Both the position numbers and the translations under genes were made by a program. A DNA stretch of 64,000 nucleotides from Bacteroidia bacterium (lineage in GTDB: Bacteria; Bacteroidota; Bacteroidia; JABEUT01), in the NCBI GenBank assembly GCA_035485295.1, contig DATHOD010000174.1, positions 3,704 through 67,703 on the forward strand, written 5' to 3'. Positions 1 through 64,000 of the stretch are shown here, one piece after another; within the stretch, counting starts at the first letter, position 1; each line of letters starts with the position of its first letter. A model generated the notes under the pieces. It was not told the DNA's origin and searched no databases. It saw only the letters and a program-made list of their open reading frames with translations.

Positions 1-354
1 TCCTATTTTGCCATGCTTGACATTTGCTTGTTGTTGCAGCCAGTCATAACAAGCTTTAACATCAGCTGACATACCTTCCACACTCATTGCCTGAAAGTGC
101 GGCATAATAGGCGCAAAATCATTGTAAGCAAATTCTTCGCCCGGTTTAGCTGAGCGGTGAAATAATTCCGGCGCTATGGCAACATAACCTTCTTTTGCAA
201 TACGGTCGGCTACATTGCGTATATGGCCATTTACACCAAAGGCTTCTTGCAAAACAAGCATACCCGGGAATGGCCCCTTACCTTCAGGAGTGGATACATA
301 GGCATTCATGGAAGTGCCATCGCTTACTTTTAATGTTACAGTTTGTGTTGACAT
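1..354 (-). CDS. dienelactone hydrolase family protein; start codon at 352-354, C-terminus runs off the window start
   Basis: Reverse translation begins MSTQTVTLKVSDGTSMNAYVSTPEGKGPFPGMLVLQEAFGVNGHIRNVADRIAKEGYVAIAPELFHR, a typical DLH fold N-terminus. Not in the ORF track because it is truncated. Confidence 0.7.
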   Translation of the reverse strand, partial: MSTQTVTLKVSDGTSMNAYVSTPEGKGPFPGMLVLQEAFGVNGHIRNVADRIAKEGYVAIAPELFHRSAKPGEEFAYNDFAPIMPHFQAMSVEGMSADVKACYDWLQQQANVKHGKIG

Positions 355-373
355 AATGAAACTATTTATGGGG

Positions 374-808
374 TTATAATTTATGCATTACTGTTACTTC
401 AACGGTTTGAACCATTTCCTTTTTGTCTGTATAAAATTCATATTTCCAGGTAATTACTGCATGGCCTCTCGCCGGATTTCGATGCAAATGAATAATGGTA
501 ATTACGCAGTGAGTAGGCTGATTGGCATATATGGGCCTTAAAAACTTCCAGTTGTTCAGTTCCAGTCCGCATATTACAGTTTCACCAAACATAGGCACCC
601 AATACTTAATATGGAACGCACTGAAAATATGAGGTCCGCTTGAAACAAATCCTTTGAACATGCTTTCCTCGGCGGCCTTTTTATCTATATGAAAAGCCAG
701 AGGGTCGTTAAGCTTGGCATAATTAATTATCTCCTCTTCTGAAAGTGTAATAGAGTCGAGATTGAAAACCTGTTTCTCGTGTAGGTCCTTAACTGAATAT
801 TTTTCCAC
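374..808 (-). CDS. MaoC-like / hotdog-fold dehydratase family protein
   Basis: 144-aa ORF; size and the central pattern HIDKKAAEESMFKGFVSSG are typical of MaoC N-terminal hotdog proteins. Confidence 0.5.
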   Translation of the reverse strand: MEKYSVKDLHEKQVFNLDSITLSEEEIINYAKLNDPLAFHIDKKAAEESMFKGFVSSGPHIFSAFHIKYWVPMFGETVICGLELNNWKFLRPIYANQPTHCVITIIHLHRNPARGHAVITWKYEFYTDKKEMVQTVEVTVMHKL

Positions 809-810
809 AA

Positions 811-2775
811 TTATGCTTCTTTTGCTTGTTTACTGGTTGCGAACCTAAACAGAATAAATGAGAGTATTAAAAAGAACACTAGTGATATCAGGTCGCCCCA
901 ATTTCCAAACTTATCTGCAACTCCGGTATTGAATTTATCAGCCAGTGAAATAGCTTTACCATCGGCTCCTGTACCTACATTGGTTCCAATCATTATCGCA
1001 ATTATAATTCCTGTTATGGCGCCACCTGCAATTAATCCTGAGCTGAACAATGCACCCGGCCCAATATCTGATTCGGCTTCTTTGGTTTTATTCTTTTTGT
1101 CAACTAGCCATTTTACAAGTCCACCGACAAATATTGGTGTTGTGCTTGATAGTGGGAGGTAAGCACCCACCGCAAATGCCAATGAACTTACTCCGCAAAG
1201 TTCCATTACAGCAGATATTCCCATACCAACCAAAACAAGTCCCCAGGGAAGATTATGGCTAAGCAAGCCTTTTATAACTGTTGCCATAAGGGTTGCCTGT
1301 GGTGCAGGTAAGGGGTTAGGATGTGATGCAGTTGCCATTCCTATTCCAATAGTTCTTTCTAAAAGCGTAAGTGTGAACCCAATAGCTACTGTTGAAACCA
1401 ATACTCCAATAATTAAGCCTAGCTGCTGTTTGAGTGGTGTTGCACCTAAAATATATCCTGTTTTTAAATCTTGTGATGTTGCACCCGCATTCGCCGATGC
1501 TATACAGACTATTGAACCAACTACCAATGCTATAGGTTGGTATACATCGCCTGTCCAGCCTATGCCCACAAATATTAATGAAGTTGCCATTAATGTTGCA
1601 ATTGTCATACCCGAAATTGGATTGGATGAAGAACCAATTAACCCAACAATGCGCGATGATACTGTAACGAAGAAAAAACCAAATACCACGATCATTAGAG
1701 CGGAAATGAAATTGGTTGGTATGTTTGGAATTACTGACATAAACACAATTAGCAATCCACTTCCAATCAATACATAAATAAGCGGAATGTCTCTTTCAGT
1801 ACGTAATTTTTCTGTCCTATGTACATCATCTTTTTTACGCAAGTCTTTAAAGGAATCGCGGAAAGCACTGATAATGGTAGGGAGTGTTTTTATCAAGGTC
1901 ATTAATCCACCAAAGGTTACTGCACCTGCACCTATGTAACGTATGTAACGGTTCCAGATATCATCTGCACTCATTTGAGAAATAAGCTGGGTTGTTTCAG
2001 GAGGAAAAACTTTCGTTAACCCGTCACCCAGCATAGTAATAAGCGGAGTCAGCACTAATGCTGATAATACTCCACCGGCTACCATTATACCTGCTATGCT
2101 CGGCCCGATAATATAACCTACACCCAATAATTCAGGAGTTATCTCACCGCTGATAGATGCATTAGGTAGAACAGAACTCCTATTGAAAATATATTGAGGA
2201 ACATCTTTCCAAAAGCCAAGTATTGACATAAGTAGTTTGTATAGGAATGCAATTCCTAATCCGTAATAAACTTTTTGAGCAAGCTTGCCACCTTTTTCAC
2301 CTGCAATAAGAACATCTGCGCAAGCAGTTCCTTCAGGGTAAGGAAGGTTGCCATGCTCTTTTACAATAAGTGAGCGCCTGAGTGGCACCATAAAAAGCAC
2401 ACCCAATATACCACCGGCAAGTGCCAGGACAAATATTTGCAGATAATGGAAGTATTGTTCTCCGCCCGCAAGAAAAAGCAGGGCAGGAACTGTAAATACC
2501 ACACCCGCTGCAACCGATTCACCGGCTGAGCCTATGGTCTGTACAATATTACTTTCTAAAATGCTGGCATTGCCCAGTTTTTTAAATACCGATATAGCAA
2601 GAACTGCAATAGGAATAGAGGCACTAACCGTAAGCCCTACTTTAAGTCCAAGGTAAACCGATGCCGCCCCGAAGATTACTCCGAAGATGGCACCCATGAT
2701 AATTGCCCTAAGCGAAAATTCAGGAATAAGCTCTTTTGCCGAAATAAAAGGCTTGAAATCTTTATCGTCTGCCAT
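811..2775 (-). CDS. OPT family oligopeptide transporter
   Basis: 654-aa polytopic membrane protein. N-terminus FISAKELIPEFSLRAIIMGAIFG and overall architecture match bacterial OPT transporters. Confidence 0.65.
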   Translation of the reverse strand: MADDKDFKPFISAKELIPEFSLRAIIMGAIFGVIFGAASVYLGLKVGLTVSASIPIAVLAISVFKKLGNASILESNIVQTIGSAGESVAAGVVFTVPALLFLAGGEQYFHYLQIFVLALAGGILGVLFMVPLRRSLIVKEHGNLPYPEGTACADVLIAGEKGGKLAQKVYYGLGIAFLYKLLMSILGFWKDVPQYIFNRSSVLPNASISGEITPELLGVGYIIGPSIAGIMVAGGVLSALVLTPLITMLGDGLTKVFPPETTQLISQMSADDIWNRYIRYIGAGAVTFGGLMTLIKTLPTIISAFRDSFKDLRKKDDVHRTEKLRTERDIPLIYVLIGSGLLIVFMSVIPNIPTNFISALMIVVFGFFFVTVSSRIVGLIGSSSNPISGMTIATLMATSLIFVGIGWTGDVYQPIALVVGSIVCIASANAGATSQDLKTGYILGATPLKQQLGLIIGVLVSTVAIGFTLTLLERTIGIGMATASHPNPLPAPQATLMATVIKGLLSHNLPWGLVLVGMGISAVMELCGVSSLAFAVGAYLPLSSTTPIFVGGLVKWLVDKKNKTKEAESDIGPGALFSSGLIAGGAITGIIIAIMIGTNVGTGADGKAISLADKFNTGVADKFGNWGDLISLVFFLILSFILFRFATSKQAKEA

Positions 2776-2826
2776 GGGGTATTAATTAATCTGTGAGGGG
2801 TAAATATACAATTAGTTAGAAAATTC

Positions 2827-2834
2827 TATATTTG
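2827..2834 (+). promoter_or_regulatory. candidate Bacteroidota sigmaA -7 box TATATTTG, 20 nt upstream of the POT transporter ATG
   Basis: Matches the TAnnTTTG consensus known for Bacteroidetes promoters. Lies in the divergent intergenic region between the OPT and POT genes. Confidence 0.35.
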
Positions 2835-2854
2835 GCTTAACTAAATCCCAGATT

Positions 2855-4537
2855 ATGTCAAATACTACACCTAGAAAGGGTCATCCGAGAGCATTATATG
2901 TTCTGTTCTTAACTGAAATGTGGGAACGCTTCGGCTACTACCTTATGGTTGGAATTTTCTTCCTGTATTTAATTGATCCTAGAAGGCACGGAGGCAAAGG
3001 GTTTGATGCTACTGCAGCATCTGATATTGTAGGTTCATATATAGCGCTAGTTTACCTTACCCCATTTCTTGGTGGACTTATAGCAGACCGGTATTTAGGT
3101 TACCGGAAGTCAATTATTTTAGGGGGATCACTTATGGCCTGCGGTTATTTTGGGCTGGCTTTGCCGGGTGATACTTCCATGTATGTATCATGTGCCTTAG
3201 TAATTATAGGTAATGGTTTCTTCAAACCTAATATAAGTACACTATTGGGTAATATTTATAATGCCGAAGATCTTAAACCCAAAAAGGATGTGGCCTATAA
3301 CATCTTCTATATGGGTATAAATATTGGGGCCTTCTTCTGCAATTTTGTAGCTGCTTACCTCCGTAACTATTACGGATGGGGATATGCTTTTGCAGCTGCC
3401 GGTGTAGGAATGGTAATCGGGCTTATTTTCTTCATGGTAGGCATGAGAGATGCAGAAGTTATAAAAGGAGATGTAGTTAAGCCTGCACAAAAGGAAGATA
3501 TGCCATTAAGCAAAATATTTATGTATGTATTCTTCCCTGCAATAATAACAGGTGCTATTGGCTGGAATATTAGCAAATGGATGCATTTGGATCACCCCAT
3601 TTTCAACACCATAACCAACGACGCTTTCTTCTTTGCCTGTGTTCCTCTTATTGTGTTTTATCTTGGTTTATATTTTAAAGCTTCGCATGAGGACAAAAGA
3701 GGACTAGGAGCCTTGCTTTCATTCTTTGCAGTGAGTATTGTGTTTTGGGTTATATATAACCAGAATAGTACCGCTTTAACCATATGGGCTGATACATATA
3801 CTAACCGACATATGCCTGCTGCAGGGGTTAAATGGACCAAGCCTTTCGGTATGTTACAAATGACTTCGGCCGATACAACTACGGTAACTAAAATAGATAA
3901 TCACTTCGTTGCAGTTCTTGATGCGAAGGGTAATACACAGGAGGTAAAGGGAGTGGATCCTTACCTGCAAAACCTGCCAAAAGACCAGTGGCCTAAGCCA
4001 GGTGAAAAAGAAAGCCTTATTTCTCCTGAGTTGTTTCAATCGGCAAATCCAATATATATTGTAATTCTGACACCTTTGGTACTTGGCTTCTTCGGGTTTA
4101 TGAAAAAGCGAAAATTTGAGTTAAATACTCCTATGAAAATTGCTTTTGGTATGATCATAGCTGGATTATCTTCGCTCACTATGTACTTTGCAGTTAAAAG
4201 CACCAATATTTATATCGACAAAACAAGCATGGGATGGCTTTTAAGTACCTATGGAATATTTTCTATCGGGGAATTGCTGATAAGCCCTATAGGGTTATCT
4301 ATGGTTTCTAAACTTGCCCCGGCACGTCTCACAGCGCTTATGATGGGCGGATGGTTCCTTATCAACTCTATGGCAGGTAAAATATCGGGCATGATGGGAA
4401 GTTACTGGGATAAGTTTGAAGACAAGGGTAACTATTTCCTTATACTATTCTTTTCTGCTCTTGGTTCCGCAGCTATCATGTTCTTTATGGTTAAGTGGTT
4501 GGCACAAGTAGTAAGAGAAAAGACAGGAAGCAATTAA
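2855..4537 (+). CDS. POT/PTR2 family proton-dependent di/tripeptide transporter (DtpT-like MFS)
   Basis: PTR2 signature ExxERFxYY (LTEMWERFGYYLMVGIFFLYL); about 14 TM helices over 560 aa. Confidence 0.85.
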   Translation: MSNTTPRKGHPRALYVLFLTEMWERFGYYLMVGIFFLYLIDPRRHGGKGFDATAASDIVGSYIALVYLTPFLGGLIADRYLGYRKSIILGGSLMACGYFGLALPGDTSMYVSCALVIIGNGFFKPNISTLLGNIYNAEDLKPKKDVAYNIFYMGINIGAFFCNFVAAYLRNYYGWGYAFAAAGVGMVIGLIFFMVGMRDAEVIKGDVVKPAQKEDMPLSKIFMYVFFPAIITGAIGWNISKWMHLDHPIFNTITNDAFFFACVPLIVFYLGLYFKASHEDKRGLGALLSFFAVSIVFWVIYNQNSTALTIWADTYTNRHMPAAGVKWTKPFGMLQMTSADTTTVTKIDNHFVAVLDAKGNTQEVKGVDPYLQNLPKDQWPKPGEKESLISPELFQSANPIYIVILTPLVLGFFGFMKKRKFELNTPMKIAFGMIIAGLSSLTMYFAVKSTNIYIDKTSMGWLLSTYGIFSIGELLISPIGLSMVSKLAPARLTALMMGGWFLINSMAGKISGMMGSYWDKFEDKGNYFLILFFSALGSAAIMFFMVKWLAQVVREKTGSN

Positions 4538-4558
4538 CAGAACGTATATAAATGAAAA

Positions 4559-4586
4559 GCCCCACGAGTATTCGTGGGGCTTTTTT
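4559..4586. terminator. intrinsic terminator hairpin between convergent genes
   Basis: Stem GCCCCACGA (4559-4567) pairs with TCGTGGGGC (4572-4580); followed by TTTTTT, preceded by AAAA. Confidence 0.6.
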
Positions 4587-4617
4587 AATGCCATTAAATC
4601 CCCTTTAGGAGCAATGC

Positions 4618-5700
4618 TTACTGTTGAACTACAAACTTGCCATTTGTAAGTATGTTGCCCGACTTATCAAGCACCCTGTAAAGGTATATTCCATTTGCAA
4701 ATGAAGAAGTATTGATTAAAGCGTCTCCGTTCTTCAGTATAGTTCCGTTAATTTCTCTTCCTGTAATGTCAAACAAAGAAACTGTTTGAGCATTTTGATT
4801 TGTACTGCGGAACGTAACCTGGGTAGTGCAAGGGTTAGGAAATAACTTAGTACTGTTGTTCTGACTTACTTCATTAATGCCGTTAGGAACACCATCATAC
4901 CATTTAACTGATTTTACATTAGCATTATTGGTATCCATTTGCATGGTAATAAGCATATCGCCAATGCCATTGGTGTACCACCTGTATTGGTAGTTCTTAG
5001 TTCTTAGGTCATAACCCGAATAAGACCAGGTGCCGAAGATTGAAAGAACATAGATGCTGTCTATATCAAGTTCATAATGCTTCTGACGCAATGTATTAAA
5101 TGAGCCAAATGGAGTTGTTAAAGTTCCCCATGCATCTATAGTATCGGCATATTTTATATAAGCTGTTCCTCTTGCAGAGTCTACTCCTGGTATAGCCACA
5201 ACCGCAATAGAATGAGATTTTCCTGTACTTACCCCACCATCAATATTTCCATAAATTCCAGGGAAGTTAATTTGAGTAAAGGCAGGGCTGAGGGCAATAG
5301 CCACATTATATCCCATAACGTTTTGAACAGTTCCAATAGCATTGAATGAACCCGATGAGCTATTTAAAAATATATACCCACCTCCATATGTGGTATCCGC
5401 AATATTAGAACTCGGGAAAGTACTTGCATATGGAGTTGTACTTGGATTCGTGAAGCTATCTATAGCTGTTGTGGTTCCTTTTAAAGAAGTAAAGTTCCAT
5501 GTTTGCCCTGTGCCTTTATTGCCAGGGGTAACCGTAGGTAAGGTATCGTCACGGTTAATTACCGCTTTACCAACAACAGGCATATCGGCCTGTGTTATGG
5601 TTATTTGCCCTTGCATCTGTATCGATAACAGAGTAAGGCATAACAGGGAACAGAGTAATGTAATTTTTTTCATGTTTTTGCGATTGGTTATAATTAACAA
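4618..5700 (-). CDS. secreted protein with T9SS (Por) C-terminal sorting domain
   Basis: Signal peptide MKKITLLCSLLCLTLLS. C-terminus matches T9SS CTD (…FANGIYLYRVLDKSGNILTNGKFVVQQ). Confidence 0.6.
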   Translation of the reverse strand: MLIITNRKNMKKITLLCSLLCLTLLSIQMQGQITITQADMPVVGKAVINRDDTLPTVTPGNKGTGQTWNFTSLKGTTTAIDSFTNPSTTPYASTFPSSNIADTTYGGGYIFLNSSSGSFNAIGTVQNVMGYNVAIALSPAFTQINFPGIYGNIDGGVSTGKSHSIAVVAIPGVDSARGTAYIKYADTIDAWGTLTTPFGSFNTLRQKHYELDIDSIYVLSIFGTWSYSGYDLRTKNYQYRWYTNGIGDMLITMQMDTNNANVKSVKWYDGVPNGINEVSQNNSTKLFPNPCTTQVTFRSTNQNAQTVSLFDITGREINGTILKNGDALINTSSFANGIYLYRVLDKSGNILTNGKFVVQQ

Positions 5701-5759
5701 ATATAGGAAAGGCTTTACAATAAAGTTTACTTCCAGTGCTACTTTACTACTTTTGCAGC

Positions 5760-6539
5760 ATGAACCAATATGTTAAGCCTAAGAAAAGACTTGGACAGCA
5801 TTTTTTAAAAGACGAAAATATAGCCAAGAAGGTGGCTTCTTATCTTACCCCTTCTGACGATATATTGATTGAAATTGGTCCGGGCACCGGTAACCTCACC
5901 ACGCATTTGGTGAAAGAATGGAGCGATAGGCTTTGGTTGGTAGAAGTAGATGATGAATCGGTAGAATATTTGCAGAACGTATTCCCTGAATTGAAACCAA
6001 GAACGTTGCATACCGATTTTCTGCAACTGGAATTAGATAAGACTTTTCCTAATAAAAGCCTTTCTGTTATAGGCAATTTCCCTTACAACATTTCATCGCA
6101 AATTCTTTTCAGAGTGCTGAAATACCGGGCGCAGGTAACACAAATGGTGGGTATGTTTCAAAAGGAAGTGGCTAAACGTATTTGTTCCCCTCCGGGTAAT
6201 AAGGACTATGGTATTTTGAGTGTTTTAGTTCAGGCATATTTCAATACAGAGTACCTGTTAGATGTTCCTCCTCAAGTATTTATTCCCCCGCCTGCAGTTG
6301 ATTCAGGTGTAATTAAGATAGAACGCAAGCCTGAATTCACATTAGGGTGCAATGAGGAATTATTTACAGCTGTTGTAAAGGCAGGGTTTAATCAGCGCAG
6401 GAAAAAGCTTTCCAATGCCCTTTCGGGTGTAATGGGAGATAAAAAAATAAAAAGTGAATTACTGGATAAACGTGCGGAGCAGTTATCGTGGCAAGATTTT
6501 GAAGTCCTTACTAAAATGATAGAGGAAAGCAGGCCTTAG
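5760..6539 (+). CDS. rsmA: 16S rRNA (adenine1518/1519-N6)-dimethyltransferase
   Basis: MNQYVKPKKRLGQHFLKDENIAKKV… with SAM motif EIGPGTGNLT. TACTTTTG (TAnnTTTG) lies just upstream. The ORF-track start at 5736 is probably 8 codons too far upstream. Confidence 0.9.
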   Translation: MNQYVKPKKRLGQHFLKDENIAKKVASYLTPSDDILIEIGPGTGNLTTHLVKEWSDRLWLVEVDDESVEYLQNVFPELKPRTLHTDFLQLELDKTFPNKSLSVIGNFPYNISSQILFRVLKYRAQVTQMVGMFQKEVAKRICSPPGNKDYGILSVLVQAYFNTEYLLDVPPQVFIPPPAVDSGVIKIERKPEFTLGCNEELFTAVVKAGFNQRRKKLSNALSGVMGDKKIKSELLDKRAEQLSWQDFEVLTKMIEESRP

Positions 6540-6913
6540 CTTTTTGGAATAAACTGGAATTTCATTCCAACTACCTTTTCGTATTCTTCCCCTGTATCTT
6601 TTATATCGTTATCGGTAAGATCATAATGCCACAATATTTCAATGGAAGCGCCATTGTCAATAAGGGTCTTTATCTGCGACAATAATTGCTTGAGTATGAT
6701 AATAGAGGATGAGCTTATGTATTCAAAAGATAGAGATAAGCGTATTGTTTCTGCAGATGGTGCAGGCAAATTTCTGAACCATTCAAACACAGGCTGATAA
6801 AAACCACGCGCATTTTCAGGAAATGACTTTCCTGAAATTTCAAATCTCTTTTTTGTTTGGTCTAATATGACCCTTGGGCTGTTAAGCGTTTCTTTTATAA
6901 ATAGGTTTTCCAT
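6536..6913 (-). CDS. SiaC-like DUF1987 partner-switch protein (candidate)
   Basis: 125-aa acidic protein immediately downstream of a GHKL kinase-like gene, the classic SiaB/SiaC layout. Called from size and context, not a motif. Confidence 0.45.
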   Translation of the reverse strand: MENLFIKETLNSPRVILDQTKKRFEISGKSFPENARGFYQPVFEWFRNLPAPSAETIRLSLSFEYISSSSIIILKQLLSQIKTLIDNGASIEILWHYDLTDNDIKDTGEEYEKVVGMKFQFIPKS

Positions 6914-6922
6914 AGGCTAATC

Positions 6923-7477
6923 TTATTTGTCAGGTATAGTAGCAGATATTTCAAACAGAGCAGCATGCTCATTCACCCTAACTTCTTCAAAGGTAAAATT
7001 ATTATTACTTTTTAATGCAATGGTAATAAGGCCGAGCCCAGCACCGCCTTTGGCAGAATATTGGTCGTTGCTAAGCACTTCCATATAGTGGTTCTTAAGC
7101 TGCCTTTCGTTCATTTTCTTTATTTCATCTAACGATGCTTTTATCTTGGTAGCAGTATCTGCTTTTACAATATTTGCACAGGTTACAACGTAATCTTCCA
7201 TATTACGGGCCAAAATAAAATAGAATGGCTTTCCTATTTCCGGTGTAGCGCTATGCAACAATACGTTCTGCAGCATTTCAATAAGTATATTGAATATCTT
7301 CTTGATAGTACCTCGGCGTGCGCCTTCAGTATCAAGCTGGTGCTCGGCTGCATACGATAACATGCTTACCCTGTCCTGGTCCATTTGCCCATGATAGGAA
7401 GTAATGACCTTCTTGCCCGGCCCGGTATTGCGGCTTAAAGCGTCAGAATATCTATTTTCCATTAAGGTGCTGGGCAT
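6923..7477 (-). CDS. SiaB-like / anti-sigma-factor-type GHKL serine kinase
   Basis: HATPase N-box EMLQNVLLHS and G2-box GGAGLGLITIA; 184 aa with no other domain (RsbW/SpoIIAB/SiaB-like). Confidence 0.55.
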   Translation of the reverse strand: MPSTLMENRYSDALSRNTGPGKKVITSYHGQMDQDRVSMLSYAAEHQLDTEGARRGTIKKIFNILIEMLQNVLLHSATPEIGKPFYFILARNMEDYVVTCANIVKADTATKIKASLDEIKKMNERQLKNHYMEVLSNDQYSAKGGAGLGLITIALKSNNNFTFEEVRVNEHAALFEISATIPDK

Positions 7478-7583
7478 TTTACAGGGATTAACGTAATGCT
7501 TTTAAAAGTTTAAGCTACAAAAAAGGGCAATTGGACATACAAAAATAAAAATTCTTCTCAAATCGAGGGCATTTGGTCTTTCT

Positions 7584-9641
7584 GTGCCTCTTTTCGTTTT
7601 ATCTTCGCGGCTCGTGAAAACTTTTAAACGATATACGATTACGGCTGCTTTGCCATATGCAAATGGCCCCCTTCATATAGGGCATATGGCAGGTTGCTAC
7701 CTGCCTGCAGATATATATGTGCGTTACCTGCGTTCAAAGGGTAGAGACGTAGTATTTATCTGTGGTTCAGACGAACATGGGGTGCCAATAACCATACGTG
7801 CTCGTAAAGAGGGGATTACACCACAGCAAGTGGTTGATAAGTACCATGCCTTAATGAAGAAGACTTTTGCTGATTTTGCAATAGATTTCAGCATTTATTC
7901 ACGTACTTCTAACGAAATACACCATAAAACAGCATCCGATATCTTCAAAAGGATATATGATAAGGGCATTTTCCAGGAATCGGTTACCGAACAATACTTC
8001 GATGAAAAGGCAGGCCAGTTTTTAGCCGATAGGTATATAACGGGTACCTGTCCTAATTGTGGTAATCCGAATGCATACGGCGACCAGTGCGAAAAATGCG
8101 GTACTTCCCTAAATCCTATGGATCTAAAAAATCCGGTATCGGCATTAAGTGGTGAAAAGCCAATATTAAAAGAAACAAAGAACTGGTTTTTGCCTCTGGA
8201 TAAACTTCAACCCCGGATAGAAGAGTATATAAACTCACATAGTGATTGGAAACCAAATGTATTTGGCCAATGCAAATCATGGCTTAATCAAGGCTTACAA
8301 CCCCGTGCTATGACACGTGATTTAGATTGGGGAGTGAAAGTGCCTATAAAAGGTGCAGAAAACAAGGTACTTTATGTTTGGTTCGATGCACCTATTGGGT
8401 ATATATCAGCCACTAAGGAACTTACAAAGGATTGGGAAAAATATTGGAAGGATAAAGATACACGCCTGATACATTTTATCGGCAAGGATAATATTGTGTT
8501 CCACTGTATTATCTTCCCTGCGGTACTTATGTGCGATGGGGAATTTATTTTACCTGATAATGTTCCTGCCAATGAATTTTTGAACCTGGAAGGAGAAAAA
8601 ATATCTACTTCTCGCAACTGGGCAGTTTGGTTGCATGAATACCTTGAAGATTTTCCCGGTAAGCAAGATGTGATGCGCTATACCCTTTGCGCCAATGCTC
8701 CTGAAAGCAAGGACAACGATTTTACCTGGAAAGATTTTCAGGCAAGAAACAATAGTGAACTTGTGGCTATACTTGGCAACTTTGTACACCGCACAAACGT
8801 GCTAACATGGAAATATTACGAAGGTAAAGTTCCGCATGCCGAACAATACGAGAAAAGTGATCTGTTGTTAATGGAAGAAATGAGCAAATTCCCTAAAAAG
8901 ATTGCTGATTCTATTGAAACATTCCATTTCCGCGAAGCTCTTTCTGAACTAATGAATCTGGCACGCCTTGGTAACAAATACCTTGCCGATAACGAACCAT
9001 GGAAGGCCATTACTCATAACCCGAAAAGGGTGCAAACTGTGTTGAATCTTTCTTTGCAGATTTGTGCCAACCTAGCTGTGCTTATGCAGCCCTTTCTGCC
9101 TTTTACATCCGATAAACTTTTCAGATTATTGAATATTTCTCCTCTTAACTGGGATGCTGCAGGCAAGGCTAATATATTAACAGATAGTCACCAGCTTTCA
9201 GAAGCAGTTATGTTATTTGACAGGATAGAAGACGAAATCATACAACAACAAGTGGATAAATTGCATAATAGTAAGAATGTGCCGGCAGCACCAAGTGTAA
9301 CTCTGCAAAAGGCAACTATTGCGTACGAGGATTTTGAAAAGATGGACATGCGTGTGGGTACAATAGTTAATGCAGAAAAAGTTGCAGGAGCCGATAAACT
9401 GCTTAAACTTACTGTAAATACGGGTATTGACACAAGAACAGTAGTATCGGGTATTGCAAAATATTATGCTCCTGAGCAGATTGTGGGCAAACAAGTGTGT
9501 TTATTGGTAAATTTGGCCCCGCGTAAATTAAGAGGTATCGAGTCGCAGGGAATGATATTAATGGCCGAAAATGCAAATGGAGAATTGGTTTTTGTGTCAC
9601 CTGTAAAACCCGATACCGATAATGGAGCAATAGTTAAATAA
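7584..9641 (+). CDS. metG: methionine--tRNA ligase with C-terminal EMAP/tRNA-binding domain
   Basis: HIGH motif PLHIGHMAG; KMSKS-like KISTSRN; Zn knuckle [18 protein letters not shown]; C-terminal [33 protein letters not shown] at 7614 is an alternative start. Confidence 0.93.
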
Positions 9642-9659
9642 GATAGTTCTTAAATTTTT

Positions 9660-9731
9660 GGCGCCGTAGTTCAATGGATAGAATAGAAGTTTCCTAAACT
9701 TTTGATATAGGTTCGATTCCTATCGGAGCCA
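9660..9731 (+). tRNA. tRNA-Arg (anticodon CCT)
   Basis: Hand-folded cloverleaf. Acceptor GGCGCCG/CGGAGCC (one mismatch); anticodon stem GAAGT/ACTTT with loop TTCCTAA; T-arm ATAGG-TTCGATT-CCTAT; discriminator A. CCA is not encoded. Confidence 0.75.
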
Positions 9732-9753
9732 CTGGGTGAAAACCCTAATAAAA

Positions 9754-9783
9754 CCCTTACTTAGTAAGGGTTTTATTGTTTCC
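9754..9783 (+). terminator. terminator hairpin after tRNA-Arg; member of a repeated ~48-nt terminator element
   Basis: Stem CCCTTAC, loop TTA, stem GTAAGGG, then TTTTATTGTTT. A near-identical element occurs at 32945-32995. Confidence 0.6.
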
Positions 9784-9953
9784 GGGACTTTCTTTTTTAG
9801 AAGAAATTTTATTGTTGAATAATTCCAATTATTACTGCAATTGAAAACACTACTGCTATTCAAAACATTATTGCTGACATTACATTTGATGAATCATTTG
9901 GGTTTTTCATATTGTTTGTATTTACCGGCTAAGATTATTTAATCGTGAAGGTG

Positions 9954-10394
9954 TTATGAGGCGATCTTATTCTTCAAATCCTTAATAGACTTTCCCAATT
10001 CACTCATATCACGGCTAAATCCCGCTTTGAATGCTTCCCACTTTTCTTTCCCTTCAGCTTTATAATCATCTATTTTCTTTTTCATGTCACTATCTTTCTC
10101 ATTCAATGCATCTATTTTTGCTTGGTATTCATTCTTATCCTCTTGTTTGTCATTTGCTATTCTTTCATTAAACTCTGTAATGCTTTGTTGGTTAGCAGAA
10201 ATACTATCGGCAGTTTGCTTTTTGTAACTTTCTATATCTGCCAGATATTCCTGATTTGCGCTATCCAGATTATTATTAGCTGTGGTAACATTATCTTGTG
10301 CGTTCTTGACTTTTTCCTCGGGGCTACTGCAGCCTGTAAATACTGCACTTATTATAACAGTAGATATAGCCAATGCCACAATTGATTTATTCAT
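9954..10394 (-). CDS. coiled-coil lipoprotein, function unknown
   Basis: Lipobox AVFTGCSS after the signal peptide; K/E/D-rich coiled-coil body. Carries the bipartite module upstream. Confidence 0.55.
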   Translation of the reverse strand: MNKSIVALAISTVIISAVFTGCSSPEEKVKNAQDNVTTANNNLDSANQEYLADIESYKKQTADSISANQQSITEFNERIANDKQEDKNEYQAKIDALNEKDSDMKKKIDDYKAEGKEKWEAFKAGFSRDMSELGKSIKDLKNKIAS

Positions 10395-10432
10395 GATATT
10401 ATTTATTTAAGTGTGAATTAGTTTTCACTGCG

Positions 10433-10488
10433 CAAAGATTGTATATGTATCAGCCGCTGATGTTATATTACTTTTAGAATAAGTTGCA
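10433..10488 (-). promoter_or_regulatory. bipartite module for the 9954 gene (minus strand): distal TGCAACT, 21 bp spacing, proximal TATAACA, N23, CTTTG, followed by GTGAAAACTAATTCACAC
   Basis: On the plus strand: CAAAG 10433-10437, TGTTATA 10461-10467, AGTTGCA 10482-10488. Same architecture as 20 other sites in the window. Confidence 0.55.
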
Positions 10489-10669
10489 TAATTGCCACAG
10501 GGTAGTTTAATGTAGGTTCCTAAATGGTTAACTGATAACCTAAGTACCATAAAAGGTTAGTATCATCTATTATACCTTTGCCAATGGAAATAAGCAGGTG
10601 GTGTTTCTCAGTATAATCAATGATGACTTTATATTGGGGACATTTATCAACTATAATTCAATAAATACT

Positions 10670-11458
10670 TTATTGGTTAAGTAATTTGAACAGGTCAGTT
10701 AAATCAGGTGATAAAATAATTTCAGTTCTGCGGTTCTTTGCTCTTCCTTCAGCAGTAATATTATCGGCCACAGGATAGTATTTAGACCTGCCTGATGCAA
10801 TAACATTATGCGGATTCACATTATAATCCTTAATAAGTATGCGCGTAATGGAGGTCGCTCTTGCGGTACTTAGAGCCCAGTTATCTTCATATTTCCCTGT
10901 CATGGGAATAGTGTCCGTATGTCCTTCAATGTCTATGGTAATACCTGTAGTTGTATTAAGTACGGTTGCTAATGTTTTCAATGCTTCCTTTCCTTTAGGA
11001 TCAACCTCTGCGCTGCCAGATTTGAATAGAAGTTTCTCTTGTAGTGAAACATAAAGTTTTCCATCTTTTAAAGTTACGGTTAGCTCATCAGGTTTAAAAT
11101 TAACTAGGGCATCTGCTACTGTTTTCTTAAGTTTATTCATCACATCTTTTTGTGCCTGAATAAGACCTTCCAGCGTTTTTAATCGCTTAGCCTGATCATC
11201 AATGGTCATATTAGAGTTCGCCTGATTAGACTGGTAGCTTACTGAGAGATCCTTTATGGAATTTTGCAAATCTACTTTGTCCTTTTCAAGTAATGCCACG
11301 TGTGAATTGCAGTCACTTAGTTTTGAATATGCGGCTGTACTGTCGTTCTGTAGTTTTTTAACTCTATTTCTGGAACTTATTAATTCTCTTTTTGGGACAC
11401 AACCGGTGACTATAATGGCAATAACGGATAGAAGTACAATGTATTTTTTCATGATCAT
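10670..11458 (-). CDS. OmpA-family lipoprotein (coiled-coil N-terminus, OmpA/MotB C-terminal peptidoglycan-binding domain)
   Basis: Lipobox VTGC; OmpA_C motifs NWALSTARATSI and GRAKNRRTEIIL. Confidence 0.8.
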   Translation of the reverse strand: MIMKKYIVLLSVIAIIVTGCVPKRELISSRNRVKKLQNDSTAAYSKLSDCNSHVALLEKDKVDLQNSIKDLSVSYQSNQANSNMTIDDQAKRLKTLEGLIQAQKDVMNKLKKTVADALVNFKPDELTVTLKDGKLYVSLQEKLLFKSGSAEVDPKGKEALKTLATVLNTTTGITIDIEGHTDTIPMTGKYEDNWALSTARATSITRILIKDYNVNPHNVIASGRSKYYPVADNITAEGRAKNRRTEIILSPDLTDLFKLLNQ

Positions 11459-11490
11459 TCTTTGTAAAGTGTGAATTAATTTTCACCGCG

Positions 11491-11546
11491 CAAAGATTGA
11501 TGAAGTTGAATGCATGGTTGTTATATGATTTCTGGAATATGTTACA
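11491..11546 (-). promoter_or_regulatory. bipartite module for the 10670 OmpA lipoprotein (minus strand)
   Basis: CAAAG 11491-11495, TGTTATA 11519-11525, TGTTACA 11540-11546 (21 bp apart). Shares the downstream block GTGAAAATTAATTCACAC with the 9954 gene. Confidence 0.55.
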
Positions 11547-11620
11547 ATATTTATGCGGACACACTAAGTTTTCATAGGAAATGGGACAATACACACCAAG
11601 AACCTTTGCCATATGATTTA

Positions 11621-11676
11621 TGTAAGGAAATCATACAAAAATGTAATACTGTAAAGGTTATATAGCTTCACCTTTG
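11621..11676 (+). promoter_or_regulatory. bipartite module for the CsbD-like gene at 11714
   Basis: TGTAAGG 11621-11627, TGTAATA 11642-11648 (21 bp apart), N23, CTTTG 11672-11676; ATG at 11714. Confidence 0.55.
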
Positions 11677-11713
11677 TTCCATAATTAGTTAATAAAATTC
11701 AAATCATAACATT

Positions 11714-11917
11714 ATGGAAACAACCCGAAGTAAAATAGCTGAATTCCCTAAAGCAAAAGGAAACTGGGATACTCTTTTAAGTAACCTGAAAAAGCATTTC
11801 GCATTACTTCCTGATGTGGAACATAAATTCACTTCCCCTCAAAAAAATGAATTGCTCAGTACGATAGAAGTGAGGTTGAATAGAAATCGTGAAGAGGTGA
11901 CTAACATTAGCAAGTAA
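11714..11917 (+). CDS. CsbD-like general stress protein (divergent)
   Basis: 67 aa with KGNWDTLLSNLKKHF…LLSTIEVRL…NREEV pattern like CsbD. Module upstream. Confidence 0.5.
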   Translation: METTRSKIAEFPKAKGNWDTLLSNLKKHFALLPDVEHKFTSPQKNELLSTIEVRLNRNREEVTNISK

Positions 11918-11968
11918 CTAACTGGCAGATAAAGTCTAAGTTGTCCTTATTTAAGGCAGCACATAAGG

Positions 11969-11995
11969 GCAGGTATAAACCTGCTCTTTCTTCTT
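11969..11995 (+). terminator. weak intrinsic terminator
   Basis: GCAGGT, loop ATAA, ACCTGC, then TCTTTCTTCTT. Confidence 0.35.
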
Positions 11996-12027
11996 GAATA
12001 GGTGGTAGCTTAATCATACAATAGAAT

Positions 12028-14904
12028 ATGGATACATTAATTGGCTTGTTAGATTACGGTCAGAGTTATTGGTTAGACAACCTTACAAGGAAGAAAATAA
12101 CCTCTGGTGAGCTTAAGAAAAGAGTTTCAGGTGAAGGCTTGCGCGGTATTACTTCAAACCCAAGCATATTTAATAAAGCCATTAGTAATAGTACTGATTA
12201 TGATGAGCAAATCAGTTCATTAGTAAAAGAAGGTAAAACAGTTGCACAGATTTACGACGCACTTACAATAAAAGATGTTCAGGAGGCGTGCGATATTCTA
12301 AAGACTGTATATGATCAATCTGCCGGTACCGATGGTTTTGTAAGCTTGGAAGTGTTGCCGTATTTGGCACATGATACCGAAGGTACAATGAAGGAAGCCC
12401 GTAGGTTATCGAATCTAGTAGGAAGACAGAATTGCCTTATTAAAATCCCCGGTACCCACGAAGGTATTCAGGCTATTGAGCAGATGCTTTACGAAGGGAT
12501 CAATATAAATGTAACACTTCTTTTCTCTGTTAAAAGATATATTGAAGTTGCCAATGCGCATATTAGAGCTATTGTAAGAAAAATTACCGAGGGAAAGCCA
12601 ATAAACAATATTATTTCTGTGGCGAGTGTTTTTATTAGCAGAATAGATATTCTTACTGACCAGTTATTAGGGCAACGTATTGTCCAGTTTAAAGATGGTG
12701 ATGCGAACTGTGGGCCTGAATCACTCTTAGGTAAGGCTGGAACAGCAACCGCCCAATTGGTATACCAACAATTTAAAGAACTCTTTAATAGTAAGAACTG
12801 GGATGAGTTGGAAGAAAAGGGAGCCAAAATGCAGCGCCCTTTATGGGCAAGTACAAGCAATAAGGATCCTATGTATAATGATCTTCGCTATGTAGAATCC
12901 TTAATTGGGAAGAATACAATCAATACCCTACCTGATGAGACTATAACTGCTCTCGCTCAACATGGTGATCTAAAAAGTGACACCATTGAAAAAGGTCTTG
13001 TAGAAGCCACTCAATTGTTTACTGAATTGGATGCACTAGGCATTAACATTGATTTTATAACCCAACAACTGGAAAATGAGGGTATACAAAAATTTACTGA
13101 TGCCTATAATGAATTAATTAAAAACCTTGCAAGTAAGCGATTGAAGATACTAGGAAATCAGGCTTCGCAGCAAATGATAAGCTATGGAAAGCTGGAAGCT
13201 GAAATAAACTCAGGCTACAACTCAGTGGATGAAAAGCAGATAGGTAGGCTTTTATTTGCAAAGGATCCTTACTTATGGAAAGCAGGTATTGAGCAGGTAA
13301 AAGAAATAAGTCATCGCTTAGGGTGGTTAAGTCTGCCTGATAATTTTGTTGAAAATGCTGAAAGTCTTATTAAGTTTTCTGAAGAGATTAAAAATGAAGG
13401 TTATACAGATGCAGTATTACTTGGCATGGGTGGTAGCAGCCTGTGTTCTGAAGTAGCTAGAGAAACATTTGGAACGAAAAATGGGTACCTCAAATTATCT
13501 GTTCTAGATAACACAGCCCCTGCTGCAATATTAGAATTAGAGAATAAGATAGATATTAATAAAACGCTCTTTATTGTGGCCAGTAAATCAGGCAATACAG
13601 AAGAGACATTGAGCTTTTTCCGTTATTTCTACGAACAATTAGAGAAGACAGGTAAACATCGGCCAGGGAATAGTTTTGTTGCAATAACTGATGATGGCAC
13701 TCCATTGGTTAAAATTGCTGAAGAAAATAGTTTTAGGAAAATATTCCTGAACTCCCCTGATTTGGGTGGCCGTTATTCGGTCTTATCAGATTTTGGATTG
13801 GTACCCATGGCGTTAATGGGAATTGATATTAACGCACTTCTATCTAGTGCCAAACAAATGGAAAGCAGTTGTGATTCAGTTCCTGCATCAGCCAACCCTG
13901 GTATTAGTTTGGGTATAGTTCTTGGTGTTTGTCAGAAGCGTGGACGAAACAAAGTCACATTTGTATTGTCTTCTTCTATAAGTTCCTTCGGTTTATGGGC
14001 GGAGCAATTACTAGCGGAAAGTACTGGTAAAGAAGGCCGTGGTCTTATTCCGATTAATGGTGAACTGCTTGGCGTCCCTTCAGTATATAGGAACGATAGA
14101 GTATTTGTACATATGTATCTGCCTACTGATAATAATTATGCTGATGAGAAAAAACTGAAAGCACTTGAAGCAGCAGGTCATCCTGTTATTAGAATTTGCC
14201 TAACAAATGAAATTGCCTTAGGTGGAGAATATTATCGTTGGGAGATAGCTGCAGCCATTGCCGGGATTGTAATGGGTATTAACTCATTTGACCAGCCAAA
14301 TGTAGAAGAGAGTAAAAAAAACACGAATCAACTACTTGAAGAATGGAAGAAAGAAGGCTCTTTTAAAACGGCAATACCGCTTTTGAAAACAGAAGCCATC
14401 TCTATTTATGGAGGAAAAGCAATTGAGAAGTTCGCTATTGACCAATATGAATCAATGGGAGATTTCGTAAGAGATTTCACCGAACAGGCAAGGGAAGGTG
14501 ATTATATCGCGCTATTACCATATTTCCTCATGACAGGTCATAGAACGAAAATATTGCAAGCGTGGAGGCAGCAAATGAGGGATGAGTTAAAAGTTGCCAC
14601 TACAATGCTAAATGGCCCTCGGTATCTACATTCTACCGGGCAATTGCATAAAGGTGGCCCCGATACCGGATTATATATTTTACTAATTGGAGATGAAGAG
14701 GAAGTATTGTCAATTCCAGAAGAAAAATTTGGTTTTGAGACATTGCATCAGGCACAAGCTCTTGGTGATTTCCGTTCACTCAATGATAAAGGCCGTAGAG
14801 TTATTCGTATAAACCTAGGCTGTGATATTGACTCCGGGCTAAATAAGTTGTATAGGTCGATTAAAGGCGCGAACAGGCTTAAGGTTTCACACCAACTTAT
14901 ATGA
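12028..14904 (+). CDS. bifunctional transaldolase / glucose-6-phosphate isomerase fusion protein
   Basis: N-terminal transaldolase (DNLTRKKI…GITSNPSIF). C-terminal PGI domain (VLLGMGGSSLCSEVA, SKSGNTEETL); 958 aa. Confidence 0.85.
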   Translation: MDTLIGLLDYGQSYWLDNLTRKKITSGELKKRVSGEGLRGITSNPSIFNKAISNSTDYDEQISSLVKEGKTVAQIYDALTIKDVQEACDILKTVYDQSAGTDGFVSLEVLPYLAHDTEGTMKEARRLSNLVGRQNCLIKIPGTHEGIQAIEQMLYEGININVTLLFSVKRYIEVANAHIRAIVRKITEGKPINNIISVASVFISRIDILTDQLLGQRIVQFKDGDANCGPESLLGKAGTATAQLVYQQFKELFNSKNWDELEEKGAKMQRPLWASTSNKDPMYNDLRYVESLIGKNTINTLPDETITALAQHGDLKSDTIEKGLVEATQLFTELDALGINIDFITQQLENEGIQKFTDAYNELIKNLASKRLKILGNQASQQMISYGKLEAEINSGYNSVDEKQIGRLLFAKDPYLWKAGIEQVKEISHRLGWLSLPDNFVENAESLIKFSEEIKNEGYTDAVLLGMGGSSLCSEVARETFGTKNGYLKLSVLDNTAPAAILELENKIDINKTLFIVASKSGNTEETLSFFRYFYEQLEKTGKHRPGNSFVAITDDGTPLVKIAEENSFRKIFLNSPDLGGRYSVLSDFGLVPMALMGIDINALLSSAKQMESSCDSVPASANPGISLGIVLGVCQKRGRNKVTFVLSSSISSFGLWAEQLLAESTGKEGRGLIPINGELLGVPSVYRNDRVFVHMYLPTDNNYADEKKLKALEAAGHPVIRICLTNEIALGGEYYRWEIAAAIAGIVMGINSFDQPNVEESKKNTNQLLEEWKKEGSFKTAIPLLKTEAISIYGGKAIEKFAIDQYESMGDFVRDFTEQAREGDYIALLPYFLMTGHRTKILQAWRQQMRDELKVATTMLNGPRYLHSTGQLHKGGPDTGLYILLIGDEEEVLSIPEEKFGFETLHQAQALGDFRSLNDKGRRVIRINLGCDIDSGLNKLYRSIKGANRLKVSHQLI

Positions 14905-15545
14905 AAGATAAAATTGTAACTACACTATTTCTTGATATTGGAGGAGTTCTGCTTAGCAATGGGTGGGGGGCTGAACAACGCACAAAGGCTATAGAGCATT
15001 TCAAACTTGATAGCAGTGAAATGAATGAGCGGCATCATTTGACATTTGATACTTACGAGGAAGGCAAATTAGATTTTAAAGAATATTTAAAACGGATTGT
15101 CTTTTATGAAGAAAGGCAATTTTCGGAGGATGAGTTTATAAAATTCATGTTTAAGCAATCGCTTGTTTACCAGGATGCAATTAATTTCTTTAAGGAAATT
15201 AAAAAACAGAACAACCTTAAAGTGATTGCAGTCAATAATGAAGGCAGGGAGTTGAATGCTTACCGAATAACAGAATTCAAACTGAATGAATTATTCGATG
15301 CTTTTGTCTCATCTTCATTTGTGCACATGCGCAAACCCGATGCAGATATATTCCGCATGGCAATTGACATATCGCAAACAACACCTGAACACTCACTATA
15401 TATTGATGACAGGTTAATGTTTGTTGAAGTAGCAAAGTCTTTAGGTATGTATGGAATACATTACCAGGGTTTGGAAAAGACTAAAAGCCTTTTAAAGGAA
15501 TACAAATTTGAAATGGAAGATGTAAAGAAAACAGCTAATAGTTAG
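14901..15545 (+). CDS. HAD-superfamily hydrolase
   Basis: Motif I LFLDIGGVL (DxGGV variant); size and overlap with the PPP genes. Confidence 0.6.
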   Translation: MKDKIVTTLFLDIGGVLLSNGWGAEQRTKAIEHFKLDSSEMNERHHLTFDTYEEGKLDFKEYLKRIVFYEERQFSEDEFIKFMFKQSLVYQDAINFFKEIKKQNNLKVIAVNNEGRELNAYRITEFKLNELFDAFVSSSFVHMRKPDADIFRMAIDISQTTPEHSLYIDDRLMFVEVAKSLGMYGIHYQGLEKTKSLLKEYKFEMEDVKKTANS

Positions 15546-15549
15546 AAAA

Positions 15550-16971
15550 ATGACTGAGAAGAAATACGATTATGGAATGATTGGATTGGGAACGATGGGA
15601 CGTAATCTTGTTTTCAATATAAATGATCATGGATATAGTGTTGCAGGGTTTGATAAGGACAATTCACAAGTGGAAACACTTAAAAACGAAGCAGCCAACC
15701 GTGAGATAATTGCCACTACCCAACTCGATGAATTTGTAAAGGGACTTAAAACCCCAAGAGTTATTATTATGCTTGTCCCAGCCGGGCGAATAGTAGATGA
15801 TGTTATACATGAATTAAAACCTCTTTTGTCAGAAAATGACTTATTGATCGATTGTGGTAATTCTCATTTTACCGATACAAACCGGAGAGATGATCTATTA
15901 GCAAAATCAGCTATTCACTTTATGGGTGTGGGTGTTTCAGGAGGCGAATCAGGTGCGCGTTATGGGCCCAGCATTATGCCTGGCGGTCCAAAGCAAGTAT
16001 ATGAACGCGTATCTAGTATATTTGAAGCTATTTCAGCTAAGGTGAAGGAAAGGCCTTGTGTGGCTTGGCTAGGAGAAGGCTCAGCAGGGCATTATGTCAA
16101 AATGGTACATAATGGAATAGAGTATGGGCTAATGCAACTTATATCAGAGTCATATCATTTGTTGAAGTCTGCCTGCAATATAGATAATGATGAACTGCAT
16201 AAAGTCTATTCAAAATGGAATGAAGGATTATTGCATTCATTTCTTATAGAGATTACGGCCGATATTTTTGCTCAAAAAGATGAGCTTACAAGTAACCACC
16301 TAATAGACATGATACTTGACAGTGCACATCAAAAAGGGACAGGTGGGTGGACTTCGGAGGATGCAATGAAGCTACAGGTGCCAATACCTGATATTGATAT
16401 TGCTGTTTCCATGCGCGATTTATCAGCTTATAAAAAGGAACGGGAAGTTGCCCAGCATAGACTTGGTGGCCCCGGAGCTAAATATAAAGGCAGTAAGGAT
16501 GAACTAGTTGCTTTACTGGAACGTGCACTTTATTTCTCTATGATCACTACGTATGCTCAAGGAATGGCTCTGTTGCATGTTGCATCGAAAGAATATAAAT
16601 ATGAGTTGAACCTGGAGAGCATAGCGGGTATTTGGAGAGGTGGGTGTATTATTCGAGCTTCTTTATTGGAAGATATCCGAATTGCTTTTTCTCAACATCC
16701 CGATTTATCTAACCTTTTACTAAACGATAAAATCTCCCACGAATTAAGACAGTCGCAACCCGGAATTCGTAAAGTTATTCAGGTAGCTGTTGAAACCGGG
16801 GTCCCGATACCTGCTATAATGGGCTCATTAGCTTATTATGACAGTTATAGGAGTGGTTGGTTACCCGCGAATTTAATACAGGCTCAACGTGATTATTTTG
16901 GGGCACATACATACGAACGTAACGACAGGGACGGTTCTTTTCATACACAATGGAATCAAACAAAAAAGTAG
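15550..16971 (+). CDS. gnd: 6-phosphogluconate dehydrogenase (decarboxylating)
   Basis: NAD(P)-binding [12 protein letters not shown]; conserved 6PGD core including [13 protein letters not shown]. Confidence 0.9.
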
Positions 16972-16972
16972 A

Positions 16973-18490
16973 ATGGAATCGAAGTTAAGAACAACGCCCA
17001 CAATTATTATTATTCTTGGCGCAACAGGGGACTTAGCATGGCGGAAGTTAATTCCCGCTATTTATAACTTATACCTTGATAGCTGGATACCGGATGAGTT
17101 CGCTGTAATTGGAATAGGTCGAAATAAGGTAAGCGAACAGGCCTTTACTAAACATTTACATGAGGGCGTAGACAAATTTTCACGAAGAGGCAAGGCAAAA
17201 AAAAGTGAATGGGACAAATTTGCAAAATGCCTATCCTACTCAAAGGGTGAGTTTAATGCCAGTTCAACCTATTCCAATATTGAGAAGCAAATAAAACAAA
17301 TTGAAAAGAAGTGGAAGTCAACTGCTAACCGCATTTTTTATATGGCTGTTCCGCCTAATTCATTTGAAGATATTGCAATTAGGATAGGGGAGTCATGCCT
17401 GGCAAAGAATAAGTTACAGAGCCGTATTGTAGTTGAAAAACCTTTTGGGCATGACCTTGAAAGTGCGAAGCATCTGAATAATCTGTTGCATACTATATTC
17501 GATGAATCACAGATCTATCGCATCGATCATTATCTGGGCAAAGAAACGGTTCAGAATATTTTGGCCTTTCGTTTTGCCAATGCACTGTTTGAGCCAACAT
17601 GGAACCGAAATTATATTGACAGTGTTCAAATAACCGTGTCGGAACAATTGGGAGTGGAGAACAGGGGGAATTATTATGAAACTGCCGGTGCCCTTCGTGA
17701 TATGATACAGAACCACATATTGCAACTTCTATGCCTTATTGCAATGGAGCCTCCGGTTTCTTTCGAAGCCGATGAAGTGCGAAACCGAAAGGTGGATGTG
17801 CTGAATGCTTTACGAAAGATTCGCCCAGAAGAAGTTCACCAATATGCCGTTCGTGGGCAATATGGAAAGGGCTGGATACAAGGAAAGAAAGTAATAGGAT
17901 ACAGGCAAGAACCTGATGTGAGCCCAACCTCGACTAAAGAAACATTTGCAGCTGTAAAGCTGTTTATAGATAATTGGAGATGGCAAGGGGTGCCTTTTTA
18001 TCTGCGAACAGGTAAACGCATGAATGAAACAATTTCTGTTATAACCATACAATTCAGGCCCGTACCCCATCAGTCATTTCCACCTGAAGCAACGGGTAAC
18101 TGGCAGCCAAACAGGTTGATTTTAAATATACAACCACATATGGGCATTCGTATGCGCTTCCAGGCAAAACGGCCGGGACTCGAAATGATTCTGTATCCTG
18201 TTGATATGCAATTTAACTATGATGAATCATATACTTCAGGAACGCCAGAAGCGTATGAAACGTTATTATTAGATATAATGGAAGGTGACTCAACTTTGTT
18301 TATGCGTGCCGATCAGGTAGAAGCAGCATGGAAAGCACTTATGCCTGTCATCAATTCATGGGAAACAAACCCTTCTGTCAATTTCCCTAATTACGAAGCA
18401 GGTATGCAGGGGCCTGAGGACGCTGAAGCGCTTATTGCAAAAAACGGACATAGTTGGGTGGTAATGCCAACGGAGAAGAATGGAGGCTAA
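16973..18490 (+). CDS. zwf: glucose-6-phosphate 1-dehydrogenase
   Basis: [29 protein letters not shown]. Start moved to the ATG at 16973, right after the gnd stop. The track ORF from 16889 overlaps gnd. Confidence 0.9.
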
Positions 18491-19223
18491 ATCAACATAC
18501 CAGCTTAAGGCTTTTCAGACTGTTGACGATCTCAACCAATCTGCTGCAAAACTTATTATAGAAATTGCAAATAAAGCTATTGCTGAAAGAGGGAAGTTTT
18601 CTATTTCACTTTCTGGTGGACAAACACCTATGGAATTATATTCACTCTTAGCGCAAACTCCTTTTTGTGAAGAACTTCCATGGAAGAATACAAGTGTTTT
18701 CTGGTGTGACGAACGTTGTGTTCCTGAAACAGACGTTAAGAATAATGCCCATCAGGCAAAATCAGTTCTTCTCGATAAGGTGAATATTCCCATATCTAAT
18801 ATCCATTCAGTTCAAGTGAATCTATCGCCTGCTGCTGCAGCCATTGAGTATGAAAAAGAAATAAGAAATTATTTCAGGGAAGAACCTATATGCTTCGATC
18901 TAATTCTACTTGGAGTAGGAGAGAATGGACATACAGCTTCTTTATTTCATGGTACAAAAGTAATAGATGAACATGCCGAAGGAGTAAGAGAAGTATATAT
19001 TGAAGATGAAAATATGTCTCGGATTACCATGACAGCAGCATTGATAAATAGAGCCCATAACATCCTTTTCCTGGTAACAGGAAAAAAGAAGGCAGAAATA
19101 ATGCAAGCAATATTCTCTGCTTCTGCATTGCCTGATAAGTACCCTGCGCAATTAATCAAACCTAGTAACGGAGAATTATTTTGGTTTGTTGATCAGGCAG
19201 CTGCGGCGCTTATTAGCAAATAA
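18480..19223 (+). CDS. pgl: 6-phosphogluconolactonase
   Basis: [11 protein letters not shown] and [11 protein letters not shown] motifs of the DevB/Pgl family. Confidence 0.85.
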
Positions 19224-19249
19224 TACCTGCTTCGCAATTCCACTCAGTT

Positions 19250-22200
19250 TCAAATTAGGAGTTCTCTATTAGTACATAATACTATTCCTATTGAATGGCC
19301 TATACCATCATCTACCAGAGTAATAATACCGCTCTTTTCCTCGATACCATCTACACTTACAATAGTCTCTCCCACGCTTTCCTTTTGAGTTACTACAATA
19401 TTATAAGTGGTTTTCATGTAACGATAATGTATGGTGAACGATTCCCATTCGGTGGGAACACAGGGTGCTATCTTTAGTTTATTCCCTTCCTGCTGCAAGC
19501 CAAGAAATGATTGTGTAATAAGCTGATACATCCATCCTGCGGAGCCTGTATACCATGTCCAGCCGCCACGTCCTGCATGCGGTGCACATCCATATACATC
19601 TGCTGCCAATACGTATGATTCAACCTTATAAATTCCAATCTCATCAGCACTTTTGCCATGGTTAATAGGGTTTACCATATTCAAAAGCTCCCATACTTTT
19701 TTCTTATCACCTAATTTGGCAAAAGCCATTATCATCCATATAGCGGCATGGGTATATTGTCCACCATTCTCGCGAACTCCCGGCACATATCCTTTTATGT
19801 ATCCGGGGTTTAAATCAGATTTATCGAATGGTGGTTCAAGTAACTGAATTACCCGTGTGTCTTTCTGAACAAGATTTTTATAGGCAGCTTCCATTGCAAC
19901 ATTTACTTTCTTTTCCTCTCCTGCACCTGATATTACTGACCAACTTTGTGCTATAGAATCTATTTTGCATTCTTCATTCATAGATGACCCCAATGGAGTG
20001 CCATTATCAAACCATGCACGCTTGTACCATTGTCCGTCCCAGGCATTTGCGTCAATATTCTTTTTTAACTTCTCTGCTTCTTTTGTGCACAACTCAGCAA
20101 ATTGTGAATCTTTAAATAAGCCTGCAGTTTCTGAAAACTTAATCAGTACGTCGTAAAGAAAGAATGCCATCCATACACTTTCTCCTTTACCATTAATACC
20201 AATCTTATCATACCCATCATTCCAATCTCCTGCGCCAATTAACGGTAAACCATGTTCTCCATATCGGAAGCCATGTTTGATGGCAAGTACACAATGAGCG
20301 TAAAGCTTAGCTGAATTAAGAGATATGGCAGGTGTATCATAATACGATTCCACTCCGGTGCCTAATGGCCGACCTTCAAGGAAGGTTACGGTTTCATCAA
20401 GTACTCCAATGTCACCTGTATGCGATATATATAATGATGTTACAAGTGGTAGCCATAGAAAATCATCAGAACATCTGGTACGGGTACCCTGGCCAATAGG
20501 AGGGTGCCACCAATGTTGTACATCACCCTCTGGAAATTGACGTGATGCACAGAGCAATATCTGTTCACGTGCCAAATGTGGTTGAGTATGAAGTAATGAC
20601 AAGACATCTTGCAGTTGGTCACGGAATCCAAACGCTCCGCCTGATTGATAAAACCCGCTGCGTCCCCAAAGCCTCGATGAAAGTGTTTGATATGTCAGCC
20701 AACCGTTTGTAATAAGGTTAAGTGCCGCATCAGGCGTTTCAACTCGTACAGCACTAAGAGTATGTTTCCAGTAGTTCTTTATTCTTTCCAGTGAATCATG
20801 TGCAACATCACTACCTCTGAATTGTCTTGCAATTCTACTTGCGTCACCGGCATCTCTTCCTGCTCCAAGCCTGAAGATGACTTCTGTCTCTTCGCCATCG
20901 GCCAGGTCAAATGGAACCTGGATGGCGGCACATGGGTCAAGCGCTAGGCCAATCTTTCCGGAAAGTTTCACGCGAGACATAGCATCTGGGTTTTGTAAAG
21001 TGCCATTCCTGCCTATGAACTCGATGCGATCTGCCGTAAATGTTTTTTTCGTAAAATCCACGTCGAAAAATGCTACTCTGTTTGCAAACTCTTTATTATA
21101 CGGATTCTTTCCAAAAAGAGCGCCGCTATCAGGGTCAATTTCAGTATGAATATGCATGGCAGTCTTCGCCCTGTTATTGTCAAGAACCCATTCTATGTAC
21201 CCGGTAGCGGAAAGTTTACGAGGCCTGCCAGACTGATTTCGTATTTTAAATGCTATAAACTTAATGGGCGAATCGATATCGACATAAGTCGTCATTTCCG
21301 AGTATATACCATCTTCAATATGTTCGAAGGCGCTATATCCAAAACCATGGCGTGTTATGTAAGCTGAATCACCTCCTGTAGGAAGAAGGGTAGTAGACCA
21401 GAAAGTCCCATTTTCTTCATCACGCAAATAAAATGTTTCCCCACCTGTATCGCATACAGGGTCATCATTCCATGGCGTAAGTCTTAGTTCATGAGCATTT
21501 TCAGTCCATGTATAAGCCGAACCACTTTCTGAAATAACAGTTCCAAAATTTGGATTCGCTATCACATTAACCCAGGGTGCAGGAGTTTTGTTCTTACTAT
21601 CTATTCGAATAATATATTCACTGCCATCTGGAGAAAAGCCTCCAAGTCCATTAAAAAATAAAAGTCCTTCAGGCAGTGCAACATCTGTTACGATTGGCTT
21701 ATGTGGCTGTGTGGGTGAAATATATGGAATAATAACCTTTTGTAGCTGTTTACGCTGAATATGGTCAGCTAATGCTCCACCATTATCAGAAATATTAATG
21801 CGTGCCACTGTTTGAAATAAAATACGGTCCTCATTTGATATCTGGTCTGATGCTCTTACAAAAATCCCACCCGGGCGATCAGCTAATTCTGCTGGTACCA
21901 ATGATTGAATTTCATTTTGGAAAATCTGCCGGTAGCCACTATGTTCCTCATTCCAAATTACAAGATCAACAGCAAGCCCTTTCAAACGCCAATAGGAATG
22001 GGCCTGTATAAGCTGTTTCACCAATTGCATATTCGCCTGCTTTTCAATTTTCAACAGCACAATAGGCAGATCTCCTGAAATTGAATACCCCCACAAGCCT
22101 GATTGACCACGATGATTATTGATGAGTATAGATGGGTCAGCACGAAATGAAGGATTTGTAAATAGAATAGAACTTGCAAGTTGTCCATATAATTGTGCGT

Positions 22201-25200
22201 CGGCTTCAGTTGCATTTATTTGTCTTAATACTACCTGGCTATGTGTCCAGGCAAGTTCAAATACGCGGTCTTTATGGTGCTTATCCTGGTATTTATCAAT
22301 CAAGCCTTGACAAGTTTCCCGGGTTTCTGCAATGCCAATAATCATATCAAGTATAACTGTCTCTTCGGGGTTAAGTGTTATTTTATACCTAATGGCAACG
22401 ATTGGATCCAGTACTGAACCCTGATTTCCTGACAGTACACCAGCATTAGCCACAGCCTTGGGATTGACAGTAGTATTTCCTCTTCCAATAAATTCCATCC
22501 TATCGGTTTCATATGATACTTCTTCAGGTTCTTTCCCTTGCATTGTCATTAAATGGAAAAGCCAAGGAGATTGTTCATCAGTGGACCGCGGCCTGCGTGT
22601 GCAAAGAATAGTGTGTTTATTTGGTATTATTTCTGTTTGAACAAAGAGATTACTAAATGCAGGCTGCATAAGGTCTGAAGCGGCAGATGCCATTACCACT
22701 TCTGCATAACTTGTTATTTCCAATGTAGTGCGGGTAGGCGAATTATTAGTTATACTAACTCTTCTCATTTCTATATCATCTTCCGGCGATACAACAATTT
22801 CTGTATGTGTTTCTATATTGCTATGCTTAGTACGAAAGCTTACATGTCCTTGTGAAAATGCAGCTTCATAAGCATCACCTTTTTTCAATGTAGGCTGATG
22901 TGTATTTGACCAATATTCGCCACTCTTCAAGTCACGTATATAGCAAAACGTGCCCCAATTATCACAGGTGCCATCTTCCCTCCAGCGTGTAACGGCAAGA
23001 TCCTTCCACTTACTATAACCACCGCCTGCATTAGTTACCATTACATGGTAGTTCCCATTTGATAATAATTGAACTTCAGGGGTAGGTGTGTCAGGGGTAT
23101 TTATTACTCTGGTTTCGGTGCCACTGGCTACATAATTTACATCAGCTATGTCCGTGGTATGTGCAAAGAAGGAAGATGCTTTCGGTATTCTTTCCTGGAG
23201 CAATAGGAGAGTAGCCTTAAATTGAGGTTCCGCTTCAAATAGTTTTTGCATAGGTTTATCAAGAAGCAGGTAACCAAGTGATAGCAAACTCATTCCCTGG
23301 TGATGGGCCATGTAAGAATAAATTATAGCGCTGGACTGCCCATGCTGTAAGCGTGATGGAGTATAATCGACTGCTTCATAAAACCCATATTTTCCTTCAA
23401 ATCCTTTTTTGTAAAGCAGTTCCAGATTCTTACAAGCCTCCTCTGGCACCACCATAAGTGCTAGTGCAGAAGCATACGGGGCAATTACTGAATCTTCTTC
23501 CAGGCCACGCTTTAAGCCAAGGCCGGGAGCACCAAATGCACGATATTGATAATTGGAATTAGCATTCACCATATTATAGCCTGATTCTGATATTCCCCAA
23601 GGCAGGCTTTTCAGTTTTCCATATTCTATTTGCCAGTCAACAGCTGCTTTGCAGGTTTGGTCTAACAAAGTATTTTCATAAGATGGCATTACTAAAAGTG
23701 GCATAAGATATTCGAACATAGAGCCACTCCATGATAGAAGGATAGGTTGCCCGTCGACATTGGTGAGTAAGCGCCCTAATGCAAACCAGCTTTCTTCGGG
23801 TAGTTTGCCTTGTGCAATACCAATAAAGGTGCATAACCTCGATTCAGATGCAAGCAGGTCATAATAGCTTACATCGGTTTTATGTTCATGTACATTATAC
23901 CCAATACTGAATAATTTGCTCGATGTGTCAAATAGGAAATCCCATTCCATATCCGCAAGTTCATTGCATTGTTGAGCTAAACTTTCGGTAGCTGAAATTC
24001 TTTCTTGAGCTATATGTATTGAACTGGATAAGGAAGCCTGAAATGTTTCTAGCCATTCATTTTCAACTACTGTATTACTGCTATTTTGCTGAAGAGTTGT
24101 ATTGATTTGTAAACCCTGAGCTGCCTTTAATAATTCAACTAAGCTTGAATTTATTTTCATGGGAACTACGTCAGTGAACTTGGCTGGAACTTGAATTTGC
24201 CATGGTGTAAAAAATTGAATGTCAGTAGTTGCCTGCTTAAGTTGGTTTTCGAAAGTTTGATTCCACCAATGCGTTTCACTATCGGTAGAATTATTAAGCT
24301 TTTCAAATACGGGAGTAAAGTCTTTTGTAAGTACTTGCAGTTGGGCATCGACTTCATGGCTATTGACTAAAATGGAATTACAGATTGTGTCCAACTCTGT
24401 TTTAAATTCTTTCAGCAGGTCGATATCTTCCCCTTTTAGCGTACCAATAAGTACCAGCAGTGTATCTCTAAGCCCTTCAAATAAATTCACACTTAATATT
24501 CTTTGATAGGGTATGGCAAGCATTCCTTGTCTTAAAACCAGCAAGTGTGATGCAAGGTTCCCGCTATCAACTGTTGAAATATATTTAGGCAGCAATGGGT
24601 TTAATGTTTCAGTATCGTACCAATTATAAAAATGGCCTTTGTATCGCTCCATTTTATTCATCGTATCTATTGTTTCGGTAGTTCGTTCAATAAGCTCATT
24701 TGTAGAAATATATCCAAATTCACAAGCTACTATATTGGATAGTAGCGAGAGCCCTATGTTGGTAGGTGATGTTCTATGCGCTATTTGAGCCTCTGGTTGT
24801 TCCTGGAAATTATCAGGGGGCAGCCAATTATCTTTAAGTACTACGAAGCGTTCAAAGTAACTCCAAGTTTTCCTTGCAAGTTTTCTAAGAAAAGTATTTT
24901 GCTCCTCATCGAGTACTGCTATTTGTTTTGCCAGTGGCTTGCTTGTCCACCAAGTAATTAAAGGTGCAAGAAGCCAAAGCACTAAAATAGGGCCGGCAAT
25001 AATTAATTTTATTGGTGAGAAAATGGTAAGATAAATTACTACTGAAATTGTGATTAACGGCTCAACAAACATATAAGCATAGGATGCAATCAGGCTTGTC
25101 TGCTTAGCAGCTTCATCATTAGCGGAAGAATTCCATTCCAGAAGTTTTTTCCGGGTGATAAGTACTTTCCATAAGGTGCGGGCTATTGCTTTTAAGTTTG

Positions 25201-27940
25201 AAAATGCTTCGTAGGGAAGGCAGATTAAAGTAAATAAGGTTTTAATAAATACATCAGCAATATTGGTGGCCGAATTCCTTATGTGATGCAACAGGATAAC
25301 ATCTTTGGGTTTTCTGATCGTGTCCCAGATAGAAGTAACTATAATGGGAATGATAATAATACTTGAAACCAGTATTGTCCAGAAAAAGCACGAGCCCAAT
25401 GCAATCCAGCCGAGTAGGAGCAGGAGTGTTAGTGCTACAGGCACAAGACTTCGTCTTATGTTATCAAATATTTTCCAGCGAGATAATGCTGATATAGGAT
25501 TTTTATGCCACTGGTTTCCGGGACCGGGAACAAAAGGCAGGAACCATGAAAAAATCTGCCAGTCGCCGCGAATCCAACGTGAGTACCTTTTCATATCTGC
25601 ACGATAGGTGGTAGGATACTTTTCAAACAATTGAACATCGCTTAATAGGCCCGAACGCACATAACATCCTTCCAAAAGATCATGGCTAAGTATCCCATTT
25701 TCAGAAAACCTTCCTTCCAGCACTTTTATAAATATATCTACTTCATAAATTCCTTTTCCAATAAAAGAGCCTTCTCCAAAAAGATCCTGATAAACATCTG
25801 AAGATGCGCGGGTATATGGGTCAATTCCGGGTTCATTACCATGCAGGCGGGCATATACTGAACCGGTAATATCAGGTAGGCTAACTGTAACTCTAGGTTG
25901 AAGGATCCCATATCCCTTTGTTACTCTTTTCTTTTTTTCGTCATACCATGGACGATTTAATGGATGAGCCATTGCACCAATTAGTTTCCATGCTGAACCC
26001 AATGGAAGCTGGGTGTCGGCATCGAGTGTAATAACATACTTTATTGTTGGAAAAATAGATTGATCACCTATGATTAGCGAAAAACCTTCTTTTGCTCCAC
26101 CACGCAATAATGTATTTAACTCTGAAAGTTTTCCACGCTTTCTTTCATAACCCATCCATGCATTTTCCTGTGGGTTCCAACGTCGCGGACGATGAAAGAG
26201 AAAAAACAGATCATTCTTTTCTCTTCGGTATTTCTTATTTAATCCCTCAATTTTCTGTTGTGCAAAACTCAACAGTTCCTGATCATCGGGTAGTGTTTCT
26301 TGGGCAGCGTCATTAAAATCTGTTAATAGACCGAAATGCAAATTATTATTTCTATTTGCCAGGAAACGAACTTCTAAAGCTTCAACTAAGTTCTCTATAC
26401 CTTCTATATTAGAAATCATCACCGGTATCACGACTAACGTTTTAGCGCTAATTGGAATCTCATGCGAGAAGTCCATTCTGGGTAATAAGTGTGGCTTAAC
26501 CAGTAAGGTGAAAATGAAATTGACAACTGAAATAGCGAGTTGGCTTGTGCAAATAAGCGCAAGCAATATAATTGACAGTAGTATCCAACGGTGCTCTGAA
26601 CTCGCATGCACTCTTATTAAAATGCCAATACTGATAGAGAATGTAATTAACGTGATACAAGTTAGGTATACACTAAAGGCTCGCTTTTTCAGCACTCTTC
26701 TTATCCGCTGGGCAGCAGATAAGTGCATATTTGCACGTTGTTGGGTTTGCCGCATTCCATGGCCTATCAGGTAATACCCGACATGCTTTGTACGATCATC
26801 TTGCTCATTTACTAATACATTTTCATGCATTAATTCTATGGCAATACGCGCTACTTCGAACTCGGTTATTTTGCTTTTTTTCGCAATATTCTCAACCGAG
26901 TGGCGGTATTGATCACGTGTCGAGAAATCCATTAAGCCATAAACGCCATCATTATCTTCACGCAGAGTTTGCTCTACTATGCTATGATTTTCAACAAAAT
27001 CGCGCCAATCCATTGCACCAAGCAATCGAAGACTGCCGATACTATTACTCATAGAAACCTGGTCTGTCGACTGTTTTTGAATTTCAGCATTTATCAGCTC
27101 GGTACTTGTTAGCCCGCTTTCAGATAATTGCTGCTCTATCCAGTTAAGCGATAGTGCCAGGTCAGGCCCTTTTCCACGAAGTTGCCGTGTTAGCTCAGAA
27201 ACAAATGCACTAACCATAGGTGGCTCAGAACGTGCCATATCTGAAATAACCAATATCAGGTCCTTGGGATTTTTTTCAGCGGTCTCAACCATTTGTCTTG
27301 CCCAGTAATCAGCAAGGTTTCTATCTACACGGTCAATAGCTATTCTTGCGGAAACCCGCCTGAGATTCTCAATAAGTGCAAGGCGGAGCATAATAGGAAT
27401 AGCCCATAATTCACCTAACTGCAAATTTGTAACAGATTGATAAGCTTGCATAAAGCTGCTAAGGCTTTCAATATCTATTCGTCCGTCGGTATGAGAAATT
27501 ATCTGCAGAACAATATCATAAATACGCGTAAATCCTTTCGATGCTCCATCCAATAGTTGAGGTAGATCTTCACTATAGTCTTTTGGGAAGTGTGTTTTAG
27601 CGGTCCGAATATGTTCTTCTATCAGGTAGAAGTTATCTATCAGCCATTCGCCTGCAGGTGTAATTTCATGTTTTCTCTTTATTGAGCCGGTAAGAAGCTT
27701 GCGCACTTCATGTAAAACCGCCTCATTATCTGCAAGCCGTTTGAGTAGATGTTCCTTTGCCGGTTTTGTACTTAGTTTGTGTGACCCGGCAAGAGTTTTC
27801 CCAAATCTTTCCATCTGCTCCGAACTAAACAACTCACCTCTTAATGGTTCCTCATTCAAGTAACGGAGCCTTGAGTTATTCGCCCTGAAAAAGTCCCTCA
27901 TATTGGATATGAGTTCGTGTGCTGCCGGTATTAATTTCAT
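19250..27940 (-). CDS. cyclic beta-1,2-glucan synthase (NdvB/Cgs/ChvB-like), 2896 aa
   Basis: Giant size. Multi-TM N-terminal region, central GT domain (DADTQLP…QPRV) and C-terminal GH94 glucan-phosphorylase-like domain, as in NdvB. Confidence 0.8.
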   Translation of the reverse strand: MKLIPAAHELISNMRDFFRANNSRLRYLNEEPLRGELFSSEQMERFGKTLAGSHKLSTKPAKEHLLKRLADNEAVLHEVRKLLTGSIKRKHEITPAGEWLIDNFYLIEEHIRTAKTHFPKDYSEDLPQLLDGASKGFTRIYDIVLQIISHTDGRIDIESLSSFMQAYQSVTNLQLGELWAIPIMLRLALIENLRRVSARIAIDRVDRNLADYWARQMVETAEKNPKDLILVISDMARSEPPMVSAFVSELTRQLRGKGPDLALSLNWIEQQLSESGLTSTELINAEIQKQSTDQVSMSNSIGSLRLLGAMDWRDFVENHSIVEQTLREDNDGVYGLMDFSTRDQYRHSVENIAKKSKITEFEVARIAIELMHENVLVNEQDDRTKHVGYYLIGHGMRQTQQRANMHLSAAQRIRRVLKKRAFSVYLTCITLITFSISIGILIRVHASSEHRWILLSIILLALICTSQLAISVVNFIFTLLVKPHLLPRMDFSHEIPISAKTLVVIPVMISNIEGIENLVEALEVRFLANRNNNLHFGLLTDFNDAAQETLPDDQELLSFAQQKIEGLNKKYRREKNDLFFLFHRPRRWNPQENAWMGYERKRGKLSELNTLLRGGAKEGFSLIIGDQSIFPTIKYVITLDADTQLPLGSAWKLIGAMAHPLNRPWYDEKKKRVTKGYGILQPRVTVSLPDITGSVYARLHGNEPGIDPYTRASSDVYQDLFGEGSFIGKGIYEVDIFIKVLEGRFSENGILSHDLLEGCYVRSGLLSDVQLFEKYPTTYRADMKRYSRWIRGDWQIFSWFLPFVPGPGNQWHKNPISALSRWKIFDNIRRSLVPVALTLLLLLGWIALGSCFFWTILVSSIIIIPIIVTSIWDTIRKPKDVILLHHIRNSATNIADVFIKTLFTLICLPYEAFSNLKAIARTLWKVLITRKKLLEWNSSANDEAAKQTSLIASYAYMFVEPLITISVVIYLTIFSPIKLIIAGPILVLWLLAPLITWWTSKPLAKQIAVLDEEQNTFLRKLARKTWSYFERFVVLKDNWLPPDNFQEQPEAQIAHRTSPTNIGLSLLSNIVACEFGYISTNELIERTTETIDTMNKMERYKGHFYNWYDTETLNPLLPKYISTVDSGNLASHLLVLRQGMLAIPYQRILSVNLFEGLRDTLLVLIGTLKGEDIDLLKEFKTELDTICNSILVNSHEVDAQLQVLTKDFTPVFEKLNNSTDSETHWWNQTFENQLKQATTDIQFFTPWQIQVPAKFTDVVPMKINSSLVELLKAAQGLQINTTLQQNSSNTVVENEWLETFQASLSSSIHIAQERISATESLAQQCNELADMEWDFLFDTSSKLFSIGYNVHEHKTDVSYYDLLASESRLCTFIGIAQGKLPEESWFALGRLLTNVDGQPILLSWSGSMFEYLMPLLVMPSYENTLLDQTCKAAVDWQIEYGKLKSLPWGISESGYNMVNANSNYQYRAFGAPGLGLKRGLEEDSVIAPYASALALMVVPEEACKNLELLYKKGFEGKYGFYEAVDYTPSRLQHGQSSAIIYSYMAHHQGMSLLSLGYLLLDKPMQKLFEAEPQFKATLLLLQERIPKASSFFAHTTDIADVNYVASGTETRVINTPDTPTPEVQLLSNGNYHVMVTNAGGGYSKWKDLAVTRWREDGTCDNWGTFCYIRDLKSGEYWSNTHQPTLKKGDAYEAAFSQGHVSFRTKHSNIETHTEIVVSPEDDIEMRRVSITNNSPTRTTLEITSYAEVVMASAASDLMQPAFSNLFVQTEIIPNKHTILCTRRPRSTDEQSPWLFHLMTMQGKEPEEVSYETDRMEFIGRGNTTVNPKAVANAGVLSGNQGSVLDPIVAIRYKITLNPEETVILDMIIGIAETRETCQGLIDKYQDKHHKDRVFELAWTHSQVVLRQINATEADAQLYGQLASSILFTNPSFRADPSILINNHRGQSGLWGYSISGDLPIVLLKIEKQANMQLVKQLIQAHSYWRLKGLAVDLVIWNEEHSGYRQIFQNEIQSLVPAELADRPGGIFVRASDQISNEDRILFQTVARINISDNGGALADHIQRKQLQKVIIPYISPTQPHKPIVTDVALPEGLLFFNGLGGFSPDGSEYIIRIDSKNKTPAPWVNVIANPNFGTVISESGSAYTWTENAHELRLTPWNDDPVCDTGGETFYLRDEENGTFWSTTLLPTGGDSAYITRHGFGYSAFEHIEDGIYSEMTTYVDIDSPIKFIAFKIRNQSGRPRKLSATGYIEWVLDNNRAKTAMHIHTEIDPDSGALFGKNPYNKEFANRVAFFDVDFTKKTFTADRIEFIGRNGTLQNPDAMSRVKLSGKIGLALDPCAAIQVPFDLADGEETEVIFRLGAGRDAGDASRIARQFRGSDVAHDSLERIKNYWKHTLSAVRVETPDAALNLITNGWLTYQTLSSRLWGRSGFYQSGGAFGFRDQLQDVLSLLHTQPHLAREQILLCASRQFPEGDVQHWWHPPIGQGTRTRCSDDFLWLPLVTSLYISHTGDIGVLDETVTFLEGRPLGTGVESYYDTPAISLNSAKLYAHCVLAIKHGFRYGEHGLPLIGAGDWNDGYDKIGINGKGESVWMAFFLYDVLIKFSETAGLFKDSQFAELCTKEAEKLKKNIDANAWDGQWYKRAWFDNGTPLGSSMNEECKIDSIAQSWSVISGAGEEKKVNVAMEAAYKNLVQKDTRVIQLLEPPFDKSDLNPGYIKGYVPGVRENGGQYTHAAIWMIMAFAKLGDKKKVWELLNMVNPINHGKSADEIGIYKVESYVLAADVYGCAPHAGRGGWTWYTGSAGWMYQLITQSFLGLQQEGNKLKIAPCVPTEWESFTIHYRYMKTTYNIVVTQKESVGETIVSVDGIEEKSGIITLVDDGIGHSIGIVLCTNRELLI

Positions 27941-29595
27941 ACTGCGTTTTCTTTAATGCTTAAAGCAGTATTGACAATATCTGTAGCTTCTTTGATGATC
28001 TGTCTTAAGTGAGATCTTTCTAAAAAGCTTTCTGCATATATTTTATAAATATCCTCCGTTCCTGAAGGGCGTGCTGCAAACCAGCCATTCTCTGTACCCA
28101 CTTTCACACCACCAATCGAGGCGTTATTAGCAGGTGCAGTAGTAAATATTTTTTTTATTTCTTCTCCCGCTAAATCTTTGTGTGTGATCTGTTCAGAAGA
28201 AAGCGTTCTCAGTTTTTCTTTTTCCTGAGGTGTTGCTTTAGTTTCAATACGTTCGTAAATAGGGGTACCAAGTTCTTTTGTGAGTTCATTATAGAGCATA
28301 CCCGGGTCGCGGCCCATTTTTGCAGTCATTTCTGCTGATAGTAATGCAGGTATAAATCCATCCTTATCTGTTGTCCATACACTTCCATCTAACCGGGAAA
28401 ACGATGCACCAGCGCTTTCTTCTCCTCCAAAGCAAAGCGATGAGTTAAGCAAACCATCTACAAACCACTTAAAGCCAACCGGAACCTCATAAAGCTGCCT
28501 TCCAAATTTTGCCGCAATACGGTCTATCAGTTGGGTGGTAACAACCGTTTTACCTACTGCAGCTGTTTTATTCCACTTAGGGCGATTTTGAAGCAGGTAT
28601 GAAATGGCAACAGATAAATAATTGTTAGGATTTAAAAGTCCTTCACTTCTTGTAATAATTCCATGCCTATCATGGTCTGTATCACAGGCAAAAGAAATAT
28701 CAAAACGGTCTTTCATTTTGATTAACCTTTGCATAGCATAGGAAGAAGAGGGATCCATCCGAATCTGCCCATCCCAATCCCTTGTCATGAAACCGAAAGT
28801 AGGATCGACTGTTTTATTTACAACTGTTAAGTCTAATTTGTATCGTTCAGCAATGGGCTCCCAATAATGAACTCCGGCACCACCCAGAGGGTCAACACCA
28901 ATACTAATATTTGAATTACGAATTACATCCATATCGATAATATTACCAAGGTCATTAACATATGAATTCAAATAGTCGTAGTAGTGCGTTGTAGATAAGC
29001 GAAGTGCTTTGTCAAATGAAATCCTTTTTACAGATTGAAGATTATTCTCAAGAAATTCATTTGCTTTTGATTCAATCCAGTCTGTTACCTCTGTTCCTGC
29101 AGGCCCGCCATTGGGAGGATTGTATTTAAACCCACCATCATCAGGCGGATTGTGTGAAGGTGTAATTACTATACCATCGGCCATGCCTGTACTACGCCTC
29201 TGATTATATTTTAAAATAGCATGTGAAATAACAGGAGTAGGGGTGAATTCATCATCTTCAGTGATCATTACCTCTACATTATTTGCAGCCAATATTTCCA
29301 TTGTAGTGGCAAAGGCAGGTGCTGAAAGCGCGTGGGTATCGAAGCCCAAATATAACGGGCCATCAATCTTTTGTTCTTTACGGTATAAGCAAATGGCTTG
29401 TGTAATAGCCACAATATGATTTTCATTAAATGAATTTGTGAATGAAGACCCTCTATGCCCGGAAGTTCCGAACACGATACGTTCAGCCGAAACAGTTGGA
29501 TCAGGTTTTCCAGTATAATATGCAGATACAAGCCTTGGTATGTTTACCAATATCTCCGGTATAGCCGGTTTGCCTGCAAAAGGACTCACTATCAT
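27937..29595 (-). CDS. pgm: phosphoglucomutase (alpha-D-glucose phosphate-specific)
   Basis: Active-site loop TPSHNPPDDGGFKYNPPNGGPA; metal site FACDTDHDR. Confidence 0.9.
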   Translation of the reverse strand: MIVSPFAGKPAIPEILVNIPRLVSAYYTGKPDPTVSAERIVFGTSGHRGSSFTNSFNENHIVAITQAICLYRKEQKIDGPLYLGFDTHALSAPAFATTMEILAANNVEVMITEDDEFTPTPVISHAILKYNQRRSTGMADGIVITPSHNPPDDGGFKYNPPNGGPAGTEVTDWIESKANEFLENNLQSVKRISFDKALRLSTTHYYDYLNSYVNDLGNIIDMDVIRNSNISIGVDPLGGAGVHYWEPIAERYKLDLTVVNKTVDPTFGFMTRDWDGQIRMDPSSSYAMQRLIKMKDRFDISFACDTDHDRHGIITRSEGLLNPNNYLSVAISYLLQNRPKWNKTAAVGKTVVTTQLIDRIAAKFGRQLYEVPVGFKWFVDGLLNSSLCFGGEESAGASFSRLDGSVWTTDKDGFIPALLSAEMTAKMGRDPGMLYNELTKELGTPIYERIETKATPQEKEKLRTLSSEQITHKDLAGEEIKKIFTTAPANNASIGGVKVGTENGWFAARPSGTEDIYKIYAESFLERSHLRQIIKEATDIVNTALSIKENAV

Positions 29596-29597
29596 AT

Positions 29598-30074
29598 TTA
29601 AATTGCGTTTCGCGTACTTTCTAGTTCAGCTACTTTAGCCAAACGCCTGGTATGTTTTTCTGTATTCCTAAACTTTGCTTCAAGAAATATCTTAGTCAAT
29701 TCCCAGCCAAGGGCCAAATCAATCACCCTGCCACCCAGGCATATCATATTCATGTCGTCGTCTTCAACACCTTGTTGTGCTGAAAACTTTTCATGGATAA
29801 GGCTCGCTCTTATACCTGTAACTTTATTTGCTGCAATACAAGCTCCAACACCACTTCCACAAACAGCAATACCTTTAAGTACATCACCTGTAGCAATTGC
29901 CCTTGCAAGTGGAATCACGTAATCAGGATAATCATCATCAGGGTGTAAGCCACTAGCACCAAAATCAATTGTCTGGTAATCGGTTTCATTTAGCTTTTTT
30001 ACTAAATATTCTTTCAATTCAAATCCTGCGTGATCTGCCGCAATTCCAATTTTAAATTTCCCAATACTATTCAT
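29598..30074 (-). CDS. rpiB: ribose-5-phosphate isomerase B
   Basis: [17 protein letters not shown]…CGSGVG, typical RpiB/LacAB. Confidence 0.9.
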
Positions 30075-32157
30075 TACTATTCCTTTTTAATAAGGCCTGA
30101 GCTTGCTTGCATATATTTTCAACTGTAAATCCTTTTTTATCCATCATGGTTTTTCCGGGAGCCGAAGCTCCGAATGTGTCGATACCTATTACTATTCCTT
30201 TATCGCCTGTATATTTATGCCAGCCTTGTGTAACTCCGGCTTCTATAGCAATTCTTTTATTAATCGAAGGAGGAAGTATTATATCTCGGTATTCAGTAGC
30301 CTGTGCTTCGAATAGTTCCCAGCTTGGCATTGAAACAATTCGTGCAGGAATATTATGCTTCATTAATTCTTGTTGCGCATCTACTATCAAACCGACTTCA
30401 GAACCGCTTGCTATTAATATCAATTCTGGTTTAACATCAGGAATATCTGATAATATATAAGCCCCGAAGCGAAGACCTTCCGCAGAAGCATATTGTTTCC
30501 TGTCAACAGTGGGTACGTCCTGTCGGGAAAGAATTAATGCCACCGGCGCTTTTTTTGATTCAATAGCAATGCGCCATGCCTCGGCAGTTTCATTTGCATC
30601 ACAGGGCCGTATTACAATCAAACGAGGGATTGCCCTAAGACATGCAAGATGTTCTATGGGTTGATGGGTTGGCCCGTCTTCACCCATAGCGATACTATCG
30701 TGGGTGAAAACAAAAACTGTATTTAATTCCATTAATGCCGCAAGTCGAATAGCAGGGCGCATATAATCTGAGAAAGTCAGGAATGTGGCACAGAATGGGA
30801 TAATACCTCCATGAGCAGCCATTCCATTTGAAATTGATGCCATTCCATGCTCACGAACGCCAAACTGTAAATTGCGGCCGGCATAGCTCCATCCACCTCC
30901 CGCTGACCCTTGAAGGTCACCTACGGCCATGGAAGGGTTTTCAAAGTTTCCGGCATCTATAAGTTCTGTGAAAGTAGATGTGTTAAGGTCGGCAGAGCCA
31001 CCAATGAAGCCAGGGAGTAAAGGACTAAAAGCCTGCATTATTTTGCCAGAAGCCACGCGTGTAGCTATGCCCTTGCTATCAGCCGGAAATTTAGGAATAG
31101 TGGCATCCAAGTAAATAGAAGGCTCTCCTTTTATTAGACTGAATAGCTCTTGAGCAAGTTCAGGATATTTTTGTTCGTATTCTGAGAAGTGCTTTTTCCA
31201 TTTATCTTCTAAATGCTTTCCGGTTTCAACTGACTTGCGAAAGTTAATCAGGGCATCTTTAGGAATCAGAAATGATGGGGTCAAGGGCCAGCCAAGTTTT
31301 GCCTTGGTTAACTTTACTTCTTCTTCTCCTAACGGAGAACCATGAGCAGCGCATGTATCTTGTTTGTTAGGTGAGCCGTAACCAATATGAGTTCTTACTA
31401 TTATCAGCGAAGGACGCTCTTTTTCTTCCTGAGCAGCTTTAATCGCTTTCTCAATGGATTCTAGGTCATTACCATCCTCAATAGATGCCACGTGCCATCC
31501 GTATGCTTCAAATCGCTTCGCATGATCTTCAGTAAATGTAACGGGAGTTGCAGAGGCAAGTGTAATATGATTATTGTCGTACAGATAAATCAGTTTGCCA
31601 AGTTTTAAATGACCAGCAAGCGGAGCTGCTTCTGCAGATACCCCTTCCATTAGGTCACCATCGCTTACTAAGCCATAGGTGTAATGATTGATGATTTCAA
31701 AACTGGGCTTATTGTATCGTGCAGCCAAATATGCTTCGGCAATTGCCATACCCACACCATTTGCAAATCCCTGGCCGAGAGGACCGGTTGTTGTTTCAAC
31801 GCCGGGCGTTATTCCACGCTCAGGATGGCCAGGTGTTTTACTTCCCCATTGCCGAAACTGTTTAATATCATCAAGTGATAGATCATATCCAGTCAAGTGC
31901 AACAAGCTATATAACAGCATTGAACCATGGCCCGCAGACAATACAAACCTATCGCGGTTAAACCAATGTGGATTTGTTGGATTATGCTGCAGGAACCTTG
32001 TCCATAGAACGTATGCCATGGGTGCAGCACCTAACGGCAAGCCAGGGTGGCCGCTATTAGCCTTTTGAACAGCATCTATTGACAGAAAACGTATTGTATT
32101 TACAGAAAGGGTATCCAATTCCAATTGAGGATGAATTGGTTCACTTAGTTTGTTCAT
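30067..32157 (-). CDS. tkt: transketolase
   Basis: [27 protein letters not shown]…GDGDLMEG…[15 protein letters not shown]. Confidence 0.95.
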
Positions 32158-32176
32158 TAGGGTATTTTATTAATAC

Positions 32177-32244
32177 GTAAAATAGCCGCTATTTGCCAAA
32201 GCAAGTGTTACACAAGTTTTAGAATATATTATACAATTCACACA
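32177..32244 (-). promoter_or_regulatory. bipartite module (degenerate box) upstream of the tkt-rpiB-pgm-cyclic glucan synthase operon
   Basis: Minus-strand reading gives TGTGTGAATTGTATAA, 21 bp, TGTAACA, N23, CTATTTTAC. The distal 16-mer differs at 2 positions from TGTGTGAATAGTGTAA, found at 33111 and 54721. Confidence 0.45.
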
Positions 32245-32380
32245 TTAGTGTAAAATTCAGAATGTTGAAACAAAATGAATAAATTTGAAACCTCTAGTGA
32301 CTGAAAATTGTTTCAGCTTTGTATTACCTAAGCAAAATGAAATTATGTATTATGTTGCTTTTCAAGTAAATGAATGTTCT

Positions 32381-32403
32381 GGTTCGATTCCTATCGTAGC
32401 CAC
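32381..32403 (+). other. orphan copy of the tRNA-Arg 3-prime end (22/23 nt identical to 9710-9732)
   Basis: GGTTCGATTCCTATCGtAGCCAC versus GGTTCGATTCCTATCGgAGCCAC at the tRNA. No acceptor 5-prime partner upstream, so it is not a tRNA gene. Confidence 0.5.
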
Positions 32404-32496
32404 AAAAATTGTGATAATAAAAGGATTTAAGCTAAAAACCAGGGCACGGAAGGTTCTGTTTTTTTCATTTACTATAACATTTTGAATCGTTAAAAT

Positions 32497-32931
32497 ATGC
32501 CAAAGCTTATATATCCTAAGAACTATAAATCAAGTTCATATTATTACAACCCTAAAATTGAGGTAAGGAAATCTAAAATTCATGGGATGGGTGTTTTTGC
32601 TAAAAAGCCTATTAAAAAAAATGAAGTATTGGAAGAGGATCACTATATTATTTTAAAAGGGAACTTCAATAAATTACCCAAGCTTTTGCAAGAATATGTT
32701 TTTGCCTGGACAAAGGAGTTACCGGAGTATAAATCAAAAGCCGCCGTATTACTTGGAACAGGGCCCATTTATAACTCTTCACCTAAGCCAAATGCTGACT
32801 GGCTAACGAGTGTAAAGAGGAATCGATTCATATTCCACGCCACAAAAAACATTAAGGCTGGCGAAGAGATAATGATAGACTACGGCCCTGAATATTGGGA
32901 AAGTAGAAACAAGGACTATAATAAAGGTTAG
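32497..32931 (+). CDS. SET-domain protein (putative protein-lysine methyltransferase)
   Basis: 144 aa with SET C-terminal signature NSSPKPN…RFIFHATKNIKAGEEIMIDYG (NHSxxPN and EELxxDY-like). Confidence 0.65.
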   Translation: MPKLIYPKNYKSSSYYYNPKIEVRKSKIHGMGVFAKKPIKKNEVLEEDHYIILKGNFNKLPKLLQEYVFAWTKELPEYKSKAAVLLGTGPIYNSSPKPNADWLTSVKRNRFIFHATKNIKAGEEIMIDYGPEYWESRNKDYNKG

Positions 32932-32966
32932 TTTGATAAATTAATAGTAGTGAAAAACTTCCTAAA

Positions 32967-32995
32967 CCCCTTGCTTAGTAAGGGGTTTATTGTTT
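32967..32995 (+). terminator. terminator hairpin; second copy of the repeated terminator element
   Basis: CCCCTTGC, loop TTA, GTAAGGGG, then TTTATTGTTT. Flank GTGAAAAACTTCCTAAA parallels GTGAAAACCCTAATAAAA at 9734. Confidence 0.6.
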
Positions 32996-33110
32996 ATGGC
33001 CTCAACAATTATAATATATCACCAAAACCTTAGAATTTCCTTCCCTGAGTGTTATGCGTTCATTACCATTCAAGAATATTCTTCAATTCTGGTAAAATAA
33101 GCGTAACTTG

Positions 33111-33175
33111 TGTGAATAGTGTAAGTTAATTCCATCGCAGTATAACACTTCCTTGTTATAAGCTTATCACTTTTG
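33111..33175 (+). promoter_or_regulatory. bipartite module for the small gene at 33213
   Basis: TGTGTGAATAGTGTAAGT (distal TGTAAGT 33120-33126), TATAACA 33141-33147 (21 bp apart), N22, CTTTTG 33170-33175. Confidence 0.55.
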
Positions 33176-33212
33176 TGGTTGTAAAATCTATACAACTATC
33201 AAGTTTGGAGTC

Positions 33213-33458
33213 ATGAAAAAACAGGAATTAAACCAATTTATAAGCGACATAGTAATTTGCTTCTATTCAAAAAGCATAAAGATTAGCCTGGCCTCATTAA
33301 ATTCAATCCTAAAAGACAAGGATGCTGACTTTAGTAGTAAAAAGAAACTAGGAAGGCATGTGGCCGAGGCCTATAAGTATTGGGAGAAGAAAGACCCTGT
33401 AGTACACCATGCAATAGCTTATGTGTTTTCAGATAAGCATGGAAAGTATGTCTATTAA
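33213..33458 (+). CDS. hypothetical 81-aa protein (module-associated)
   Basis: ORF with the module upstream; no recognisable domain. Confidence 0.4.
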   Translation: MKKQELNQFISDIVICFYSKSIKISLASLNSILKDKDADFSSKKKLGRHVAEAYKYWEKKDPVVHHAIAYVFSDKHGKYVY

Positions 33459-33478
33459 ATGAAAGGAAGTGTGAATTA

Positions 33479-33534
33479 TGTAACTATTCCCCAAAATGAT
33501 GTAATAGTTAACAAAACAGAATAAAGGAATTTTG
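33479..33534 (+). promoter_or_regulatory. bipartite module in front of the AraC-family regulator gene
   Basis: TGTAACT 33479-33485, TGTAATA 33500-33506 (21 bp apart), N23, TTTTG 33530-33534. Confidence 0.55.
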
Positions 33535-33579
33535 ATTAGTACGAGTAAATAAAATAATTTGAAGTTACACATTAAGTAT

Positions 33580-34140
33580 ATGGTAAGTAACCGCTGCAAG
33601 ATGGCGGTGAAAGAAGAATTAAATAAACTTGGCCTCCATTATGTAATTGTAGATTTAGGTGAAGTTGAAGTAATGGAAGACCTTTCTGTGTTGGAACTGG
33701 AACAGTTGAGAGCTGGTCTACAGGTATCGGGGCTTGAATTAATGGATGATAAGAAAGGTGTGATGATTGAAAAAATTAAAAACACCATTATTGAAATGAT
33801 ACATCATGCAGATGAGGCTATGAAAGTCAATTTATCGGACTACCTGAGCGAGAAACTGAAACACGACTATACTTACCTGGCAAACTTGTTTTCTGAAGTG
33901 CAAGGGATTACTATAGCCCAGTTTGTTGCTGCTCATAAAATAGAGAGGATTAAAGAACTGATAATGTATGATGAATTAAATATTACTGAAATTGCCTGGA
34001 AGATGAATTACAGCAGTGTAGCCCATTTATCTAATCAATTTAAGAAAGCAACCGGCTTTACTCCATCACAGTTTAAGCAATTGAAGGATAAGAAGAGAAT
34101 GCCAATTGAAGAAATTGGAAATTTAAACGGTACGAAATAA
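33580..34140 (+). CDS. AraC/XylS-family transcriptional regulator (short N-terminal domain plus C-terminal HTH_18)
   Basis: C-terminal two-HTH AraC signature …LANLFSEVQGITIAQFVAAHKIERIKELIM…ITEIAWKMNYSSVAHLSNQFKKATGFTPSQFKQ. The track ORF starts at a TTG (33559); ATG at 33580 or 33601 is more likely. Confidence 0.8.
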   Translation: MVSNRCKMAVKEELNKLGLHYVIVDLGEVEVMEDLSVLELEQLRAGLQVSGLELMDDKKGVMIEKIKNTIIEMIHHADEAMKVNLSDYLSEKLKHDYTYLANLFSEVQGITIAQFVAAHKIERIKELIMYDELNITEIAWKMNYSSVAHLSNQFKKATGFTPSQFKQLKDKKRMPIEEIGNLNGTK

Positions 34141-34159
34141 CCCCAATTTCGAAACTAGA

Positions 34160-36379
34160 ATGGTTAAAACAAATAAAACAGATAAAGAAGCATTACTCGA
34201 TGCCCAAAAGGAACTTGTCTCGCAAAAGCAAGAGAAAGACAAGTTGCTTGCAGAGTTAGATAGTGCGAACAAAAAATTAGCCTTTCAGGATCAGGAGAAA
34301 GGAAAACGTGCGGCGGAGTTAGGTATTGCCAACAAGGAACTGGCCTTTCAAGACGGGGAGAAGGAGAAAAGGGCAGATGAATTAAGCATTGCTCATTCTA
34401 CAATATTAGCATCTCAATATGCCAGAAGTTTAATAGAAGCAAGTCTTGATCCGCTATTTACTATTAGCCCCGGAGGTAAGATTACTGATATGAATAATGC
34501 TTCAATAAACATTATAGAGTTATCGCGCGAGAAATTAATTGGCACAGACTTTTTTAAATATTTCACCGAACCCGATAAGGCTCGGAAAGGTTACCAGGAA
34601 GTCTTTGCAAAAGGTTTCGTGGCTGATTACCCTCTAACCATGATAGATGGGAAATTTACAGATGTATTGTTTAATGGCTCTGTTTATAAAGACGAAAATG
34701 GTCATGTGGTAGGTGCCGTTGTAGTGGCAAGGGATATTACTGACCAAAAAAGAATTGCTACAGAACTTACAGTAGCGAAAGTTGCTGCCGAATTGGCAAC
34801 TGCAATTGCTGAAGAAGCAAAGGGTAAAGCTGAAAATGCTACCCGTATTGCTGAAGATGCTGTGAAATCGAAACAGCAGTTCTTGTCGAATATGAGTCAC
34901 GAGATACGAACACCTATGAATGCCATTATAGGGTTTACTAAGGTGGTATTAAAGACAGAACTTACTGCAAAACAAAAGGAATATTTAATGGCTATTAAAA
35001 TGAGTGGTGATGCTCTTATTGTGCTCATAAATGATATTCTTGATCTTGCAAAGGTTGATGCGGGTAAAATGACATTTGAACAAACACCCTTTAAAATGGC
35101 ATTATCTATTTCTGCCATGCTGCATTTGTTTGAAACCAAAATTCAGGAGAAGAACCTAATTTTAGTTAAAGAATACGATAGCAAGATACCCGAAGTGCTT
35201 GTGGGTGACCCTGTACGCTTACACCAGATAATTTTAAACCTTGTTAGCAATGCAGTGAAGTTTACAACCAAAGGAAAGATAACAGTAAGTGTGAAATTGC
35301 TTAACGAAGATGAAGACAAAGTCACTATAAAGTTTGCTGTAACAGATACAGGCATAGGAATACCTACAAATAAAATAGGTAAGATCTTCGAGAACTTTCA
35401 GCAGGCATCGAGTGGCACATCAAGGTTATACGGCGGTACCGGTTTAGGCCTTGCAATAGTAAAGCAGTTAGTAGAACCGCAAGGTGGAACTATAAAAGTA
35501 GAAAGCAAGATAAATGAAGGTTCTACCTTTAGTTTTATACTCGATTTTCAGAAAACAAAAGAAAAGGCAGAAGCCGAGACTGATATTTTAGAAGTTGACC
35601 CGGAAATTAGAAACATTAAGGTATTAGTGGTTGAAGATATAGCACTTAATCAATTACTAATGAAAACACTGTTAGATGATTTTGGTTTTGAACGTGATAT
35701 TGCAGGAAATGGAAAAGTAGCAATAGAGAAACTAAAGGCAAAGACATATGATATTATACTTATGGATTTGCAAATGCCTGAAATGAATGGATTTGAGACC
35801 ACAGAATACATTCGCAATACCTTGAATTCTAAAATACCAATTATTGCATTAACCGCCGATGTAACAACCGTTGACCTGGCTAAATGCAAGGTAGTAGGCA
35901 TGAATGACTATATAGCAAAACCGGTTGATGAAAGGTTGTTATACAGTAAAATAGTAGGCCTGGTTAAGAAGCCGCCACATATAAAGGCTACCGAAGTAGT
36001 AGATGACCATAAGAAAGTAAAATGTATTGACCTGGCCTACCTGATACATCGTACAAAGTCTAACCCTAAGTTAATGATGGAAATGATATCACTTTACCTG
36101 GAACAGACTCCTCCTTTAATTTTAGCCATGAAACAAAGTTTACGTGATAAAGACTGGCATGCTCTGTATTCCGCAGCGCATAAAATGATCCCTTCGTTCC
36201 TAATTATGGGTATAAGCTCAGATTTTGAGAATATGGCAAAGAAAGTACAGGAATATGCCAGTACACAAAAGCAAACGGACGGAATACCTGACCTGGTAAT
36301 GCAACTTGAAAATGTATGTGAACAGGCATGTAAAGAATTACAAATAGAGTTTAATACAATTAAAAGCACAACTGTATGA
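34160..36379 (+). CDS. hybrid sensor histidine kinase / response regulator with C-terminal Hpt domain
   Basis: N-terminal triple coiled-coil repeat (ELxxANKxLAFQDxEKxKRAxEL, three times). PAS; HisKA H-box MSHEIRTPMNAIIGF; HATPase (GGTGLGLAIV). REC (VLVVEDIALNQ…ILMDLQMPEMNG). Hpt (YSAAHKMIPSF). Confidence 0.9.
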   Translation: MVKTNKTDKEALLDAQKELVSQKQEKDKLLAELDSANKKLAFQDQEKGKRAAELGIANKELAFQDGEKEKRADELSIAHSTILASQYARSLIEASLDPLFTISPGGKITDMNNASINIIELSREKLIGTDFFKYFTEPDKARKGYQEVFAKGFVADYPLTMIDGKFTDVLFNGSVYKDENGHVVGAVVVARDITDQKRIATELTVAKVAAELATAIAEEAKGKAENATRIAEDAVKSKQQFLSNMSHEIRTPMNAIIGFTKVVLKTELTAKQKEYLMAIKMSGDALIVLINDILDLAKVDAGKMTFEQTPFKMALSISAMLHLFETKIQEKNLILVKEYDSKIPEVLVGDPVRLHQIILNLVSNAVKFTTKGKITVSVKLLNEDEDKVTIKFAVTDTGIGIPTNKIGKIFENFQQASSGTSRLYGGTGLGLAIVKQLVEPQGGTIKVESKINEGSTFSFILDFQKTKEKAEAETDILEVDPEIRNIKVLVVEDIALNQLLMKTLLDDFGFERDIAGNGKVAIEKLKAKTYDIILMDLQMPEMNGFETTEYIRNTLNSKIPIIALTADVTTVDLAKCKVVGMNDYIAKPVDERLLYSKIVGLVKKPPHIKATEVVDDHKKVKCIDLAYLIHRTKSNPKLMMEMISLYLEQTPPLILAMKQSLRDKDWHALYSAAHKMIPSFLIMGISSDFENMAKKVQEYASTQKQTDGIPDLVMQLENVCEQACKELQIEFNTIKSTTV

Positions 36380-36804
36380 AGAATAAAATAAAACTCTTCC
36401 TTGTAGACGATGACGCAGTATTTTTAAAATCATTGGAGATTGAATTCATGGAACATGCAGACTTTGTAATTGAAACCTACGCTACCGGGGAATTATGCAT
36501 GGAAAATCTATCACACAACCCTGACGTAATTATATTAGATTACCATCTTGATGGTATTGATAAGAATGCAATGAATGGCCTGGCAACATTAGACAAAATA
36601 AAGGCATATAACCAGGATATACCAGTTGTTATGCTATCCTCACAAGATAAAATTGACGTTGCCGTAAACTGTATGCACCATAGAGCATTTGATTATGTGG
36701 TGAAGAGTGAAACTGCATTTATGCGCCTTCAAAAGATCATTACAACTATTTTTAGCTACCAGAAGATGCAAAAGACCTTGAACTGGTATATGGAGCGGAT
36801 GTAA
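36376..36804 (+). CDS. single-domain response regulator (CheY-like receiver)
   Basis: LFLVDDDAVFLKSL…VIILDYHLDG…MLSS: acidic pocket, phospho-Asp and T/S positions present. The ATGA overlaps the HK stop. Confidence 0.85.
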   Translation: MKNKIKLFLVDDDAVFLKSLEIEFMEHADFVIETYATGELCMENLSHNPDVIILDYHLDGIDKNAMNGLATLDKIKAYNQDIPVVMLSSQDKIDVAVNCMHHRAFDYVVKSETAFMRLQKIITTIFSYQKMQKTLNWYMERM

Positions 36805-36824
36805 TTCCCTTTATTACTCATGGC

Positions 36825-37214
36825 ATGAGGCTTACACTATTTCTATTACTTTCCTGTACTTCAACCATTGGATATTCCCAATCAAATGGTCTTATTGGTA
36901 AGTGGAAGTTACGGCGTATTGACGCAGATAACAGAACCCTTAGGCCAGTTCCGGAAGTAAAAGAATACTTTCTTACAATATCCCAAACCAGCATTGCTTA
37001 TAATTTAGATGTGAATGATTGCTGGGGAAGTATAGTATCAATTAATGATTCAGTTCTAGTATTAAGTAATGCAGGCTGCGCACAGGTTTGTTGCGACGGC
37101 CGTGTAGATGCTATAGCCCTTTACATAAACTACAGTGGCAGATATACCATTGTGCATGATAGTCTGCTAATTATAAGTAATGATAAAGGGAAGTTCTATT
37201 TAAAGAGAGAGTAG
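36825..37214 (+). CDS. lipocalin-like secreted protein
   Basis: Signal peptide then GLIGKWKLRRID, the GKWKL start typical of Bacteroidota lipocalin-like domains. Confidence 0.4.
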   Translation: MRLTLFLLLSCTSTIGYSQSNGLIGKWKLRRIDADNRTLRPVPEVKEYFLTISQTSIAYNLDVNDCWGSIVSINDSVLVLSNAGCAQVCCDGRVDAIALYINYSGRYTIVHDSLLIISNDKGKFYLKRE

Positions 37215-37261
37215 GGTAGTGCACCCTATAAGTAACCCGGGAAAGTTTATTGCAAAAAAAA

Positions 37262-37289
37262 GGGGCAGGTTTTAATCCAGCCCTGCCCC
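37262..37289. terminator. bidirectional terminator hairpin
   Basis: GGGGCAGG, 12-nt loop, CCTGCCCC, flanked by an A8 tract (T8 on the minus strand). Confidence 0.55.
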
Positions 37290-37309
37290 TTACACATAAA
37301 GGTTATAAA

Positions 37310-38152
37310 TTACTTTATAACCACCACGAGGTATTTACTTTTACTCCAGAAAGCATCGGCATTGGTAATATCCAATGAGGCACTAACTGTATTTGTTACG
37401 GTATATGAATCGGTGGGATGTTCTGTAATTACTTTTACAAATCCTGCATCTAATGCTACATGTTGCAATACGGTCTTATCTGCCTTAATGAAAGCTGATG
37501 CACTTATATTATTGTTAAGTACAGCTTCACGGCCTATGCCAATAAAGCCACCTTCTTTAGTTATAATGCCTTCATGTTTTAATGTTTTCATTGTTCCAAT
37601 AGCGTAATAAACGGTATTCATATCTGCCTGCATCATACCAATCTTTTCACGCTCTCTAACAGCTACATTAATACTGTCGTTAAGTTGAGCAAGAGTAATT
37701 TGTAAGGTGTTGTTGGTTTCAACAAGTGTTTCCTGAAGGCCAACTATCTCAGTATCCTTATAGTTCAATTCTACACCCAAGCGTTGTACCATGTCTTCCA
37801 ATGAGGCATTCTTTTTATCGCTTTTCTTTAACCTCACTTCCAATGCAGCTAATGCTTTATTATCGGCAATAATCATCCTGCCTAGTAATTTTACATCTTC
37901 TACTATGGTGCCTGTACTTGCTTTGGCCTCGCTGTTTACTTTCAAAATATGAGCCACAGTTTTAACACTGTCAAGGTTAGCCTGTATCCGGTCAATTGAA
38001 TTAACAAAATCGGTTAGGGCTGAATCTTTCTGCTGAACGACTACCATAAGGGAGTCCTGGGTTTTCTGGTTTTGTGTTTGCAACTCCTGCCCCTGGTGGC
38101 CGCAAGCCGAGAGAAAGAATATTGCAATAGGAATTAGAATTGTACTTTTCAT
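37310..38152 (-). CDS. coiled-coil lipoprotein, function unknown
   Basis: Lipobox FFLSAC; long Q/L/E-rich coiled coils. Confidence 0.5.
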   Translation of the reverse strand: MKSTILIPIAIFFLSACGHQGQELQTQNQKTQDSLMVVVQQKDSALTDFVNSIDRIQANLDSVKTVAHILKVNSEAKASTGTIVEDVKLLGRMIIADNKALAALEVRLKKSDKKNASLEDMVQRLGVELNYKDTEIVGLQETLVETNNTLQITLAQLNDSINVAVREREKIGMMQADMNTVYYAIGTMKTLKHEGIITKEGGFIGIGREAVLNNNISASAFIKADKTVLQHVALDAGFVKVITEHPTDSYTVTNTVSASLDITNADAFWSKSKYLVVVIK

Positions 38153-38250
38153 GATGTGTTTTAGTTTGTTTTAAATTAATTATTAGGACAGAAGAACATT
38201 GATAAGAGGTCGGACGAAGTGATAATACATACTATATATAATGAGCATGA

Positions 38251-38520
38251 TCAAATCGTTGTTTCGTTATTCGAAGAACTTTGCTTCATATCTTCACGTT
38301 TAGCTTCACTAGCCATGTTAAGATATTCCTTGGCCAGCATTGCGCTTTCAGCTGCCTTTTCATAACTTCCTTGCTTAAGATAATTAGCGGCCTTGAAATG
38401 ATGAGTGGCGGCAGCCAGCAAATGCGAAGCTGTTGTTTTATGGGTTTCAATTATGGCCTGACTGTCTATATAAGGCAGGTGGTTGGTGTTATCTTCTATT
38501 AGTGCCATAGGATTCTTCAT
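38251..38520 (-). CDS. hypothetical 89-aa protein (module-associated). Start moved to the second ATG
   Basis: MKNPMALIEDNTN…; a module sits immediately upstream, which would place the promoter inside the longer track ORF. Confidence 0.45.
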   Translation of the reverse strand: MKNPMALIEDNTNHLPYIDSQAIIETHKTTASHLLAAATHHFKAANYLKQGSYEKAAESAMLAKEYLNMASEAKREDMKQSSSNNETTI

Positions 38521-38541
38521 TTTAGTTGTGTTTATCGGATG

Positions 38542-38597
38542 CAAAGATGCCTCCATAAAACCTGGCGGGCATTACATCTATCTATCAAAAGGTTACA
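38542..38597 (-). promoter_or_regulatory. bipartite module for the 38251 gene (minus strand)
   Basis: On the plus strand: CAAAG 38542-38546, CATTACA 38570-38576, GGTTACA 38591-38597; 21 and 23 nt spacings. Confidence 0.55.
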
Positions 38598-38650
38598 TCT
38601 TTCCTATTTGGGCAGAAGAATATAATCGTAAGCGCAAATCAAGATAAATG

Positions 38651-38706
38651 TGTAAGGTTATTCTGTGTATGTGTAACACTCTAAAGTGTTGTATGCACAA
38701 TCTTTG
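38651..38706 (+). promoter_or_regulatory. bipartite module for the SHOCT/Usp operon
   Basis: TGTAAGG 38651-38657, TGTAACA 38672-38678, N23, CTTTG 38702-38706. The spacer carries the palindrome AACACTCTAAAGTGTT. Confidence 0.55.
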
Positions 38707-38739
38707 TCTGGTAATTGATAAACCTTAAAGCAAAATATT

Positions 38740-38988
38740 ATGATTGACGGTAGCTATTTTTTGGGCATGCATATGGTTTGGTGGTTTGTATGGGCTGCAA
38801 TTATGTTTTGGATTTTTGCCACTCCATATAATATTCCTGGGCAACGGAAGAGAAAAGACCAAGACACTTCACTTGATATTTTGCAGAAGCGATTTGCATC
38901 AGGGCAGTTTTCAGCCGAAGAATACAAACGAAGGAAAGATACACTTAAAGAACATTTCATACTGGTAAACCAGATTACATATAAATAG
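38740..38988 (+). CDS. SHOCT-domain membrane protein
   Basis: N-terminal TM helix (W-rich); C-terminal LQKRFASGQFSAEEYKRRKDTL matches the SHOCT short C-terminal domain. Confidence 0.6.
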   Translation: MIDGSYFLGMHMVWWFVWAAIMFWIFATPYNIPGQRKRKDQDTSLDILQKRFASGQFSAEEYKRRKDTLKEHFILVNQITYK

Positions 38989-39076
38989 CACATGAGGCAA
39001 TAAGGCAGTTGGGAATGCTTTAGAACAGTTTTCAATTGCCGCTTCATTATACACTAACCTTTAAATCTTATTTAAA

Positions 39077-40024
39077 ATGAATAAAACAGAAATAAAACGG
39101 ATACTTATTCCGACCGATTTTTCCGATACGTCACTTAAAGCTATTGATCATGCCATATTTCTGGCAAAGCTTAAAAATGCAGAAGTAACATTATTGCATG
39201 TAATGGATGAAACTTCAAGGCAAGAAAACATAGCCGCAACCCCATTGAATTATGCTGAATATGTTGGAGCAGTTGAAATGCTGGCTCAAAGATATTCTGC
39301 CTTGGAAGAAAAGTGGGAAGAACATATCAATACATTAATGGCCCACCTGGTAAATAAGATACGTCATGAAGGAGTAGAGGAAGTAAATTCTATAATTGAA
39401 ACAGGTGATGTATATGTTGTAATTTGTGAGCAGGCAAAAAAATTAAACGCTGATATAATTGTTATGGGTACGCATGGCGTTAAAGGCTTCAGGGAATTTA
39501 CAGTTGGAAGTAACACTTATAGCGTAGTAAAACATGCTGAGTGCCCTGTTCTTAGTATTCAGAAGAAAGTTCCAATTGTCGCTTTTGCTAACATTCTTGT
39601 CCCTTTTAGCGATAAACCCCATTCAAGGGAAAGTGTAGACTATGCTGTAAGTATAGCTAAGGACTATGGAGCAACTATTCATTTATTGGGAATAGACACT
39701 GAGAAAACCGAAATGCACTTTGATAAAATAAAGAAAGAGGCAAACCAGATTATGGAGATAGCTGAGAAAGATGGTATAAAATGTACAAAAACGGTTATGC
39801 CTGCCTCGGATATAACAGAATTGATAATGAAGGAAGCTAAAATGAGTAATGCTGATTTAATAGTACTTGTATCAGATATGGATAAGATGAAAATGAGTGA
39901 ATATTTCACGGGGCCAGTTATACAGCAAATAGTGAATCACTCACCTATTCCGGTTATTAGTATAAAGCCACAGCCTAAGCACTATAGCCCTGTTGCTAAT
40001 TATCCTGAGCGGGTTACCTTCTAA
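39077..40024 (+). CDS. universal stress protein (tandem UspA domains)
   Basis: ILIPTDFSDTSLKAIDHAIFLAKL…LLHV…IVMGTHG and a second Usp repeat; 315 aa. Confidence 0.85.
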   Translation: MNKTEIKRILIPTDFSDTSLKAIDHAIFLAKLKNAEVTLLHVMDETSRQENIAATPLNYAEYVGAVEMLAQRYSALEEKWEEHINTLMAHLVNKIRHEGVEEVNSIIETGDVYVVICEQAKKLNADIIVMGTHGVKGFREFTVGSNTYSVVKHAECPVLSIQKKVPIVAFANILVPFSDKPHSRESVDYAVSIAKDYGATIHLLGIDTEKTEMHFDKIKKEANQIMEIAEKDGIKCTKTVMPASDITELIMKEAKMSNADLIVLVSDMDKMKMSEYFTGPVIQQIVNHSPIPVISIKPQPKHYSPVANYPERVTF

Positions 40025-40051
40025 ATAGATCTAAGCTTGGGATGTGTTATA

Positions 40052-40107
40052 TGTAAAACACTACTATGCAAATGTAACACTTCACCAACTGAAGTGCATC
40101 ACTTTTG
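40052..40107 (+). promoter_or_regulatory. bipartite module for the 40148 gene
   Basis: TGTAAAA 40052-40058, TGTAACA 40073-40079, N22, CTTTTG 40102-40107, then GTGGAAATTCATTCAC 40115-40130. Confidence 0.55.
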
Positions 40108-40147
40108 TTCCGTTGTGGAAATTCATTCACAGCTTAAAACAATAAAT

Positions 40148-40603
40148 ATGAAAAAGAGTAGATTGATAATTGGTGGCTTGCTGCTGATTCTTGCAGGAGT
40201 ATTACATGCACAAGTTGGCGTAAATATAGTAGTTGGAACTCCGCCAGCATGGGGCCCGGCTGAATCATCGGGAGTAAGGTTTTATTACCTGCCTGAAATT
40301 GAAGCATATTATGATGTAAACACATCAAATTATATCTATATGTCTGGAGGAAGATGGATACATGCTTCAAACTTACCACCTGCATATAGAAATTATGATT
40401 TATACGGAGGGTATAAGGTTATGCTTAACGGTTATCATGGCGAAAGGCCTTATGATAATTTCAGGGAACATCAAAGAAGCTACCCAAGAGGATACAATAA
40501 AGGGCATGGACAAAAGACATACGGAGAAAGACCAGGCAATAGAGGCGAACATGGAGAAGGTAATCATGGGCATGATGATAAAGACCATGGTGATCATAAA
40601 TAA
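40148..40603 (+). CDS. secreted Gly/His-rich small protein
   Basis: Signal peptide MKKSRLIIGGLLLILAGVLHAQ. C-terminal GHGQKTYGERPGNRGEHGEGNHGHDDKDHGDHK. The track start at 40037 would swallow the promoter module. Confidence 0.5.
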   Translation: MKKSRLIIGGLLLILAGVLHAQVGVNIVVGTPPAWGPAESSGVRFYYLPEIEAYYDVNTSNYIYMSGGRWIHASNLPPAYRNYDLYGGYKVMLNGYHGERPYDNFREHQRSYPRGYNKGHGQKTYGERPGNRGEHGEGNHGHDDKDHGDHK

Positions 40604-40638
40604 TAGTATTTCAACAACAAGTAATTACTAATAATAAA

Positions 40639-40676
40639 GGGGCCTTGGTTTTGAATAAGAACCTTGGCCTCTTTTT
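40639..40676 (+). terminator. intrinsic terminator
   Basis: GGGGCC-tt-GGTT, loop, AACC-tt-GGCCTC, then TTTTT. Confidence 0.5.
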
Positions 40677-40717
40677 AATTAATGCCCGAATAGAAACAGT
40701 AATATAATTAAATTAAA

Positions 40718-40888
40718 ATGGAAAACGAGAATATGCCAAATACAACCAAAGAAGGAATTGATTCGAAAATAGAATTGATTAAAGACCAAACCAATTATAC
40801 TGAAGAAGCCTCTAAGAGCAACAGAAGGTTGGTTATTATAGCAATATTAATATCTATACTCAGCTTAATAGTAGCCGTCTTTAAATAG
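40718..40888 (+). CDS. possible 56-aa tail-anchored membrane peptide (not in ORF track)
   Basis: MENENMPNTTKEG…RRLVIIAILISILSLIVAVFK; hydrophilic head plus one C-terminal TM helix. Called from coding potential only. Confidence 0.25.
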   Translation: MENENMPNTTKEGIDSKIELIKDQTNYTEEASKSNRRLVIIAILISILSLIVAVFK

Positions 40889-40898
40889 TCCTTAGCTA

Positions 40899-41561
40899 TT
40901 AGCTGATGTAAGCTTTTTGGTAGGTGAGTATCTTTTTAGAAAGCCTATAGCATCCTGAAGCAAAGAAAGGCGCACACAATACATCAATAGTATAGTGAAC
41001 ATGTTGTATTAATACAAGGATACCAATAGCTATTGCTGCTAAAAGCATGTAAACTCTGTCAGGTTTTTTTGACGAGCATAAATAGAATAGGAAAAGAGTA
41101 GCTGTATGGCCGGAATAAAACAGATCCCTGGTAATTGTTCTTGAACAATACATCATATCGCATACTGGGTCTTTAAGGTCTATCAAACCTATTGGTGCAC
41201 GTAACTCTGTTATGCTTATGGTTATTATACGTGTAATTAGTATAAGCACAAAACCAATAAGGTAAGTAATGAACATATTGGGATTAGTCAGGGATCGAAA
41301 GAAGAATAAGAGCATTACACTCGACATAAGGAAAGTAATTGGTACAGATGCATCCATTGCGGGAAGTACATTTAGTATCCAGTCGTTTAATACAATGCCA
41401 CCCGATCGATTTTGGTTATAACCTAAGAAGAAATAGGTAAGTACTAGCATAATTACCAGTGCGACCGAACCCAAAATCAGGTTCTTAACAAATACTTTAT
41501 TATGTACAGCACTATACCAATTTCGTTTAATTGGTAATGTATTCGTGTCATTTAAACTCAT
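40899..41561 (-). CDS. PAP2_C / sphingomyelin-synthase-like lipid phosphotransferase family membrane protein
   Basis: Six predicted TM helices with D3-like FYSGHTATLF and D4-like HVHYTIDVLCAPFF motifs (SGHT and HYTxDV of the SMS/IPC-synthase family). Confidence 0.5.
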   Translation of the reverse strand: MSLNDTNTLPIKRNWYSAVHNKVFVKNLILGSVALVIMLVLTYFFLGYNQNRSGGIVLNDWILNVLPAMDASVPITFLMSSVMLLFFFRSLTNPNMFITYLIGFVLILITRIITISITELRAPIGLIDLKDPVCDMMYCSRTITRDLFYSGHTATLFLFYLCSSKKPDRVYMLLAAIAIGILVLIQHVHYTIDVLCAPFFASGCYRLSKKILTYQKAYIS

Positions 41562-41675
41562 TGTAGTTTTTTTAAATTTAAAGTACCTACAAAGGTCTAT
41601 TCTTCAAGTCATGTAGATATTATACTTGAATGGGGAAATATTATATAAGTCACACATTAAACCTGATAAGATATG

Positions 41676-41731
41676 TGTAAGCTTATTCTATATCTGTGTA
41701 ATGCTTTGCCGGACAAATGCCTCCACCTTTG
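41676..41731 (+). promoter_or_regulatory. bipartite module for the 41770 gene
   Basis: TGTAAGC 41676-41682, TGTAATG 41697-41703, N23, CTTTG 41727-41731, then CGTAATTATTTATTAATAA. Confidence 0.55.
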
Positions 41732-41769
41732 CATCGTAATTATTTATTAATAACTCAAACAACAACAAT

Positions 41770-41973
41770 ATGAAAACTAATGAAACCCTAAGCAAAAAGG
41801 AACAATCAGGCGATTCTTCCAAGAAACAATCCAATAGTTCATCTTCAGAGCAATCAACCAACACTCCTAAGAAACAATCAAGTGGAAATTCATCTGAGAA
41901 GTCTAATGACCCATCTAAGAAGCAGTCGAATAACAGCTCATCTGAAAAGGCGGGCCACTCTTCCAAAAAATAA
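41770..41973 (+). CDS. Ser/Lys-rich low-complexity hydrophilic protein (hydrophilin/LEA-like)
   Basis: 67 aa of imperfect SSKKQSN repeats. Chosen over the antisense ORF 41688..41966 because the module and a terminator flank it in the plus orientation. Confidence 0.45.
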   Translation: MKTNETLSKKEQSGDSSKKQSNSSSSEQSTNTPKKQSSGNSSEKSNDPSKKQSNNSSSEKAGHSSKK

Positions 41974-42040
41974 TCGGTAATATATTCTTCAGAGGATTAA
42001 ATACCGTTAATAGAGTTAAGTAAGCAAATAAGTTGCCCTG

Positions 42041-42080
42041 ATAATAGTATTGTGAGAGATACTATGTCAGGGCACTTTTA
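42041..42080 (+). terminator. long palindromic hairpin (terminator or operator)
   Basis: GCCCTGAtaaTAGTATtgtgagagATACTAtgTCAGGGC followed by ACTTTTAAAG. Confidence 0.4.
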
Positions 42081-42092
42081 AAGAAACAAAAT

Positions 42093-42524
42093 ATGAGCAA
42101 AGAAGTAGAATTAATTAAGAAGGAAGATAACGGAAAGAATACTTCTCCAGTCCTTCCAGCCCATTTAAAGAACTACCTGGTAGATATAGATGGCACAATA
42201 TGTGAGGATATACCTAATGAAGAACCTGAACGTATGATACTTGCAGCAGTATTTCCCGGCGCAGTAGACACCCTGAATAAATGGTATGATGAAGGGCATA
42301 TTATTACTTTTTTCACTTCACGTACCGAGCAACACCGTTTGGTAACCGAAGAATGGCTTAAAAAAAATGGATTTAAATATCATTCCCTTTTAGTAGGTAA
42401 ACCACGTGGTGGTAACTATACATGGATAGATAATGCACCTGTACAGATAATGAATATGAAAGAAGATTTCTGGAAATTCAATTTTAGTAAGAACAATGTC
42501 ATTGGTTATAAACTGCCGGCGTAA
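42093..42524 (+). CDS. small HAD-like phosphatase
   Basis: Motif I LVDIDGTICED (DxDGT), motif II FFTSRT, about 140 aa. Confidence 0.5.
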   Translation: MSKEVELIKKEDNGKNTSPVLPAHLKNYLVDIDGTICEDIPNEEPERMILAAVFPGAVDTLNKWYDEGHIITFFTSRTEQHRLVTEEWLKKNGFKYHSLLVGKPRGGNYTWIDNAPVQIMNMKEDFWKFNFSKNNVIGYKLPA

Positions 42525-42560
42525 TGAACTATAAACGACAATACTTAATATTTAATCATA

Positions 42561-43184
42561 ATGAAACATCTTTTCCCTCTTTTGCTATTCCTGGTTTTCA
42601 TCAGTTCAGGAGTCGTAGGTCAAGATTTGAGAAACCCTAATACAAAATTCCTAACCAAAAGAGGATATACATTCCCCGACTCCACTAAGAAATATGCTAT
42701 GTCGGGCAAAATAAGCCAGTGGCCTGATACTATGTACTATAATACTATGTATAGGGCTAAACTCATGGGTTCCCTAACTATTCCAATTACATTCAGTAGT
42801 ATTGAAATTAGTAATGGCAATGCTGTAGTAAGTCCAAATGTAAGTTTAGGACTTGGTTACACCTGGTTCTATGGTGACTTTGTATTTAATGAAGATGATA
42901 AGATGACTGTCTATCCAACTTTTTTCTTTGGAGTAATAGGTGATGCAGGTATAGAAAATAATTTCAGTCTAAACAAATTAGCTGGTTTTTTTGCCGGCGG
43001 ATTTGTGGGTATTGGAGCATTTACTTTATTCGGGGGCTATGATATTATTAATAAATATGCTTTAATTGGCTTAGGTGGCAGAGTAGACTTCTTTACCATT
43101 TCACAAAAGTTCCTTCATGTATTTGGCAAGGTTGAAGAGGTTAGAAAGCACAAATCGATTGCGTTACCTATTACCGGCGAATAG
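42561..43184 (+). CDS. secreted hypothetical protein
   Basis: Signal peptide MKHLFPLLLFLVFISSGVVGQ; alternating hydrophobic beta-strand-like segments. Confidence 0.4.
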   Translation: MKHLFPLLLFLVFISSGVVGQDLRNPNTKFLTKRGYTFPDSTKKYAMSGKISQWPDTMYYNTMYRAKLMGSLTIPITFSSIEISNGNAVVSPNVSLGLGYTWFYGDFVFNEDDKMTVYPTFFFGVIGDAGIENNFSLNKLAGFFAGGFVGIGAFTLFGGYDIINKYALIGLGGRVDFFTISQKFLHVFGKVEEVRKHKSIALPITGE

Positions 43185-43241
43185 GGCGTACTGAATATAA
43201 ATAAGATCGTCCGATTTAGAAACAATATTAAAACACATATT

Positions 43242-43487
43242 ATGTTACAAGTACACCCAGTAAGAACAGAAAAAGAACTGAATGAGGATATTTTAAGAAT
43301 AACACTATTGATACAGGATAAATATCCTGAGCTTTCAAAGTTTATAGGTGAAATGCCTGTTACTGTTCCCAATGCTAATGATACAGAATCAACTATTAAG
43401 AATCTGGAGAGTTACTATCATTCATTAAACTCATTATTATCGAACTATAACACTAGTCACGCAGAAGGGCTAAAGCTTAACGTGTGA
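43242..43487 (+). CDS. hypothetical 81-aa protein
   Basis: ORF only. Confidence 0.3.
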   Translation: MLQVHPVRTEKELNEDILRITLLIQDKYPELSKFIGEMPVTVPNANDTESTIKNLESYYHSLNSLLSNYNTSHAEGLKLNV

Positions 43488-43491
43488 TTAA

Positions 43492-43547
43492 TGTAAGGTT
43501 TTTCAATAAAAGTGTAATATCTAGAACAAGTTGAATATTCACCTTTG
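43492..43547 (+). promoter_or_regulatory. bipartite module for the 43574 gene
   Basis: TGTAAGG 43492-43498, TGTAATA 43513-43519 (21 bp apart), N23, CTTTG 43543-43547. Confidence 0.55.
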
Positions 43548-43573
43548 CTGACTAATAATCAAAAACAAAAAAC

Positions 43574-43825
43574 ATGAAACTCAAAACATTAGCTATTGCA
43601 GGAATTGCAATTGCTGCCTTAACCTTAAGTGTTACAGTTACTGCCAATGCACAGGAAAACAACAAGACGACCACAACTAAAAATTCATCTGAAACGAATG
43701 GCGACAAAACAGTAAAGAAGTCGAGCAAGAAAACGGTTACAAAGAAACAAAGTAAGGATGGCGATAAGAAGTCAACCGACACCAAGACCAGCACAGACAC
43801 TAAAGTTGAAACAAACAAGAAATAG
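43574..43825 (+). CDS. secreted Lys/Thr-rich low-complexity small protein
   Basis: Signal peptide MKLKTLAIAGIAIAALTLSVTVTANAQ, then a KKS/TDTK-rich tail. Preferred over the antisense ORF 43552..43818. Confidence 0.45.
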   Translation: MKLKTLAIAGIAIAALTLSVTVTANAQENNKTTTTKNSSETNGDKTVKKSSKKTVTKKQSKDGDKKSTDTKTSTDTKVETNKK

Positions 43826-43852
43826 TTTTCTCGGTTAGTTTAAACTATGAAG

Positions 43853-43878
43853 GGCCTCGCAATTTGCGGGGCTTTTTC
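43853..43878 (+). terminator. intrinsic terminator
   Basis: CCTCGC, loop AATTT, GCGGGG, then CTTTTT. Confidence 0.55.
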
Positions 43879-43917
43879 ATTTTCTATTACACCATCAGTG
43901 AGAAATTTGCAGATATG

Positions 43918-43973
43918 TGTAAACCTTTCCATTCAAACTGTAACAGCCACAGGGCTCAATCCACTGACTTTTG
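43918..43973 (+). promoter_or_regulatory. bipartite module for the 44011 gene
   Basis: TGTAAAC 43918-43924, TGTAACA 43939-43945, N22, CTTTTG 43968-43973, then CGTAATATTTATTAATAA. Confidence 0.55.
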
Positions 43974-44010
43974 CCGCGTAATATTTATTAATAATCTAAA
44001 ACAAAATATC

Positions 44011-46263
44011 ATGAAAATGAATTTCTTAAACTCAACAAAAGCGGGCATTTTGCTGTTGGCGGCTACGCTTGGCAGTAACTTTGCATCTGGAACAGTATTT
44101 ACGGCAGCTGCTTCAGGAGGTACCTGGAGTGTAGGCACAACATGGGTTGGTGGGATAGCGCCTCCTTTTAAATTAGGAACACTTGACCAGGTATCTATAG
44201 GTGGTGGGATAACTGTTACTATGGACAGCACTGTTGAACTTACTGCTGCTGCTGCACTTGTAACAGTAGATGGAACGCTTAATTCGGCTAATAATTCGTT
44301 TATTATGCTGCTGGGTATGCTTTCAGGTACAGGTGCAATGACAATGCAAAATGTTACAATGGAAACCGGAAGTGTTCTAAACTTTACCGGCGCACTAAAT
44401 ACTGATACACTTATTAACTACGAAGCAACACTTAGTACTTCTGCGCAAATGATGGTAAGTAAAGTTCTTACTTATTCAGGAGCTATGACTATTATTACCG
44501 GTGGAAGCCTAACTATGGGTGCCGGTTCTGTAATTAATGTAGTAGGTGGCTCGCTTACTGTTACAGGTGGCACACTAGGGCTTACTTCAAAGTATAATGT
44601 GAATTATATATCTCCGTCCATTACTTCAGGATTGGAAATTAGTGGTACAGGGCTTAGCACAATAACTGTAAATGTATTAGCTGCAAATAGCGTAACACTT
44701 GCTTCAAGTATCATATTAAGTGATTCACTTAATATGGTTAGTGGCGCGTTAATTCTAAACGGACATAAAGTTGTTGTAAATGGCGCTATAACAGGTGCAG
44801 GTACAATAAGCGGAGACTCAAAAGCGAACCTTGCAATTAATACAGCAAGCGGTTTAATTTCAACTATTTCTTTTACCAGCGGTTCACGTGTGCTGAATAG
44901 TCTTACTGAAAATGTGGGTCCGGGTAAGTTGGTTAATCTTCTATCTGATCTTGTATTAGATAGCACCTTAACCCTTTCCGGTGCAAGTAATTTAAACATG
45001 AATGGAGTTATGCTAACATTAAATGGCGGCTTTAATGGCAATGGTTTAATATTTGTGAATACTAAATCGGCCATAGTTATTAATGGTGCGGCCTCTATAT
45101 TACCTGATATATCTATAGATGGTAATCTTGGTAGTTTCGTATTGAATGTAGGTACAGGAAACACTGTAACTTTAGGTTATGATTTAACTGCGGATACTAT
45201 TAGTCTGCAAACTGGAACGTTGGTGCTTAATTTCCACAATCTTTCTGTTAATGGCGATATTAGTGCGCTTGGAACCGGTGTAGTATTCGCTACTGCTGGT
45301 TCTAATATTTCTGTAGCAGCATCTTCGTCTACATCTGATTCCTTAACTTTTACTTACCCTGGAAATACGGTTGGTAATTTTACCGTAAATATTGGTGCAG
45401 CTGGCTCGGTAATGATTGGTTCTGATCTTATAATTCATGGAGAATTGAATTTAATAAATGGCCATATCAATACAGGAACCAATAATTTGCAAATAGCAAC
45501 ATCTGGCTCTATAGTAGGCGCAAATAGCAACTCATATGTAATCACAGCTCCTGGTGGCTACTTAACAATGAATGCTGCAGTATCTGTTATAGATACCTTT
45601 CCAATAGGTACTGTATCCAGTTACTCCCCTGCAAGTATTATGCTAAATACAGGCTCTTCAGTCGGTACTGTTGGTGTAAATGCTTCAACAGGTGTTTATT
45701 CATTGGGCACATCGGGTACATTATTATCTGCTACCCAGCCAATGGTAAATACAACATGGTTATTTGAAACCAGTATTGCATCGGGTCTTAATGCGAATAT
45801 GCAGTTGACATGGTCACCGGCTACCGAGGTAAATGGTTTTATACATACTGGCGATTACATCTCTCATTATATATCAGGTGCATGGGATAAGTCATCAGAT
45901 TCTTTAAATGCAACTAATGTTACAGGTGGAATGTTCAGCATAGAAAGACTGGCTGTTACTTCCATGAGCCCCTTTGCTGTATTTAACAGGAACGCAATTA
46001 CAGGTATAGATGAAGTAGTTGTTGGGAAAGCATTTAATGTATATCCCAACCCGGTATCAGGAAATCTTTATATACAGAACAATGCTGGTACCACTGGTGT
46101 TACTCATGCTGATGTATTAAACATTCTTGGTCAAGTTGTTGGTACGTATACTCTTACAAATACTATGACAATAGTTCCTATGGAAGGATTAACTACAGGA
46201 GATTATTTTATCAGGCTTTACAATGATAAAATGACTGTTGTAGAGAAAGTCGTTAAGCTTTAA
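44011..46263 (+). CDS. large secreted G/T/S-rich beta-helix-like repeat protein with T9SS C-terminal sorting domain
   Basis: Signal peptide MKMNFLNSTKAGILLLAATLG. Repetitive G/S/T/N-rich body. C-terminal CTD …VYPNPVSGNLYIQNN…DYFIRLYNDKMTVVEKVVKL. Start moved from 43864 to 44011. Confidence 0.65.
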   Translation: MKMNFLNSTKAGILLLAATLGSNFASGTVFTAAASGGTWSVGTTWVGGIAPPFKLGTLDQVSIGGGITVTMDSTVELTAAAALVTVDGTLNSANNSFIMLLGMLSGTGAMTMQNVTMETGSVLNFTGALNTDTLINYEATLSTSAQMMVSKVLTYSGAMTIITGGSLTMGAGSVINVVGGSLTVTGGTLGLTSKYNVNYISPSITSGLEISGTGLSTITVNVLAANSVTLASSIILSDSLNMVSGALILNGHKVVVNGAITGAGTISGDSKANLAINTASGLISTISFTSGSRVLNSLTENVGPGKLVNLLSDLVLDSTLTLSGASNLNMNGVMLTLNGGFNGNGLIFVNTKSAIVINGAASILPDISIDGNLGSFVLNVGTGNTVTLGYDLTADTISLQTGTLVLNFHNLSVNGDISALGTGVVFATAGSNISVAASSSTSDSLTFTYPGNTVGNFTVNIGAAGSVMIGSDLIIHGELNLINGHINTGTNNLQIATSGSIVGANSNSYVITAPGGYLTMNAAVSVIDTFPIGTVSSYSPASIMLNTGSSVGTVGVNASTGVYSLGTSGTLLSATQPMVNTTWLFETSIASGLNANMQLTWSPATEVNGFIHTGDYISHYISGAWDKSSDSLNATNVTGGMFSIERLAVTSMSPFAVFNRNAITGIDEVVVGKAFNVYPNPVSGNLYIQNNAGTTGVTHADVLNILGQVVGTYTLTNTMTIVPMEGLTTGDYFIRLYNDKMTVVEKVVKL

Positions 46264-46357
46264 GTAATAAAGTAGTAATCAACTTTTATGACAGGGCTGA
46301 TATAGAAATATATCGGCCCTGCTTCTTTTAAGTGAACTGGCTATTTATGAGAAGGAT

Positions 46358-46412
46358 GTAACATATTCCAATTGTTGTATAACATCCAAAGGACAGGGCA
46401 CATCTAATTTTG
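46358..46412 (+). promoter_or_regulatory. bipartite module (variant) for the 46452 OmpA-family gene
   Basis: TGTAACA 46358-46364, TGTATAACA 46376-46384, N23, TTTTG 46408-46412. Confidence 0.45.
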
Positions 46413-46451
46413 TCAAATAAATAAACAACAATTAATAACTCAATCAATAAA

Positions 46452-48482
46452 ATGAAAACACTAAAATTTTACCTATCCATAAATAAGTGGAAGAGAAGCA
46501 ATCATTTGTCTGCCCGAATACCACGGTTATTTGGGAAAGGCCTTTTATTGCTTGTAGCATTTCTTACAATGCAATCAGCAGTAAAGGCCCAAGATAGGGT
46601 AAGACCAATCTGGTGGTTTGGAGTATCAGGTGGAGCAAACTTTAATTTCTATCGTGGTTCAGCTCAAATTCTAAATGATAACACAACTACACCCAGTTCA
46701 TTCGAGAATGGCTTTGGAGTAGCTCCTTATTTTTCTGTATTCGCTGAATATAGAAAGAGTAAAGTATGGGGTTTAATGTTTAATGTAGCGTATGATGGTC
46801 ATAGGGGTTCATTTACTGAAACTAATGCTCCTGATGGTGCAGCAGCAACCTCATTGAATGCAGAGTTTGACTATATAGCATTTGAACCAAGTTTAAGAAT
46901 CGCTCCATTTGCGGGTAATCTTTACTTCTTTATAGGCCCAAGATTTGCTTATAATGTTGAAAATGACTTTAATTATCAACCTGCATCGGGCCCTAATAAC
47001 GAAGCAAAATGGAGCGATGTATATGGTGTAAGGTTTTCAGCACAAGTAGGTGTAGGATATGAGATTCCGCTTTCAGCACCGGCTAGTACTACCCAAGTAA
47101 ACTTATCGCCTTTTGTTGCTTTTCTGCCTTATTTTGGCGATCAACCAAGGAGCATAGAGGATTTAACTTTAACTACAGTGCGTGCCGGCATAGCTATAAA
47201 AATTGGTTGTGGCCCAAAGCAAGCGGCAACAGCAATAGTAACTCCTCCTCCGGCAGCTCCGTTCATTCCTGAAGTGCAATTTTCGGTTGCAGCTCCAAGT
47301 TCAGTGCCCGACCAGCAGATTGTAAAGGAAACACTTCCACTTTGTAACTATGTATTCTTTAATGCGGGCAGTACAGAAATCCCAGGCAGATATATTGTAC
47401 TTACAAAATCTCAAGCCACTGGCTTTGCAGAATCGCAATTACAAGATTGCCAAAAGAACCCAGGCACCCGTTCATCAAGGCAAATGACAATGTATTACAA
47501 TGTAATGAACATTGTAGCCTACAGAATGGAAAAGCACCCTGATGCTACTATCACATTGATAGGCGCTTCAGCCGGCAAAGGAGAAGAAACCGGAAAAGCT
47601 AACGCTACTGCAGTTAAGAACTACTTGGTAGATGTATTTGGCATAAATGCTTCAAGAATTAAAATCGAAGCAAGAAACAGGCCATTAATCCCATCTGAAT
47701 TAGCTAATAGCACTATTGATACCAATCTTACTAATGTGGAAGATAACAGGGTTGATATAGTAAGTTCATCTCCTTTCCTTATGATGGAAGTAAAGGATAA
47801 TTCAGCTTTATGTTTAAACCCAATTGAAGTTACTGCAATAGACGGCAGTTCTGCAAATGACGCCCCAGTAACTTTAAATGCTGTTGGAGCAAGTGGATCT
47901 TATAAATCATGGTCGGTAGATATTACCGATGGAATGGGAAACACAACTCATTATGGACCATTTACAGGTGATGTTACAACCCTTTCAGGTTCTACAATCT
48001 TAAATGGCAACAAAAGTGGCACATATAAAATTGTAATGACCGGAACAACTAATTCAGGAGAGACTATAATAAAACAGACCACATTTACTTTAGTGCGTAA
48101 AAGCGCACCTAGCCAACCTGAGCAAATGACGAGTATTTTGTTTGAATTCGACAAATCTAAAACAGTTGCAACCTTCGATGACTTTCTTACGAAAGTAGTG
48201 GCACCTCATATTGTGTCGAACTCAACAGTTATAATAAGCGGGCATACTGATAATGTAGGTACTGCTGAACACAACTTAAGCTTATCGCAAGAACGTGCAC
48301 AACAAGCGCAATTGATACTAGAGGGTGCCATAGCTAAATCTAATATTACCGGTGTTACTTATAAAACAAACGGATATGGTGAAGCAGGTGCAGCATTCTC
48401 AAACAACTTACCTGAAGAAAGGTTTTATAACAGGACAGTAGTTATTGATGTAGTATCATCCGGAACAGTAGTAAATAAATAA
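46452..48482 (+). CDS. OmpA-family outer membrane protein (N-terminal beta-barrel plus C-terminal OmpA peptidoglycan-binding domain)
   Basis: C-terminus …ISGHTDNVGTAEHNLSLSQERAQQA…NRTVVIDVV. N-terminal aromatic-rich beta-strands after the signal peptide. Confidence 0.75.
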   Translation: MKTLKFYLSINKWKRSNHLSARIPRLFGKGLLLLVAFLTMQSAVKAQDRVRPIWWFGVSGGANFNFYRGSAQILNDNTTTPSSFENGFGVAPYFSVFAEYRKSKVWGLMFNVAYDGHRGSFTETNAPDGAAATSLNAEFDYIAFEPSLRIAPFAGNLYFFIGPRFAYNVENDFNYQPASGPNNEAKWSDVYGVRFSAQVGVGYEIPLSAPASTTQVNLSPFVAFLPYFGDQPRSIEDLTLTTVRAGIAIKIGCGPKQAATAIVTPPPAAPFIPEVQFSVAAPSSVPDQQIVKETLPLCNYVFFNAGSTEIPGRYIVLTKSQATGFAESQLQDCQKNPGTRSSRQMTMYYNVMNIVAYRMEKHPDATITLIGASAGKGEETGKANATAVKNYLVDVFGINASRIKIEARNRPLIPSELANSTIDTNLTNVEDNRVDIVSSSPFLMMEVKDNSALCLNPIEVTAIDGSSANDAPVTLNAVGASGSYKSWSVDITDGMGNTTHYGPFTGDVTTLSGSTILNGNKSGTYKIVMTGTTNSGETIIKQTTFTLVRKSAPSQPEQMTSILFEFDKSKTVATFDDFLTKVVAPHIVSNSTVIISGHTDNVGTAEHNLSLSQERAQQAQLILEGAIAKSNITGVTYKTNGYGEAGAAFSNNLPEERFYNRTVVIDVVSSGTVVNK

Positions 48483-48530
48483 TTCCAACCGTAAACAAGA
48501 ATAGTTCTTAAACAATTAAAATTAAACAAC

Positions 48531-48716
48531 ATGAACACAACACAACTGAAAGGAAACTGGAACGAACAGAAAGGCAAACTGAAACAAAAATTTGCAATTC
48601 TAACTGATAATGACCTTCTATTTGAGGAAGGAAAGCAAAATGAAATGTTCGGTAAACTTCAAATTAAATTGGGCAAGACCAAAGAAGAGTTACAAGAGAT
48701 AATTGCCAGTCTTTAA
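48531..48716 (+). CDS. CsbD-family general stress protein
   Basis: MNTTQLKGNWNEQKGKLKQKFAILTDNDLLFEEGKQNEMFGKLQIKLGKTKEELQEII; the canonical CsbD pattern. Confidence 0.7.
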   Translation: MNTTQLKGNWNEQKGKLKQKFAILTDNDLLFEEGKQNEMFGKLQIKLGKTKEELQEIIASL

Positions 48717-48755
48717 ACACTGAACAATTCCACAGGAATTTAAGAAGCAAGCATT

Positions 48756-48801
48756 GGCGGAGATAAGACTTCTGGTATGAGAAGCCCTCCGCCGGTGGCG
48801 G
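48756..48801 (+). other. leader with mutually exclusive hairpins upstream of the ferritin gene
   Basis: GGCGGAG (48756-62) pairs with CTCCGCC (48787-93), with an inner CTTCT/AGAAG stem. Alternatively CCGCC-GGT-GGCGG (48789-48801). Confidence 0.3.
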
Positions 48802-48831
48802 CTTCAGAATAATAAGGCATAAATAAACAAC

Positions 48832-49383
48832 ATGAATACAAACAGACTTTCAAAAACCCTTGCTGCTGAACTTAATATTCAGATGACCAAAGAAGCACAT
48901 GCTTCTCAGATTTATTTAGGCTATGCCGCATGGGCCGACAGCCAGGGATACGGTGGGTTATCGAATTTCCTTTTAAGACATGCACAGGAAGAACGCAACC
49001 ATATGATGAAGGTATTGGAATACATATTAAAAAGAGGTGCCGAAGTTCATATAGAAGCAATTCCAGCTCCTCCGGAAAATCCAATAAGTATGATGAATTG
49101 CTTTGAGAAGATATTTGAACATGAAGTAGAAAACACAAAAGCAGTATACAAACTTGTTAAAATGAGTTTTGTAGAAGAGGACTGGGCTACCTGGAATTTT
49201 ATGCAGTGGTTTGTAAAAGAGCAAATAGAGGAAGAAACACTTGCTTTGAGGTTACTGGATAAATTGAAAATAACCGGTGAAGAAAAGATAAGCAGTAATG
49301 CTTTGTATTCATTTGACCGCGACCTTGAGAAAACACCAGATGAAGTAAGATCAGCGACTGAAGTCACAGCAGAGAATCCTTAG
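48832..49383 (+). CDS. ftnA: bacterial non-heme ferritin
   Basis: FLLRHAQEERNHMMKVLEYILKRG and TWNFMQWFVKEQIEEETLALRLLDKL align with the FtnA ferroxidase and C-terminal regions. Confidence 0.85.
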   Translation: MNTNRLSKTLAAELNIQMTKEAHASQIYLGYAAWADSQGYGGLSNFLLRHAQEERNHMMKVLEYILKRGAEVHIEAIPAPPENPISMMNCFEKIFEHEVENTKAVYKLVKMSFVEEDWATWNFMQWFVKEQIEEETLALRLLDKLKITGEEKISSNALYSFDRDLEKTPDEVRSATEVTAENP

Positions 49384-49386
49384 GTA

Positions 49387-49779
49387 ATGAAAACCATATT
49401 GCTAATTGATGATACCATAAGTATCCTTGAAAATTTAGCCGAATATCTGGAAATGAAAGGTTATAAGGTAATTGTGGCAAATAATGGTAAAAAGGGAATT
49501 GAAATGGCAAATGAGTTTGTGCCTGATTTAATAATTTGTGATGTTGTAATGGCTGAAATGGATGGTCATGAAGTTTTAAGGTTGCTTTTGGACGCATCTA
49601 AGACCTTCGAGATACCCTTTATTTTTAGCACATCAATGTCGGAGAAAGTTGATAGGACTGAGGCCATGGCACTTGGGGCAGATGAATATATAATAAAGCC
49701 TTTTGAACTACAGGCCCTTTTAGAAATAACAGAGAAATGTATAAAGTCTGGTAGTAAAAGGCATAAAGAAGTACTTTAA
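49387..49779 (+). CDS. single-domain response regulator (CheY-like)
   Basis: ILLIDDTISI…DLIICDVVMAEMDG…FIFSTS: all receiver hallmarks present. Confidence 0.85.
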   Translation: MKTILLIDDTISILENLAEYLEMKGYKVIVANNGKKGIEMANEFVPDLIICDVVMAEMDGHEVLRLLLDASKTFEIPFIFSTSMSEKVDRTEAMALGADEYIIKPFELQALLEITEKCIKSGSKRHKEVL

Positions 49780-49870
49780 TTATAAAAATAGAATATATGT
49801 GGTTTTGGACATGGTGGGGTATGTTAAGCGTTGCATTGGTTATTGTAGTAATAGGTAAGGCATTGCATAT

Positions 49871-52231
49871 ATGGAGGAAAAAGTAATGGAGAAGCTTGTA
49901 AGTGTGAGGCCTGCAAAATCGAAAAGAAAGAAAATACTTATTATACTAAGTAGTATTATCATTTTAATTCCAATCGTTATTATTATTTGTATTTCGCCAA
50001 TAACTAAATACTTGGTAGAAAAGTATAGTGTAAAGTATATTGGTAGGCAAGTTAAAATGGATTGGGCCTATGTAAATCCATTTACTGGATATGCTTACTT
50101 CAAGAATCTAAAAATAAATGAATTTGAAAGCGATAGCATATTTATATCTGCAAATGGTGCAAGTGCTACATTCAGTTTGCTTAAACTATTCTCAAGAACA
50201 TGCGAAATCACTCAAATTACATTAGATCAGCCAAACATTATAATTATAGAATCACAAAAGGATGTGAATTTTTATGACCTTATACAAAGGTTCAAGCCCA
50301 AGGACACAATAAGTACAAATTCTCCATTTCATGTTAATGTGCTAAATATGAAAATCGTTAATGGGGTTTTACGCTACCGCGATAACCGTGTACCCGTTAA
50401 TTATTCTGTAGTACACCTGGATATTGAGAGTCCGGGATTGCAATGGAATATGGACACCTTAGCTGCAAAGGTTTCTTTGTTATCGGGAAATGGTGCAGGG
50501 GGAATAAAGGGCCATATTACAATTAACCTAAAAACCCTTGATTATAAGCTTGATGCAGTTATAGATAAACTTGAATTAGAATTTCTTAATCAGTATCTTA
50601 AAACAATGTCTAATTATGGCAGTTTTAGGGCGAACCTTGATGCAGATATTAAAGCCAATGGTAGTTTTAAAGATGCTGAGAATATGGAAGCTAAAGGCCA
50701 GGTTGTAATAAGTGATTTTCATTTCGGCGAGGATTCAGAAAGGGATTTTGCTTCCTTTAAAAAGTTTACACTAAGGGTCAATGCGTTGAACCCTAAGAAT
50801 AAGGAATATTTAATTGATTCCGTATCACTAAGTCACCCATATTTCAAATTCGAGCAGTACGATTATTTGAATAATGTTGAGCGTATGTTTGAACAAAAGG
50901 GAGAGGCAGTGCAACAAGGGGTAGGGAAGTTCAACTTGATTGTAGCTATAGGTAATTATATAAAAGAATTGTCACAAAACTTTTTCAGGAGTAACTATAC
51001 GGTAACCCATTTGGCTGTTTATAATGGTGACTTTCTATATGATGATTTTTCGCTAAACGAGAAATTCGCTATAGCTGCTAACCCAGTATATATAAGAGCT
51101 GATTCTATAAAAAAGACTAATTCCAGGGTAAAAATATCCTTTAACACCGGTATTAAGCCTTATGGCTCTGGTACAATTAATCTAAGTGTTGATCCTCAGG
51201 ATAGCTCAGACTTTGATTTAAATTATAATCTTAAAAAAATACCTATTTCCATATTTAATCCCTACCTTATCGCATATACTTCCTTCCCATTAGATATGGG
51301 CACATTGGAACTTAATGGTACATGGAAAGTAAGAGAAGGGGTAATACAAAGCGATAACCACTTACTGGTTATTGATCCACGCATAGGACAGCGTGTAAAA
51401 AATAAAAACAACCACTGGCTTCCAATGCGACTGGCTATGTTTTTGATAAAGGAAGAAGATAACGTGATAGATTATCAAATACCGATCACAGGAAATTTGA
51501 AGAGCCCTTCTTTTCATCTTCATGAAGTGGTTATGGATATTATACGGAACATCTTCGTGAAACCTGCTACTTCGGTATATAGAACCGAAGTGAAAAACAG
51601 GGAAGATGAAATTGAACAATCTATGACTCTTAAATGGGAAACCCGGCAGTTTTCCTTATCAGGATACCAGAGAAGGTTTTTGGATAAAACGGAAAAATTT
51701 CTGGAAGAAAACCCCACTTCTTCGGTTCTCATATCGCCTGAGTTATATGAAGCAAAGGAGAAAGAAGGAATATTGTTCTACGAGGCTAAGAAGAAGTATT
51801 ATCTATCAATTAATCAGGGGGAAACCAGGCCATTCAGCGAAGATGACTCTGAACATGTAGAAAGAATGTCAATAAGGGACTCTATGTTTATACGTTATTT
51901 AAATAAGCACCTTACTCATGCTCTTGAGTTTACTTTACAAGATAAATGCGCTAGTCTTATAGGTGTAGCAGTGATTAATACTAAATTCAATCAGCTAACT
52001 AAGAATAGAAAGAATGCCTTTCTTTCTTATTTTAAGGATAAAGATGTTGGAACGCGAGTAAAATTCAGCCCCATTCAAAATAACATCCCATACAACGGCT
52101 TTTCGTATTATAAGATCGAATTCAAGGGTGAATTGCCTGACTACTTGATTAAAGCCTATGCAAAAATGGCTGAACTAAATACCAGGAGTCCCCGCGAAAA
52201 GTATAGCAAAGAGAGGAAAAGCATTTTGTAG
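49871..52231 (+). CDS. large N-terminally membrane-anchored protein, AsmA/DUF748-like (tentative)
   Basis: 786 aa; one N-terminal TM helix (ILIILSSIIILIPIVIIICI) and a long periplasmic beta-rich region. Family assignment is uncertain. Confidence 0.35.
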   Translation: MEEKVMEKLVSVRPAKSKRKKILIILSSIIILIPIVIIICISPITKYLVEKYSVKYIGRQVKMDWAYVNPFTGYAYFKNLKINEFESDSIFISANGASATFSLLKLFSRTCEITQITLDQPNIIIIESQKDVNFYDLIQRFKPKDTISTNSPFHVNVLNMKIVNGVLRYRDNRVPVNYSVVHLDIESPGLQWNMDTLAAKVSLLSGNGAGGIKGHITINLKTLDYKLDAVIDKLELEFLNQYLKTMSNYGSFRANLDADIKANGSFKDAENMEAKGQVVISDFHFGEDSERDFASFKKFTLRVNALNPKNKEYLIDSVSLSHPYFKFEQYDYLNNVERMFEQKGEAVQQGVGKFNLIVAIGNYIKELSQNFFRSNYTVTHLAVYNGDFLYDDFSLNEKFAIAANPVYIRADSIKKTNSRVKISFNTGIKPYGSGTINLSVDPQDSSDFDLNYNLKKIPISIFNPYLIAYTSFPLDMGTLELNGTWKVREGVIQSDNHLLVIDPRIGQRVKNKNNHWLPMRLAMFLIKEEDNVIDYQIPITGNLKSPSFHLHEVVMDIIRNIFVKPATSVYRTEVKNREDEIEQSMTLKWETRQFSLSGYQRRFLDKTEKFLEENPTSSVLISPELYEAKEKEGILFYEAKKKYYLSINQGETRPFSEDDSEHVERMSIRDSMFIRYLNKHLTHALEFTLQDKCASLIGVAVINTKFNQLTKNRKNAFLSYFKDKDVGTRVKFSPIQNNIPYNGFSYYKIEFKGELPDYLIKAYAKMAELNTRSPREKYSKERKSIL

Positions 52232-52236
52232 TTATT

Positions 52237-52292
52237 TGTAAGATTGGAGCATAATAGTGTAACACTTCTAAGAGTAGCTATTTCCAGCTTTG
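52237..52292 (+). promoter_or_regulatory. bipartite module for the 52334 gene
   Basis: TGTAAGA 52237-52243, TGTAACA 52258-52264 (21 bp apart), N23, CTTTG 52288-52292, then palindrome ATCGCAAATGCGAT before the ATG. Confidence 0.55.
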
Positions 52293-52333
52293 CACAATCT
52301 AATTATCGCAAATGCGATTTAACTCCATCACAT

Positions 52334-52894
52334 ATGAAAACTACACCATTAAACTTATCAGTTCTTGATAAGAACTCAATTATCATAGGTCCACTCAGTA
52401 CTTACCTTAACACCAGGTTCGGTGAAAGGATCAATATAACTCCATATTCAGATGCTGAACTATGCATGCAGTTTATTGACGATGACTCACATGTAATTAT
52501 CCTTGATTATTTTATAAATCATGAAGATAGAACCGGCACCAAAGGATTAAAGCTATTTGAAACAATGAAAAAGCGTAACCCAGGGAGTAAGATAACCATG
52601 CTAAGCTCAAGGGAAGATATTGATGTGGCTACCGAGGAGATGCAGCAAGGTGCCAGCAAATACATTATGAAGAACGAAAGGGGATTATACGATATAAGGT
52701 TTGTGCTGGATAAAGCTGTAAGGCCAATGAAAACAATCGTAATTCCGGTTATAACACTCCCAATAAGAAAACTAGTGCATTATTATAACTTGAAATCATA
52801 CCTAATGATGTTCCTTGTAGCATTTATATCTGTAGGTATCCTGGTAATTGCAGGGTACGTTGGCCTGAAATTCGCACACTTATTAAATATATAG
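52334..52894 (+). CDS. membrane-anchored pseudo-receiver (REC-like domain lacking the acidic pocket, with a C-terminal TM helix)
   Basis: VIILDYFINHEDRTGTKGLKLFETMKK…KITMLSSREDIDVA parallels the receiver at 36376 (VIILDYHLDG…VVMLSSQDKIDVA). N-terminus lacks the DD pair. C-terminus LMMFLVAFISVGILVIAGYVGL. Confidence 0.5.
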   Translation: MKTTPLNLSVLDKNSIIIGPLSTYLNTRFGERINITPYSDAELCMQFIDDDSHVIILDYFINHEDRTGTKGLKLFETMKKRNPGSKITMLSSREDIDVATEEMQQGASKYIMKNERGLYDIRFVLDKAVRPMKTIVIPVITLPIRKLVHYYNLKSYLMMFLVAFISVGILVIAGYVGLKFAHLLNI

Positions 52895-52912
52895 TCGAAT
52901 AATACAAAACAT

Positions 52913-52958
52913 TCTAACAATTGTATAATAATGCTAAGTGCGATGGTATCCAACTTTG
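52913..52958 (+). promoter_or_regulatory. bipartite module (variant) for the 52992 gene
   Basis: TGTATAATA 52923-52931, N22, CTTTG 52954-52958. Distal half-site weak. Confidence 0.35.
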
Positions 52959-52991
52959 CATATAAATTAACAACCATTAATAATTGAATAT

Positions 52992-53246
52992 ATGAACATT
53001 ATAACTTATGGCTTAACAGGCGCAGGGGTATTTGTACTCTTTATCATAATATACTCTTATATAGAGACCCATTATAAAAAGAAAACGTACAAGATGAAAC
53101 TGGAGGAAAGGTTAAAAAGCGAAATGGACACAGAGGAAGATTATCGCCACAAGCTATCTGATACAATACCTATCAGCAATGAGAAATCATTAAGCCATAA
53201 AGAAGATGCCCGTAAAGATGAAATAAAAACAGCGATAAAATTATAG
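52992..53246 (+). CDS. small membrane protein (N-terminal TM, charged tail)
   Basis: MNIITYGLTGAGVFVLFIIIYSYI then a K/E-rich tail. Confidence 0.4.
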   Translation: MNIITYGLTGAGVFVLFIIIYSYIETHYKKKTYKMKLEERLKSEMDTEEDYRHKLSDTIPISNEKSLSHKEDARKDEIKTAIKL

Positions 53247-53247
53247 A

Positions 53248-53303
53248 TGTAACATATACATAAGTATGTGTAACACTCTACCGGTTGAACTGCCACATCT
53301 TTG
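53248..53303 (+). promoter_or_regulatory. bipartite module for the 53343 CsbD-like gene
   Basis: TGTAACA 53248-53254, TGTAACA 53269-53275 (21 bp apart), N23, CTTTG 53299-53303, then CGTAATAATTTAATAATAC. Confidence 0.6.
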
Positions 53304-53342
53304 CATCGTAATAATTTAATAATACTTTAATAAAATAAAATC

Positions 53343-53633
53343 ATGGAAACAACTCAAAACAAAACTTCTGAAACAACTCAAAACAAGACTCCAGAAGCAA
53401 CTCAGAGCAAAACCCCGGAAGCAACCCAATCTACTGAATCATTTAAAGTGACCGGTAACTGGGCTACTAAATCACAAGAACTTAAGTCTCAATATTCAAC
53501 CCTTACCGATTCAGACGTAAAGTTTGAAACAGGTAAAGAAAGTGAACTATTAGGCAGGTTACAAACCAAGTTAGGTAAGAACCGTGAAGAGGTAATTGCT
53601 TTGATTAAGCAAACCGAAACTATACAAGCTTAA
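53343..53633 (+). CDS. CsbD-like stress protein with N-terminal ETTQNKT/EATQSKTP tandem repeats
   Basis: C-terminal half VTGNWATKSQELKSQYSTLTDSDVKFETGKESELLGRLQTKLGKNREEV has the CsbD pattern. N-terminal 8-aa repeats. Confidence 0.6.
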   Translation: METTQNKTSETTQNKTPEATQSKTPEATQSTESFKVTGNWATKSQELKSQYSTLTDSDVKFETGKESELLGRLQTKLGKNREEVIALIKQTETIQA

Positions 53634-53691
53634 AGATATACCGATTAAATGAATAGTGTTACAGCTATTTCGTTTGAAAGGGAAATAAAAA

Positions 53692-53719
53692 GGCAGGATC
53701 CCCAATACCTGCCTTTTTT
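53692..53719 (+). terminator. intrinsic terminator
   Basis: GGCAGG, 10-nt loop, CCTGCC, then TTTTTT. Confidence 0.55.
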
Positions 53720-53838
53720 ATAAAACTGAGATAATGATAAGAAAAAGATAAGGAGTTTAAAATATTCCTTTTTATCGGATACTCATAAAAGAGCGCTTAA
53801 TGGCGCTCTTTGCTTTTTAGGGAAGTTAGCAGGAATAG

Positions 53839-53894
53839 TGTAACCTAATCAGGCAATTATGTAACAATAGTAAGCCAGAGCTAATAGACCTTTG
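53839..53894 (+). promoter_or_regulatory. bipartite module for the 53934 gene
   Basis: TGTAACC 53839-53845, TGTAACA 53860-53866, N23, CTTTG 53890-53894, then GTGAAAATTCATTCA 53901-53915. Confidence 0.6.
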
Positions 53895-53933
53895 TGCGTT
53901 GTGAAAATTCATTCATAATCTAATTTACTAAAA

Positions 53934-54689
53934 ATGAAAAAGTTAAAATTAATATCAACTCTTGCCATCGCATCGGTTGTCTTACTGGCAGCATGTGCCA
54001 AGAGTGACACTTCACCTACCACAACTACTACTACACCACCAATTGTTATACCCGTTCAAACTACTATACAAGGATCTGTTTCTCTGGGTAGTTCAGCCAG
54101 TACCATGGTAGTTATTGCTGGTTCAACAGTTACAAGCACCGGGGCAACAAATATTACAGGTGACCTGGGATTAAGTCCAGGTACTGGATTAAGTGGATTC
54201 CCTCCCGGGATAATTAATGGAACAAAACACATTGATGATACTGCAGCCAGCCAGGCTAAACGTGATATAACAGCAGCCTATAACGATGCTGGCAGCCGCA
54301 CTTCTGCCGATATGGTAACACTTTCGGGAAATATTGGTGGGCTCACACTTACCCCTGGCCTTTATAAATCAACCTCTTCACTTGCTATATCATCAGGTAA
54401 CCTGACTTTTGATGCAAAAGGAAATGCAAATGCCGTCTTTATAATACAGATAGCTTCTTCATTAACTGTGACATCGGCACGCCAGGTAATTCTTGCTGGA
54501 GGAGCTTCAGCCGCAAATATATTTTGGCAGATTGGCAGTTCTGCTACTTTCGGAACTACTTCAGTAATGTATGGAACTGTATTGGTAATGCAATCTATTA
54601 CACTAAATACTGGGGCAACACTTAATGGCAGGGTATTTGCAAGAACCGGAGCGGTAGTAATGCAGGCAAATACTGTAACTAAGCAATAG
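53934..54689 (+). CDS. lipoprotein with DUF3494 ice-binding-like (IBP-1 fold) domain
   Basis: Lipobox LLAAC, poly-Thr linker. …[86 protein letters not shown] matches the DUF3494/IBP signature. Confidence 0.7.
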
Positions 54690-54731
54690 GTAATCTTGTT
54701 TTTATACAAAATGGGGTATATGTGTGAATAG

Positions 54732-54787
54732 TGTAATATATATGCACAGTTATGTAATACTTATAAGTGCTAAGGTAGGCACCTTTA
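54732..54787 (+). promoter_or_regulatory. bipartite module (box variant CCTTTAC) for the 54837 gene
   Basis: TGTGTGAATAGTGTAATA (TGTAATA 54732-54738), TGTAATA 54753-54759 (21 bp apart), N23, CTTTA 54783-54787. Confidence 0.5.
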
Positions 54788-54836
54788 CCAAGTACAATTA
54801 ATTCATATTAAATCAAGTCCCTTAGGGGCAAAAAAA

Positions 54837-56459
54837 ATGAAAAATAAACTATCTAATATGCTTACAGTTGCTATGCTACTGGTAATTCCTTCTCTTAGTT
54901 TTGCACAAGCACCAACGCTTGGTACAGCAGCTGATTTTGTTCTGTTTACTACTAACGGAGCAGTAAAGAATACTGGCACATCTCAACTTACAGGTAATGT
55001 AGGGACCAATAATGGATCTAACACAGGCTTCGGCAATGTAAATGGTGTTATGCACGCTAAAGATGCAGCAACTGCAAAATGCGATTCAAATGTACTGGTT
55101 GCTTATGGCCAATTAAAAGCTGATGTTCCTACTTTCTTTCCTTCTGCTTCAATGGGAAATGGGGATACACTTATACCAGGTGTTTATTCTATTGCTGCTG
55201 CTGCAACGTTGAATTTGAACCTTTATTTAAATGCAAAAGGGAATCCAAATGCAGTGTTTGTGTTTCAAATAGGTGGGCCGCTTTCAACCGGCGCATTATC
55301 TAAAGTAAAATTGATTAATGGTGCATTAGCATGTAATGTGTATTGGAAAGTAGAAGGCCTGGTAAGTATGGCTGCGGGTTCTACCATGCGCGGAACAATT
55401 ATTATAAACAATGCGGCTATTAATATGAACACTGGTGATACACTTGAAGGCAGAGCGCTTTCTATTGCAGGTGCAGTTACAGTAAGTGGAATACTTGCTT
55501 ACACCCCGATAGGTTGTAGTAGCCCTACGTTAACAGGCCCGGCGGCTCCAACGCTTGGTGCAGCAGGATGTTATGCAGTTTTTTCTACCGATGGCGCTGT
55601 AACTAATTCCGGAACAACACACTTAACCGGCGATGTAGGAACAAATGTAGGCCTAACCACAGGGTATAATGCAGTTGACGTAACTGGTACCATACATCCT
55701 AAACCGGATGGTTCAACTGCTGTTTGCGCGTCAGATCTGCTTTCTGCTTACAATTACCTTAATACTCTTCCATACGATATTGAATTATTGTATCCTGCCC
55801 AGTTTGGCCATAACCTGGTACTTACTCCTCATACGTATATTATGAAATCGGCAGTCACTTTTACCGATTCTCTTTATCTGAATGCTGAAAATGATCCGGC
55901 AGCCATATTTGTAATACAAGTAAACGGTGCTTTTGCTACCAGTACCTTTTCAAAGGTTATTTTAATAAATGGTGCACAGGCCGCAAACGTGTATTGGGTA
56001 ATAAATGGGGCAGTAAGTATTAACAAGTTCTCTACTTTTAATGGAACTGTTGTTTGCAATAACGGCGCAATTAACGTGGTTACCGGAGCTGTGATCAATG
56101 GCAGAGTTCTTACCACTAAGGGCCAGGTAACAACTGATACAATTACGGTTACAGCCTCAGCTATTCCGGGCAATTGTTCAACAGTAGGAATTCAGAATAT
56201 TAATGCAGATGATGAATCAGTTACTCTGTATCCTAACCCATTCAGGTCTTCTTTAGCTATTAAAATAAGCGACAATGCAATTCTAAATAATTGCAATTTG
56301 ACTATTTATAATGTACTTGGACAAGAAGTATTGAAAATGGATATTACCGAGCATTCAACTACTGTTGAAACAAGTAAGCTGATCTCGGGAATTTACTTTT
56401 ATAAGGTAATTGAGAATAACAATGTAATACAATCAGGCAAGTTGATATCACAACAGTAA
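54837..56459 (+). CDS. secreted protein with two tandem DUF3494 ice-binding-like domains and a T9SS C-terminal sorting domain
   Basis: Two repeats of …NAVFVFQIGGPLSTGALSKVKLINGALACNVYWKVEG… and …AIFVIQVNGAFATSTFSKVILINGAQAANVYWVINGAVS…GRVLTTKGQVT. CTD …VTLYPNPFRSSLAIKIS…GIYFYKVIENNNVIQSGKLISQQ. Confidence 0.7.
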   Translation: MKNKLSNMLTVAMLLVIPSLSFAQAPTLGTAADFVLFTTNGAVKNTGTSQLTGNVGTNNGSNTGFGNVNGVMHAKDAATAKCDSNVLVAYGQLKADVPTFFPSASMGNGDTLIPGVYSIAAAATLNLNLYLNAKGNPNAVFVFQIGGPLSTGALSKVKLINGALACNVYWKVEGLVSMAAGSTMRGTIIINNAAINMNTGDTLEGRALSIAGAVTVSGILAYTPIGCSSPTLTGPAAPTLGAAGCYAVFSTDGAVTNSGTTHLTGDVGTNVGLTTGYNAVDVTGTIHPKPDGSTAVCASDLLSAYNYLNTLPYDIELLYPAQFGHNLVLTPHTYIMKSAVTFTDSLYLNAENDPAAIFVIQVNGAFATSTFSKVILINGAQAANVYWVINGAVSINKFSTFNGTVVCNNGAINVVTGAVINGRVLTTKGQVTTDTITVTASAIPGNCSTVGIQNINADDESVTLYPNPFRSSLAIKISDNAILNNCNLTIYNVLGQEVLKMDITEHSTTVETSKLISGIYFYKVIENNNVIQSGKLISQQ

Positions 56460-56477
56460 GCTTTTATTAACTAAAAA

Positions 56478-56519
56478 GCCCTCTGCTTGGTACAATCCGG
56501 GCAGGGGGCTTTTCTTTTG
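56478..56519 (+). terminator. intrinsic terminator
   Basis: GCCCTCTGC, loop, GCAGGGGGC, then TTTTCTTTT. Confidence 0.55.
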
Positions 56520-56534
56520 TATCTACCTTATATA

Positions 56535-56590
56535 TATAACTATTACTTAAAGTTATGTAACAGCTGAAATAGCCTAAATACGCAGCTTTG
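56535..56590 (+). promoter_or_regulatory. bipartite module for the 56630 gene
   Basis: Proximal TGTAACA 56556-56562, N23, CTTTG 56586-56590, then GTGAAAATTATTTCACAC. Distal half-site weak (TATAAC 56535-40). Confidence 0.5.
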
Positions 56591-56629
56591 TATCGTCGTG
56601 AAAATTATTTCACACATAAAACAAAAATC

Positions 56630-57268
56630 ATGAAAAAGTTATTTATCGCAATAAGTTTATTGTCAATGTTCTTTGGAACAAGAGTAATGGCTCAGGATGG
56701 AACTGATCCAAGGGAAGATCTTACATTTGGTTTAAAGGTGGGAGCCAACTATTCTAATGTTTACGATGCACAAGGACAAAACTTTGTCGCAGACTCTAAA
56801 GTTGGTTTTGCAGGTGGGGTATTTTTAGGAATACCATTAGGCAAATATTTAGGTTTTCAACCTGAAGCCCTGATATCGCAAAAAGGATTCCAGGGATCAG
56901 GGATATTAGAAGATGAACCATACTCTTTTACCAGAACTACTACCTACCTGGATATTCCACTATTACTGCAATTAAAACTTACTCCATGCCTAACTATATT
57001 AGCAGGACCGCAATATTCTTACTTATTGAGTGAGAAGGATGTGTATACATATGGTGCAAATAGCGCTGCCCAGGAACAGGATTTTTCAAATGATAATATA
57101 CGGAAAAACATTTTTGGCTTTGTTGTTGGTGCTGATGTTAGCATTTCGCACTTCCTTATTTCAGGAAGAGCAGGCTGGGATTTGCAAACCAATAATGGTA
57201 ATGGCACTTCTTCTACGCCTCAATACAGAAATCAATGGTTACAATTAACTGTAGGCTTTAAGGTTTAA
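56630..57268 (+). CDS. outer membrane beta-barrel protein (porin-family / OmpW-like small barrel)
   Basis: Signal peptide MKKLFIAISLLSMFFGTRVMAQ; alternating amphipathic strands; C-terminal …WLQLTVGFKV ending in an aromatic residue. Confidence 0.7.
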   Translation: MKKLFIAISLLSMFFGTRVMAQDGTDPREDLTFGLKVGANYSNVYDAQGQNFVADSKVGFAGGVFLGIPLGKYLGFQPEALISQKGFQGSGILEDEPYSFTRTTTYLDIPLLLQLKLTPCLTILAGPQYSYLLSEKDVYTYGANSAAQEQDFSNDNIRKNIFGFVVGADVSISHFLISGRAGWDLQTNNGNGTSSTPQYRNQWLQLTVGFKV

Positions 57269-57294
57269 CCAGTAAAGTAAATAAACCAGTAAGC

Positions 57295-57330
57295 TCTCTA
57301 TCCTATAAACAGGATAGGGGGCTTTCGCTT
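57295..57330 (+). terminator. intrinsic terminator
   Basis: CTCTATCCT, loop ATAAAC, AGGATAGGGG, then CTTTCGCTTT. Confidence 0.5.
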
Positions 57331-57358
57331 TGTAAGATATTCATCAAATCGGGATTTA

Positions 57359-57414
57359 TGTAATTAATCCCAATAGTTATGTAACACTTAAGGATAGCCG
57401 GATGTTCACTTTTG
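57359..57414 (+). promoter_or_regulatory. bipartite module for the 57460 gene
   Basis: TGTAATT 57359-57365, TGTAACA 57380-57386 (21 bp apart), N22, CTTTTG 57409-57414. Confidence 0.55.
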
Positions 57415-57459
57415 TACCATTGCAGAAATTCTTTTGTAATCGTTAATTAAAATCTAATA

Positions 57460-58041
57460 ATGAAAAAAATATTCCAACAACTCCTGGTACTAACGGCATC
57501 AACTGTATTGCTATCATCATGCGCTAATATTTCTAAATTATCACTAACAAAAAGGCACTACAGAAGCGGCTACTTTGTTGATTTTGGAAGTAGTAAGCAT
57601 ATTACACCTATTACTGTAATACACAGGAAGCCTCAAAATGAAACTTTAACCCCGGTAACGGCAAAATCTGCGCAACCAGTTGTAACAACTGCCGCAATAA
57701 TTGCAACCAATGAAGTAAACACAGCTCCTTCAAATATAGTCCCTAAGACAAAAAAGGTGAATGCAGCTAAAATAGCAAGTGCAAATGCGACAGCTCATGT
57801 AGCACTGGCAATTACGGCATCACCAACTACTTATGCGAAAGACGAATCAGACTTAGATCATCATACTCAGGTTGATGTTAATGTATCGTTTGTGGTTATT
57901 GTGCTTTGTGCCATATTTATACCACCACTTGGTGTAGCACTAATGTATGGTATTACTACTTATTTCTGGATCGACTTGATCTTAACACTGCTTTTTTTCT
58001 TCCCGGGAATGATATTCGCTCTGATAGTCGTTCTTAGTTAG
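57460..58041 (+). CDS. lipoprotein fused to a C-terminal YqaE/Pmp3 (UPF0057, RCI2-like) proteolipid domain
   Basis: Lipobox LLSSC. The last ~55 aa, IFIPPLGVALMYGITTYFWIDLILTLLFFFPGMIFALIVVL, match the Pmp3/RCI2 stress proteolipid family. Confidence 0.65.
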   Translation: MKKIFQQLLVLTASTVLLSSCANISKLSLTKRHYRSGYFVDFGSSKHITPITVIHRKPQNETLTPVTAKSAQPVVTTAAIIATNEVNTAPSNIVPKTKKVNAAKIASANATAHVALAITASPTTYAKDESDLDHHTQVDVNVSFVVIVLCAIFIPPLGVALMYGITTYFWIDLILTLLFFFPGMIFALIVVLS

Positions 58042-58080
58042 AAAGAATAAAATCATTAATCAAATAAATAATAAAACATC

Positions 58081-58233
58081 ATGGGAAATCTATTGTACGT
58101 AATAGCAGTAATACTAATCATTTGCTGGCTAATTGGCTTTGTAGGATACGGAGCAGGTGGGTTAATCCACATACTACTTGTAATTGCCATAATAGCTGTT
58201 ATTATGCGTGTAATTCAAGGTAAAAAACTATAA
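58081..58233 (+). CDS. lmo0937-family small membrane protein (50 aa, absent from ORF track)
   Basis: MGNLLYVIAVILIICWLIGFVGYGAGGLIHILLVIAIIAVIMRVIQGKKL, the characteristic two-helix pattern of this widespread small-protein family. Confidence 0.55.
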   Translation: MGNLLYVIAVILIICWLIGFVGYGAGGLIHILLVIAIIAVIMRVIQGKKL

Positions 58234-58257
58234 TCTAATATTCTAACAATAATATAT

Positions 58258-58524
58258 ATGGATATTTCAAATAACTCAGGAAAAATAATTGGCGCCTTAT
58301 TAATGGGAGCTGCAATTGGCGGTGTACTTGGAATTCTATTTGCTCCTGATAAAGGCAGCAAGACTAGAAGGAGAATAATTGGCAATGCAGAAGACATTAC
58401 CGATGCAATGCAGGATAAATTCAACGAATTTCTTGATGAGATAAAAGAAGAAGTTGAAGCCGTTAAGCTTAAGGCAGAGATTTTTATTGGAGACGGTACA
58501 CCTAAGAACCATAAACTAAAATAA
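58258..58524 (+). CDS. YtxH-domain protein
   Basis: IGALLMGAAIGGVLGILFAPDKGSKTRRRI then a helical acidic tail: the YtxH/DUF948 pattern. Confidence 0.65.
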   Translation: MDISNNSGKIIGALLMGAAIGGVLGILFAPDKGSKTRRRIIGNAEDITDAMQDKFNEFLDEIKEEVEAVKLKAEIFIGDGTPKNHKLK

Positions 58525-58537
58525 GAACATTAAGAAT

Positions 58538-58592
58538 GTAACTTATTTCGGATTATGTGTAATACTAAGCCGGAATCAAGTTACCACTTTTG
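58538..58592 (+). promoter_or_regulatory. bipartite module for the 58633 mini-gene
   Basis: TGTAACT 58538-58544, TGTAATA 58558-58564, N22, CTTTTG 58587-58592, then GTAGAAATTCATTAACA 58600-58616. Confidence 0.55.
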
Positions 58593-58632
58593 TATCGCTG
58601 TAGAAATTCATTAACAACATAAAACTAAAAAC

Positions 58633-58752
58633 ATGAAAAAGATAATTTTTATACTGGCCGTATTTATTGGCCTTTCAATGCAAGGTTGTTTTATTGGTAG
58701 GCCTCATGGCGGTGGCGACCATCATGAAGGACACCATGATGACAGGCACTAA
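58633..58752 (+). CDS. 39-aa His-rich lipopeptide-like mini-protein (absent from ORF track)
   Basis: MKKIIFILAVFIGLSMQGCFIGRPHGGGDHHEGHHDDRH; signal and lipobox (MQGC). Full module and GTAGAAATTCATTAACA element 17 nt upstream of the ATG. Confidence 0.4.
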   Translation: MKKIIFILAVFIGLSMQGCFIGRPHGGGDHHEGHHDDRH

Positions 58753-58820
58753 GTAAAAACTAAAGGCTTTCTGTTGTTTTATTAACCGAATAGCAGAAAG
58801 CCTTTATCTAACAAAATCCA

Positions 58821-59924
58821 ATGGACGTTTCTTTTAAAGTACCTTTCTATGCAAAGACAGCATTGATATTCATCGCAATGTTCGCTTTGGTATTTACGTT
58901 GTATGTTGGCCAGCATATCATTGTCCCGATAGTATACGCCACTATCATAGCTATTTTACTTAATCCTTTTGTTAATTTGCTAGTAAGGAGAGGAGTTAAT
59001 AAGATAGTGGCAATTTCTGTTGCGGTAATATTTGCAATTGTTGCCGTGTTGGGAGTCCTTTATGTGGTTTCTTCCCAGATAAATATGATAAGTGATACCT
59101 ATCCTCAGCTAAAGGTAAAATTCAACGTTACCAGTACACAGCTTATACAATGGGTTTCCACTAAGTTTAATGTCAGGGTATCGAAGATATATGCCTGGAT
59201 GGCGGTAACACAAACTGAGGCTATCAGCAATTTTGCCATAGGGGCCAAGCTTACTGCTGCAGGGCAGTTACTAATGACGGGGATATTATTGCCTGTCTAC
59301 CTTTTTATGATACTGTTTTATAAACCCTTACTTCTTGAGTTTATACGAAAATTATTTAAGCTTGAACATCATAACACAGTAGTAGAAGTATTGACAAACT
59401 CTAAGAAGATCATTCAGAATTACTTAGCAGGTTTATTCATTGAGTTAATAATTATTGCTGTTTTGAACTCGGCTGGCCTTTTGGTTATTGGTATAGATTA
59501 TGCCATTATCCTCGGAATTACCGGAGCCATACTTAATATCATTCCTTATATAGGTGGAATAATCGCTATAGCATTACCTATGAGTATAGCCTTTATAACC
59601 AAAGATTCCATTACATATCCTATTCTGGTATTCTTTGTATACGTATTTATCCAGTTTATTGATAATCATTACATTATTCCCAGGATTGTTGCGTCAAGAG
59701 TAAAGATAAATGCACTGGTTTCAATTATTGTGGTTCTTATAGGCGGAGCCATTTGGGGTATACCTGGTATGTTCCTGTCTATTCCCCTAACAGCCATTAT
59801 CAAAGTTATTTTCGATCACATTGACAGCATGAAGCCCTGGGGCTTTTTATTGGGAAATATCGTTCCCACTGTTTCCCGATTTTCTTTTATCAAACCAAAA
59901 ACCAAACCATCATCGAACCTATAG
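58821..59924 (+). CDS. AI-2E family transporter (PerM/UPF0118)
   Basis: Eight-TM topology with …IPYIGGIIAIALPMSIAF…. Confidence 0.75.
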   Translation: MDVSFKVPFYAKTALIFIAMFALVFTLYVGQHIIVPIVYATIIAILLNPFVNLLVRRGVNKIVAISVAVIFAIVAVLGVLYVVSSQINMISDTYPQLKVKFNVTSTQLIQWVSTKFNVRVSKIYAWMAVTQTEAISNFAIGAKLTAAGQLLMTGILLPVYLFMILFYKPLLLEFIRKLFKLEHHNTVVEVLTNSKKIIQNYLAGLFIELIIIAVLNSAGLLVIGIDYAIILGITGAILNIIPYIGGIIAIALPMSIAFITKDSITYPILVFFVYVFIQFIDNHYIIPRIVASRVKINALVSIIVVLIGGAIWGIPGMFLSIPLTAIIKVIFDHIDSMKPWGFLLGNIVPTVSRFSFIKPKTKPSSNL

Positions 59925-59974
59925 TAGTAACAGAAAAGGTAATTGTTCCTTCCGGAAGTAAGCTGATTAAGTTC

Positions 59975-60721
59975 ATGAGAAGCTTTTTTGAAGAAGTAAC
60001 TATGTTGACCCGTTTCACATTGAGATTTTTCAGGGAAGCAATTAAACCTCCTTATGAATTCAATGAGATTCTTAAACAAGCTTATTTAGTAGGGTATAAA
60101 TCACTTCCCTTAGTTGCTATTACAGGGTTCATATTGGGGCTGGTATTAACTATTCAATCAAGGCCAACATTGGCACAATTTGGGGCTGAATCATGGCTTC
60201 CGGCTATGGTTGCAGTTTCAATAATCAGGGAGCTTGGTCCTGCTATTACTGCATTAATATTTGCAGGTAAGGTAGGGTCTGGGATAGGAGCCGAGCTGGC
60301 TTCAATGAAAGTAACTGAACAGATAGATGCAATGGAAGTCTCAGGAATGAACCCATTTAAATATATAGTTGTAACCAGAGTGATAGCTACTACATTAATG
60401 TTACCAGTTTTGGTAATAATGAATGATACAATATCATTGCTTGGGGCATATCTTGCAGTCAACCTTAAGGGAGATGTTAGTTTTCATTTGTACTATTTGC
60501 AAGTATTCCAAGGCTTGGCTTTTTCTGATTTGTTTCCGGCAGTTATTAAAACTGTCTTTTTCGGTTTTGCAATTGGGATAATTGGTTGTTATAAAGGGTA
60601 TAATTCAACCAGAGGTACTGAAGGTGTTGGTATTTCAGCTAACTCAGCCGTAGTTATAGGATCATTATCTGTTTTTATAATAGACATGATTGCTGTGCAA
60701 ATAACCAGCCTCTTTACATAG
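59975..60721 (+). CDS. mlaE: MlaE-family ABC transporter permease
   Basis: …IRELGPAITALIFAGKVGSGIGAELASMKVTEQIDAMEVSGMNP…. Confidence 0.85.
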   Translation: MRSFFEEVTMLTRFTLRFFREAIKPPYEFNEILKQAYLVGYKSLPLVAITGFILGLVLTIQSRPTLAQFGAESWLPAMVAVSIIRELGPAITALIFAGKVGSGIGAELASMKVTEQIDAMEVSGMNPFKYIVVTRVIATTLMLPVLVIMNDTISLLGAYLAVNLKGDVSFHLYYLQVFQGLAFSDLFPAVIKTVFFGFAIGIIGCYKGYNSTRGTEGVGISANSAVVIGSLSVFIIDMIAVQITSLFT

Positions 60722-60726
60722 ATATA

Positions 60727-61455
60727 ATGGAAGCAATTGTAGAGATAGATGGGTTAAAGAAGTCTTTCGGTAGCAATGAAGTGCTGAAAGGTGTAAGCCT
60801 AAAAATTGAGAAGGGAAAAAACCTCGTCGTATTCGGAAAATCAGGGAGTGGTAAATCAGTACTTATAAAATGTCTGATTGGATTATTAGAACCGGATGAG
60901 GGTAAGATTACTCTATTTGGACGGGATATTACTGAACTAAATGAGCAAGAATTAAACATGGTTAGAAAAAAGATAGGTTTCTTGTTTCAAAGTGCGGCTT
61001 TATACGACTCTATGACCGTGAGAGAAAACCTGGAATTCCCATTACGCGAATCAAAACTAAAGCAAGAAGAAGTAGATGCATTGGTTATAGAGGCTTTGGC
61101 AAATGTGGGGCTATCTGAAGCAATTGAAAAAATGCCATCAGAACTTTCAGGCGGCATGAGAAAGAGGGTTGGGCTGGCCCGTACATTAATACTAAAACCT
61201 GAGGTAATACTCTATGATGAGCCAACAACCGGATTAGACCCTATTACTTCAAGAGAAATAAGTCAGCTTATTTTAGATATACAGAAAAAATATAATACAG
61301 CATCCCTAATCATTACCCATGATGTGGAATGTGCACATACAACGGCAAACCATATTATGGTTATTAAAGAGGGGTTGGTTTTTGCTGAAGGCACTTTTAT
61401 TGAGTTATCAGAATCGAAGGATGAGTGGGTAAGCTCATTCTTCAAACAATATTAA
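60727..61455 (+). CDS. mlaF: MlaF-like ABC transporter ATP-binding protein
   Basis: Walker A GKSGSGKS, signature LSGGMRKRVGLAR, Walker B ILYDEPTTGLD. Confidence 0.9.
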   Translation: MEAIVEIDGLKKSFGSNEVLKGVSLKIEKGKNLVVFGKSGSGKSVLIKCLIGLLEPDEGKITLFGRDITELNEQELNMVRKKIGFLFQSAALYDSMTVRENLEFPLRESKLKQEEVDALVIEALANVGLSEAIEKMPSELSGGMRKRVGLARTLILKPEVILYDEPTTGLDPITSREISQLILDIQKKYNTASLIITHDVECAHTTANHIMVIKEGLVFAEGTFIELSESKDEWVSSFFKQY

Positions 61456-61465
61456 AATTTAGATC

Positions 61466-62161
61466 ATGAAAAAGACAAAAGGAAATAAAATAAAGCTAGG
61501 AGTTTTTGTTACAGTAACTGTAGCTTTGCTTGTTGCAGGCATATATTTTATAGGCCAAAAGCAACAGCTATTCAACCGCACATTCCAGGTAAGCGGAGTG
61601 TTTAAAGATATAAGCGGCCTGCAGGTTGGTAACAATGTACGTTTCTCGGGTATTAATGTTGGTATTGTACAAGATATTGAACAAGTAACTGATTCAACTG
61701 TAAAAGTAGATATGCAAGTTGATGAACGTACCAGGAAATTTATTAAAAAAAATGCCAAAGCGGTAATAGGATCTGATGGCCTGATGGGGAACAAAATAGT
61801 AGTTATTGTTGCAGGAGTACCTGGAATGCAGGAATTAGCAAATAATGATGTCATTGCAACTGTGCAGCCTGTAAATGTTGACGAGATACTCTTGAATCTA
61901 AAGGTGACTAGTAATAACATGGCAGATATTACCTATGATCTGGCTGGTATTATGAAAAATATACACGATGGCAAGGGAACTATAGGTGAATTATTCATGG
62001 ATAGTTCAATGGCAAAGAACGTTAACCAGGCATTTGTAAATATAAAACAAGGTGCTGGCGGCTTTAAAAATAATATGGATGCTGCCGGGCATAGTTTCCT
62101 TTTAAGAGGGTACCTAAAGAAGAAGGATAAGGACGAAAAGAACAAGAAGGATTCAAAGTAA
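61466..62161 (+). CDS. mlaD: MlaD/MCE-domain protein
   Basis: N-terminal TM then MCE domain (…FNRTFQVSGVFKDISGLQVGNNVRFSGINVGIVQDIE…). Confidence 0.8.
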   Translation: MKKTKGNKIKLGVFVTVTVALLVAGIYFIGQKQQLFNRTFQVSGVFKDISGLQVGNNVRFSGINVGIVQDIEQVTDSTVKVDMQVDERTRKFIKKNAKAVIGSDGLMGNKIVVIVAGVPGMQELANNDVIATVQPVNVDEILLNLKVTSNNMADITYDLAGIMKNIHDGKGTIGELFMDSSMAKNVNQAFVNIKQGAGGFKNNMDAAGHSFLLRGYLKKKDKDEKNKKDSK

Positions 62162-62209
62162 TAATCACTTCATTAAGAAGCACTATACCAAAACAATACT
62201 AAGAAGCCC

Positions 62210-62422
62210 CTACTTCTTAGTAGTAGCCATAAGCACAACACCACTTACAAGTAATATACCGCCAAGTATAGGCGACCATTGCACAGGGTGATTCTCGGTT
62301 TTATTAATCTTAATATCCCCTATATCAACTACATTCTTTGTGCTTATATAATTAAAGCCTGTATAAACCATCATAATTGCACCAATTATGATGAGCACGA
62401 TACCTAAGTTTTTTGTTTTCAT
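62210..62422 (-). CDS. small two-TM membrane protein
   Basis: MKTKNLGIVLIIIGAIMMVYTGF…ILGGILLVSGVVLMATTKK. Confidence 0.4.
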   Translation of the reverse strand: MKTKNLGIVLIIIGAIMMVYTGFNYISTKNVVDIGDIKINKTENHPVQWSPILGGILLVSGVVLMATTKK

Positions 62423-62426
62423 GTTT

Positions 62427-63296
62427 TTAGTTTGTATTTTTAGAATTAGCGGACGGAATATTTATTTTATGCATTTTCCCTTCGTGCAGGGTGACAACCC
62501 ACATACCCGTGGAGAACCCAATTGCACCTCCCAGAAAACTGTCAGATGCCCAATCTTGCCCTTCGTAAATGCGAGAGAGGACAGTAAGTGCAGCAGGTAA
62601 GAATGAGAATATCTTTAAAAGAGTGGAGTGGGCATGACGGAACATAATAGTTGAAAGAGCAAAAGCGCTTGTAACATAAACACTTGGAATGGAATTATAA
62701 CCACTTGCAAAAGTAAATGGATGATAAGTAAACGCCGCTTTATTTTCGTAAGGCTTTGCCCTGCCGATACCTACAATCAATTTCTCAGTAATTAGTTCGG
62801 AATAGATTCCCGATTGCAGTAATTCTATGGCAATTTTTTTCGCTTTAATATTATGAGTCAATATTCCATACCCGGCAAAAACTAAAGTAACGGCGCCTAT
62901 AGAATACCATTCGCCGTATATCCTGCCTGTTAATACAGGTATGTTAACGTATCTGTATTGCTGCCTGGTTATTGTGTTAGATACATATTGATCTATGGGC
63001 ATGATAGAAAGCGTTAAAGCTGTTACTAAACTAGCCCTAATCCAGTCATTACTATGCCACCGTACCGGTGCTTTTATAAAAAGAAAAGTTTCGTGTTCAA
63101 ACTGTCGAAGCCCATAAAAATGGGTTTCCAGTTTACTTTCTAGAACGGTGTCCTTTTTTGTTTCTTCTCTTTTAGAAGTGTCCTTAATTACAAGTTGAAT
63201 TATATTCCCTAAGCTCTTAGTACTATCTTTTACTGCCCCCTGTGCCTTTGTAATTATAGAAATTCCAATAAAAAGCAGTACGAGTATTTGACGCAT
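62427..63296 (-). CDS. PAP2-family phosphatase paralog with degenerate catalytic motifs
   Basis: Motif 1 GRAKPY present. Motif 2 PSGH replaced by IPSVYVTS. Motif 3 SRIYEGQDWASD lacks the catalytic His. Confidence 0.65.
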   Translation of the reverse strand: MRQILVLLFIGISIITKAQGAVKDSTKSLGNIIQLVIKDTSKREETKKDTVLESKLETHFYGLRQFEHETFLFIKAPVRWHSNDWIRASLVTALTLSIMPIDQYVSNTITRQQYRYVNIPVLTGRIYGEWYSIGAVTLVFAGYGILTHNIKAKKIAIELLQSGIYSELITEKLIVGIGRAKPYENKAAFTYHPFTFASGYNSIPSVYVTSAFALSTIMFRHAHSTLLKIFSFLPAALTVLSRIYEGQDWASDSFLGGAIGFSTGMWVVTLHEGKMHKINIPSANSKNTN

Positions 63297-64000
63297 TATT
63301 TAGCATCAGCTGATGGAATATTTATCTTGTGCCTTTTCCTTTCGTGAAGATTAACAACCCAGCTGCCTGTAGCAAAACCAACTGCAGCACCGAAGAACTC
63401 GTCCGAAGCCCAATGGAAATCTTGATAGATACGAGAGAATAAGGTAAACCCCGCCGGCACATAGGCTAATATTTTTAACCAGGTTGAATGTGCATGGCGT
63501 GACATTACTGTGGAAAGTGCAAATGCGCTGGTAGCATGCCCGCTAGGGCTTGACTGGTAATCAACATTTATAGGTGTAAATGGGTGAAAAGTATAAGCAC
63601 CATCATTAACGTATGGACGTGCCCGGCCTACTATAATCTTTATTATTTCAGTAAACAGCTCGGAATATGCACCAGCCTGGAATAGTTCAATTGCAATTTT
63701 CTTTGCAGAAGTATCATGTGCCAATATTCCGTATCCACCAAAAATGGCTGTTACTGTTCCAATGGAATACCATTCTCCATATATTCTTCCCCCAACCACA
63801 AATGGGCTATTATAGTAGTGCTGGTTACCTTGTGTGCTATTTGTAATTCCCTGGTCAAAAGGCATTATTGCAGCAGTTACAGCAATAGTTACACCAACTC
63901 TTAACCAATCAGCCGTGCGCCATCTAAAAGGGGTTGCAATAAATAGAACCGTTTCATGCTCGAATTGATGAAACCCATAAAAGTGAGTCTCTAATTTCTT
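63296..64000 (-). CDS. PAP2-family phosphatase (intact motifs), N-terminus beyond the window end
   Basis: GRARPY, SSPSGHATSAF, SRIYQDFHWASD all present. Open reading frame continues to position 64000 (…KKLETHFYGFHQFEHET…), paralogous to the upstream gene. Confidence 0.75.
   Translation of the reverse strand, partial: KKLETHFYGFHQFEHETVLFIATPFRWRTADWLRVGVTIAVTAAIMPFDQGITNSTQGNQHYYNSPFVVGGRIYGEWYSIGTVTAIFGGYGILAHDTSAKKIAIELFQAGAYSELFTEIIKIIVGRARPYVNDGAYTFHPFTPINVDYQSSPSGHATSAFALSTVMSRHAHSTWLKILAYVPAGFTLFSRIYQDFHWASDEFFGAAVGFATGSWVVNLHERKRHKINIPSADAK

Follow-up and report, generated by a model that had tools for sequence, protein, structure and literature searches.

The 64,000-nucleotide stretch of Bacteroidia DNA analysed here (the window) contains a neighbourhood of ~49 kb (about 9.9–58.8 kb) bearing a recurrent promoter module, and this arrangement is probably best explained as a stress- or dormancy-protection regulon under an autoregulated class-II activator of the AraC type, surrounded by its own target promoters. 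Such a regulon, apparently present across the phylum, seems not to have been described before; no published description was found in a literature search, and neither a matching Rfam family nor a specific NCBIfam family was found. The initial annotation had proposed that many short module-sharing units at 38251–58752 (the island) form a physically clustered regulon, and this core idea is upheld. An own module for each unit was likewise strongly confirmed, with 16 copies in the island, albeit some genes are without one. Conversely, the limits were drawn too narrowly: the module also drives genes at 9.9–11.9 kb and 19–36.8 kb, and the island forms the right-hand two-fifths of the neighbourhood (Table 1).

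The module spans ~70 bp with the consensus AATGTGTGAAT-n-ATGTAAC / N10 / AATTrTGTAAC / N21 / CAyCTTTG. The strong distal site, GTGTGAAT-n-ATGTAAC, is followed exactly 21 bp downstream by the weaker proximal site AATTrTGTAAC at about −41 to −36. The −33 TTG element is absent, and the −7 box CAyCTTTG is sub-optimal compared with the Bacteroidota sigma-A sequence TAnnTTTG. The distance from the repeat to the Bacteroidota −7 box is fixed, with a GTAAC-to-CTTTG gap of 24 nt. The window has 22 sites, 16 of them within the island and 6 further left, and all keep the exact 21-nt and 24-nt spacings. Scanning with a matrix built solely from other genomes placed 20 window sites above 10 bits, whereas none of 50 shuffles gave such a site (highest score 3.9 bits), and most of 264 sites have an ORF start 55–90 nt downstream on the same strand. 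The module is a real element and a predicted promoter.

Table 1. Module-bearing units and associated genes (window coordinates).
Position	Strand	Feature	Evidence
10433..10501	-	Module + 5' hairpin; 146-aa coiled-coil lipoprotein (9954-10394, -)	
11491..11559	-	Module + 5' hairpin; OmpA-domain lipoprotein (10670-11458, -)	
11608..11676	+	Module; 67-aa CsbD-like protein (11714-11917), hairpin + T-run after gene	
32178..32246	-	Strong module; tight - strand operon tkt/rpiB/phosphoglucomutase/GT2+GH94	45.5 bits
30067-32157; 29598-30074; 27937-29595; 19250-27940	-	tkt; rpiB; phosphoglucomutase; GT2+GH94 protein	Pfam
33107..33175	+	Module; 81-aa protein (33213-33458)	40.3 bits
33466..33534	+	Module of regulator operon (putative autoregulatory copy): GTGTGAAT, two TGTAA boxes, -7 box	48.5 bits, other-genome matrix
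33559..34140	+	AraC/XylS-family regulator, 193 aa, TTG start	PF12833/PF00165
34160..36379	+	Cytoplasmic hybrid histidine kinase: coiled-coil repeats, PAS, HisKA, HATPase, REC, weak HPt	Pfam
36376..36804	+	Single-domain receiver, 142 aa, C-terminal helical tail; proposed terminal phospho-acceptor	PF00072
38542..38610	-	Module; helical 89-aa protein (38251-38520, -)	33 bits
38638..38706	+	Module; SHOCT membrane protein (38740-38988), tandem-Usp protein (39077-40024)	Matrix scan, Pfam
40039..40133	+	Module + 5'-terminal hairpin (40112-40133); secreted Gly/His-rich protein (40148-40603)	
41590..41658	-	Module; PAP2_C lipid phosphotransferase-like protein (40899-41561, -)	30.9 bits
41663..41731	+	Module; Ser/Lys-rich 67-aa protein (41770-41973); terminator	Matrix scan
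42093..43487	+	HAD/LNS2-like phosphatase (42093-42524), 207-aa (42561-43184) and 81-aa (43242-43487) proteins	Module not detected
43479..43547	+	Module; secreted Lys/Thr-rich 83-aa protein (43574-43825); terminator	41.4 bits
43905..43973	+	Module without GTGTGAAT box; 750-aa T9SS-secreted protein (44011-46263); terminator	
46344..46412	+	Weaker module; OmpA-family protein (46452-48482)	29.8 bits
52224..52292	+	Module without GTGTGAAT box; membrane-anchored receiver-like protein (52334-52894)	
52890..52958	+	Weak module; 84-aa membrane protein (52992-53246)	21.4 bits
53235..53303	+	Module; CsbD-like protein, N-terminal repeat extension (53343-53633); terminator	
53826..53919	+	Module + 5' hairpin; DUF3494 ice-binding-like lipoprotein (53934-54689)	PF11999 4.9e-62
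54719..54787	+	Module; protein with two DUF3494 domains and T9SS tail (54837-56459); terminator	54.3 bits
56522..56613	+	Module + 5' hairpin (56598-56613); OMP_b-brl_2 outer-membrane barrel (56630-57268); terminator	
57346..57440	+	Module + 5' hairpin (57419-57440); lipoprotein-Pmp3 (57460-58041), DUF5670 (58081-58233), YtxH (58258-58524)	38.1 bits
58524..58592	+	Module; 39-aa His-rich lipoprotein (58633-58752); terminator	

The regulator's own operon bears the module, with a predicted TSS at about 33539, which points to autoregulation. The regulator (AF2 pLDDT 85) combines an N-terminal beta-alpha-beta-beta-alpha-beta domain, for which a family search gave no significant match, with a C-terminal double-HTH DNA-binding domain that matches MarA/SoxS/AdpA/AraC, and by Pfam it is the sole DNA-binding protein of the conserved operon. 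The geometry of AraC-family class II sites is established for araI, rhaS and melR; the direct-repeat geometry of the module matches such sites, which supports the link between the two. By guilt by association, we infer that this protein would be the activator of the module. The operon sits 1.5 kb left of the island start coordinate and had been overlooked in the initial annotation.

The regulator/kinase/receiver triad, and the regulator individually, are 72–80% identical across Bacteroidota orders, and the HTH helices are invariant among orthologues, as is the motif. With a matrix defined from this window alone, 252 module sites were found in 1.25 Mb around 80 regulator orthologues, and 0 in shuffles. 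At least 55 of the 80 loci have a site about 90 nt ahead of the regulator orthologue, and degenerate copies occur in the loci scored as misses; a kinase orthologue follows the regulator in 71 loci (median identity 72%) and a receiver orthologue is present in 68 (76%). The GTGTGAAT box has low weight in the window-derived matrix, yet is the most conserved element across genomes. Conservation together with a shared motif, proposed earlier as a check, was borne out: across the 80 genome loci and the at least 120 metagenome loci recovered by an exact-pattern scan, the module precedes the same families of small proteins. The recurring families include CsbD (22 genome loci and at least 12 metagenome loci), DUF5670, YtxH, OmpA-like proteins and DUF3494, the last being the most frequent cargo apart from the regulator among the genome and metagenome loci listed. 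The helical 89-aa, Gly/His-rich secreted and membrane-anchored receiver-like families are module-driven in 7, at least 10 and 8 other loci, respectively. The cargo is conserved independently of regulator adjacency. Against the regulon reading, three other genomes have homologous clusters of Pmp3/PAP2/OmpA/DUF748 that are devoid of the module. Gene order is not kept in relatives; it is only the gene families and the module that recur.

It is conceivable but unlikely that a different, unlinked regulator binds the module, the AraC–kinase–receiver operon being merely one target. Autoregulation and target status are indistinguishable from sequence, and modules also occur on contigs carrying no AraC gene; still, the AraC protein is the only DNA-binding candidate within the operon, module–regulator adjacency is kept across orders, 21-bp tandem direct repeats overlapping −35 are an AraC-family signature, and the invariance of the protein matches that of the sites. 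An alternative (ECF-type) sigma factor recognizing the module as its promoter, as in the sigma-B, RpoS and EcfG regulons, would account for the similar cargo, and the GTAAC-like element and a CG(T) just downstream of the −7 box resemble ECF motifs. We regard this reading as improbable: the 24-nt gap is too long for an ECF −35/−10 pair, the downstream element is a sigma-A-type −7 box at sigma-A distance (PMC9723704), a further repeat is located exactly 21 bp upstream in addition to the GTGTGAAT box, and no sigma-factor gene is found among the Pfam-annotated window genes or in the conserved operon.

The island holds 27 ORF-level genes (median 143 aa, 85% coding fraction), all but two on the + strand. 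The gene content first listed proved largely right by Pfam, four corrections apart, with support for tandem Usp, PAP2_C, OmpA + OMP_b-brl_2, a separate OMP_b-brl_2, CsbD, ferritin, REC, DUF748, DUF5670 (lmo0937-like) and YtxH; SHOCT is weak, as is the REC match of a protein with a C-terminal TM segment. Pmp3 forms residues 146–191, the C-terminal part of a 193-aa lipoprotein. This fusion had been called unique, but about 90 clusters of full-length homologues exist (31–68% identity). The supposedly OmpW-like barrel is PF13568 instead, not the OmpW family. Of the two CsbD paralogs and one extended copy first listed, only one canonical CsbD (48531) and one repeat-extended CsbD-like gene (53343, Pfam CsbD at 16 bits only) are located in the island; a third CsbD-like gene (11714–11917) lies outside. 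Genes absent from the earlier list are the two Ice_binding/DUF3494 genes, the HAD/LNS2-like phosphatase and the 750-aa T9SS-secreted protein, and gene starts were corrected for the pseudo-REC (52334), T9SS (44011) and helical (38520) proteins. The low-complexity ORFs (Ser/Lys 41770, Lys/Thr 43574, Gly/His 40148, His-rich 58633) are present with one module before each; the label hydrophilin does not apply under its strict definition. The Ser/Lys-rich protein has a GRAVY of −2.06. On the identical ENA contig, automatic gene calling left out the 58633–58752 ORF.

Intrinsic terminators had been described after nearly every unit; clear ones follow about 9–10 units only. Counting against the regulon reading, the island scan detected no own module for the HAD, 207-aa and 81-aa genes, whose regulon membership is uncertain, a 56-aa ORF, or the ferritin, REC and DUF748 genes. 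Solely because separate modules are lacking, CsbD (48531–48716), ferritin (48832–49383), REC (49387–49779) and DUF748 (49871–52231) are possibly co-transcribed with the OmpA-family gene. A PAP2_C and LNS2-HAD pair is found again in L205, beside a Pmp3 homologue. Left of the island, the genes of the tkt operon abut or overlap, and its 2896-aa GT2+GH94 protein has the architecture of a cyclic beta-1,2-glucan synthase (Pfam). A tal-pgi/HAD/gnd/zwf/pgl operon (12028–19223) lies directly downstream of the CsbD-like gene 11714–11917, with read-through from that unit possible.

By the comparison of codon usage and GC with the flanking DNA that was suggested initially, the island is not a discrete unit. 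Horizontal acquisition of a genomic or fitness island is very improbable: GC is slightly below the flanks, small orphan ORFs are many and gene content differs between relatives, but the differences in GC (0.377 vs 0.396), GC3 (0.30 vs 0.33) and codon usage (mean RSCU-fraction difference 0.04) are small, no integrase, transposase or flanking repeats were seen, and vertical conservation throughout the phylum is seen for both the regulator and the motif. That the roughly 70-bp element, in its many intergenic copies, is a dispersed MITE/REP-like repeat, or the small-ORF clustering coincidental, is hardly credible given conservation limited to functional positions with fixed spacing, a constant coding-strand placement 55–90 nt before the ATG, the same downstream families across orders, and the absence of terminal inverted repeats.

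For the AraC-type activator regulon, the following mechanism is proposed. One regulator copy would sit on each of the two tandem direct repeats, its double-HTH domain contacting two boxes one helical turn apart, and the proximal copy, overlapping the −35 region, would recruit RNA polymerase by class II activation as at araI1-I2. The co-transcribed cytoplasmic PAS hybrid kinase (REC + HPt) may pass phosphate to the co-transcribed single-domain receiver, which could switch the regulator via its ferredoxin-like N-terminal domain; this signalling step is conjecture because that domain is without a significant family match. Alternatively, a ligand or redox signal might possibly act on a near-invariant Cys of the regulator. 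By annotation, the cargo includes proteins typical of general-stress regulons (CsbD, YtxH, DUF5670, Pmp3, Usp, ferritin, OmpA-like), as well as secreted DUF3494 proteins, hydrophilic low-complexity peptides, lipid-modifying enzymes and, in this organism, the transketolase–RpiB–PGM–cyclic-glucan-synthase operon. The regulon might bring the cell into a protected state of low activity. Judging by the cargo, the trigger may be low water activity, freezing, desiccation or deep starvation, and DUF3494, Pmp3, CsbD, YtxH, ferritin and cyclic-glucan synthase would fit the desiccation, cold or osmotic reading offered initially.

The AraC/XylS class II activators (AraC at araI1-I2, RhaS/RhaR, MelR, XylS) share the double-HTH domain, two asymmetric sites in direct orientation with a 21-bp period (strong distal, weak proximal), proximal overlap with the −35 region, and autoregulation, here read from the sequence. 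In the present system, however, the N-terminal domain is small (about 75 aa) and ferredoxin-like rather than a cupin or sugar-binding one, the regulator comes with a putative phosphorelay, the promoter is of the Bacteroidota −33/−7 type, identity exceeds 70% across the phylum, and the targets are dozens of stress-type genes rather than one catabolic operon. The HTCS proteins of Bacteroides, also of Bacteroidota, unite sensor, HisKA, HATPase, REC and AraC-type HTH in one protein. Here these domains are divided among three proteins, the kinase is cytoplasmic (PAS, without periplasmic sensor), the HTH protein lacks a receiver domain, and stress genes take the place of polysaccharide utilisation loci.

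The sigma-B (Bacillus/Listeria), RpoS (E. coli) and PhyR-NepR-EcfG (Alphaproteobacteria) regulons have in common with this one CsbD/YjbJ, YtxH, the lmo0937-type peptide, Pmp3/YqaE, Usp, ferritin/Dps-like and OmpA/OsmY-like envelope proteins and transketolase/transaldolase (compare RpoS-dependent talA-tktB), and EcfG and B. cereus RsbKY systems are likewise controlled by kinases and single-domain receivers. Here, in contrast, the output is an activator on a housekeeping-type promoter instead of an alternative sigma factor, the targets are strongly clustered beside the regulator, and the inducing conditions are possibly not the classical ones. In F. psychrophilum, only 103 CDS are weakly expressed throughout the 32 conditions tested, and the operon THC0290_1150-1153 belongs to them together with >30 genes of its neighbourhood (PMC9723704, Table S4); stationary phase, 0.75% NaCl, peroxide, hypoxia, iron limitation and freshwater were among the conditions. 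That operon has the same architecture and, from synteny and size only, appears orthologous to the regulator operon; if so, its weak expression argues against a classical 'general' stress response. The E. coli acid fitness island (GadX/GadW, gadE, hdeAB, slp) is also a physically clustered stress-protection regulon that encodes AraC-family regulators of its own along with numerous small envelope proteins, but it differs in proteins, motif and signal and is limited to enterobacteria, whereas the present system spans the phylum.

About 15% of the units start with a 5'-terminal hairpin (GUGAA-AAUUCA-UUCAC), which is enriched before exported proteins. It begins at +38 in 35 of 252 and 13 of 193 sites, versus 0–3 at other registers, and single non-Watson-Crick pairs are G.T 17 times and A.C 3 times (background 29:21); this fixed register and the G.T excess identify it as an RNA feature. 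The stem at 57419–57440 displays compensatory changes. The stem-loop probably stabilises the mRNA. In the E. coli ompA 5' UTR and the B. subtilis aprE/ermC leaders a hairpin similarly occupies the very first transcribed nucleotides, although here it is placed from the predicted TSS, and conservation of the loop AAUU(C/A)A hints at a specific binding partner.

Alignment of the 150 nt upstream of each gene revealed a single architecture before most transcription units, with a pair of TGTAA(C) boxes at an exact 21-nt spacing and a further distance of exactly 24 nt to (C/T)TTTG. A matrix scan of the 64-kb window located 22 copies of this promoter module, of which 38251-58752 holds 16. With a matrix derived from other genomes alone, 20 window sites scored above 10 bits, as compared with a maximum of 3.9 bits in 50 Markov shuffles. 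ORFs start 55-90 nt 3' of the module on the same strand, which fits a promoter. In a flavobacterial transcription start site (TSS) map the sequence TAnnTTTG covers positions -12 to -5 (PMC9723704), and the TSS is thus predicted to lie 5 nt after the G of the -7 box of the module. Counted from this point, the proximal TGTAAC box would occupy -41 to -36, the distal box -62 to -57 and the GTGTGAAT box approximately -70 to -63.

The initial annotation had described 38251-58752 as an island of small stress and envelope genes. The dense run is real, as the ORF listing combined with Pfam and NCBIfam scans returned 27 mostly short genes (median length 143 aa, coding fraction 85%) and confirmed the families. 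Its reading as a clustered regulon is likewise right, with one shared module that recurs with the same families elsewhere. The borders are too narrow: 16 module copies lie inside them and six more outside. GC, GC3 and codon usage of the interval deviate little from those in the remainder of the window, and neither integrase nor transposase is found among the annotated genes, the sole tRNA being at 9660-9731. The term "island" in the sense of horizontal transfer therefore does not apply, given the small compositional difference and the absence of mobility genes. Gene families and module do recur in relatives, but gene order is not kept, and synteny of the whole island was rejected; the closest relative, locus L003 (regulator 80% identical), carries DUF3494 and CsbD genes where the window carries others.

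Features of the window; families within 38251-58752 are from Pfam/NCBIfam scans
Feature	Position	Strand	Remark
SHOCT-like membrane protein, then tandem-Usp protein	within 38251-58752
PAP2_C protein	within 38251-58752
OmpA-family protein with N-terminal barrel	within 38251-58752
Ferritin; stand-alone receiver; DUF748 protein	within 38251-58752
Receiver-like protein with C-terminal TM helix	within 38251-58752
OMP_b-brl_2 barrel	within 38251-58752
193-aa lipoprotein with Pmp3 domain at its end	within 38251-58752
DUF5670; YtxH	within 38251-58752
HAD/LNS2-like phosphatase; 750-aa T9SS-secreted protein	within 38251-58752		missed in the initial annotation
DUF3494 "ice-binding-like" protein	53934-54689		own module; missed in the initial annotation
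DUF3494 protein, two domains and T9SS tail	54837-56459		own module; missed in the initial annotation
Two lipoprotein genes	9.9-11.5 kb		outside module copies (module scan)
CsbD-like gene adjoining tal-pgi/gnd/zwf/pgl operon	11.7 kb		outside module copy (module scan)
Transketolase-RpiB-phosphoglucomutase-GT2+GH94 operon	19.2-32.2 kb	-	outside module copy, 45.5 bits
81-aa ORF	33.2 kb		outside module copy (module scan)
Operon of AraC-family protein, PAS hybrid histidine kinase and 142-aa receiver	33.5-36.8 kb		outside module copy
5' hairpins	40112-40133, 53898-53919, 56598-56613, 57419-57440
5' hairpins	11471-11486, 10413-10428	-

The two DUF3494 (PF11999) beta-solenoid matches are strong (4.9e-62 and 3.6e-76), and the proteins are predicted to be ice-binding-like from this domain match. 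The Pmp3/YqaE proteolipid domain (approximately 50 aa, two TM) was found at residues 146-191 of the 193-aa lipoprotein (PF01679, 48 bits). This fusion had been considered unique, which it is not, since its N-terminal lipoprotein extension is common to approximately 90 clusters of full-length homologues. The CsbD count inside the interval had also been set one too high. Taking a score over the gathering cut-off of 40 as membership of the family (PF05532), 48531-48716 qualifies with 51.5 bits; 53343-53633 is a sub-threshold CsbD-like protein (16 bits in Pfam; NCBIfam PRK10428 at 2e-6), and 11714-11917 (67 aa) is placed with CsbD-like proteins by BLAST only. The four low-complexity ORFs of the initial annotation are present, albeit the label "hydrophilin-like" fails on strict criteria. 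Under the formal hydrophilin/LEA-like rule (Gly >6% and hydrophilicity index >1, i.e. GRAVY < -1) none of the four hydrophilic ORFs measured passes: the Ser/Lys 67-aa protein (GRAVY -2.06, Gly 4%), the CsbD-repeat protein (GRAVY -1.08, Gly 4%), the Lys/Thr protein (GRAVY -0.99, Gly 4%) and the Gly/His protein (GRAVY -0.85, Gly 15%) are hydrophilic and of low complexity, not hydrophilins formally. The ORF at 58633-58752, for a 39-aa His-rich lipoprotein, has a module, a hairpin-like leader and a terminator and is uncalled on the identical ENA contig; small His/Arg-rich lipoproteins with a module also occur in other loci (e.g. L005_13080, L045_13931).

The AraC-family regulator has more than 8000 relatives in the database, and the best 120 of these (73-100% identity) belong to Flavobacteriales, Chitinophagales, Cytophagales, Saprospirales, environmental Bacteroidales and Ignavibacteria-labelled MAGs. 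In 80 loci centred on its orthologues the kinase comes next in 71 loci and the receiver is present in 68 (72-76% identity), and a module lies approximately 90 nt 5' of the regulator gene in at least 55; the apparent misses, in several Flavobacterium species, contain degenerate copies. Scanning these loci (1.25 Mb) with the window-derived matrix gave 252 modules, as opposed to none in shuffled sequence. The logo of the 252 independent sites reads AAtGTGTGAATkATGTAACTTwTT…rAATTrTGTAACAc–N21–CAyCTTTG, and its most conserved element is the GTGTGAAT box, although this was lightly weighted in the search matrix. Within 10 kb on either side of the regulator, 9-11 modules are found in some Chitinophagaceae and 0-3 in Flavobacterium.

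The same families were recovered, among the matches listed, by a metagenome scan with an exact 22-base pattern that is independent of the regulator. Genes behind a module are given here for the 80 regulator-centred loci and then for the motif-seeded metagenome loci, where 120 matches were listed and counts are lower bounds: the regulator itself (55; at least 17), DUF3494 (28 genes in 17 loci; at least 10), CsbD-like (26 in 22 loci; at least 12), DUF5670 (2; at least 15), OmpA-family (6; at least 11), histidine kinases (7; at least 7), the Gly/His family (6; at least 5), YtxH (5; at least 5), cupin (7; at least 4), a 61-aa membrane protein (10; at least 2), DUF6272-like (9; at least 6) and an 89-aa helical protein (7; at least 1). 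The receiver-TM protein is entered in the first set only (9) and Usp in the second only (at least 2). DUF3494 is the most frequent regulon cargo across the phylum, with at least 38 module-driven copies in both sets together. Three loci of other genomes centred on Pmp3-fusion homologues have related neighbourhoods, comprising PAP2 (three times), DUF3943, OmpA, Ku-LigD, BrkB and DUF748 as well as PAP2_C with LNS2-HAD and a Gly/His homologue. The module is absent from all three, which instead share another upstream sequence, ATTAATCGAATAAT...GTAGTAATTTTG (L203:3100-3305 and L204:11390-11586). Since the neighbourhoods are kept without the module, the functional grouping appears older or wider than this control system. 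The neighbourhood in L204 is adjoined by a LytTR regulator and kinases.

The regulator is a member of the AraC/XylS family on the criterion of a C-terminal two-HTH domain of approximately 100 aa (PF12833 8e-16, PF00165 5e-9), and Foldseek matched it to the DNA-binding domains of AraT, YesN, AdpA, MarA, SoxS and AraC. Its true start is a conserved TTG/ATG seven codons 5' of "MVSNRC"; in the window a conserved N-terminal strand, MKLxIKY (33559-33591), is encoded from a TTG start. Public gene calls differ (186 vs 193 aa), and the shortened form lacks the first beta-strand (pLDDT 78 vs 85). In the AlphaFold model with the full start (pLDDT 85), an N-terminal β-α-β-β-α-β domain (residues 2-62) is joined through a long linker helix to a canonical AraC DNA-binding domain. 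A near-invariant Arg-Cys is located in a loop of the N-terminal domain, for which no Pfam family matched significantly. An HMA domain, suggested by topology and by the position of "MVSNRC", was rejected as Pfam returned no HMA match; STAS was insignificant (E=0.047).

The recognition helices are invariant across the alignment, in step with the invariant DNA motif, and the GTGTGA and TGTAAC boxes are 10 bp apart centre to centre, a spacing that lets the double HTH of a MarA-type domain contact two neighbouring major grooves. The arrangement is that of araI1-I2, a strong distal and a weak proximal direct repeat, here at 21 bp with the proximal repeat abutting -35. From this likeness we infer that the regulator acts as a class II activator with the housekeeping sigma factor on a weak promoter. 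Site geometry (21-bp period, proximal box at -41 to -36) suggests that it would bind the tandem sites of the module, as AraC/XylS activators often do at asymmetric direct repeats that overlap -35. The promoter may be kept deliberately weak by CA in place of TA in the -7 box and a missing -33 TTG. A LytTR-type regulator was suggested by the 9-bp repeats and the 21-bp period; however, neither the window nor the conserved operon has a LytTR gene, and the autoregulatory module copy precedes the AraC gene. An ECF promoter was rejected on spacing; scans of window genes detected no sigma-factor domain in those covered, and the module promoter keeps a sigma-A-type -7 box.

Operon conservation points to a phosphorelay that would reach the regulator from the kinase and receiver. 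The kinase combines PAS, HisKA, HATPase, REC and HPt domains and has no HTH, and the regulator has no REC. In contrast to Bacteroides HTCS proteins, in which periplasmic sensor, HK, REC and AraC HTH share one polypeptide, the present system is thus divided over three separate ORFs. Tandem coiled-coil repeats (ANKELAFQ..EK.KRA.EL, 34160-34420) open the hybrid kinase before the PAS domain. Between the tkt promoter and the regulator region lies a 144-aa bacterial SET-domain protein (32497-32931), before which the module was undetected.

A 5-bp/6-nt hairpin begins exactly at +38, the predicted first transcribed base, at 35 of 252 genome-locus and 13 of 193 metagenome sites. A start at +41 with extra outer pairs is seen for 11 more genome-locus hairpins and 2 more metagenome hairpins, and other registers are represented by 0-3 sites. 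The GTGAA-AATTCA-TTCAC form is seen in many other loci (e.g. L003, L010, L055, L061). Changes in the stem are compensated (GTGAA/TTCAC, GTAAC/GTTAC, GTGAT/GTCAC, CGGGA/TCCCG, GCAGA/TTTGT), and the loop AATT(C/A)A is conserved. Single non-Watson-Crick pairs comprise 17 G·T and 3 A·C (background 29:21), and this excess speaks for base pairs formed in the sense-strand RNA and against a DNA operator. The simplest reading is a putative 5'-terminal stabilising stem-loop, albeit the conserved loop may bind a protein instead. Known 5' mRNA stabilisers leave few unpaired nt at a mapped 5' end and confer a longer half-life, whereas here the TSS is predicted. A CRP/FNR-like or AraC half-site operator, as the GTGAA-N6-TTCAC form could suggest, is disfavoured by stem covariation within one genome and by the 17:3 ratio. 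A known RNA family was rejected, as an Rfam scan of the whole window returned only the tRNA. Exported proteins are moderately over-represented behind the hairpin (42/65 vs 168/373, p = 0.0045).

The module of the tight operon at 19250-32157 (-) is among the strongest (45.5 bits), and the genes are tkt, rpiB, phosphoglucomutase and one for a 2896-aa protein with GT2 (635-858), two GH94 supersandwich stretches and a GH94 catalytic domain. Cyclic β-1,2-glucan synthases of the Cgs/NdvB/ChvB type are approximately 2,800 aa long, with GT2 followed by a GH94 phosphorylase-like region, and by its architecture the 2896-aa protein is a putative member; to our knowledge such an enzyme is unusual for Bacteroidota. 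At 11714-19223 a module-driven 67-aa CsbD-like ORF lies directly 5' of an oxidative pentose-phosphate operon that is complete (958-aa transaldolase-PGI fusion, HAD, gnd, zwf, pgl). Here the module at 11643 is followed by the CsbD-like ORF, a terminator-like hairpin and then tal-pgi, which makes this operon no more than a candidate direct target, whereas the tkt operon has its own strong module.

The regulons of sigma-B, RpoS and EcfG carry similar cargo (CsbD, YtxH, Usp, Dps/ferritin, small membrane peptides). Those responses are inducible by many stresses and are run by a dedicated alternative sigma factor with its own -35/-10, whereas the module has a sigma-A-type -7 box, and the cargo here extends to secreted DUF3494 proteins, membrane-lipid enzymes and, in this organism, cyclic-glucan synthesis. 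We know of no RpoS, sigma-B or EcfG in Bacteroidota, and neither a description of such a system nor a master regulator of Bacteroidota stress protection was found in the searchable literature. In Flavobacterium psychrophilum, the operon THC0290_1150-1153 has the same architecture, comprising a 179-aa AraC protein, a small ORF, a hybrid kinase and a 144-aa receiver. Together with at least 34 neighbours, it belongs to a group of just 103 CDS with weak expression throughout the 64 samples (PMC9723704 Table S4). About one third of all genes with weak expression in each of the 32 conditions come from the block THC0290_1129-1210 (~75 kb), which contains this operon (PMC9723704 Table S4). Among the neighbours of the operon are UspA, outer-membrane and peptidoglycan-binding proteins, a GH130-like glycosidase, an RNase BN/BrkB-like protein and phospholipase D. 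Sampling extended over growth phases, 0.75% NaCl, peroxide, hypoxia, iron limitation, freshwater, mucus and plasma (PMC9723704).

By synteny and sizes, the F. psychrophilum operon is a likely counterpart of the triad of regulator, kinase and receiver; Flavobacterium locus L046 has an AraC protein, a 1076-aa kinase and a 144-aa receiver, and F. psychrophilum is absent from the best 120 regulator homologues. If the orthology is true, the trigger is not a classical stress, and freezing, desiccation or another dormancy cue would be the leading guess. AraC-family class II activation, phosphorelay and stress regulon are known parts; distinctive are the phylum-wide conservation and the invariant promoter architecture, and the system could be the stress-protection master regulator still missing for Bacteroidota. 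In combination, we tentatively entertain, as a serious possibility short of a probable one, that the triad (an AraC regulator with a ferredoxin-like domain, a PAS hybrid kinase and a single-domain receiver) and its invariant 70-bp module constitute, in Bacteroidota and adjacent FCB lineages, a hitherto overlooked master switch of a stress or dormancy protection programme. Such a switch would match RpoS, sigma-B or EcfG in function through class II activation and the housekeeping sigma factor; the 5'-terminal hairpin would add a post-transcriptional layer, and the trigger (freezing, desiccation or some other cue of dormancy or low water activity) would fall outside standard laboratory stress panels. 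With a candidate regulator, a precise DNA motif for predicting regulon members in genomes and metagenomes alike, and a conserved signalling triad, the question becomes testable. Many "hypothetical" small proteins would gain a regulatory setting, secreted DUF3494 "ice-binding-like" proteins and cyclic-glucan synthesis would be tied to one programme, and a gene block silent throughout a large flavobacterial transcriptome study could be accounted for. The compact activator-dependent promoter and 5' hairpin could also serve as Bacteroidota expression parts.

On the right flank (58821-63865), an AI-2E family transporter, an MlaE/MlaF/MlaD lipid-transport operon and two PAP2 phosphatases have envelope-lipid functions and no module. 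At 6536-7477 (-) a SiaC-family regulatory phosphoprotein adjoins a DUF6272 protein, and the two may form a SiaB/SiaC-like partner switch; in other loci the module also drives small DUF6272-like proteins.
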